From positions 1-38,661 of the forward strand of contig NZ_CALKTQ010000174.1 of NCBI RefSeq assembly GCF_937997465.1: 38,661 nucleotides of DNA, in the 5' to 3' direction. The notes beneath the pieces are model-generated. The model did no database searches and had not been told where the DNA came from. It saw nothing but the letters and a program-made list of their open reading frames with translations. A program made the translations under genes and the position numbers. This document shows, in pieces, positions 1 through 38,661 of this stretch. Within the stretch, counting starts at the first letter, position 1. Every line of letters begins with the position of its first letter. The DNA is from an uncultured Campylobacter sp. (GTDB lineage: Bacteria > Campylobacterota > Campylobacteria > Campylobacterales > Campylobacteraceae).

Positions 1-925
1 CATGCAGGTTAAAGCCGATAAAAAATATAATCACGCCTGCGTAAAATAGCGGTTTGTGCCCGAGCGAGAGTGCGAAAAGTCCGTAGCAAACGACGAAAAG
101 CGAGACGCCGATGACTAAAATTTGCTTTGTTATGCGCTTTGTTTCGCCGATCGCGCCGCCTATGCCCATCGCGATAAAGCCAAACACCGTCGCGACCGAG
201 TAGATACCGCTGAGGTCTTTTTTATCCATGCCAAAATACTTCACGATAGCGATCGGAATCACGATAAAGGCCGCCGACATCAGCATTTTTTGCATGAAGT
301 TGCTGATGTTCATGAGTAGTAAATTTCTGTTTGAGAGTAGCTTTACGGCCGGCATTTTGGCCTGCGAATGCGTAAATTTAGGCTCCTCGCCCACGGCTGT
401 GTATAAAAGCACGATACAAACGACCGTAACCGCGATCGAGAGGTAAAAGAGGCTTGAAAGGCCGTATTTGGCGCTCAGTATCGGCGAGAGTATCATAGAA
501 AGCGTAAAGCTAATGCCGATAAACGCGCCCATCATCGCCATCGCGTGCCCGCGCACCTCCTCCTTGGTCATGTCGCTCATCAGCGCGATCGCCACGGCTC
601 CTATCGCGCCCGCACCCTGGATAAATCTACCAAAAATCATCGTGTAGATATCAGTCGCCACCGCGCAGATCGCAGCTCCAACGATAAAGACGAGCAGGCC
701 TATTAGCATCGAGTTTTTGCGCCCGAAGCGGTCCGAGACGTAGCCGAAAACCACCTGAAACGTGATCTGCGACATCGCGTAAACGCCGATGAGAACGCCG
801 ACTAAAAACTCGGTCGCCCCCTCAAGCTCGAGCGCGTAGACGCTGATAACTGGCAAAATGATAAAGAGTCCAAAAAACCTGCTGCCGATGATAAAAGATA
901 AAGGTAATGCGCTTTTTACTATCAT
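1..925 (-). CDS. MFS transporter (YajR/CmeG-like), runs off the window start
   Basis: Not in the ORF track. Hand translation from the ATG at 925: MIVKSALPLSFIIGSRFFGLFIILPVISVYA... with MFS motif A (GYVSDRFGRK) and GRFIQGAGAIG; multiple TM helices. Confidence 0.9.
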   Translation of the reverse strand, partial: MIVKSALPLSFIIGSRFFGLFIILPVISVYALELEGATEFLVGVLIGVYAMSQITFQVVFGYVSDRFGRKNSMLIGLLVFIVGAAICAVATDIYTMIFGRFIQGAGAIGAVAIALMSDMTKEEVRGHAMAMMGAFIGISFTLSMILSPILSAKYGLSSLFYLSIAVTVVCIVLLYTAVGEEPKFTHSQAKMPAVKLLSNRNLLLMNISNFMQKMLMSAAFIVIPIAIVKYFGMDKKDLSGIYSVATVFGFIAMGIGGAIGETKRITKQILVIGVSLFVVCYGLFALSLGHKPLFYAGVIIFFIGFNLH

Positions 926-990
926 AAATTTTCCTTTTTAAAGGAGTGATTTTACCCGAATTTTGATAATACGTAAATTAAAGTCGAATT

Positions 991-999
991 TGATAAAAT
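991..999 (+). promoter_or_regulatory. Putative extended -10 promoter (TGATAAAAT) for rdgB
   Basis: TGnTAAAAT match typical of Campylobacter sigma70 promoters, upstream of rdgB. Confidence 0.45.
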
Positions 1000-1018
1000 G
1001 CGCGGGATAAAAATAGCA

Positions 1019-1140
1019 TAGCGAAGTATTTTTTGGATTATTTTTACGGTTGCATAGATGAAATTTTGCGTAGGCTAGGCACGTAGCCTGCCGAGCAAAA
1101 TTTTAGCAGGCTACGTAAAAAGAACCAAAAAGACAAGCTA
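1019..1140. repeat. Long imperfect palindrome (~122 nt) upstream of rdgB
   Basis: Nested pairings: TAGC/GCTA, TTTTTGG/CCAAAAA, TTTTTACG/CGTAAAAA, AAATTTTGC/GCAAAATTT, AGGCTA/TAGCCT. Confidence 0.7.
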
Positions 1141-1155
1141 GAAAAAGGAAAAATT

Positions 1156-1800
1156 TTGAAAATAGTTTTAGCCACTTCCAACTCCGATAAAGTAAAAGAG
1201 ATCAAGGATTTTTTAAAAGATTACGAAATTTACGCATTGCGCGAAATTTGTGAGCCTTTTGAGATCGTCGAGGACGGCGCGACATTTGTCGCAAACGCGC
1301 TAATCAAAGCTCGCGCGGTGCATGCTAAACTGCGTGAGCTAAATTTGGCGGACGAGTTTATCGCGTTAAGCGACGATAGCGGCATCAGCGTGGAGGCTCT
1401 TGGCGGCAGGCCCGGGATTTACTCCGCGAGATTTAGCGATATGAACGAGCTGGGTCAGATAACGGGCAAAAGCGCGACCGATGCTAGCAACCGCGCAAAG
1501 CTGATCTCGGAGCTAAATGCGCTAAATTTAACCAGCTCGCCCGCGTTTTACACCGCTTGTATCGCGGTTAGCTCAAATTTGGGCGACTTTACGGCGCACG
1601 GCTTTATGCACGGAACTGCGATTTCCCAGGAGCGCGGCAGTAACGGCTTTGGCTACGATAGCCTCTTTATCCCCAAAGGCTTTACGCGCACGCTTGGCGA
1701 GCTAGACGACGCTACAAAGCTAAAAATCTCTCACCGCTCAAAGGGGCTTGAGCTCATAAAGTACGTGTTAAAGAGCCTTGATAGAAAATTTGGGCGCTAA
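1156..1800 (+). CDS. rdgB: Non-canonical purine NTP pyrophosphatase (RdgB/HAM1)
   Basis: LATSNSDKVKE, DDSGISVEALGGRPGIYSARF, GFGYD and KISHRSK motifs; AAAGGA RBS before a TTG start. Confidence 0.95.
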   Translation: MKIVLATSNSDKVKEIKDFLKDYEIYALREICEPFEIVEDGATFVANALIKARAVHAKLRELNLADEFIALSDDSGISVEALGGRPGIYSARFSDMNELGQITGKSATDASNRAKLISELNALNLTSSPAFYTACIAVSSNLGDFTAHGFMHGTAISQERGSNGFGYDSLFIPKGFTRTLGELDDATKLKISHRSKGLELIKYVLKSLDRKFGR

Positions 1801-1910
1801 ATTTCAAGCGCTAAAGAAAAAACAAATTTGTGCGGCAAAAACCTGGCTAAATTTGCCGTCCCTTAACGCTAGCGCGGTATAATCGCGCAAATTTAAAATT
1901 TGAGACGAAG

Positions 1911-2498
1911 ATGAATCTGGTTTTATTCGACTTTGACGGAACGATCACGCGCGACGACTCGCTGCTGGAGTTTATCGCCTACGTCGTGGGATTTAAGAAA
2001 TTTTTTAGGGGGATTTTTTGGCTTTCGCTCGTTTTGATCGGCTATAAGCTAAAAATTTGCAGCAACAACTACGCTCGTAGGCGGCTGATGACTTACTTTT
2101 TTGCTGGCATGAGCTCGGATAAATTCGCTCAAATTTGTAAAAAATACTCAAACACGCACATTGAGGATATCGTGAAATTTTCCGCGATGGCAAAGATCGC
2201 CGAGTATAAAGCAAACGGCGACAAGGTCGTGATCGTGACGGCGTCGCTCGAGGACTGGCTAGCTCCGTGGTGCCAGGCACAGGGCATTGAGCTACTAGGC
2301 ACTCGCATCAAGAAAAAGGGCGGCGTGATAACGGGCGAGATAGACGGCGCCAACTGCTACGGCGCGGAGAAGGTGCGCCGCGTGCGCGAGGCGTATGATA
2401 CGGACGCTTTTGAGCGCGTGATTGCATACGGCGATAGCAGGGGCGATAAGGAGATGCTGGAGTTTGCCGACGAGGCTCACTATAGGGCGTTTGAGTGA
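1911..2498 (+). CDS. HAD-IB family hydrolase (phosphoserine phosphatase-like)
   Basis: FDFDGT motif I, VTAS motif II, K motif III (NCYGAEK), YGDSRGD motif IV; TATAAT at 1878-1883. Confidence 0.9.
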   Translation: MNLVLFDFDGTITRDDSLLEFIAYVVGFKKFFRGIFWLSLVLIGYKLKICSNNYARRRLMTYFFAGMSSDKFAQICKKYSNTHIEDIVKFSAMAKIAEYKANGDKVVIVTASLEDWLAPWCQAQGIELLGTRIKKKGGVITGEIDGANCYGAEKVRRVREAYDTDAFERVIAYGDSRGDKEMLEFADEAHYRAFE

Positions 2499-2925
2499 GA
2501 GGGCTGGCGACTAAGAAAACTGCAAACTAGTCGTAAATTTAAAAGCTTTAAATTTGAGCACTTGCGCGGCAAAATTTAGAGGTTAGCGAGCTTTTGCGCG
2601 GGGTAAATCGGAGCGCACGGGCTGAAATTTGGCGCCGGAATGTTTGACCAAATTTGCTAGGCGCTTTTTAGTTAAGCTCAAATTTGTTCGTCCTTGCCGT
2701 AATGGCTCCAAATTTAATGCAGCTCATATAAATTTGACCCGGTGCGCGTTTAAACCGTGTTAGCGTAAATAAAAATAGCAAACGCGGCGCTATTTGTTTT
2801 AGCTTAAATTTTAGGTCAAATTTACAGCTTTTTTCTTTGTGAAAATGCGCCATTCTTGCGGCTCAAATTTGACCGTTAAATTTACCCGCAACCCCAAACG
2901 CCAAAACTCAAATTTAGCCCCAAAT

Positions 2926-4122
2926 TTAGACCATTTTTAGCACTTCGACTATTTCGCCCTTTGCTATAAATTCGGTCTCTTTTGGGATGATTAAAAGCGC
3001 GGCGCCCCCTGTTAGGTTATTTACGATCGCCGAGCTACCAAGCTTCTTGCCGTCTAAATTTACGTAAATTTTGCCGTCTCGATTTATTAAATTTACCGCA
3101 GTAAATTCCAAAAACGGCGAGCGCTTTTTGTAGTCCTCGTCCATGATCGCCGTGATTTTGGGCTCGCTAGCGCCAAACCACGCGTTTAGCAGCACGCGCA
3201 CGTAGAGCACGCACATCACCATCGCCGAGTACGGGAAACCCGGCAGCGCAAATATATATTTTTCGCCCGCTTTTGCGACCTTGATGTGGCGGCCCGGTTT
3301 GATCGCGGCGCCATCTATGATGATGTCGAAATTTTCACCCAGCGCGCCTTTTACGAAGTCGTAGTCGCCCATGCTGATGCCGCCGGTGGTGACGAGCACG
3401 TCGGCTGATTTTAGCGCGCGGACGATTGCGTCTTTTACGAGCTCGGCACGGTCGCGTACTATCTCGCACAGTACGGGTTCGCCGCCCATTTTGCGCACCA
3501 TCGCCGCGATGCCTACGTGATTTGAGCTGTGGATCTGCGCGGCGTTTTCTAGCGGCTCTCCGAGGTCTTTTATCTCGCTTCCAGTCGCCAGTACTGCGAC
3601 TCTGGGCCGCACAAATACGCTAACGTTAAAGATCCCAAGCTCGGCTAACAGCGCAGTCTCGGCGTAACCTATCGTCGCGCCTTTTTTGATTAGGATTTCG
3701 CCTTTTTTGTAGCTTTCGCCCACTTCGCGCACGGCAAAGCCCTTTGGTACGGGTTTTTTGATGAGGATTTTGCCGCCTGATACCTCGACGTTTTCGACAG
3801 GGATTAGCGTGTCGGTGCCTTCGCTCATTAGCGAGCCGGTGAAGGTTTTGACGCATTTTACGCCCCCCACCTTTAGCCCTTTATCGCTGCCCGCAGGCAG
3901 GTCGGTGATGAGCTCAAGCTCGCTCAAATCCTCTTGCCACGCAAACGCGTATCCGTCCATCGCAGAGACTGGCTTGGCGGGGTAGTTGTCCTGTGCCACG
4001 ATATCTACGGCGATGCGGCGATCAAGTGCTTGTGTGAGAGTGACCTTTTCTACGCGGTCCCAAGGAGCCAGCGTAGAGCGTAAAATTTCAAGAGAGGCCT
4101 CGTAACTCATAAATTCTTTCAT
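2926..4122 (-). CDS. moeA: Molybdopterin molybdenumtransferase MoeA
   Basis: SAMDGYA, ATGSE, TTGGISMGDYD, IKPG and LPGFP motifs. Confidence 0.95.
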   Translation of the reverse strand: MKEFMSYEASLEILRSTLAPWDRVEKVTLTQALDRRIAVDIVAQDNYPAKPVSAMDGYAFAWQEDLSELELITDLPAGSDKGLKVGGVKCVKTFTGSLMSEGTDTLIPVENVEVSGGKILIKKPVPKGFAVREVGESYKKGEILIKKGATIGYAETALLAELGIFNVSVFVRPRVAVLATGSEIKDLGEPLENAAQIHSSNHVGIAAMVRKMGGEPVLCEIVRDRAELVKDAIVRALKSADVLVTTGGISMGDYDFVKGALGENFDIIIDGAAIKPGRHIKVAKAGEKYIFALPGFPYSAMVMCVLYVRVLLNAWFGASEPKITAIMDEDYKKRSPFLEFTAVNLINRDGKIYVNLDGKKLGSSAIVNNLTGGAALLIIPKETEFIAKGEIVEVLKMV

Positions 4123-4135
4123 TTTTTATCCTTTT

Positions 4136-4263
4136 TGATTCCCCATAAATGACGGATTTCAAGCTTTAAAATTTTAAACCCGTTTCGGTTACGGACGACG
4201 AGTCCGCGCCCTCACGGATTAAAATTTTAAAGTTAAACTACGCCTATTATGTCTGGAATATTT
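4136..4263. repeat. Dispersed ~128-nt palindromic element, copy 1 (MITE/REP-like)
   Basis: Near-identical to 9514-9641 and shares outer arms with 28897-29025. Internal inverted repeat CTTTAAAATTTTAA/TTAAAATTTTAAAG; ends ATTCC...GGAAT. Confidence 0.9.
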
Positions 4264-4351
4264 CTACCGATTTTACTAAATTTAATCGTAAATTATGCTA
4301 ATAAAGCATAGAAGTTTATTATTAAGCCTGCAAAAAGCGCACGAATTTAGT

Positions 4352-4357
4352 TATAAT
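4352..4357 (+). promoter_or_regulatory. Putative -10 box of the telA-yqiJ-yqiK operon
   Basis: TATAAT ~30 nt before the TTG start; AAGGA RBS at 4376-4380. Confidence 0.5.
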
Positions 4358-4386
4358 AACTCTCAAATTTAAGTAAAGGACAAGCT

Positions 4387-5454
4387 TTGAATCAAATCGC
4401 TAAAACGCCCCAAGACGTTGTCGCCTTACTCATAGAAAAAAGGAAAGAATTTGACGATCCGAAAGAATTTATCGTATCGTTCGGCAAAGACGAACTAGGC
4501 GAGTTTGAGAAGCTAAACGGCGATATGGATATGAAGGTCGGCGACTTGCTTAGTATGAGTCAAAGCGTGGGAAGCTCGGTCGGCGAGTCGCTAAAGTCGG
4601 TCAAAAAATACTCCGCCGAGCTTATAAAAGCAAGCGACAAGATGAAGGAGGGCGGACTGGGGGCGAAATTTATAAATTTCTTGCTCGGCAAAGACCTGGC
4701 CGCCGAACTAGCTAGCAAATATCAAAGCGTGTCAAGCTTGTTTGAAGAAATCACGGCAAATTTAAAACACTCCATAAACGTTTTAGAAGCTAGAAACGCA
4801 GAAATCTCCGAGAAGCAAAAGGAACTCTCGCTCATCATCGAAAGTCTAAAAGGCAAGATAGAAATTTTAAGCAAAACAGACGAGCTCATCGAAAATTTAG
4901 CGGCAAATCAAATAGACGAAGAACAGAAAAAATTTCTCCTCGAAGAGGCGCTATTTTACATCCGTATGCATTTGCAAAATTTGCAACAGGTGCTTGTCGT
5001 GATGCAGCAAAGCCTCGCAAACTACGCTACTATCAAGCACAATAACTCGCTTTTAAGTTTCGCCACGCAAAACACGATCACAACTAGCATCACGGCGCTA
5101 AAAACCAACGTCTATATCGCAAGTGCAGCACAAGAAGGCAAAAAGCAGCTAAAAGCGGTTTCTGAGATGGACAAGCTAGCTAGCGACGTTATCCTAAAAA
5201 ATGCGCAGGACGTAAACGATACGGCAACAGACGTGATGGCAAAGGTTGCAGGCGGTGCGCTAGATAACCAAAACCTTGAAAAAGCGATAAATTTGATGAT
5301 AGATTCGCTAGATAAGATAGAAAATTTCAAAAACGAGGCGCTGCCGAAGATGAAAGAAAATATCGCCAAAATATCGCAGATGAGTAAGACGCTGGGAAGC
5401 AAGGTAAATAAGCTCGAAAAGATCGAGCAAAGCGACGTGTATAGCATAGAGTAG
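4387..5454 (+). CDS. Toxic anion resistance protein, TelA/KlaA family (divergent)
   Basis: All-helical. KYQSV, LLEEALFYIR, IKHNNSLL, TTSITALKT and DKIENFK resemble the recalled TelA/KlaA pattern (KYQS..LFYVRQ..KNN.EL..TTT.SALRT..D.ID.FK). Confidence 0.7.
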   Translation: MNQIAKTPQDVVALLIEKRKEFDDPKEFIVSFGKDELGEFEKLNGDMDMKVGDLLSMSQSVGSSVGESLKSVKKYSAELIKASDKMKEGGLGAKFINFLLGKDLAAELASKYQSVSSLFEEITANLKHSINVLEARNAEISEKQKELSLIIESLKGKIEILSKTDELIENLAANQIDEEQKKFLLEEALFYIRMHLQNLQQVLVVMQQSLANYATIKHNNSLLSFATQNTITTSITALKTNVYIASAAQEGKKQLKAVSEMDKLASDVILKNAQDVNDTATDVMAKVAGGALDNQNLEKAINLMIDSLDKIENFKNEALPKMKENIAKISQMSKTLGSKVNKLEKIEQSDVYSIE

Positions 5455-5515
5455 AGCGGAGTAAAGGTCAAATTTGACCTCGCAAGCGGCAAAATTTAAA
5501 AACAAAAGGTAAAAG

Positions 5516-6136
5516 ATGGATCAAATTTTAGAGCTTCTCGGCAATAACCTCATATTTTCCGTTCCGCTGGTTATCGTTGTAGTTTTCGCCTTGCTTGAGG
5601 TTATTTTGATGATGACCGGATTTTCAGCGCTTGAGCCGATAAACGGGCTATTTGACGGAACGGACGGCATAGATGCGCCCGGCGCCGAGTTGTTAGCTTG
5701 GGCAAATAAAGGCGGCGTGCCGAGTACGATTTTTTACGGGATTTTGCTTATGAGCTTCGGGGCGTGCGGGCTTTTTATCACCGGCGTTTTTTACGGCTCC
5801 GCCTCGCCTGCGTGGTATATGAGCGCGGTTATCGCTGTAGTTTCGTTTTTTATCGCTTTGACTTGGACTAGATGGGTGAGCTTGCTTGCGGCAAAGTACC
5901 TGCCTCAGGTGCAAACGTCGGCCTTTAGTAAAAAGGAGCTTCTTGGCTGCGAATGCGAAGTAAAGGACTATAAAATCACAAAAGAGCAAGGCGGAGACGT
6001 CAAGGTCACGGATAAAAACGGCAAGGAGCGTTTTGTCTTTGCGCGGGCTGCGGATGAAAACGAGCTTATAAAAGGCGATACCGCGCTCATCGTTAAAATC
6101 GATAAAAATAACTTTTACGTCAGGAAAAAATCATAA
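5516..6136 (+). CDS. yqiJ: YqiJ/DUF1449 (NfeD-like) membrane protein with C-terminal OB-fold
   Basis: N-terminal TM helices, LAWANKGGVP motif, C-terminal beta-rich domain (VKVTDKNGKERFV); immediately upstream of a flotillin. Confidence 0.75.
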   Translation: MDQILELLGNNLIFSVPLVIVVVFALLEVILMMTGFSALEPINGLFDGTDGIDAPGAELLAWANKGGVPSTIFYGILLMSFGACGLFITGVFYGSASPAWYMSAVIAVVSFFIALTWTRWVSLLAAKYLPQVQTSAFSKKELLGCECEVKDYKITKEQGGDVKVTDKNGKERFVFARAADENELIKGDTALIVKIDKNNFYVRKKS

Positions 6137-6157
6137 ATTTAATCAAAGGAGAATAGT

Positions 6158-8113
6158 ATGAACATTGACGGAATGACTTCTTTGGCCGTATTTGTCGGCA
6201 TAGGACTCTTTTCTATCATCATTTTGGGTATCGTCTTTTCGAGGCTTTACCGAAAAACGACAAAGGAGCTTACGTTCGTGCGAACGGGCTTTGGCGGCGA
6301 AAAGGTCGTCGTAGACGGCGGCGCTTTGATACTGCCGATACTGCATGATTATATCGACATAAATATGCAGTCGATGAAGGTCACGGTAGCTCGTTCCAAA
6401 AGCGATAGCTTCATAACCAAAGACAGGATGCGCGTGGATATTACGGCTGATTTTTATATCAGAGTGGGCGAGGATAGAGAGTCTATCTCGCGCGCGGCGC
6501 AAACGCTGGGTAAAAAGACGATCGATCTGCGCGAGCTAACCGGGCTGATAGAAGGCAAGCTCATCGCTACGCTCCGCTCGGTGGCAAGCTCGATGGAGAT
6601 GAAGGAACTACACGAAAAAAGGGATGAGTTTAGCTCACAGGTCAAAAATGCTATCGAAGCCGATCTATCTAAAAACGGCCTTCAACTAGAGTCCGTCTCT
6701 CTAACGTCGCTAGATCAAACGGCTAAAGAGTTTTTTAACGAAAACAACGCTTTTGACGCAGAAGGTTTAACAAGCCTAACCCAAACTATCGAGGAACGCA
6801 AAAAGCTACGAAACGATATCGAGCGCTCGACCGAGGTACAAATCGCGCAGAAAAACTATGAAACGCAGTCGGAGAAATTTGAAATCCAAAGAAAACAAGC
6901 CGAGGCCGAAGCCACGCAACAAACCAAGATAGCGAATTTCCAAGCCGAGCAAGAAGCGCTAAGAGCAAAAGAAGCCGAAAGTAGGCGCAAGGAGGCCGAA
7001 GAAGCCAAGATCGTCGCGAACAAAGCTATCGAAGAGGCGCAGATAAACAAAGCAAAGGCTATCAAAGAAACCGAGATCGAAAAGGAAAAAGCTCTCGAAA
7101 TCGCCACTCAAAACAAAAACATCGAGATAGCCAAGAAAAATCAAGAAGTTGAAGAGGTCAGGATCGCCGCTCACAAAGCCATCGAACAGGCTGAAATCGA
7201 AAAGGCCAAAACCATAGAAACGGTGGAGGTGCAAAAGGCCAGAGTTGTCAAAGAAGCCGAGATAGAAAAGGAAAAAGTCATTGAGCTGGCAAATCAGAGC
7301 AAAAATATCGAAATCGCTAAAAAAGTCGAAGAAGAAGCCGTGGCTAAAACCCTAGCCAACGAGAAAAAGGCGCTAGAAGCCGCGTCGCTGGAAAAGATCA
7401 AAACCGCCTCCGAAATAGAACAAGCCGAACGTATCAAAAAGCTAGCTCTAATCGAAGCACAGCAAGACGCCGAGCAGCTATCTATCGAAAAAACCGTCGC
7501 CGCAAAGGCTGAAAAAGAGGCCGAGGAAAACCTAGCCGAAGCTGCCAAAATCAAAGCGATGGGCACAAGCGAAGCGCTAAAGATCAAAGCTACCGCAGAA
7601 GCCGAAGCCATAAAGATAACGGCTGAAGCCAACAGGCTAAACTACGAGGTCGAGGCTAAGGGTAAAACCGAGATAAATAACGCCGAAAACATCGTCTCGG
7701 CGGCGATTTTGGAAAATAGATTTAAGCTCGCCTTGATCGAGTTTATGCCGCAAATCATCGCCCAGGTCGTAAAACCCGCAGAGAAAATCGACTCTATCAA
7801 AATCGTGCAAATGGCGGGCATGGGCGGCGCAAATCAGGGCGGTGCGGGTTCAAATGCTAACGGCGGCGTTAGCAACGCTGGAGCATCTCTCTCCGATCAA
7901 ATCGTAAATGCGTCTCTAAACTATAAAGTAAATGCACCGATAATCGACGATCTAATGAAACAAGTCGGCATCGATCTAAACGGCGGGATACAAAATATCG
8001 CCTCGCCCCTGCTGGACGGTTGCGAAAAAGCTAAAGACGCGTCAAATTTTAGCGCAAAAGAGACTGAGAAATTTAATGTAGCAAGCGAACAAAAAGACGG
8101 CAAGAAAAAGTAA
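6158..8113 (+). CDS. yqiK: Flotillin/SPFH family membrane protein (YqiK-like)
   Basis: N-terminal TM, FVRTGFGGEKVV, ITKDRMRVD, NGLQLESVSLTSLDQT, NAFDAEGLT, long AE-rich coiled coil, C-terminal KPAEKIDSIKI. Confidence 0.92.
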   Translation: MNIDGMTSLAVFVGIGLFSIIILGIVFSRLYRKTTKELTFVRTGFGGEKVVVDGGALILPILHDYIDINMQSMKVTVARSKSDSFITKDRMRVDITADFYIRVGEDRESISRAAQTLGKKTIDLRELTGLIEGKLIATLRSVASSMEMKELHEKRDEFSSQVKNAIEADLSKNGLQLESVSLTSLDQTAKEFFNENNAFDAEGLTSLTQTIEERKKLRNDIERSTEVQIAQKNYETQSEKFEIQRKQAEAEATQQTKIANFQAEQEALRAKEAESRRKEAEEAKIVANKAIEEAQINKAKAIKETEIEKEKALEIATQNKNIEIAKKNQEVEEVRIAAHKAIEQAEIEKAKTIETVEVQKARVVKEAEIEKEKVIELANQSKNIEIAKKVEEEAVAKTLANEKKALEAASLEKIKTASEIEQAERIKKLALIEAQQDAEQLSIEKTVAAKAEKEAEENLAEAAKIKAMGTSEALKIKATAEAEAIKITAEANRLNYEVEAKGKTEINNAENIVSAAILENRFKLALIEFMPQIIAQVVKPAEKIDSIKIVQMAGMGGANQGGAGSNANGGVSNAGASLSDQIVNASLNYKVNAPIIDDLMKQVGIDLNGGIQNIASPLLDGCEKAKDASNFSAKETEKFNVASEQKDGKKK

Positions 8114-8140
8114 ATCTAGCCTCAAATTTGATTAAAGTTG

Positions 8141-8200
8141 TGTAAAGGGGCGGCACACTAGCGCGGTAAAGCCGGCTAAATTTGGCCGTCCTTTTTTACA
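8141..8200 (+). terminator. Probable terminator hairpin after yqiK
   Basis: TGTAAAGGGGCGGC pairs with GCCGTCCTTTTTTACA around a ~30-nt loop; T-run on the 3' side. Confidence 0.5.
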
Positions 8201-8448
8201 ATCAAAACAATAGCTGCTTTTTGTGGTTGTTTTTGGCATATTTTGAGCTGTCTGCACGGCTGTAAATTTAACATCTACAAATTTTAAACACGTTTAATAT
8301 TTATGTAAATTTAACTGCTTAAGTTAAATTTTATATTCCCTTTCAAATTTGATTAAATCGCAAGCAAATTTTATTAATTTTTTATTTTAACATCAGTAAA
8401 ATACAGCTTAAGAAATCGGGTCGATTTTACCTTTTCAAAGGACACTTC

Positions 8449-9516
8449 ATGAATTTTTCAAACACAAAATGGTTTATCGCCTCAGGTACGGCGCTTGGCG
8501 CTTTAGGCGCATTGCTTGTGTATTTTGGCAACCCCGGCAACATGGGGGTTTGCGCGGCTTGCTTTTTGCGCGATACGGCGGGAGCGCTCGGCTTTCACCG
8601 CGCAGGAGTCGTGCAGTACGTGCGCCCGGAGATCATCGGGCTCATTTTGGGCGGCTTTTTAGCTAGCGTGCTTTGGACGAAGGAGTTTAGCGCTACCACG
8701 GGTTCGTCGCCTTTCGTGCGCTTTTTTCTCGGATTTTTCGCGATGATTGGCTGCCTCGTGTTTTTGGGCTGCCCGTGGAGGGCGTTTTTGCGTCTTGGCG
8801 GTGGCGATATGACGGCGATTGCAGGAGTCGTCGGTATTTTTGCGGGCGTGTGTGCGGGCGTATTTTTCAAAAAGCTCGGCTACGGCCTCACGCACGAGAC
8901 TAAAACTCAGGCCGCGATAGGCGTTTTGCCGACGGTTATCGGTATTTTGCTGCTTGCTGCGCTTGCGTTTGGGCTAAAGCTCGGCGAAAACGGCGCGCTT
9001 TTTAGCTCTGCAAAGGGCCCCGGCTCCATGCACGCTCCGATCCTGATCTCGCTTGGATTTAGTATCGTCGTGGGCGCGCTAATGCACAAAAGCAAATTTT
9101 GTAGCGTAGGGGCGTTTGGTAGGCTTTTTAAAGGGGATTTCTCGATGTTTACTGGGATCATCAGTATCGTCGTTTTTGCCAGCATTGTAAATTTGGCGCT
9201 CGGGCAGTATAAATTCGGCTTTGAAGGCCAGCCTATCGCGCACAACGACGTGGTTTGGAACTTCCTTAGCATGACGCTAGCAGGGCTTTGCTTTAGCCTG
9301 AGCGAAGGCTGCCCGGGCAAGCATCTCGTGCAAATGGGCACGGGCAATCTAAGCTCGGTTATATTTGTCATCGGTATGGCGGCAGGTGCGGCCGTAGCGC
9401 ATAACTTCTTGCTCGCTAGCTCTCCTAGCGCCATAACGGCAGCGGCTCCGTGGGCGGTAGCGATGGGGTTTGTTTTTGCGGTTTATGTGGGATTTTTCCA
9501 TAAAAAAGCCGCTTGA
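8449..9516 (+). CDS. yedE: YedE-family putative selenium transporter
   Basis: GNPGNMGVCAACFLRD, two GCP motifs, FCSVG; multi-TM; yedF, selD and selC are nearby. Confidence 0.88.
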   Translation: MNFSNTKWFIASGTALGALGALLVYFGNPGNMGVCAACFLRDTAGALGFHRAGVVQYVRPEIIGLILGGFLASVLWTKEFSATTGSSPFVRFFLGFFAMIGCLVFLGCPWRAFLRLGGGDMTAIAGVVGIFAGVCAGVFFKKLGYGLTHETKTQAAIGVLPTVIGILLLAALAFGLKLGENGALFSSAKGPGSMHAPILISLGFSIVVGALMHKSKFCSVGAFGRLFKGDFSMFTGIISIVVFASIVNLALGQYKFGFEGQPIAHNDVVWNFLSMTLAGLCFSLSEGCPGKHLVQMGTGNLSSVIFVIGMAAGAAVAHNFLLASSPSAITAAAPWAVAMGFVFAVYVGFFHKKAA

Positions 9517-9641
9517 TTCCCCATAAACGACGGATTTCAAGCTTTAAAATTTTAAACCCGTTTCGGTTACGTATTTCATATACGCGCCCTAACGGGTTAA
9601 AATTTTAAAGTTAAACTACGCCTATTCTGTCTGGAATATTT
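9514..9641. repeat. Dispersed ~128-nt palindromic element, copy 2
   Basis: Direct repeat of 4136-4263; its first TGA is the yedE stop codon. Confidence 0.9.
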
Positions 9642-9876
9642 GTCGTATATCTTGCTAAATTTATAAATTTGACATTTTCGCGGCGCGGGTCTCGGCGAGC
9701 GAAAGACGTAAATTTAACTTATATAAAAAGCGAGCTTGAATTTGACAAATTTGATGGCGGCTAAGAGTAAAAAGCAGGCTAAAACATAACCTAGCCTGCA
9801 AGAAATAAATCTTTTATCTAAAAAGTAGTCAAATTTGCTCGGCTCGTATACCAAACCAAAGCCGAGTCAATTAAAT

Positions 9877-10311
9877 TTAGCCCAAAAGCCCCGCCCCTTT
9901 TATCGCTTGACTGCGCTCTTTTGCGTAGATGCGCTCGCCTCCTATGACGTCGTATTTCCAGATCGGCGCGTTAGCTTTAAAGTCCTCGACAAACTCATTT
10001 ATCAGCCGCAAGGCGACCTTTCTTTGCGGGCTAACGACACCTGCGACATAGGAGCTCTCGTGTACCGGCACGTCTCCGCGAGAATGCGCGAAAAGTACGT
10101 ATGCGCCCAGATCCTTTGCCTTTTGCTCCCAGCCCGCTAGCCATTTGCGCAGGATCGGCTCGTAGATGTCAAAGCTAAGCGCGCTGATGCCGCCTTCCTC
10201 GCGCACGATGCCGGTAAACGTGATGAGCGCGCCGCAGTTTTTGTCCTTAAACTCGTCGTACCAAGCGTTTGTGATCGCTTTGGCGTCGAGACTTCCATCA
10301 AATATCTGCAT
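9877..10311 (-). CDS. moaE: Molybdopterin synthase catalytic subunit
   Basis: GALITFTGIVR, HSRG and FKANAPIWKYD motifs. Confidence 0.95.
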   Translation of the reverse strand: MQIFDGSLDAKAITNAWYDEFKDKNCGALITFTGIVREEGGISALSFDIYEPILRKWLAGWEQKAKDLGAYVLFAHSRGDVPVHESSYVAGVVSPQRKVALRLINEFVEDFKANAPIWKYDVIGGERIYAKERSQAIKGAGLLG

Positions 10312-10312
10312 C

Positions 10313-10534
10313 TTAACCTCCGCAAACTGGCGGTAAAATGGAAATTTTATCCCCGTCTTTTAGCGGCGCGTCTAGCGAGCTTGCGATCTCGTCGTTTACG
10401 GCGACGGCGCAGATTTTTAGCCACTCGCCAAGCTCCTCGTATTCGCCTAGTTTTTCTTTTACTTCGCTTAAATTTGCCGCTTCCAGCTTTAAATTATTCA
10501 TCTTTATCGGGCCCAAAAACTCGATTTCTACCAT
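10313..10534 (-). CDS. moaD: Molybdopterin synthase sulfur carrier subunit
   Basis: 73 aa, AVAVN, C-terminal LPPVCGG; adjacent to moaE. Confidence 0.95.
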   Translation of the reverse strand: MVEIEFLGPIKMNNLKLEAANLSEVKEKLGEYEELGEWLKICAVAVNDEIASSLDAPLKDGDKISILPPVCGG

Positions 10535-10625
10535 AAATTCACCTTTGAAATTAAATTTTTTTCTTGATTTTACTTAAAAAAATATTTAGATATACTTACG
10601 CCAAATTTTAAACGAAAGAGCCCTA

Positions 10626-11765
10626 ATGAACGAAATCTTAAGCAAAATAAAAACTCCTGCCTACATCTGCGAAGAGGCCAAGGTGCGCGCAAATCTCGAA
10701 ATTTTAAAACGCGTCAAGGATGAAAGCGGCGCAAAGGTGCTAGTCGCCCTAAAAGGCTTTGCATTTAGCGGCGTGATGGGGCTTGTCGGCGAGTATCTAG
10801 ACGGCGCGACGTGCAGCGGCCTACACGAGGCTAAATTTGCCCAAAAACACGTTCGCGGCGAGATCCATACCTATTCGCCTGCATTTAAAGACGAGGACAT
10901 AGATGAGGTGCTAGCTCTCTCAAAGCACGTGGTTTTTAACTCCTTTGCACAGTGGGCTAAATTTAAAGAAAAAGCTCTGGCCGCAGGCGTTACCTGTGGG
11001 CTTCGCGTAAATCCCGAGCTCTCCGTCGCGCCGACTGACGCGTATAACCCGTGCGGTCGCTACAGCCGACTGGGTATCACGCGCGCAAATTTCGACGCTG
11101 ACGCGCTTGATGGTATCACGGGACTGCATTTTCATGCGCTTTGCGAGGAGAGCGCGCAGAGCCTGGAGACCGTGCTGATGGCGTTTGAGGAGAAATTCGG
11201 CGAGTTTATCCCGCGCATGAAGTGGGTAAATTTCGGCGGAGGACATCACGCAACCAAAGAAGGCTACGACGTAGATCTGCTCATAAATTTGATTAAAAAT
11301 TTCCGCGCAAAATACGGCGTCGAGGTCTATATAGAGCCCGGCGAAGCGGTGGGCTGGCAGACGGGATTTTTAGCCGCTTCGGTGCTTGATTTCGTACAAA
11401 ACGAAAAAACCATAGCCATCCTAGACGTTTCAGCCGAGGCGCATATGCCTGACACCGTGCTGATGCCCTACCGACCAGCGGTACGAGGCGAGAGCAAGGG
11501 CGGTAAATTTAGCTACCGTTTGGGCGGAAATACCTGTCTAGCCGGCGATATCATGGGGCTTGACGCGGGCGAGCCGGAGTATAAATTTGACGCGCCGCTA
11601 AGCGTGGGCGATAAAGTGATCTTTGAGGACCAGATCCACTACACGATCGTGAAAAACACGACCTTTAACGGCATAAAGCTGCCTGATTTGCTACTTTTAA
11701 AAGAAAACGGCGAGCTTGTAACCGTGCGGGAATTTGGCTTTGAAGAGTATGAGAGGCGAAACTAA
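10626..11765 (+). CDS. nspC: Carboxynorspermidine decarboxylase
   Basis: ALKGF PLP lysine, LHFHALCE, NFGGGHH, EPGEA, CLAGD and HYTIVKNTTFNG motifs. Confidence 0.95.
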   Translation: MNEILSKIKTPAYICEEAKVRANLEILKRVKDESGAKVLVALKGFAFSGVMGLVGEYLDGATCSGLHEAKFAQKHVRGEIHTYSPAFKDEDIDEVLALSKHVVFNSFAQWAKFKEKALAAGVTCGLRVNPELSVAPTDAYNPCGRYSRLGITRANFDADALDGITGLHFHALCEESAQSLETVLMAFEEKFGEFIPRMKWVNFGGGHHATKEGYDVDLLINLIKNFRAKYGVEVYIEPGEAVGWQTGFLAASVLDFVQNEKTIAILDVSAEAHMPDTVLMPYRPAVRGESKGGKFSYRLGGNTCLAGDIMGLDAGEPEYKFDAPLSVGDKVIFEDQIHYTIVKNTTFNGIKLPDLLLLKENGELVTVREFGFEEYERRN

Positions 11766-12110
11766 ATTTGCCTCCTGAAACTGCGCCCTTTAGGGTGCAA
11801 ATTCGACGTTTGGGAGGGCGCCGTTTGTGGCTGTAAATTTAAATCAAATTTTACGCCAGGTTTCTGCCTGATATGCGCGTGCGCTAAACCCGTAGCTTTT
11901 CGGATTTAAATTTTGAAATTTGGTTTATCGCCCGCCAAATTTGCCGCAAATTTAATCACAAACGAAGTTAAATTTAAGATAAATAAAATCTAGCTTATAT
12001 AAATGAATTAATATAGCGGATTATAAATTTGACCTTGATTTTGATAAAAAAGCGCCACAACTGCCTAAAAATGCATTGTTTTGACGCTAAGCTTGCATTA
12101 CGTTATTTTT

Positions 12111-12119
12111 TGATATAAT
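12111..12119 (+). promoter_or_regulatory. Extended -10 promoter (TGATATAAT) for fdhC
   Basis: Perfect TGnTATAAT about 90 nt upstream of the fdhC start. Confidence 0.6.
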
Positions 12120-12208
12120 TTCATGAAAATCCGCAAAATTTAGCCTTTGGCTGGATGCCGACCACGACGAGCTTTTTAAGGCGGAAAACAAAACCAAAGG
12201 GAGATAGC

Positions 12209-13156
12209 ATGACGAGAATTTTTAGTTTGCTTTCGGTCTTCGCCTGTTGGGTCTTCGCTATCGAGGCGAGTCCTAGCACAAACCAGTACCAGAGCAATAT
12301 CTGGGCTGCGGGTAGAATCGAGAACATTAAGCCTTACGAAGACGGTTTGGGGCCGATTTTCACGTTCATTCAGGGCAACGACTACTTCGCTATAGCCGTT
12401 TTGTCGCTGATTTTAGCCGTGATTGGGGCATTTGCTTTGCATTTTTTGATTATCGGGCCAAAGCATTTTAGTCACGACGGGAACAAAGTCTATGCATTTA
12501 GCGTAATAGAGCGCGTCGCTCACGGGCTAGCCGCGATCTCGTGGATAGTACTGGTACCGACCGGTATCATCATGATGTGGGGTGCGGAGCTTGGCGGCGG
12601 AGCTTTCGTGAGATTTTGTAAAAATATTCACGGGTTAGCCACTATTATATTTGCGGTATCCGTATTACCGATGCTGATAGCTTGGACGAAAAGAATGCTA
12701 CCGACGATCTACGACATCAGATGGATGCTGATCGTAGGCGGGTATCTTTCAAAAGTTAAGCGACCAGTGCCTGCAGGTAAATTTAATGCTGGTCAAAAAG
12801 CATGGTACTGGGTCGCTATCCCCGGCGGTATCGTGATGATACTAACCGGTGCCGCGATGTTCTTCTTAGATTTTAAAACGCCTGACGTCGCTACTTGGCT
12901 AGGCGTACCGCAAATCGAAGTTTTAAGAGCTTCTGCACTAATCCATAACGTGCTTGGCATCGTGTGTGCGGTATTTTTCCTAGTGCACATCTACATGGCT
13001 GCTATCGCGATACACGGCGCTATCTGGTCGATGGTAACGGGATATAAAGAAGAAGAAGAGGTTTATGTGCTTCACCACTACTGGTATCAGGAACTCATCT
13101 CTAAAAATAAAATTCCCGTATCTGAATACGAAAAAACTTACGCAAAATTAAAATAA
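12209..13156 (+). CDS. fdhC: Formate dehydrogenase cytochrome b (gamma) subunit
   Basis: ERVAH, KNIH, GGYL...AGKFNAGQK, IHN and HIYMA heme-ligand motifs. Start moved to ATG 12209 (AAAGGGAG RBS, signal-like N-terminus). Confidence 0.92.
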   Translation: MTRIFSLLSVFACWVFAIEASPSTNQYQSNIWAAGRIENIKPYEDGLGPIFTFIQGNDYFAIAVLSLILAVIGAFALHFLIIGPKHFSHDGNKVYAFSVIERVAHGLAAISWIVLVPTGIIMMWGAELGGGAFVRFCKNIHGLATIIFAVSVLPMLIAWTKRMLPTIYDIRWMLIVGGYLSKVKRPVPAGKFNAGQKAWYWVAIPGGIVMILTGAAMFFLDFKTPDVATWLGVPQIEVLRASALIHNVLGIVCAVFFLVHIYMAAIAIHGAIWSMVTGYKEEEEVYVLHHYWYQELISKNKIPVSEYEKTYAKLK

Positions 13157-13157
13157 T

Positions 13158-13186
13158 AAAAAAGGAGAAGTTTTTCTCCTTTTTTT
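13158..13186 (+). terminator. Intrinsic terminator after fdhC
   Basis: AAAAAAGGAGAA pairs with TTCTCCTTTTTT; U-tail. Confidence 0.75.
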
Positions 13187-13293
13187 ATTTTAAAGCCTAG
13201 GCTGAAATCCGCCTTTTATACGAAATTTAAAATCTTTTAGATAAAATTCCCCTCAGACTTCAGGTTGAAGAGTAATAAATTTAAGGAAAAATC

Positions 13294-13893
13294 ATGCAAA
13301 TCGATTGTAGAAATTTGGCTTGCCCTGAGCCCGTTATTAGGACTAAAAATGCGCTTGAAGGATTAAAAAATGGCGAAAAGCTTGAAATTTTAGTAAATTC
13401 TATCGCTCCAAAAGAAAACATAAGCCGCTTTTTAAAAAACCAAAACGTCGAATTTAGCGTAGAGCAAAACGCTGCCGAGACGAAAATCACCGCCGTTAAA
13501 GGCGAATCCAAACTTGAGCTAACGAATTTTGACGAATTCGTCTGCGAAATCACGCCAAAGAATAAAAAAACAGTCGTTTATCTAAATGAAGAATACGCCG
13601 GAAGCGGCGACGTGGGCGTTAGCTTGCTGTCTAAATTTTTAGGAGCGCTTTTGCAGGTAGAAAATAAGCCCGAATACGTAATCTGCGTAAATAATGCCGT
13701 CAAAATGACGACAAACCGCGCTCATCCAAGCTTCAAACCACTTAAGGATTTAGAAGCTGCGGGCGTTAAAATTTTAAGCTGCGGCAGCTGCCTAGAGGCG
13801 TACAAGCTCGTAAGCGACCTAAGCGTCGGCGAGATGTCAAACGCCTACGAAGTCATGCAAATTTTAACTACGCACGAGCAAATCAAACTATGA
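13294..13893 (+). CDS. yedF: Selenium metabolism protein YedF (TusA/SirA plus DsrE-like domains)
   Basis: IDCRNLACPEP TusA motif; C-terminal CGSCL; overlaps the selD start (ATGA). Confidence 0.9.
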   Translation: MQIDCRNLACPEPVIRTKNALEGLKNGEKLEILVNSIAPKENISRFLKNQNVEFSVEQNAAETKITAVKGESKLELTNFDEFVCEITPKNKKTVVYLNEEYAGSGDVGVSLLSKFLGALLQVENKPEYVICVNNAVKMTTNRAHPSFKPLKDLEAAGVKILSCGSCLEAYKLVSDLSVGEMSNAYEVMQILTTHEQIKL

Positions 13894-14912
13894 TTTATAA
13901 CGACAAACGTCTCACGAAATTCGTCCGAGCGGCGGGTTGAGCGGCCAAGCTTGACCCGTCGGGTCTAAACAAAACTATCGGCGATTTAAATTTAGCTCAC
14001 CCAAATTTGCTCTCAAACATCGGCACAAACGAAGACGCAAGCGTCTTTAAGATCACGGACGACATCGCGCTCGTGCAGACGCTAGACTTTATCACGCCGG
14101 TGGCGGACGATCCGTTTATATTCGGTCAGATCGCAGCCGCAAACAGCCTAAGCGACGTGTTTGCGATGGGCGGCAAGGTACTAAACGCGCTAAATATCGT
14201 CGGTTTTGACAGCTGCAACCTAAGCGGCGAAATTTTGGGCGAAATTTTACGCGGCGGGCAGGATAAGGTCGCCGAATGCGGCGGCGTGATCGTGGGCGGA
14301 CACACGATAGAGACGCAGCAGATGTATTACGGGCTTAGCGTCACGGGCGTCGTTTCGCCGAGCTCCTTTTGGTCAAACAACACCGCGCGCGAGGGCGACG
14401 CGCTCATACTTACAAAGCCGCTGGGAACGGGCATTTTAAGCACGGCGATCAAGGCCGATCTGCTAAATTTAACCCAAATCGAACAGGCCGTCGAGACGAT
14501 GCGGCAGCTAAATTTCTACGCCGTGGACGCGCTAAAAGGCATCAACGTAACGGCGGCGACCGACGTCACGGGATTTGGCTTTTTGGGGCATTTAAGCGAA
14601 ATGCTAAACGACAAAATCAGCTTTGAAATTTACCCTGATAACGTTCCCGTGATAGCGGCCGCGCGCGAGTTTGCCGATATGGGCATCATCCCCGAGGGCA
14701 GCTATAAAAACCGCGAATTTGCGAGTAAATTCGTTAGCGGCGACGCTGATATCTTGCTTTACGATGCGCAGACTTCGGGCGGATTACTGCTAGCGGTACC
14801 GCAAAGTGAGGTAAATTTGGCTCTTTCTCGTCTAAAAGAGGCGGGTTATGAGAGCTCGGTAGTCGTAGGTATAGCTAAAAAACGCGGCGAATACGGCATA
14901 AATTTACGGTAG
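13890..14912 (+). CDS. selD: Selenide, water dikinase, itself a selenoprotein (Sec17)
   Basis: ATG 13890 is in frame with track ORF 14007: MIYNDKRLTKFVRAAG-UGA(13938-13940)-AAKL. DFITP, AANSLSDVFAMGG, GGHT, DVTGFG and DAQTSGGLL motifs. Confidence 0.95.
13951..13968 (+). promoter_or_regulatory. Putative bacterial SECIS hairpin of selD
   Basis: GACCC-GTC-GGGTC stem starting 12 nt after the in-frame UGA, with G in the apical loop. Confidence 0.6.
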
Positions 14913-15348
14913 CCGAGCTTTAAATTTAAACGCGCAAATTTAATCAAATTTGACGGGTTTAAATTCGGTCAAATTTTGAAATATCAAGTTTAAAACGGCA
15001 AGCCCGCCAAATTTATTTATATAAACCGGCAAAGCTCCTGAGTCTATAAATTTAGTTAAATTTGAGCCGTCTAAAATACAAAAAAAGCTAAAATTCTTAA
15101 AAATGAAATTTAACTAAAATAAAAAATCATAGCAAAATAAAACAGCAAATTTACGCGTAATCCCGTGTTCAAATATCCGTAAATTTAGCTATTTGTTCGC
15201 AAACCAAATTCGTTAAATTTCTAAAATATTTACCCAAATTTTAGAGTAATCTGCAATGTATTATCAAAAATATTCCGTATTTTAAGCGAAAATATAAAAG
15301 AATTAAATTAAAACCACAATCTAATCTTAACGAAATAAAGGAGATAAA

Positions 15349-15515
15349 ATGGAATTTTTATCGTTTCTCTTTCTGGCTATAGCCGTTTTTATAGCTTGGA
15401 AAAACCTGAAAAAGAGGGCTTAGCGTTTGGCGCATTTGCCGTGGGGACGGCGATTTGCTTTATTATGTTTTTCATCGCCAGCTGGACGTCCCTGCTGCCT
15501 TACGCGGCGTATTAG
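15349..15515 (+). pseudogene. dba: Dba (DsbI accessory protein), frameshifted in an A5 run
   Basis: AAGGAG RBS; MEFLSFLFLAIAVFIAW then A5 at 15400-15404. One extra A restores WKKPEKEGLAFG...PYAAY* (55 aa), matching the recalled Dba KKPEKE.LAFG motif, directly upstream of dsbI. Confidence 0.8.
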
Positions 15516-15524
15516 GAGGGCGTG

Positions 15525-17078
15525 ATGAGTTTTTTTAACGATAAAAATTTCGATTTTATCATGGCTAGCGTGGTCTTGCTTGTGCTTGCTATCCCCGTCG
15601 GTATCGCAAATATCTATCTTGGCTACGTCATCGGCGAGGGTCCTTGCGCGCTTTGCTGGTGGGAGCGCATCGGCATGGTCGTAGTCGGCGTCGCGGGTAT
15701 CTTGATACTGCGCTACGGACTAAAGGCATGCTACATAGCTGCCGTGCTTTTCGGCGCTACGTATGGTATTTTTATGACGCCAAGACACGCTAGCTTTAGC
15801 TTGTATAGAGACGTCGGCATGGGCTTTGGCGGCTATATATTCGGCGCGCACACCTATACGTGGGGCATTTTAGTGTACTGGGTCGTGGTTGTAGCGATGG
15901 GGCTTATGATGCTTTTTGCCAAAGATAAGGTCGTCTCTGGCGATATCTCGCGCTCGGACACTAGGATCAAGCCTCTTAGCGCATATTCTAAATTTGTTAT
16001 CGCATTAAGCCTCTTTGTGATCCTATCAAATGCCGTTCAGGCGCTCATCTCGGCAGGCATCCCTCCCTATAGTGGCAAGGGCGATCCTGAGCGTATCAGC
16101 CTAAACAACACTTGGACGTCAGGCGTTTGGAAAAGGTTCGAAAAGCCGTTTTCATTTGTCGGCGCAAACGTCGTCGAGGATCCGTTTATAGCGGGCGAAC
16201 CTAAAGATATAAGCGTCAAATTTAACTCTGATCCAAGTGCCGGCGCGTTTACGGGCGTAAAGCCTGCGCTTAGCGTGAAAAACAGCTTCCCGCTTCCTTT
16301 TGAGACAAAGGGGATTTTCGGCAAAGGCGTAACGAGCGGACTTGCGTACAACGCTAAAAACGATACTTTTGGCATCTCAAACACCGAAGGCGGAGTTTAT
16401 TTTACGGATGCGAATTTTAAAGAGATCGCTCACGCCATCATCGACAAGCCAAACGGCCGCAATATCAAAAAAGCCGTCGCATCGACATTTGTCGGCGATA
16501 TGCTGGTGACTACGGGCTTTAACAAAATAACATTCGCCGTTAAACCTGCCCAAAATGTGGACGCGTATCACGAGTGGAGATATTTTAGAGAGAGTAGCGG
16601 CGGACTCGAGTCTGCGTGGAAATTTGACCGTCCGGCGCTTTTAACGATAAGGGCGAAAAAACAATACGTCCTAACGCTCGCAAAAGACCCGCAGAGCACA
16701 TATATGTATATGATTACGGTGTCAAACGAGCGCGCTAAAAACTTGATCCTCATCAAAGTCGATAGCAAGGATAAGATGCTAAGCGGCGAAACCATCGTGA
16801 CGTCAGCCCTCGCGCTAAAAGATAAACGCGATCTAAAAGACTACTATGTCACGGCTGGCGATATCGCGGGCGGTAAGTTTTTGGTCTACTCCAAAAACTA
16901 CAACACCTTGCTCGTGATCGACCTTGCGGAGGCGAAGGTGATTGACGCCTACGCGATGCCGCAAATAGGCGATATCTCAGGCATGGCGATAAAGGGCGGT
17001 AGCATCTACGCTCTAGCTCATAAAGATGGCAAAGTAAACGTCGTAGAGCTAAACAATCCTCTGGGCGAGCAAATTTAA
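15525..17078 (+). CDS. dsbI: DsbB-family disulfide oxidoreductase DsbI with C-terminal beta-propeller
   Basis: PCALCWWER CxxC, HTYTW, GIPPYSGKGDP; TM helices then a beta-rich domain. AGGAGG RBS favours ATG 15525 over GTG 15522. Confidence 0.85.
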   Translation: MSFFNDKNFDFIMASVVLLVLAIPVGIANIYLGYVIGEGPCALCWWERIGMVVVGVAGILILRYGLKACYIAAVLFGATYGIFMTPRHASFSLYRDVGMGFGGYIFGAHTYTWGILVYWVVVVAMGLMMLFAKDKVVSGDISRSDTRIKPLSAYSKFVIALSLFVILSNAVQALISAGIPPYSGKGDPERISLNNTWTSGVWKRFEKPFSFVGANVVEDPFIAGEPKDISVKFNSDPSAGAFTGVKPALSVKNSFPLPFETKGIFGKGVTSGLAYNAKNDTFGISNTEGGVYFTDANFKEIAHAIIDKPNGRNIKKAVASTFVGDMLVTTGFNKITFAVKPAQNVDAYHEWRYFRESSGGLESAWKFDRPALLTIRAKKQYVLTLAKDPQSTYMYMITVSNERAKNLILIKVDSKDKMLSGETIVTSALALKDKRDLKDYYVTAGDIAGGKFLVYSKNYNTLLVIDLAEAKVIDAYAMPQIGDISGMAIKGGSIYALAHKDGKVNVVELNNPLGEQI

Positions 17079-17089
17079 CCCCCGACTAA

Positions 17090-17124
17090 GGCAAATTCGT
17101 CCGTTTTGCGCGGGCAAGTTTGCC
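17090..17124. terminator. Hairpin after dsbI, possible terminator
   Basis: GGCAAATTCGTCCG pairs imperfectly with CGGGCAAGTTTGCC; no clear U-tail. Confidence 0.4.
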
Positions 17125-17205
17125 TCTATCCTAAATCCTCTTTAAGCTTAAATTCGGTCAAATTTTATATAATTTGGCGTAACCATAAAAACCAAAGGAG
17201 CGAAA

Positions 17206-17835
17206 ATGAATTTTTTAGAATCGATGAAATTTCGTCATGCATGCAAGATCTTTGACGAAAGCAAGAAAATCAGCGCGGGCGAATTTGACTTTATCTTGGA
17301 GGCGGGCAGGCTAAGTCCTAGCTCGGTTGGGCTAGAGCGGTGGGACTTCGTCGTCGTGCAAAACGAGCAGCTCAGGCAAAAAATCCGCGAAGTCTCGTGG
17401 AATCAAGTGCAAATCACCTCTTGCTCGCATTTGCTGGTCATCCTTGCTAAAGTCGCCGAGGTAAAAAGCGTGGGCGAATACGTGGAGAAGATGATTGATC
17501 GCCGCGGAGATAAGGCGCCCGAGATGATTGCCGCGAGGAAGAAATTTTACGGCGATTTTTTAGAGGGACGCTTTCATCGCGATGACGAGCTAGTTTTTCA
17601 CTGGTCGAGCAAGCAGTGCTACATCGCGGCGGCAAATATGATGACCGCGGCGGCGAGCCTAGGTATCGACAGCTGCCCTATCGAGGGCTTTGACGCAGCG
17701 GCTTTAAATAAAATTTTAGGCCTTGACACGAGCAAGCAGCGCGTGTGCCTCATGGTGCCGTTTGGCTACCGCGTAAAACCGCAGCCAAAAAGATACCGCC
17801 GCGAACTAAGCGACGTCGTGAAGTGGGTTTATTAA
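17206..17835 (+). CDS. NAD(P)H nitroreductase (NfsB-like)
   Basis: RHACKIFD, RLSPSSVGLERW, IDSCPIEGF and FGYR motifs; AAGGAG RBS; TATAAT at 17168-17173. Confidence 0.92.
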   Translation: MNFLESMKFRHACKIFDESKKISAGEFDFILEAGRLSPSSVGLERWDFVVVQNEQLRQKIREVSWNQVQITSCSHLLVILAKVAEVKSVGEYVEKMIDRRGDKAPEMIAARKKFYGDFLEGRFHRDDELVFHWSSKQCYIAAANMMTAAASLGIDSCPIEGFDAAALNKILGLDTSKQRVCLMVPFGYRVKPQPKRYRRELSDVVKWVY

Positions 17836-18392
17836 ATTTAGTAGCTATGCAAATTTAATGCGGTCGGCGCGAGCTTTACGCGATTTTGGTGCCGACCGAG
17901 TTTTAAATTTGAGTTTTTGCTGCTAAAAATTTGACGCAAATTTAAATTTGCCGAGACGACAAAAATGAAAACGAACCGATAAAATTTACGTCGGTAGAGA
18001 AAGCGTACGCCTACGGCGACTTGAAAGTACCAAGCACAGTTTGTCCGCTTTTTTAGCGATTTTGACGACTAAATTGCCGTCTGGCAAGCCATCCGTGCTA
18101 TCTGGGCCGGCCTGTAGTAAAACGCGGGCGGCGCTAGGGGTGGGATAATCATCTGTGTTAAAAAGACACCTACGCGATTGTTCCGTGCGATATTTTATCT
18201 TTTGCGAGAGAGTATTCGACCGCGCTGCATGATGGAAATTGGTATTAGATAATTAAAGCGCAGTATTTATTTTGCGAGCGGCTTGGCAGATCTGCTCAAA
18301 TTTAAGAGGCAAAATTTAGAACAACTTCAAATTTGCCGATTTTATAAACTCCAATTTGCCGAGACTGCAAATTTAGCCAAATTCAAATTTGG

Positions 18393-19502
18393 CTAAAAAT
18401 TATCGCCCTGCCCGTTTAGCAGCTTATCCACGACGTAAACGGCGATCTTTTTAGCGCCGTTCATGCTGATGTGCATGCCGTCGTCCTTGCGCAGCGGCTT
18501 TTTGTCCGCGCCCTCTTTTAGATACTTGCCGTTATCGCAGATCGCGCCGCTGATATCGATGTAGCGCGCGCCGTATTTTTGCGCCGAGTCCTTATAGATC
18601 AGGTTTAGCGCCTTCATTTTTTTGTCGAATTTCTCGCTCTTCATGCACGGTACTCCCAGCCACACGACCTGCGCGCCGTGCTGCCCTGCGATCTCGTAGA
18701 TCTCGGCGATCCTGCCCTCATACGCCTCGCGCCATGCGTCGGTGCCAAAGTCTAACGCCTGCTCGTCAAAGGTGTAGCTATAAGCGTCGTTTGCGCCAAA
18801 AAGCGCGAATATCAGCAGATTTTGCGGGCGATTTTCTAGGCCTGCTAGTGCCGCTTTTAGCTCCTCGCTCCAGTCGTAAAATTTCTTATTTGTTAGCCCC
18901 GTGCTTGCTTTTGCCATATTTTTGATTGAGATTTTGCTCGTTTTTAGTGCGTTTTCAAAGCCCCAGCCAAAGCCTTGCATTATGGAGTCGCCTATCAAAA
19001 TGACGCCTAAATTTTCATTTAGCTCGATATCAAAAGCCGCGGATTTATTTGTTTTATTTGGAGCACTCGGCGTTAAATTTGACGCTATCGAGCCGTTTTT
19101 ATCTAAATTTAAAGCGGTTTTAGCGGGAGAAATTTGAGCGGTTTGCGCCGTCAAATTTACCTCTTTTACCGTGCCGATACTAGGTGTTAAATTTTGCGTA
19201 TTTTGAGCGTTTAAATTTGCGGGTTCGGTTTGCGAGGCGGTTAAATTTTGCTCCGTTTTAGCACTAGTTGCGACCTGTTTTTTATCGCCCGAAAAAGTGC
19301 TAGTAAGTTTATCGATGGCCGATTTTACGCTTTGCAAGCCATCCTCGGCCGCGTTTATAAATTTATCGCTCAGCGCCATCGCGCGCTCGTCCGTGATGAA
19401 AAAATCCTTTTGATATTTGGCTTCGTAATAGTTTGACAGCGGTCGCAAAAATAGCGCAATCAGCGTAAAAAACGCGAGAAATACCCCAAAAAACGCTCTC
19501 AT
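18393..19502 (-). CDS. patB: SGNH/GDSL hydrolase (DUF459), PatB-like peptidoglycan O-acetyltransferase
   Basis: LIGDS, STGL, FGAND and DGMH SGNH blocks; N-terminal anchor; 1-nt overlap with the MBOAT gene. Confidence 0.8.
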   Translation of the reverse strand: MRAFFGVFLAFFTLIALFLRPLSNYYEAKYQKDFFITDERAMALSDKFINAAEDGLQSVKSAIDKLTSTFSGDKKQVATSAKTEQNLTASQTEPANLNAQNTQNLTPSIGTVKEVNLTAQTAQISPAKTALNLDKNGSIASNLTPSAPNKTNKSAAFDIELNENLGVILIGDSIMQGFGWGFENALKTSKISIKNMAKASTGLTNKKFYDWSEELKAALAGLENRPQNLLIFALFGANDAYSYTFDEQALDFGTDAWREAYEGRIAEIYEIAGQHGAQVVWLGVPCMKSEKFDKKMKALNLIYKDSAQKYGARYIDISGAICDNGKYLKEGADKKPLRKDDGMHISMNGAKKIAVYVVDKLLNGQGDNF

Positions 19503-20836
19503 TAAAATCCTTGATATATAAAGTTAGGCATACCGGACGGCATCAAAAAGTAAATAATTATCCCAAAAATCACCAAAAAAACGGCTGAAAAAAGGGCGTT
19601 TATATTCTCAAAAAATTTAACTAAAATCGGATAAACGTCAAGCGCGGCGTATAAAAATACAAAGACAAAAACGCCCGCAAACAGCGTGCAAATGGCAAGA
19701 AGCTCGCCGCCGGAGTTTCTAAAAATAGCTCTGATGTAGCGCACCGCTCCCTCAAAATCCATCGTGAAAAAGACCCAAACCATACTCACGAAAATAAACG
19801 TAAAATATCGCCCCAGCATCGCCGAGTTTAGCCATTTGCGCTCGCTAGTTAAGTTTAAAAACACGACTCCAAGGCCATGGATGAGCCCCCAGAGTAAAAA
19901 GCTAAGCCCCGCTCCATGCCAGACGCCCGAGATCGCAAAGACTAGCATCACGTTTAGCTGTGTTTGCGCCGCCGTGCCGCGACTGCCTCCCAGTGGGAAA
20001 TAGACGCACTCTTTGAAAAAATTCATAAGGCTGATGTGCCAATTTTGCCAGAAAATTTTTAAATTTCGCGCCGTAAAAGGGCGGTTGAAGTTTTGCGGTA
20101 AAACAAAGCCGCACATGAGTCCAAGCGCCGTTACGAAGTCCACGTAACCGCTAAAATCGGCGTAAAGCAGCACGCTGTAGCCAAAAAGAGCGCCTAGAAG
20201 CTGTGAGGCGGGTAGGGTGGGCGCGGCAAAAACGGGATTAATTATCTCGAAAAGATGATTTGCGACGATGAGTTTTTTAAAAAGCGCGGAGCACAAAAGC
20301 GCGAATATGGCGGGGCTAGCGCAAAAAACCTTGGTAGAGTTTAGCGTCTCGAAAAAGGGCTTTGGCCGCAAAATCGGGCCCGAAATAATCGCGGCAAAAA
20401 AGCTAAGAAAAATCAGCGTATCAATGTAGCCGAGCGCCTCTAACTCGCCCTCTCGCACGGCCTTTAGCAGCAAGATGCTCATAAACGAATAAAACGAAAT
20501 GCCAAGCGGAAGCGCGATGGTTTCAAGTCTCATGACGCCAAATTTGATCGTAAAATAGCCGCCGTATTTAAAAAACGCAAGCGCGCAAAGCACGAAAATA
20601 ACGCCGGCGGCAAACGAAATCGCGGAATCCTTGTTCTCGCTCGCCCTGGCAAAAAGAAAAATCGCCGTGCTAAAGATAAAATTTATGATTAGAAATTTAA
20701 GTCCGAACGAGGCTAAAAATAGATAAGAAAAAGCGAGTAAAACGACTTTTTGTAGGTGCGGGCGAGCGTTTAAAAAATAATAAATCGGCCAAAAAATAAA
20801 AAAGCACAAGCCAAATTCTATGGAAAAAAGATTCAT
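19502..20836 (-). CDS. patA: MBOAT O-acyltransferase, PatA/AlgI-like
   Basis: LPLGISFYSF, YADFSGY, NFNRP, FWQNWHISL, SGVWHGA and FIYQGF motifs. Confidence 0.88.
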   Translation of the reverse strand: MNLFSIEFGLCFFIFWPIYYFLNARPHLQKVVLLAFSYLFLASFGLKFLIINFIFSTAIFLFARASENKDSAISFAAGVIFVLCALAFFKYGGYFTIKFGVMRLETIALPLGISFYSFMSILLLKAVREGELEALGYIDTLIFLSFFAAIISGPILRPKPFFETLNSTKVFCASPAIFALLCSALFKKLIVANHLFEIINPVFAAPTLPASQLLGALFGYSVLLYADFSGYVDFVTALGLMCGFVLPQNFNRPFTARNLKIFWQNWHISLMNFFKECVYFPLGGSRGTAAQTQLNVMLVFAISGVWHGAGLSFLLWGLIHGLGVVFLNLTSERKWLNSAMLGRYFTFIFVSMVWVFFTMDFEGAVRYIRAIFRNSGGELLAICTLFAGVFVFVFLYAALDVYPILVKFFENINALFSAVFLVIFGIIIYFLMPSGMPNFIYQGF

Positions 20837-20995
20837 ATCCCGCCTAAATTTTTGCGTAATTATATAAAAAAATTATTTTGGATTAGGTTAAATTTACGTT
20901 TGACGGGAATTTAAAATTTGAGTTTAAAACGGCTCAAATTCGCGTCCAAATTTGAGCCCTAAATTTCTCGCCCTCTTGCGAAAATCAGCTAAAAT

Positions 20996-21463
20996 TTAAA
21001 GCCGCTCTATCGCCACGAGTACGTTTACAGCGTCGTTTGCAGGCTCGGCTACGTCGTTAAATCTTTTTACGACTTCGCCGTTTTTGATAATTAGAGTTTG
21101 GCGGCGGTAAAATTTCTTGCCGTCGTTCGTGGTAAAAGTTTGTAAATTTAACGGAGATTCTAGCTCAAAGTTCTCATCGCTTAAAAAGATAAAATTTGCG
21201 CCTACGCTTTGTTTAAACTCGTTCATCTTTTCTACGCTTTGAGAGCCGACGGCGATTAGCGTAAAGCCCGCAGATTCTAGCTTTGCAAGGTTTTCCTGGT
21301 AGGCTTTGCACTGAAGCGTGCAGCCCGTTAGCCCCTTTAAATCCTTTAAATTTTCAGGCAAAAACTTCCCGCTCTCGCCCATTTTCGGATATGTAAAAAC
21401 TATGCAGTTTTTGCCGCCTATTAGCTCGTCAAATTTGACCGGATTTGCGTTTATATCTTTCAT
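20996..21463 (-). CDS. Peroxiredoxin/redoxin (AhpC/TSA, BCP-like)
   Basis: FTYP...TGCTLQC, FLSD, RQTLII; thioredoxin-fold pattern. Confidence 0.75.
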   Translation of the reverse strand: MKDINANPVKFDELIGGKNCIVFTYPKMGESGKFLPENLKDLKGLTGCTLQCKAYQENLAKLESAGFTLIAVGSQSVEKMNEFKQSVGANFIFLSDENFELESPLNLQTFTTNDGKKFYRRQTLIIKNGEVVKRFNDVAEPANDAVNVLVAIERL

Positions 21464-22134
21464 TGCGTCCTCTTTGAGTGTGAATTATTAAAAAAATAGA
21501 CTAAAAATAGCACCGCAAAGCTTATAAACAGCATAATCGCCGAATAAACGTGCGCCTTAGTATAGTCCATGAGCTCGACGGCCTCGTAGATGGCGATGCT
21601 GGCGACTTTGGTTTTGTCTCCGACGCTACCGCCTATCATCAGCACGACGCCAAACTCGCCCAAGGTATGCGCAAAACTCACTATGAGAGCGGTTAAAAGC
21701 GAGGGTTTGATGTTTGGCAGAGCGACCCTAAAAAGCGTCTCCCATTTGCCTTTGCCTAGCGAATAGCTCGCCTCAAAAAGGCTCTTTGGCAGGCTCGCAA
21801 AGCCCGCCTGAAGCGGCTGAAACATAAATGGTAGCGAGTAAATGCAACTAGCGATGATGAGGCCTGAAAAGTTAAAAACCAAGCGGATATCAAAGGTTTC
21901 CTCAAAAAATTTGCCTAAAAAATTATAAGGCGAGAGAAAAACCAGCATATAAAATCCCAGCACCGAAGGCGGCAGCACGAGAGGCAGCGAGATCACGGCT
22001 TCTAGCACGGGTTTAAATTTAAAACTCGCACGGCTAAGCCAAAACGCAACCGGCAACACGAGAAAAAACAAGATCGCAGTCGAGATAAAAGCAAGCTTTA
22101 GCGAGAGGTAAAAGGGCGTAAAATCGATATTCAT
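21460..22134 (-). CDS. modB: Molybdate ABC transporter permease
   Basis: LPLVLPPSVLGF, EASYSLG (EAA loop), FAHTLGEFG. Confidence 0.95.
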   Translation of the reverse strand: MNIDFTPFYLSLKLAFISTAILFFLVLPVAFWLSRASFKFKPVLEAVISLPLVLPPSVLGFYMLVFLSPYNFLGKFFEETFDIRLVFNFSGLIIASCIYSLPFMFQPLQAGFASLPKSLFEASYSLGKGKWETLFRVALPNIKPSLLTALIVSFAHTLGEFGVVLMIGGSVGDKTKVASIAIYEAVELMDYTKAHVYSAIMLFISFAVLFLVYFFNNSHSKRTQ

Positions 22135-23051
22135 CTCGGCTCGCTTTGCGCGTAAATTTCAGCGTTTCGTTCGTCAAATTTGTCGTTTTCGCTACCGCTT
22201 TTTTGCAAATTTAGCCCAAACGCCTTGGCACTTATTGCCGCTTCGTCGCCCGCTTTTAAATTTGCAGCTTCCGCCGCGCTTAGAGCCACCTCGCAAAGCT
22301 GCTGACCGACGGGAACGACGGCTACGTAGATGGCGTCGTGCTTTGATATCTCTAAAATTTTAACCGGCAGGCTAAATTTCTGCGAGCCGCTGTGGCGCAA
22401 AAATATCTCGCCCGGGCTGCCTTCTTGCGCGATTTTACCGCCGTCAAGCACGAAAACTTTTGAGGCGAGTTTGTAGATCTCCGCGACGTCGTGACTGACC
22501 AAAATCGTCGTCATATCAAACTCGGCGTGCACCTTGGCAAGGTAGTCTTGCAGCTTTTCGCGCATGGCGTTATCAAGGGCCGAGAGCGGCTCGTCGAGGA
22601 GTAAAATTTCTGGCTTTCGCATTAGGGCGCGGGCTAGGGCGGCGCGCTGCTTTTGACCGCCCGAGAGCTGCGAGATGGCGGCGTTTTCTAGCGAGCTCAT
22701 CTCGACGAGACCCAGCAGTTTGCGGGCTAAATTTACGTCGTGATTTGCAAAAAGCAGATTTTTCATCACGTTCATATTTGGAAAAAGCGCGTAGTCTTGA
22801 AATAAAAACCCGATATTTCGGCTTTGGGGCGGTGTGAAGTTTTTACCGTCAAATAGCGTCTGGCCGCCTGCTTTTATCGTTCCGCTATCAGGCGTTTCAA
22901 AGCCCGCGATTAGCCGCAGTATCGTAGTTTTGCCGCTACCGCTTTTGCCGTAAAGAGCGACGAATTCGCCCTTTTTTACGTTCAAATTTACATCTAAATC
23001 AAATTTCCCGTTTGCGCCGTTTAGGCTTTTTATGCAGTCTAGTTCTATCAT
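22131..23051 (-). CDS. modC: Molybdate ABC transporter ATP-binding protein
   Basis: GKSGSGKT, LSGGQKQR, LLLDEP; C-terminal TOBE-like region. Confidence 0.92.
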   Translation of the reverse strand: MIELDCIKSLNGANGKFDLDVNLNVKKGEFVALYGKSGSGKTTILRLIAGFETPDSGTIKAGGQTLFDGKNFTPPQSRNIGFLFQDYALFPNMNVMKNLLFANHDVNLARKLLGLVEMSSLENAAISQLSGGQKQRAALARALMRKPEILLLDEPLSALDNAMREKLQDYLAKVHAEFDMTTILVSHDVAEIYKLASKVFVLDGGKIAQEGSPGEIFLRHSGSQKFSLPVKILEISKHDAIYVAVVPVGQQLCEVALSAAEAANLKAGDEAAISAKAFGLNLQKSGSENDKFDERNAEIYAQSEPR

Positions 23052-23428
23052 GCGATGTAGAGCGAGGTTGCCTTGACGTAGGCGTAAATTTGATCGCCGA
23101 GCGCTAAATTTAGCCGCTTTAGCGATGCCGTGGAGATGATGCTTTCAAACTCAAATTTGCCCGCATTTAGATGCAGCGAGCTTGTGATCTCGCCTTTTTG
23201 GATATCTGAAATCTCGGCTTTTATCTCGTTTGAGACCGAGCAGTTTAAAAGCGGGGAGGTAGCGACGAAGACGTCCGAGCTTTTAAAGCCTAGCCAAACT
23301 TCGTCGCCGATTTTTAAATTTTGCAGATTTTCCAAGGATAGCATTTTTAGGCTTAAATTTTCGGCGCTAAACTCAAAAACGCTAACGCCGTCGTTTTGCT
23401 CTATTGCCGAAATTTTAGCCTTTATCAC
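23048..23428 (-). CDS. TOBE/Mop domain protein
   Basis: FKSSDV, SVSNEI, SIIST and YVKAT TOBE patterns; inside the mod operon. Confidence 0.85.
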   Translation of the reverse strand: MIKAKISAIEQNDGVSVFEFSAENLSLKMLSLENLQNLKIGDEVWLGFKSSDVFVATSPLLNCSVSNEIKAEISDIQKGEITSSLHLNAGKFEFESIISTASLKRLNLALGDQIYAYVKATSLYIA

Positions 23429-24174
23429 GGGACGACGTATCCGAATTTTCTAAAGATTTCCTTCGCGCGGTCGCTTCTGATGAAGTCGTAGAAAGCTTTT
23501 GCTTCAGGATTGTTTTCGCCGTGTTTTAGGACAACCATGCCTTGGTCGATCGGAGTGTAAAGCGCGGGATCTATAAGGATAAAGTTTTTACCCTCTTTGT
23601 ACTCGGCCATTTTTTTATCGTGCATTGCAGAAGCCGCGATAAATCCGACATCCGCAGCGCTTAGAGCTTGACTTAGAGCCTCGCCGATAGATTTTGCTAG
23701 GATGACGTTTTTCTCGACTTTATCGTAGATGCCCGCTTTTTTTAGAGCTTCGACGCTAGCTTTGCCGTACGGAGCGGTTTCAGGGTTTGCGATCGCGATG
23801 GCTTTTAGGCCTTCTACCGCGTGTATGCCCTTAGCTAGATCGATATCTCTGATCGTAAATAGAGCAAGCGCGCCCTGAGCGTATACTACGGGCTGGGTTA
23901 CGGCAAATTTGGTGTCATATAGGTCTTGTACGAATTTCATATTTGCAGCCATGAAAACGTCCGCCGGAGCGCCGTTTTTGACCTGAGTAGATAGCGCGCC
24001 GCTAGCTCCTAGAGTGACAGTTACTTTGGTGTCGGGATTTGATTTAGCAAACTCCGCTTTTAACTCGTCAAACGCGTAAGTGACGTTTGCAGCGGCAAAT
24101 ACGTTGATCTCACCAGCGTTTAGGTTAAAGGTGGCGATGGCCGCGACTACTAGCGAAAAAAATGTTTTTTTCAT
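23425..24174 (-). CDS. modA: Molybdate ABC transporter substrate-binding protein
   Basis: Signal peptide, VFAAA, GASG, GAPADVF, IANPETAPYG. Confidence 0.95.
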   Translation of the reverse strand: MKKTFFSLVVAAIATFNLNAGEINVFAAANVTYAFDELKAEFAKSNPDTKVTVTLGASGALSTQVKNGAPADVFMAANMKFVQDLYDTKFAVTQPVVYAQGALALFTIRDIDLAKGIHAVEGLKAIAIANPETAPYGKASVEALKKAGIYDKVEKNVILAKSIGEALSQALSAADVGFIAASAMHDKKMAEYKEGKNFILIDPALYTPIDQGMVVLKHGENNPEAKAFYDFIRSDRAKEIFRKFGYVVP

Positions 24175-24176
24175 TT

Positions 24177-24959
24177 TTATACTCCTACTATGATTTGACT
24201 TGCTTTGATGATAGCGGTGAGCTCGTCGCCCACGCCGATTTTCATATCCATCGCGCTATCTTTGGTGATGATAGAGGTTATCGTCTGATGATTGCTGATT
24301 TCTAGCACGATTTCGGCGTTTACCGAGCCGATTTTGGCCTCGATCACGCGTCCTTTTAGTAAATTTGCCGCGCTTAGTTTTAGATTTTCCTCTTTTGCGA
24401 ACATTACGCTTGGAGCTTTAAAGATAAATACGACCTTTTTGCCGACTTTTAAATTTAGATTTTTTTCAGACTCGACCGTGACGTTGGCGCGTAAAATTTC
24501 GCCGTTTGAGAGTTTGGCGCTGATTTGCGAATTTACCGCGCCCGTTTTTACTTCGGTTATCTCACAGCTTAGTTGGTTTCGCGCGCTTAGACTCATGCTC
24601 ATGCGCTGTAAATTTAAAATTTCGTTCGTATCGACGTTTATATTTGAACAAACTTTTTCTAAAAATATCTTTTGGCTCTCTAGCATCGCGTCGTATAGCG
24701 CGATCATCTTTTTGCCGTACGGCGTGAGCTCCGAGCCGCTGTTTTTCTTGTTGCCTTCGGCTCTTGCGATTAGCGGTTCGTCCGAGCGGTTATTTAGCGC
24801 GTCTAGGCTGTCCCATGCGTTTTTGTACGAGATGCCGACATACTCGGCTGCTTTTGTTATGCTTTTGGTGTGCTCGACGGCCTTTAAAAGCTCTATATGC
24901 TTGGCTAACACCGATACGCCACTATCTAAAAATAGCTCTAAACTAACGTCTGCTTTCAT
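24177..24959 (-). CDS. modE: Molybdate-responsive regulator ModE (wHTH plus two TOBE domains)
   Basis: SITKAAEYVGISYKNAW HTH, SARNQL, two Mop repeats. Confidence 0.93.
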   Translation of the reverse strand: MKADVSLELFLDSGVSVLAKHIELLKAVEHTKSITKAAEYVGISYKNAWDSLDALNNRSDEPLIARAEGNKKNSGSELTPYGKKMIALYDAMLESQKIFLEKVCSNINVDTNEILNLQRMSMSLSARNQLSCEITEVKTGAVNSQISAKLSNGEILRANVTVESEKNLNLKVGKKVVFIFKAPSVMFAKEENLKLSAANLLKGRVIEAKIGSVNAEIVLEISNHQTITSIITKDSAMDMKIGVGDELTAIIKASQIIVGV

Positions 24960-25006
24960 GAAAATCTCCCAAATTTATCAGTATAAAAAAATAATTTGCT
25001 AGGAAG

Positions 25007-25023
25007 TATATTTAAATATATAT
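25007..25023. promoter_or_regulatory. Putative ModE operator
   Basis: TATAT-TTAAATA-TATAT fits TATAT-N7-TAYAT, 48 nt upstream of modE. AT-rich context lowers specificity. Confidence 0.55.
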
Positions 25024-25141
25024 GAAAAATAACTTAAATAAACTTCGTAATACCGGGCATTTTGAAATTTATAAATTTAAAAGCTACATTGAGATAAAAT
25101 CCTAAGTTACTGCCTTTGCAGACTTGAAATTCGGAGATTTG

Positions 25142-25843
25142 ATGAGAAAATTTTTACTCTCTCTTTTGCTTTTTTTTAGTTGCGTTTTTGCCGAACAAAC
25201 GCAAGAAAAGAGCGAATTTGACGACGAATTTACCCAGCCTAGCGAGATTTTCGATCCGCTTAGCGGTTATAATAGAATGATGACAGGGTTTAATGATTTT
25301 ATGTACGTAAACGCCATCCATCCCGCGATAAAAGGCTACAACTACGTAGTGCCCGAGGCTGCCAGAACTGCGGTGGGAAATTTTTTTGACAACCTTTTAT
25401 ATCCCGTTCGCTTTGTAAATAACCTCTTGCAGTTTAAATTTAGCGAGGCCGGCGAAGAGACGCTGAGATTTTTAGCAAACACGATCATCGGCTTTGGCGG
25501 GCTAACCGACGGCGCGAAATACTACAATCTGCAGCGCCATGACGAGGATTTTGGCCAGACGCTTGGATACTGGGGCGTGGGTAGCGGGTTTCACGTGGTT
25601 TTACCGTTTATCGGCCCGTCAAATTTACGCGATATCGTCGGTCTAGTCGGCGATTATTATCTCGATCCCATCAGCTATGTAAAGCCGGCTCTAGACTCCT
25701 TTGCGATAAAAACTTTCCGTCAGGGCAACCTTTTGTCTTTACATCCAGATGCTTACGACAATCTTAAAAAAGACGCGATCGACCTGTATCCGTTTCTACG
25801 CGACGCCTACGAACAGCGCCGCAACCACTTAATAAAGGAATAA
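25142..25843 (+). CDS. mlaA: VacJ/MlaA family protein
   Basis: DPLSGYNR, EDFGQTLGYWGVGSG, LPFIGPSNLRD, YPFLRDAYEQRR. GGAG RBS favours ATG 25142. Confidence 0.92.
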   Translation: MRKFLLSLLLFFSCVFAEQTQEKSEFDDEFTQPSEIFDPLSGYNRMMTGFNDFMYVNAIHPAIKGYNYVVPEAARTAVGNFFDNLLYPVRFVNNLLQFKFSEAGEETLRFLANTIIGFGGLTDGAKYYNLQRHDEDFGQTLGYWGVGSGFHVVLPFIGPSNLRDIVGLVGDYYLDPISYVKPALDSFAIKTFRQGNLLSLHPDAYDNLKKDAIDLYPFLRDAYEQRRNHLIKE

Positions 25844-25844
25844 A

Positions 25845-26432
25845 ATGAAATTTTTAAAAATCATCCTGCTTGCGCTTTTTAGCGCGGTTAGCCTCTTTGC
25901 GATCAGCGAGGATCAGATAAAACCTACGATGCAAAAAACGACGCAAGACGCCATCGAGGTGCTAAAAAACGCAAATTTGAGCAAAGACGAGAAAATAAGT
26001 AAAATTTTCGCCGTTTTTGATCCATATTTCGACTACGAGCAGATGTCTAAAATCGCCCTAAACAAGCGCTACAACAACCTAAATGCCGAGCAAAAGGCTA
26101 AATTTAATAAAGCTTTTGAAGAGAGGTTAAAATCAAGTTACGTCGATAAACTTTTAAGCTATAAAAACCAAACTATAAATTTTAAAGACGCTACCAAACC
26201 AAACGAAAATCGCTACTTTCTAAACGCCGATCTAGTTGGCGAGGACGGTAAAAACTACGGCTTTACGTATAAATTTTACAACGCCAAAGAGCGTGGCTGG
26301 CTCATTTACGACGTCGAAATTTTAGGCGTTAGCATCATCCAGACCTACCGCAGTCAGTTTGATAGCTTGATGGAAAACGAGAGCTTTGAAAATTTGCTTA
26401 GCAAGCTAAACTCCGTCCAAGCTCCGCAATAA
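25845..26432 (+). CDS. mlaC: MlaC/Ttg2D phospholipid-binding periplasmic protein
   Basis: Signal peptide, FDYEQMSKIAL, WLIYDVEILGVSIIQTYRSQF. Confidence 0.9.
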   Translation: MKFLKIILLALFSAVSLFAISEDQIKPTMQKTTQDAIEVLKNANLSKDEKISKIFAVFDPYFDYEQMSKIALNKRYNNLNAEQKAKFNKAFEERLKSSYVDKLLSYKNQTINFKDATKPNENRYFLNADLVGEDGKNYGFTYKFYNAKERGWLIYDVEILGVSIIQTYRSQFDSLMENESFENLLSKLNSVQAPQ

Positions 26433-26439
26433 GGCGCTG

Positions 26440-28899
26440 ATGAAGCGGATTTTTAAATTTATCGTCAACTTTCCAAAGAGCGCTATCGCAGGCGTACTGA
26501 CCGCGACGCTCTTTTTTGGATATTTCAGCGGCAAGCTCGAGGTGGACGCGTCTACCGAGACACTGCTACTTGAAAACGATAAAGACTTAGCCGTCTTTAG
26601 GGACGTTTTTAAACGTTACGTTAGCCCTAACTACCTAGTCATCGCCTATACGCCAAAAGACGATCTGCTCGCGCCCTCTACGCTTAAAAAGATAGAAAAT
26701 TTAAGCCGCGAACTAGAAAAAAACGAGCTTGTATCAAGCGTCATTTCTATATTAAACATCCCGCTGCTTCAAAGCGGAACTAACGATCTTAGCGAGCTAG
26801 TTAAGCACGTACCAAGCCTTGTCGATGCCGATATAAACAAAACCTTGGTGCGACGCGAGTTTGTGGATAGTCCGCTATATACGAACAACCTCGTTAGCCG
26901 CGACCTAAAAACTACGGCGATCGTGCTAAATTTAAAGACCGACGAGAAATATCAAAGCATACTAAACGAGCGAAACGCCCTGCTAAACGCCAAGATTGAC
27001 GGCAACATCACCAGCGAGCAAAAACAGCGCCTAAGCGCCGTAAATGCGCAGTTTAAGGCTCACCGCGACGAAGCGCGTATAAAAGAGCACGCCGCGATCG
27101 AGCAGATACGCGAGACGATAGCGAAATTTGGCGGCGGCGAAAGCCTATTTTTAGGCGGGGCAAATATGATCGCGGATGATATGGTGAGCTTCGTGCGCTC
27201 GGATCTTGCAACCTACGGCATCAGCGTGACTCTGCTTTTGGTCTTTTGCCTTTGGCTGTTTTTTAGGCAGATTCGCTACATCGTTATGCCGATTTTTATC
27301 TGCGTGATTAGCGTTATTTGGGCGAGCGGGTTGTTTGGGTTTTTCGGCTGGGAGATCACGGTGATTAGCTCAAACTACATCGCTCTTCAGCTCATCATCA
27401 CTATCTCCGTCGTCATACACCTGATCGTGAGCTACCGCGAGTTTTGCATCACAAAGCCGCATCTTAGCAACCGTCAACTAGTCTATCTCACGTTGCGCGA
27501 TAAGGCCAGTCCGTCGTTTTTTGCGATATTTACGACCGTTATCGGCTTTTTGTCGCTTGCGCTTTCTGATATCAAACCGATCATAATGCTAGGTATCATG
27601 ATGAGTGTGTCGATCTCTATCTCGCTGGTGCTTGCGTTTTTGCTATTTGGCTCCGCGACGGCGCTGATGCCAAAGCTCGCTCCCGTTAGGACGTTTGAGG
27701 ATAAATTTAGCTTTACCAAGCACTGCGCCACATTTGCGCTAAATCACAGCCGCGCTGTTTATGCTATTAGCCTTGCGGTGCTTATTTTCGGGCTTTACGG
27801 TATCTCAAAGCTAAAAGTCGAAAACAGCTTTATAAGCTATTTTAAAGATACGACCGAAATCCACAAGGGCATGCAGGTGATCGATACGAAGCTAGGCGGC
27901 ACGGTGCCGGTCGATATATTGATCAAATTTAACAAGCCCAAATTTAACGAAAAAGCGGCCAAAAACGAGCCTAAAGACGAATTTGACGACGAATTTGCCG
28001 CTAGCGCGAAAGAGGATAAATACTGGTTTAATCAGCATAAAATCGACGTCGCGAAAAAGGTGCACAACTATCTAGAAAATAAGCGCTTTATCGGGCAAGC
28101 GAGCAGCCTAAACACGGTCGTAAAGATCGTCGAGCGCATCACGCAAAAGCCCGCCGACGGCCTCATGCTCTCGATCCTATACGAACAGATCCCGCAAAAG
28201 TACAAAGACATAATCCTAAGCCCCTACGTAAGCATAAAAGATAACGAGCTGCGCTTTACCGCGCGAACTCTTGATAGCGACGACGCGCTACGTAGGGACG
28301 AGTTTTTGCGCGAGCTTAGAACCGATATCGCAAATTTGATAGCAAACGACAACGCAAGCGTGCAAGTTAGCGGCGCGATGGTGCTTTATAACAACCTCCT
28401 TCAAAGCCTCATCGCCTCGCAAGTCGATTCTTTTGGTTTTGTTATCTTGTCGCTTTTTATCGTTTTTTGTATTATTTTTAAAAGCATAAAGCTCGCCGCC
28501 ATCGCCATCACGTCAAATTTAATCCCGCTTTGCGCGGTGTTTGGCGTCATGGGCGTGCTGGGCATTCCGCTTGATATCATGAGTATTACGATAGCAGCTA
28601 TCAGCATAGGCATCGGCGTGGACGACATCATCCACTACATCCACCGCCTAAAAATCGAGCTTCGCAGCAAAAACGTCGCCGAGTCGATCAAGGCCTCGCA
28701 CGCCAGTATCGGCTACGCGATGTACTACACCTCGTTTGCGATCATCCTGGGTTTTAGCATCATGGTAACGAGCAACTTTATCCCGACGATATATTTCGGA
28801 CTTCTGACCGATCTTGTTATGATAATGATGTTGTTGGGGGCGCTAGTATTGCTGCCAACCTTAATCAAAACCTTTTACCGGGCTAGGATCCCCCGCTGA
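26440..28899 (+). CDS. MMPL/RND family transporter
   Basis: Two repeats of a periplasmic loop plus TM bundle; TTVIGF, GIGVDDIIH; follows mlaA-mlaC. Confidence 0.9.
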   Translation: MKRIFKFIVNFPKSAIAGVLTATLFFGYFSGKLEVDASTETLLLENDKDLAVFRDVFKRYVSPNYLVIAYTPKDDLLAPSTLKKIENLSRELEKNELVSSVISILNIPLLQSGTNDLSELVKHVPSLVDADINKTLVRREFVDSPLYTNNLVSRDLKTTAIVLNLKTDEKYQSILNERNALLNAKIDGNITSEQKQRLSAVNAQFKAHRDEARIKEHAAIEQIRETIAKFGGGESLFLGGANMIADDMVSFVRSDLATYGISVTLLLVFCLWLFFRQIRYIVMPIFICVISVIWASGLFGFFGWEITVISSNYIALQLIITISVVIHLIVSYREFCITKPHLSNRQLVYLTLRDKASPSFFAIFTTVIGFLSLALSDIKPIIMLGIMMSVSISISLVLAFLLFGSATALMPKLAPVRTFEDKFSFTKHCATFALNHSRAVYAISLAVLIFGLYGISKLKVENSFISYFKDTTEIHKGMQVIDTKLGGTVPVDILIKFNKPKFNEKAAKNEPKDEFDDEFAASAKEDKYWFNQHKIDVAKKVHNYLENKRFIGQASSLNTVVKIVERITQKPADGLMLSILYEQIPQKYKDIILSPYVSIKDNELRFTARTLDSDDALRRDEFLRELRTDIANLIANDNASVQVSGAMVLYNNLLQSLIASQVDSFGFVILSLFIVFCIIFKSIKLAAIAITSNLIPLCAVFGVMGVLGIPLDIMSITIAAISIGIGVDDIIHYIHRLKIELRSKNVAESIKASHASIGYAMYYTSFAIILGFSIMVTSNFIPTIYFGLLTDLVMIMMLLGALVLLPTLIKTFYRARIPR

Positions 28900-29025
28900 T
28901 TCCCCATAAACGACGGATTTCAAAAGTAGTTTTTGATTAAGGCGCTCGGTCACATACCATATGTATGCTCTCGTCACGCCTAATCAAAAACTATTTAAAC
29001 TACGCCTATTCTGTCTGGAATGTTT
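28897..29025. repeat. Dispersed ~128-nt palindromic element, copy 3 (variant core)
   Basis: Same outer arms (TGATTCCCCATAAACGACGGATTTCAA ... AAACTACGCCTATTCTGTCTGGAAT) but a different inner stem, TAGTTTTTGATTA/TAATCAAAAACTA. First TGA is the MMPL stop. Confidence 0.88.
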
Positions 29026-29133
29026 GTCTCTTGTCCTGGTAAATTTGCAAATTTGGCTTCTTAAATTTAGAACGTGCGGTGTGTGCCTTGGAGGATAAAA
29101 TCTTTAAATTTAACTCAAATTTGAAGGGAAAAA

Positions 29134-29742
29134 CTACTCTTTCATAACCTTAAGAAAAGAGTAAACATCCCGCACGCCTTCGATGTGTTTGGCATACCAG
29201 ATCGCGTGTTTTTCCTGCTCGATATCGGTGATGATGCCGGTAAATACGACGTTGCATTGCACTACGCTTACTCTCACGCTTGTGCCACTGATTATGCTGT
29301 CTTTAAAAAAATTATTTTTTAAATTTAACATTATGGCGAGGTTACTTTCACATTCGCCGCCGTCGCTAGGGAATCTAATATACGTATAAATTTTACTCAC
29401 GCCGTCGGTGTTTTTGGCTAGTTCTACGAGTTTAGTTTTGTGCTCGGCGTCAGGCACCACGCCGATGAGATACACGTCTCCATAAAAACTCTCGACGTCA
29501 ACGTTTAGGTTGCTAAGCCCGCTTGAGGCTAAAATTTTAGTCTGGATTTTTGTTTTTATAAATTTATCTTTCGTTATCGAATAAATACCGCGCTCGTCTT
29601 TACTGATCTGGTAGGCGTCGTAGACGTTTATGCCAGTTAGCGGCGTCACGGTCGTAAAGAGCTCAAGACAACCGCCGAGGAAAAAAATCGGCGAAAAAAT
29701 GAGAAGGTTTTTTAAAAAAAATCGCGCAAATAGCTTTTTCAT
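29134..29742 (-). CDS. Dual BON-domain lipoprotein
   Basis: LGGC lipobox; VYLIGVV...DGVSKI and VVFTGI...EGVRDV BON repeats. Confidence 0.85.
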   Translation of the reverse strand: MKKLFARFFLKNLLIFSPIFFLGGCLELFTTVTPLTGINVYDAYQISKDERGIYSITKDKFIKTKIQTKILASSGLSNLNVDVESFYGDVYLIGVVPDAEHKTKLVELAKNTDGVSKIYTYIRFPSDGGECESNLAIMLNLKNNFFKDSIISGTSVRVSVVQCNVVFTGIITDIEQEKHAIWYAKHIEGVRDVYSFLKVMKE

Positions 29743-29806
29743 CGCCGACCCATAAAATTTTCTCCAAATACTATAGAAATCAAACTAAAATTTATATAAA
29801 TTTAGT

Positions 29807-29812
29807 TATAAT
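29807..29812 (+). promoter_or_regulatory. Putative -10 box of selC
   Basis: TATAAT 22 nt upstream of the predicted mature tRNA 5' end. Confidence 0.55.
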
Positions 29813-29834
29813 CGCGCTCATCATCTAAAGACGC

Positions 29835-29932
29835 GGAGGATAAAGCGATCTGGTGGCGCTCGCGGACTTCAAATCCGATGGCGGGGCGGTTGACCGCTTC
29901 GCGGGGAGTTCGATTCTCTCATCCTCTCGCCA
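29835..29932 (+). tRNA. selC: tRNA-Sec (anticodon UCA)
   Basis: CGGA-CTTCAAA-TCCG anticodon arm (TCA at 29869-29871), long variable arm GCGGGGCGGT/ACCGCTTCGC, T-arm GGGAG-TTCGATT-CTCTC, 3' GCCA. Confidence 0.96.
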
Positions 29933-30014
29933 AACTTCTAAATTTATTATCTTAAAACAAGCAAAATTCAGCTACAATAAGCCGTTTATATTAAATTAAT
30001 TTAAGGTTTTTCTT

Positions 30015-32263
30015 TTGGCTAGTTCATCCGCCTCCAAATTTTCTCTCGCACGCGCCGTTTTGGGCAAGATATACGTGGTGCTTTTTGCTACCGCCGTATT
30101 TCTGATATGCGCCGCTAGCTTTGGGTTAAATTTAAAATTTGAAGGCGTAAAAGAGGATATTTACGCTGCAAATTCTAACTTTAAAACTTTCATCAAAGAA
30201 CGCGCCATAAATATAGATAACGAACTTAAACTTATCGAAAGATATATTGAAGCACCCGATTTTGACTCAAAGGCGATCTTTGACTTTGCCGTAAAAAACA
30301 ATAACGAATACATGGCCTTTTTTATCGTAAACGAACGCGGCGAGATAGAGTTTGTCAGCGATGAAAAATTACGCGATACGTACTCTGCGTTTTTCCTCTC
30401 AAAGCCTTGGGAAAACGAGCCTGAGGATAAAATTTTAAGATCTGATTTTATGTTTGATAAAAGCGACGTACCGACAAGACTCGCCGCAAAAAAGATGAAA
30501 AACGGCAAAATCTTAGCAACCCTCATACGCTTTACGGCGATTTACGAGGAGTTTGCGCGCGGATACGAGAGGATCGGCGTAAATTCGTTTGCGATAGATA
30601 AAAGCGGTAGGATCGTATTTCACCAAGACCCCGAGCTGGTTTTAGAGCGCAAAAACATCTTTGATCTTTACGACGTGAGTGCGGACTACCTAAACAGCGA
30701 CGAAGTAAAATTTGCAAATTTAGGCTCGCTAAACAGCGAAATTTATTATATTCAAAGTATCCCGAGGATCGGTTTGGCCGTGGTTTCAAGCTATCCTGTG
30801 GATAAATTTATAAAAGAAAATTTACTATTCTTGCTAATCTGCGTCGCGTTTTTGGCCGCGGGCGGATTTTTTACCTTTTCTTACACCAAATTTGTCAAAA
30901 ACTCGGTCATAAAGCCCGTTTTATCTATCAAAAATTTAGTCGCAAAAGCCGGCGACGGCGAGGAGATCAAGACCTACGCAAAATTTGGCTCGGTAGAAGA
31001 ATTTGATCAAATCTCGGACGAGATCGTCAAATTTTACGGAGATTTCGGCGAGAAAAAGGCGAAATTTGAAGAGTACTCGCACAAATTTGGATTTTTGTTT
31101 GAAAAAGGACCTTTTATCTTGCTGTTAATCGACGCAAAAAGCGGCAAGATCGTCGAAGCAAGCGCGAGGGCGTGCGAGTTTTACGGACTTAGCGAGGAAG
31201 CGATAAAAAGCAAAAATTTAGCCAAGCTAAATGCGTCAAATTTGACCGATATGAAAACGCTACAAGAAGACGAAGGCGAAATTTACGAAACGAACCATTT
31301 TGCTGCGGGCGGCGAGATAAAGCAGGTGCGCATCTACAAGCAAAACTACGAGTTACCCGGCGGCGAAAAGATCGGCTTTTGCGTCGTAAAAGACGTTACG
31401 AAGAGCAATACTTTAAAGAAAAACGCACAAAAACAAAGCGAGATAGACGCGCACTCGCCGCTGTTTAGCGTAGTTTGGAAGGACCGCTTTATAGGCGATA
31501 TATCAAGCGTTTCGGACAATATCGAGCGCGCATTGGGCTACAAAAAAAGCGAAATACTCTCAAACGAATTTGAGTTTAAAAACATCATCCATCCAGATGA
31601 CCGAGATAGGCTCGCGAACGAATTTAACATCAAATTTAGCTTATTTAACGCGGCTTCGCTCAAAAAAGAGAACGAGTCGCTGCAGTCTTGTAGGCTGATA
31701 AGGAAAAATCTAGAGGTCATAAACTGCAGCGTATTTATCAAATTTATCTCAAAAGACGGCAGAACCGTGGATGAGGTGATCGGATACTTTATCGAGAGCA
31801 AGCTGGCGGCAAATTTGACCACAAAAACCGGCATGGAGATAACGCGACTAAACGATAGCAAAGAGTACGCATATAAAAATACCATTTTAAGCCTATTTGC
31901 AAACGCGCAAGAAGCCGTCGCCGTAGTCGGGTTAGACGGCGTATTTTTAGACGCTAACGAAACCTTTTGCAAGATAAGCGGCTATTCCAAAGAAGAAGCC
32001 ATCGGCAAGCCGTCGAATTTACTAAAATCAGGCGTGCATGATGATAATTTTTACGAACACATGTGGAAGAGGTTGTTGAAAAAAGGCTTTTATAGCGGCG
32101 AAATTTATAATAAGCGTAAAAGTGGCGAAATTTATCTCGAGCAGCTTAGTATCGCGACCGTTTATAGCGGCTCAAAGCCTAGCTACTTCGTAGCTGCGTT
32201 TCACGAGTTGCCGTGGGTAGAGCCTGAGATAAAACAGAATGAATCAAAAGCAAAGGAGCAAGA

Positions 32264-32267
<4 letters not shown>
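30015..32267 (+). CDS. Membrane sensor with Cache-like periplasmic domain and about three PAS domains, no visible output domain
   Basis: Two TM helices, IDKSGRIVFHQD Cache motif, PAS motifs (ASARACEFYG; IIHPDDR; ANETFCKISGYSKEEAIGK); ends about 20 aa after the last PAS. Confidence 0.8.
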
Positions 32268-34380
<2,113 letters not shown>

Positions 34381-34381
34381 G

Positions 34382-34810
34382 ATGAAAAGCAAATTTACGC
34401 AAATCGTAAATATAAAAAAGCGAAATTTAGACAAAATCGAGCTAAATTTGGCAAGAACCAGAAACGAGGCGGCGATGATAGAGGGCTTCATAGCGCAGGC
34501 CGCCGAGCAAATTGCAAAATTTGAAATGCCCTCTAGCGGCTCTGCGGCCGATCTGCGCGGATCGCTGGAGCTTCTGGGCGCGATGCGGCGAGAAAAAAGT
34601 CTGCTAACCGAGCGGCTCGAGCTAATGAAAAAAAACATCGCGCACCTCGAGCGGCAGTACAAGGCGGCTAATCTAGAGTACGAAAAGGTGAAATACCTGC
34701 AAACGCAGGACTTTAGCGCGCAAATAGAAAAGATAAAAAAGGCCGAAGCTACGGCTCTGGACGAGTTTGCGACGATGAATTTTACTAGGAAAAAAGAGGC
34801 GAAAGCTTGA
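34382..34810 (+). CDS. fliJ: Flagellar export protein FliJ-like
   Basis: 142-aa coiled coil, EYEKVKYL...E...LDE pattern; position after purA as recalled for Campylobacter. Confidence 0.75.
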   Translation: MKSKFTQIVNIKKRNLDKIELNLARTRNEAAMIEGFIAQAAEQIAKFEMPSSGSAADLRGSLELLGAMRREKSLLTERLELMKKNIAHLERQYKAANLEYEKVKYLQTQDFSAQIEKIKKAEATALDEFATMNFTRKKEAKA

Positions 34811-35436
34811 AAAAAATTTTGATTTTACTAACTTTAAATTTATGCGTTTGGGGTGCAAACGACGTAAACGCTCAAAGCGCGAGCCAAAGCGGCTTTAAGA
34901 TCCCAGTGGACTGCGTTTCGATATTTGAAACTAGAAAAGACGAGCTAAAAAGAGAGCTTGCCAAAATAGACGAAGCAAGGCAGAGTTTGGAGGCTTTTCG
35001 GGCGAGTTCGGCGGCGCTTTTTGAGGAGCGAAACGCCAAGCTAGCCGTCAAAGAGGCCGAGATAAACGCAACTCTAGCTCGCGCGCAAGAGGAAAAAAAG
35101 CAGACCGAGCAGCTGATAAAGAAAAACGAGGAAATCGTAAAAGAGCTAAGAACGATGACTAGCGACAAGGTCGGCGAGACCTACGGCAAGATGAAAGACC
35201 AAGCTGCCGCCGACGTGCTAAGCGCGATGGATAGGACGGACGCGGCTAGCATTATGTACTCGTTAAGCCCTAAAAAAATCTCCGCGATAATGGCAAAAAT
35301 GGAGCCTACCGCAGCGTCTGAAATCACGCTTTTAATCAAACAAGGCCCGCCATTTATAAAAGCCGAAAAAAACGTAACGCAGGAAGTCTCACCGACTTCG
35401 CCCGACGGCCCGGCGGGAAATCTGCTAAATTTGTAA
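34807..35436 (+). CDS. MotE-like periplasmic protein (coiled coil plus MgtE-N-like repeats)
   Basis: Signal peptide, coiled coil, YGKMKDQAAADVL...MAKMEPTAASEIT; follows fliJ. Confidence 0.75.
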   Translation: MKKILILLTLNLCVWGANDVNAQSASQSGFKIPVDCVSIFETRKDELKRELAKIDEARQSLEAFRASSAALFEERNAKLAVKEAEINATLARAQEEKKQTEQLIKKNEEIVKELRTMTSDKVGETYGKMKDQAAADVLSAMDRTDAASIMYSLSPKKISAIMAKMEPTAASEITLLIKQGPPFIKAEKNVTQEVSPTSPDGPAGNLLNL

Positions 35437-35759
35437 ATTTGGGCTATAGCGCTCTAAATTTAGCTTGGCTCGCGTCTAAATTTGAGCTCAAATTTGCGCG
35501 GGTAATGCGAAAGCTAAATTTGCCTTTGGCGGTAAAATTTGACTCCAAAGGCTAAATTTTATTGCCGTCAAATTTAACGCTAAAACCTAAATTTAACTAA
35601 CACCCAGTCTTAAAAAAGCCAAAAATACTTTAATCCGAGCGTCAAATTTTGCTTCAAATTTTACCAAAAACAAACGCTTGCCAAAACAAAAACTCCGTGA
35701 GATTTTAGGTATTTCTTACCAAATTTTGGTTAAAATCAAGTCCAAAAAGAGAGGTAAAA

Positions 35760-36311
35760 ATGCGTATAAAACTCCCACACACACCCTACATCGCGCACAA
35801 AATCGCTATTGATTTATTAAAGTCCGGATTCGTAAATTTAACGCGCGGAGTAGAGCCCGTAGCGGCATGCGCGAAAGAAATTTTAGATAACGATTTGCAA
35901 AAAGAAAAGGCTCTTGAAGAGCGCGTAAACGAGGTGCTCGCCGAGAACGAAGACGATATGGAGAGCATGCAAGTTGATAGAAAAAATATGTTTTGGCTTG
36001 TAAAAAAGAAGCTAGCTAAAGAGTACGGCGTGATACTTACGTACGAAGACCGCTTTAGCAACGTCGCCCACCTAGTGCTTGAGGGCGCTTGGAAAAAGGG
36101 GCTCATCGACTACACGGTTTCCGAAAATCGTATCAAAAACATCATCTATGGCTCGATCGAAGAGTATATAAAAACGTATGAAATTTTACAAGACGTGGTC
36201 ATCGACAAGATCGACGGCTACAAGCGCAAATTAATCCCGGGCACCGAGGAGTACGACATCGTATTTGAGCGGCTCTACGAGGACGAACTAAGAAAACGAG
36301 GCATGCTGTGA
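35760..36311 (+). CDS. DUF507 family protein
   Basis: MRIKLPH, MFWLVKKKLA, YKRKLIPGTEEY...YEDELRKRG. Confidence 0.85.
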   Translation: MRIKLPHTPYIAHKIAIDLLKSGFVNLTRGVEPVAACAKEILDNDLQKEKALEERVNEVLAENEDDMESMQVDRKNMFWLVKKKLAKEYGVILTYEDRFSNVAHLVLEGAWKKGLIDYTVSENRIKNIIYGSIEEYIKTYEILQDVVIDKIDGYKRKLIPGTEEYDIVFERLYEDELRKRGML

Positions 36312-37426
36312 GAGCTTATATCTACCTTGAAAACGGCGTTTTTTTACAGGCGAAGGCCTTTGGTGCGAGCGGTACAGCTAGTGGCGAAATGGTCTTTAAC
36401 ACGAGCCTAACGGGCTATCAAGAGATCATGAGCGATCCTAGTTACGCTGGGCAGTTTATCGTTTTTACCATGCCTGAGATCGGTATAGTGGGCGTAAACG
36501 AAGACGATATGGAGAGCGCGAAAATCCACGCTAGCGGCGTTTTGATGAGGGATTTTAACGCTACTACGTCAAATTTCCGCTCGCAAAAAAGCTTGGAAGA
36601 GTTTTTCAAAGAGCAAGGCAAATTTGGCGTTTACGATATCGACACTAGATTTTTAACCAAGATGTTGCGTGATAATGGTGCGCTACACGCGGTGATCTCG
36701 ACTGAAATTTCAGACGAAAAAGAGTTAAAAAAACTGCTCGAAAACTCGCCTAGAATTTCAGAGATAAACTACGTCGCAAAGGTGAGCACAGAGCAAATTT
36801 ACGCTCACGAAAAGGGTGGCTGGGATCACGCTAGCAAAGCCTACGCTCCGCTAAAATCAAACGGCAAAAAGATCGCCGTCATCGACTACGGCGTGAAGCG
36901 AAACATCCTAAACGAGCTTTGCGAAATGGGCCTTGAGACGCAAATTTACCCGCACGACGTGCAAGCAGATGAGCTCATCGCTAAATTTAAAAGCGGCGAG
37001 ATAAACGGCGTGTTTCTCTCAAACGGCCCCGGCGAGCCAAAGGCCCTAAAAAACGAGATCGCGCAGATAAAAAAGCTTATCGAGGCTCGAGTGCCGATTT
37101 TTGGCATTTGCCTCGGACATCAGCTGCTTAGCAACGCATTTGGCTTTGAGACGTACAAGCTAAAATTCGGTCAGCACGGCGCAAATCACCCGGTTTTAAA
37201 TTTGCAAACCAAAGCAGTCGAAATAACGGCGCAAAATCACAACTACAACGTTCCAGAGGAGATCGCGCAGGTTGCCGAGATCACGCACAGAAATCTTTTC
37301 GACGGTACGATCGAGGGCGTGAAGTACAAGGATTATCCCGTATTTTCGGTACAGCATCACCCCGAGGCTAGCGGCGGGCCGAGCGAGAGCAAATATATCT
37401 TTAAACAATTTTTAGAAATTTTATAG
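36308..37426 (+). CDS. carA: Carbamoyl-phosphate synthase small subunit
   Basis: FNTSLTGYQE, SNGPGEP, GICLGHQ, TAQNH, HPE. Confidence 0.98.
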   Translation: MRAYIYLENGVFLQAKAFGASGTASGEMVFNTSLTGYQEIMSDPSYAGQFIVFTMPEIGIVGVNEDDMESAKIHASGVLMRDFNATTSNFRSQKSLEEFFKEQGKFGVYDIDTRFLTKMLRDNGALHAVISTEISDEKELKKLLENSPRISEINYVAKVSTEQIYAHEKGGWDHASKAYAPLKSNGKKIAVIDYGVKRNILNELCEMGLETQIYPHDVQADELIAKFKSGEINGVFLSNGPGEPKALKNEIAQIKKLIEARVPIFGICLGHQLLSNAFGFETYKLKFGQHGANHPVLNLQTKAVEITAQNHNYNVPEEIAQVAEITHRNLFDGTIEGVKYKDYPVFSVQHHPEASGGPSESKYIFKQFLEIL

Positions 37427-37532
37427 TTGCTAGTCGCGGTCAAATTTGAGCTAAATTTAGGGCTAAATTTGCGGGCCGAATTTAGCCCCTGCGTGGCTAA
37501 AATTTACAAATGAAATTTATCGGTCAAATTTG

Positions 37533-38204
37533 ATGAGCGGCGCGGAGTTTGTTGGGGTATTGAGCGTCGCGGCACTTAGCTCGGTAGGCCACTGCGTAGG
37601 CATGTGTGGCGGTTTTGCTATCGTGTTGGCACGGTTTTTGAACGGTAAAGGTAAAATTTTTAGCACCGCGATGATAGCAGGGTACAACCTAGCTCGAATT
37701 TGTGCTTATATGCTACTTGGCTTTATTTTCGGGTCGCTTGGCGGCGTTTTTACGCTATCTCTTGCGGCGCGAGGCTACCTGTTTTTTGCTATCGGCGTTT
37801 TTATGGCGGTTTTGGGCGTCGCGCTCATTAGGCGCGGTGCGGTGTTAAATTTCATCGAGAAAAACGCATTTTTATCCAAAATTTTAAACGAAAAAATGAA
37901 AGCCGCAATCTCTAAAAATAGCGTGCTCGGGTTTTTGACGCTCGGGTTTTTAAACGGGCTACTGCCGTGCGGAGTGGTTTATTATTTTTTAGCTTTAGCC
38001 GTAGCTAGCGGCAGCGGGGCAAAGGGCGCGGCGATCGCGGCTACGTTTGGTGCGGTTAGCTTTTTTGCGATGAGTTTTTACGCGCTGGTTTTAAAGGCAG
38101 TGAGCGAAAAATTTAAAAAACATGCGTTAAATTTAAGCGGCGCGGCGATAATAATTTACGGAATTTATCTATCTTTTATAGGATTTACGGCGAGCAATGG
38201 ATAA
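37533..38204 (+). CDS. Sulfite exporter TauE/SafE (DsbD_2-like) membrane protein
   Basis: GHCVGMCGG, YNLARI, GFLNGLLPCGVVY; alternative TTG start at 37530. Confidence 0.85.
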   Translation: MSGAEFVGVLSVAALSSVGHCVGMCGGFAIVLARFLNGKGKIFSTAMIAGYNLARICAYMLLGFIFGSLGGVFTLSLAARGYLFFAIGVFMAVLGVALIRRGAVLNFIEKNAFLSKILNEKMKAAISKNSVLGFLTLGFLNGLLPCGVVYYFLALAVASGSGAKGAAIAATFGAVSFFAMSFYALVLKAVSEKFKKHALNLSGAAIIIYGIYLSFIGFTASNG

Positions 38205-38661
38205 CATCAAAGCAAGATTTAGGCAGTATCAAGAGGCTATCGAGACCAGCAATATAGTCTCAAAGACCGACACGAACGGCACTATCACCTTCGTAAACGA
38301 CGAGTTTTGCAAGATGTCTGGCTTTACGCGCGAGGAGCTAATCGGCGCAAATCACAACATCGTGCGCCATCCCGAGGTGCCAAAGGAGGTTTTTGCGCGG
38401 CTTTGGGATACGATTCTAGCCAAAAAAGTGCACAAAGGCACGATAAGAAATCGCACCAAGGACGGCCGCGACGTCTATCTAAACACGACTATCATCCCGA
38501 TTTTGGATTTAAGCGGGCAGATCGAGGAGTTTCTTGCGATCAGGCATGACGTGACGGACGTGATAAACCTAAATAACGAGCTTGAAAAGACGAAAAAAGA
38601 GCTGTTAAATTTAAACGAAAAACTCGAAAACAGGGTCGCCGAGCAGACGGCCAAGCTCGTA
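38197..38661 (+). CDS. PAS-domain protein, probably a sensor histidine kinase; runs off the window end
   Basis: Not in the ORF track. MDNIKARFRQYQEAIETSNIVSKTDTNGTITFVNDEFCKMSGFTREELIGANHNIVRHP..., then coiled coil LNEKLENRVAEQT. The kinase domain is not visible. Confidence 0.85.
   Translation, partial: MDNIKARFRQYQEAIETSNIVSKTDTNGTITFVNDEFCKMSGFTREELIGANHNIVRHPEVPKEVFARLWDTILAKKVHKGTIRNRTKDGRDVYLNTTIIPILDLSGQIEEFLAIRHDVTDVINLNNELEKTKKELLNLNEKLENRVAEQTAKLV

Follow-up and report, generated by a model that had tools for sequence, protein, structure and literature searches.

Modular hairpin repeats at orthologous gene boundaries of oral Campylobacter and a candidate promoter on their flank

Three copies of an imperfect palindrome lie on one strand of the window, which is the whole stretch of 38,661 nt of Campylobacter DNA that was analysed. 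They raise the question of whether such a unit is a mobile element handled as folded single-stranded DNA or a structured RNA; a sequence-only reading had offered both and had expected many copies genome-wide. The three copies are true members of a small, undescribed family of hairpin elements of ~125 bases, which probably act as transcribed RNA hairpins and not as an active jumping element.

Copies, anatomy and covariation

All three copies were re-found on the + strand at the positions claimed for them (Table 1). Searches with the left arm (22 nt) and the right arm (25 nt) gave 3 matches each in the window at ≤1 mismatch, for a chance expectation of 0.00 (100 dinucleotide-preserving shuffles). 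Each copy folded into a single long hairpin with z-scores of -4.2 to -5.4 for the + strand sequence and -5.6 to -6.6 for that of the minus strand, and 0 of 200 shuffles folded as well. The apices were confirmed as quoted (CGGAC-gacga-GTCCG, CGTAT-ttcat-ATACG and CATAC-catat-GTATG, every stem 5 bp and every loop 5 nt), as was the complete replacement of the middle stem in copy 3 with its self-complementarity kept. The claimed extent of ~128 nt had to be revised. The first two bases (TG) are outside the element family-wide, and in copies 2 and 3 they belong to the TGA stop codon of the upstream yedE-like and MMPL-family genes, respectively, on which the left end lies. On the other side the outline was incomplete, since ~40 nt to the right of each copy are likewise conserved among the copies. 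Copy 1, a long hairpin, separates telA from the moeA start codon (ATG at 4122, minus strand).

Table 1. Positions of the copies, their right flanks and adjoining features in the window. For parts of the element, the strand is the sense of the putative RNA; element sequences are quoted on the + strand. R1, covariance model of the family.
Feature	Position	Strand	Remarks
moeA	2926..4122	-	start codon 14 nt from copy 1 left end
Copy 1	4136..4263	(-), putative RNA sense	site U4; module A; apex CGGAC/GTCCG; R1 140.5 bits
Copy 1 right-flank block	4264..4310	-	AAATTTAG box and -10-like TAAAAT (4275 to 4270); predicted start 4263
yedE/yeeE-like transporter gene	8449..9516	+	stop codon overlaps copy 2 first base
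Copy 2	9514..9641	(-), putative RNA sense	site U1; module A; apex CGTAT/ATACG; R1 146.7 bits
Copy 2 right-flank block	9642..9725	-	-10-like CAAGAT (9654 to 9649); AAATTT boxes; copy of module X linker
Terminator-like hairpin, then T run	9774..9799	-	closes moaE-like gene (9877-10311, minus), just before copy 2 promoter-like block
MMPL-family gene	26440..28899	+	stop codon overlaps copy 3 first base
Copy 3	28897..29025	(-), putative RNA sense	site U0; module B; apex CATAC/GTATG; R1 120.8 bits
Copy 3 right flank	29026..29133	-	AAATTT boxes; weak hexamer CAGGAC; reaches stop of convergent BON-domain gene (29134-29742, -)

Across the family, the unit is a hairpin of about 122-125 nt in which two conserved arms are mostly unpaired and the middle and inner stem covary freely; it also has a core hairpin of ~30 nt (TCGGTYAC, 5-bp stem, 5-nt loop, GCKCCC). 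The termini pair only over 5 bp (ATTCC/GGAAT), the arms being otherwise non-complementary, and the conserved ~40-nt block adjoins the hairpin at one side only.

The earlier claim that the core conserves structure and the ends conserve sequence held in 43 diverse copies: 30 of 40 pairs were changed on both sides, and the arms were near-invariant. Covariation exceeded both shuffled and slid controls; on the structure from single-sequence folds, 90.5% of the cells were pairing, compared to 71.1% in shuffles and 31-49% with slid partners. The plain MAFFT alignment gave 87.8% pairing versus 75.1% shuffled, with 18/40 pairs changed on both sides. From this alignment RNAalifold recovered only 12 pairs because the modules misalign in it, and the structure was therefore derived from single-sequence folds. 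More than 10 distinct stem modules share a scaffold of constant length, which makes the family a natural data set of compensatory evolution.

Between species, one and the same orthologous site holds different whole inner modules (B, E or A at U0; A, B or D at U3; A or D at U4). The module breakpoints fall inside short termini.

Copy number, sites and insertion

The expected abundance was not borne out, as the source draft genome, a metagenome-assembled genome of the Campylobacter showae/rectus group, holds about 6 copies. Searching its 2.24 Mb with the arms at ≤5 mismatches returned only the 3 window copies and one left arm at the end of contig C34; BLAST and the covariance model added C264:174-293(-) and C319:1387-1498(-). 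Model R1 found 1-9 copies per genome in 54 of 142 Campylobacter genomes, with 5-9 within the showae/rectus clade. In a pattern search with 116 matching stretches, 80 of 80 records among the matches listed were Campylobacter (showae, sp. or uncultured). Several contig ends in drafts of showae/rectus-clade genomes carry these repeats and their linkers.

Nearly all distinct instances (133/139) were assigned to seven orthologous sites, with upstream-flank clusters of 30, 26, 24, 21, 17, 13 and 2, and the left end touched a coding-sequence boundary in 125 of 129 evaluable instances. Past the hairpin, a minus-strand ORF of at least 100 aa begins within 3-16 nt in 42/139 instances; the genes concerned are moeA and queH and, in another species, those for a Mur ligase and Ham1. 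A further 83/139 have a + strand ORF ending within the first 15 nt of the element and no gene next in minus sense. Site U1 is also occupied in more distant species; a possible relic at U1 of genome G041, seen by eye, was not counted, as it gave no model match even with filters off.

Outgroup genomes were compared for empty sites. Five of them have a moeA upstream region that lacks the element, so that the insertion came to separate moeA from any older promoter farther out. At the empty site of copy 3 the two stop codons are a few bases apart, and the DNA corresponding to the copy 3 right flank is missing as well. Left flanks read TG/TA/AA... and right flanks AT/GT with no direct repeat, and the empty sites were too diverged for a target duplication to be read.

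Insertion relative to outgroups and the module differences at single sites would both fit an element that acts as DNA, with the folded single strand or a cruciform as substrate of recombination or insertion (attC- or foldback-like), the arms as protein-binding sites and any RNA incidental. Conserved arm sequence around stems that vary at near-constant length agrees with this (90/97 unique cores are 120-125 nt; the other 7/97, of 155-165 nt, carry an extra internal hairpin), as do wobble and mismatch positions on both strands and the U4-U1 segment, which measures 1.4 kb in genomes G005 and G024 and 5.4 kb in the window. Many integron cassettes carry attC after an ORF of the same orientation, and the 83 copies that follow such an ORF with the stop codon in their first 15 nt resemble this arrangement. 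The likeness to attC extends to the folded imperfect palindrome, to structure kept above sequence, to ends that are conserved although the central stem varies, and to a length in the attC range. However, attC sites have R boxes (RYYYAAC/GTTRRRY) at their paired ends and stand in arrays of single-gene cassettes; the ATTCC...GGAAT ends lack the R-box consensus, and the sites lie beside core genes (moeA, the mla/MMPL operon) 1.4-19 kb apart, not in a cassette array, the window spacings of 5.4 and 19.4 kb holding core-gene operons.

Contrary to the proposal of a mobile element, no recent mobility was seen, the instances being at seven fixed sites, and plasmid and phage searches found no copies of the element. 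The co-occurring HUH/RAYT transposase that had been envisaged was absent from the source genome: PF01797 was found in 1/142 Campylobacter genomes, there as a fragment containing stop codons, by a search that was positive in 6/14 well-known control genomes. A DNA-level element also leaves unexplained why the flank is conserved on one side only and why the two strands differ in folding energy. We consider it unlikely, and the evidence leans towards an element that acts as RNA rather than as folded single-stranded DNA.

The flanking block and the sense of transcription

For the right flanks, 94 of 106 unique sequences had a AAATTTAG-type box with a hexamer immediately after it, placed 10-11 nt before the hairpin (ATTCC) in 93 of those 94. 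The hexamer ends in T at position 6 in 79/94 flanks, the A at position 2 being imposed by the search pattern, and more distant copies retain TAAGAT or TAAAAT there. The arrangement suggests a promoter directed at the hairpin; the poor hexamer of copy 3 (CAGGAC) counts against this. A scan of the flank blocks for E. coli-type promoters, which demands a -35 hexamer, found none. Readings of the block as sigma-54 or sigma-28 promoters were rejected by eye because of unsuitable spacings.

A linker, module X (CGCCGAGACCCGC...GAAAATG), points at the hairpin in the flank of copy 2. Its core was found in a copy-2-like position at 21/23 U1 instances, and it points at the hairpin in 33/130 right flanks and 0/133 left flanks. 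The motif AAATTT-NN-AAATTT was discarded as a general promoter element, having only 23 occurrences within 150 nt upstream of 827 gene starts and no favoured position. It is enriched in intergenic DNA (204 intergenic versus 112 coding occurrences in a genome that is ~80% coding).

For the strand sense, folding energies and wobble pairs point in different directions. The minus-strand fold was stabler in 91/97 and 36/43 family copies, by 7-10 kcal/mol, and the 3x3 internal loop of the core reads GAG/UGA in minus sense in many copies. Counted on the consensus structure, wobble pairs favour the + strand (G.U 108 versus A.C 50), the structure and alignment having been built on that strand; the bias is strongest in helix 2 (38 versus 1).

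Sequencing runs were searched for contigs that cover the copies. Run X2, which is only guessed to be RNA, gave a 166-nt contig of depth 8.2 covering 4132-4263, with foreign ends of 18 and 16 letters that we take to be Illumina adapter. The 134-nt insert spans exactly the element and ends at 4263, 7 nt after TAAAAT, though a depth of 8 with identical ends could reflect PCR copies of one DNA fragment. Run X6, the sole one recorded as RNA among the 15 listed, gave a contig (3976-4194) that joins moeA coding sequence to the hairpin apex; such contigs are silent on strand and level, and X6 may contain DNA. Runs X1 and X3 consisted of contigs of other sites, and they and the uncovered parts are uninformative on expression. 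We know of no transcript maps for oral Campylobacter (C. showae, C. rectus).

The discrete 134-nt molecule and a promoter-like block at fixed distance could also belong to about seven sibling trans-acting small RNAs of ~134 nt, each with its own promoter and with the unpaired arms as seed or protein-binding region. Conserved single-stranded arms beside covarying stems would suit such RNAs, and the terminator upstream of the copy 2 block would fit an independent transcription unit. Against this, the 3' end has no terminator: past the hairpin an intrinsic terminator was lacking in both senses, a point that also weighs against the minus-sense reading preferred below. At sites of four kinds, moreover, such an RNA would continue directly into a gene, and a short-word BLAST found no other genomic place with extended complementarity to the arms. 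The shared core described below and the mosaic context also favour a repeat element over a dedicated sRNA gene. A family of this kind seems rather improbable.

Transcription in the opposite sense would make the unit a 3'-UTR hairpin, co-transcribed with the upstream gene, that would block 3' exonucleases or weakly terminate transcription at ...GGAAUAUUU, in the way of REP and ERIC. The 83/139 instances directly behind a + strand stop codon would equally suit this arrangement, and the + strand wobble pairs of helix 2 and of the long-stem base agree with it. AUAUUU precedes the end of the X2 insert, and in a library made by the stranded dUTP method a minus-strand read 1 would correspond to + sense RNA. 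A sister element, described below, is transcribed in + sense in the 23S-5S spacer of genome G007. However, sites U4 and U2 (42/139 instances) have no upstream + gene, the conserved block past the proposed 3' end would be unexplained, the + strand fold is the weaker one, and the U run is only 3 long. We regard the 3'-UTR hairpin as doubtful.

Known repeats and the preferred reading

Comparison with Rfam agreed with the claim of an undescribed family, as the element had no match even at E≤1. With Rfam 15, the window at gathering scores and the five copy-holding loci at E≤1 yielded only tRNA-Sec. In the parts of the literature that were searched, no account was found of repeat families in oral Campylobacter or of such an element.

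BIMEs of enterobacteria are intergenic mosaics of REP/PU units (palindromes of about 35-40 nt) and linker motifs near gene ends. The present element is alike in that the module X linker connects hairpin units that belong to two families; it differs in its units of 111-128 nt versus about 35 nt, in sequence, in the lack of a RAYT-type transposase, and in having only ~7 copies at fixed sites. ERIC/IRU sequences are ~127-bp imperfect palindromes of enterobacteria, and Correia/NEMIS elements are found in Neisseria. With these the element shares its length, one long imperfect hairpin, an intergenic co-transcribed position and longer variants with an internal hairpin, and possibly an outward promoter and RNA processing. 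In contrast to them, its ends pair over 5 bp without long terminal inverted repeats, covariation is extensive in its inner stems, conservation of the flank is one-sided, no target duplication could be read, and its few copies are at fixed positions. With respect to ERIC, blastn (word size 11, element plus flank) gave no match in a collection of 5,426 E. coli genomes. A Correia-type MITE has terminal inverted repeats of ~26 bp and a TA target duplication; the termini here pair as ATTCC/GGAAT alone, and the flanks hold no direct repeat.

Other identities were rejected. A Moco or other riboswitch upstream of moeA had no Rfam match, and the genes at other sites (queH, Mur ligase, Ham1) are functionally unrelated. 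A SECIS-like pairing of TGA and hairpin was discarded in view of TAA and non-stop variants at the same position and an apex ~60 nt away. A 6S-like RNA was ruled out by copy number, size and the lack of an Rfam match. A bridge RNA or omega RNA of IS110 or IS605 was set aside for lack of any such gene adjoining a copy.

The best reading is a mosaic repeat like BIMEs, ERIC or Correia elements, now fixed and transcribed on the minus strand from the adjacent promoter-like block. To a lineage-specific modular palindromic repeat of the oral C. showae/rectus clade with this flank-promoter RNA mechanism we tentatively assign a probability of about 0.45. On this reading, a unit of hairpin and flank was inserted at gene boundaries in the clade ancestor and is now fixed at about seven orthologous sites, as one unit type within a BIME-like mosaic of hairpin units and linkers. 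The flank block would act as promoter and transcribe the hairpin on the window minus strand, giving an RNA whose stable stem-loop starts 4 nt from the 5' end. Where a gene is next (moeA, queH, Mur ligase, Ham1), the hairpin would form an mRNA leader with its GGGGAA tail at Shine-Dalgarno distance from the start codon, and may influence stability or translation. Because the moeA ATG is 14 nt from copy 1, the moeA mRNA start must be within or beyond the element. Elsewhere, the product would be a stable ~134-nt RNA running against the 3' end of a convergent gene. Stems would be maintained by selection on the RNA fold, and copies would homogenise through exchange of whole inner modules. If the promoter reading is true, the housekeeping genes moeA and queH would have had their native control region displaced by the inserted unit.

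A bolder version, which we think has little chance of being right, is a transposase-independent convertible unit. Inner modules, among them the ~30-nt core that also occurs in a genus-wide sister family and in rRNA-spacer copies, would be copied between fixed sites under the guidance of structure, through template switching at stalled hairpins or through a structure-specific recombinase on the ATTCC...GGAAT ends. Each unit would also bring along its own promoter and a stabilising leader at the 5' terminus, and would have rewired genes such as moeA and queH on arrival.

The GTCAC-stem-GCTC core had been likened to palindromic repeats of enterobacteria. It proved to be a reusable module that recurs in a second repeat family, and no sequence relation to E. 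coli repeats was found. This core hairpin of ~30 nt is common to the element and the sister family, which is genus-wide (133/142 genomes), and it occurs in 17 further hairpins of the source genome. As in the element, the minus strand of the sister family folds more stably (10/10 copies, by 7-10 kcal/mol). The element itself was not seen in rRNA operons. Each of the three rRNA operons of G007 has sister copies, which lie in the 23S-5S spacer and between spacer tRNAs. They are found in either orientation and, given this location, are transcribed. In this they resemble the intervening (IVS-like) and spacer hairpins of rRNA operons, though they lie in the spacers and not inside rRNA helices. A core shared by intergenic and rRNA-spacer hairpins suggests a common processing or recognition factor.

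Structure and stem modules of the hairpin element

All three stretches of the window read as the sequence-only reading had described them, with shared arms and differing stems. With up to one mismatch allowed, a search of the window gave three matches each for the 22-nt left arm (ATTCCCCATAAACGACGGATTT) and the 25-nt right arm (AAACTACGCCTATTCTGTCTGGAAT) (0 expected; 100 shuffles). Copies 1 and 2 have the middle stem in common and differ in the apical hairpin, and copy 3 differs from both in middle stem, inner stem and apex. Self-complementarity is kept throughout, and each copy folds into a single long hairpin (z −4.2 to −6.6; 0/200 shuffles as good). The limits of the copies were redrawn: the leading TG, formerly counted as part of the element, varies across the family, and conservation extends about 40 nt beyond the right end of each copy.

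Five helices were common to the single-sequence folds of 30 non-redundant copies. In a plain MAFFT alignment, 87.8% of cells were paired, compared with 75.1% after shuffling and 31–52% with slid partners, and both sides changed in 18 of 40 pairs. For 43 diverse copies in a model-guided alignment, which leans towards the model, the corresponding values were 90.5%, 71.1% and 31–49%; both sides changed in 30 of 40 pairs, among them every one of the 21 in the middle and inner stems. Length is kept at 120–125 nt in 90 of 97 unique cores, the remaining seven (155–165 nt) having an extra hairpin inserted. At least 10 unrelated stem modules occur on this one scaffold, and different species carry different modules at the same orthologous site (see Table). 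The variation within the window, at first taken as compensatory, is thus partly due to paralogues exchanging ready-made modules, which in their turn must have originated through paired changes.

Copy number, insertion sites and history

The genome of the window is a 2.24-Mb draft in 348 contigs (designated C plus number). An arm search allowing up to 5 mismatches per arm returned the three window copies and one left arm at the extreme end of C34, and nothing else; two further copies were found by BLAST. The element is not abundant, contrary to the many genome-wide copies once expected. When one genome per species was scanned with an exact pattern, 116 stretches matched; all 80 records listed for them were Campylobacter, namely C. 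showae, Campylobacter sp. or uncultured Campylobacter. R1, the covariance model of the family, matched 54 of 142 genus genomes (40 of 123 at a completeness of at least 90%). Carriers mostly had 5–9 matches, a few more distant species 1–2 weaker ones, and complete genomes 7–9 strong copies each.

For site analysis, 139 distinct instances were taken from fetched loci and clustered by upstream flank, which resulted in clusters of 30, 26, 24, 21, 17, 13, 2, 1 and 1, with four instances unclustered. All seven orthologous sites (U0–U6) are either occupied or cut by a contig break in the window's own genome. The left end of the element adjoins coding sequence nearly everywhere. In 83 of the 139 instances, the stop codon of a plus-strand ORF (≥100 aa) starts between −2 and +12 relative to ATTCC, and in 42 a minus-strand ORF (≥100 aa) begins 3–16 nt past the left end; in 10 the flank did not reach far enough for a call, and 4 had neither ORF type.

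The element is missing both upstream of moeA and at the MMPL/BON junction in five outgroup genomes of the genus. In these genomes moeA and yedE stand side by side in divergent orientation, and a few bases separate the convergent MMPL and BON stop codons. Since 235 nt separate these stop codons in the window (28899 to 29134), the insert comprises the hairpin and about 100 nt of right flank. U1 and U5 are occupied already in some more distant species, so the family is older than its expansion. No site private to one genome was seen among the extracted instances, and hence there is no evidence for recent movement. The reading of the repeat as a DNA recombination substrate is considered rather unlikely; the readings discussed here partly overlap, because a repeat can be transcribed and recombinogenic at once.

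A segment with the telA, yqiJ-like and flotillin genes separates copy 1 from yedE in the window and likewise in genome G004. Genomes G005 and G024 lack it and have 1.4 kb between the two copies. The segment's breakpoint is about 55 nt right of copy 1. At one U0 locus (L060), a partial second copy with hybrid inner stem and right arm and no left arm lies about 75 nt right of the full copy, which suggests a past rearrangement between copies. After yedE in genome G041 (L226), arm remnants (ATTTCC... and ...AAACTACATAGATTGTGTTATTGAAT) can be recognised in about 125 nt of sequence with a different inner fold; as R1 does not match it, it may be a decayed relative.

Table. Features of the window and related loci. 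Positions refer to the window unless a contig is named.
Feature	Position	Strand	Remarks
U0, after MMPL-family gene	28897–29025		copy 3; modules at this site B with CATAC apex, or E, or A with either of two apices
U1, after yedE-like gene	9514–9641		copy 2
U2, before queH
U3, after formate/nitrite transporter gene			modules A, B or D
U4, before moeA	4136–4263		copy 1; module A in 17 instances, D in genome G106
U5, after DUF2130 gene
U6, after 173-aa ORF
Further own-genome copy	C264:174–293	−	BLAST
Further own-genome copy	C319:1387–1498	−	BLAST
Tandem pair of family copies	G104:C1:1632387–1632654 (L158)		more distant species; after yedE, 15 nt apart, different stem modules
Sister-family examples, own genome	C57:2677–2788; C72:10033–10144; C262:18095–18205		with others (L229–L238)
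Linker module X	9660–9725	−	also about 35 places in own genome (e.g. C60, C72, C95, C152, C308)
telA, yqiJ-like and flotillin genes	4387–8113
Selenium and molybdenum-cofactor cluster	8449–14912 and 29834–29928		includes tRNA-Sec
moeA	2926–4122		counted with cluster
yedE-like gene	within 8449–14912
moaE-like gene	9877–10311	−
TusA-domain gene	13294–13893
SelD-like gene, AIR-synthase family	14007–14912		called from TTG start

Proposed sense of transcription and promoter-like flank

Most weight is given to a hairpin transcribed in the minus sense and driven by the block in its right flank, at slightly less than even odds (about 0.45). The minus strand folded better in 91 of 97 and 36 of 43 copies of two element sets and in 10 of 10 copies of the sister family described below, by 7–10 kcal/mol (about 10 in the sister family) and with more pairs. 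In the minus sense, the core internal loop of many copies is GAG/UGA. A right-flank box was carried by 94 of 106 flanks, and in 93 of these 94 a −10-like hexamer lies 10–11 nt before the hairpin. A minus-sense gene begins 3–16 nt after the hairpin at four kinds of site; at moeA, the insertion sits between the gene and any older promoter farther upstream. Genome-wide, −10-like hexamers peak 31–40 nt before start codons, so ordinary leaders are short and a hairpin leader would be exceptional. Where a gene follows, the hairpin would form a 5'-terminal stem-loop leader, with GGGGAA as putative ribosome-binding site at queH and at two sites of genome G104. At sites without a following gene, a stable short RNA would run against the convergent gene.

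Other observations count for the plus sense, in which the element would be a 3'-UTR hairpin: wobble pairs outnumber A·C juxtapositions in the consensus structure (108 vs 50, concentrated in helix 2), the majority of copies lie downstream of a plus-strand gene, and a sister element is transcribed in the plus sense in a 23S–5S spacer. Set against the folding and flank data, this reading appears improbable.

In sequencing run X2, whose type was guessed, a 166-nt contig (depth 8.2) equals 4132–4263 between adapter-like ends, which indicates a 134-nt insert. One insert end falls exactly at the start predicted from TAAAAT, and the other 8 nt past the closing helix. In run X6, the sole run on record as RNA, a contig links coding sequence of moeA with the apex of the hairpin. 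Both findings come from contigs, and either may reflect DNA carry-over or PCR copies. That the copies form a family of sibling sRNAs acting in trans is considered about as improbable as the 3'-UTR hairpin.

Sister family, linker and known repeats

A strict core pattern (G-Y-H-A, perfect 5-bp stem, 5-nt loop, C-K-C) occurred at 24 places in the window's own genome. Five were copies of the element, two look like chance, and 17 lay in a second hairpin type of 111–112 nt with other arms and the same architecture and apex variants. Common to both families is the core TCGGTYAC-stem-loop-stem-GCKCCC. The outer helix of the second family also covaries (TTTTTCCTTTA/TAAAGGAAAAA and variants). Its model, R2, matched 133 of 142 genus genomes, with at least 20–26 matches per genome in the showae/rectus clade and 1–6 in most other species. 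All three rRNA operons of genome G007 carry a sister element in the 23S–5S spacer in rRNA sense, and another between the two spacer tRNAs in opposite sense (L246, L252).

Units are joined by a linker, module X, composed of AAATTT boxes, CCGAGACCCGCA and TTGAAAATG. Of 130 instances, 33 have its core to the right of the hairpin and directed towards it, with 21 of 23 at site U1; none of 133 left flanks contains it. Varied conserved units follow module X. At several places (e.g. C50, C101, C152, C340) the follower is a short unit that closes with a clear terminator (AACAACC-loop-GGTTGTT and a T run) and resembles a small RNA gene; elsewhere, module X is followed by G-rich hairpin arrays. In the same draft genome, non-coding sequence, roughly 20% of the total, has 204 occurrences of AAATTT-NN-AAATTT, and the coding 80% has 112. 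AAATTT fits RAATTY, a methylation motif linked with DNA uptake in C. jejuni.

The element is of a known kind, the interspersed palindromic or mosaic repeats, and the unit-and-linker mosaic is its feature most reminiscent of BIMEs. No Rfam family matched the element, Rfam holds no description of the family, and none appeared in the literature searched, at the level of titles and abstract openings. Blastn against E. coli genomes, plasmids and phages gave no match. The ends of the element form no long inverted repeats and lack the attC consensus of integrons. A Y1/HUH transposase was present in just 1 of 142 genus genomes. Unusual features are the unit, which is long and constant in length, the one core common to two families, the module exchange at fixed sites, the promoter-like flank on one side only and the lack of a RAYT transposase.

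The window also has a cluster of genes that serve the use of selenium and molybdenum cofactor (see Table).
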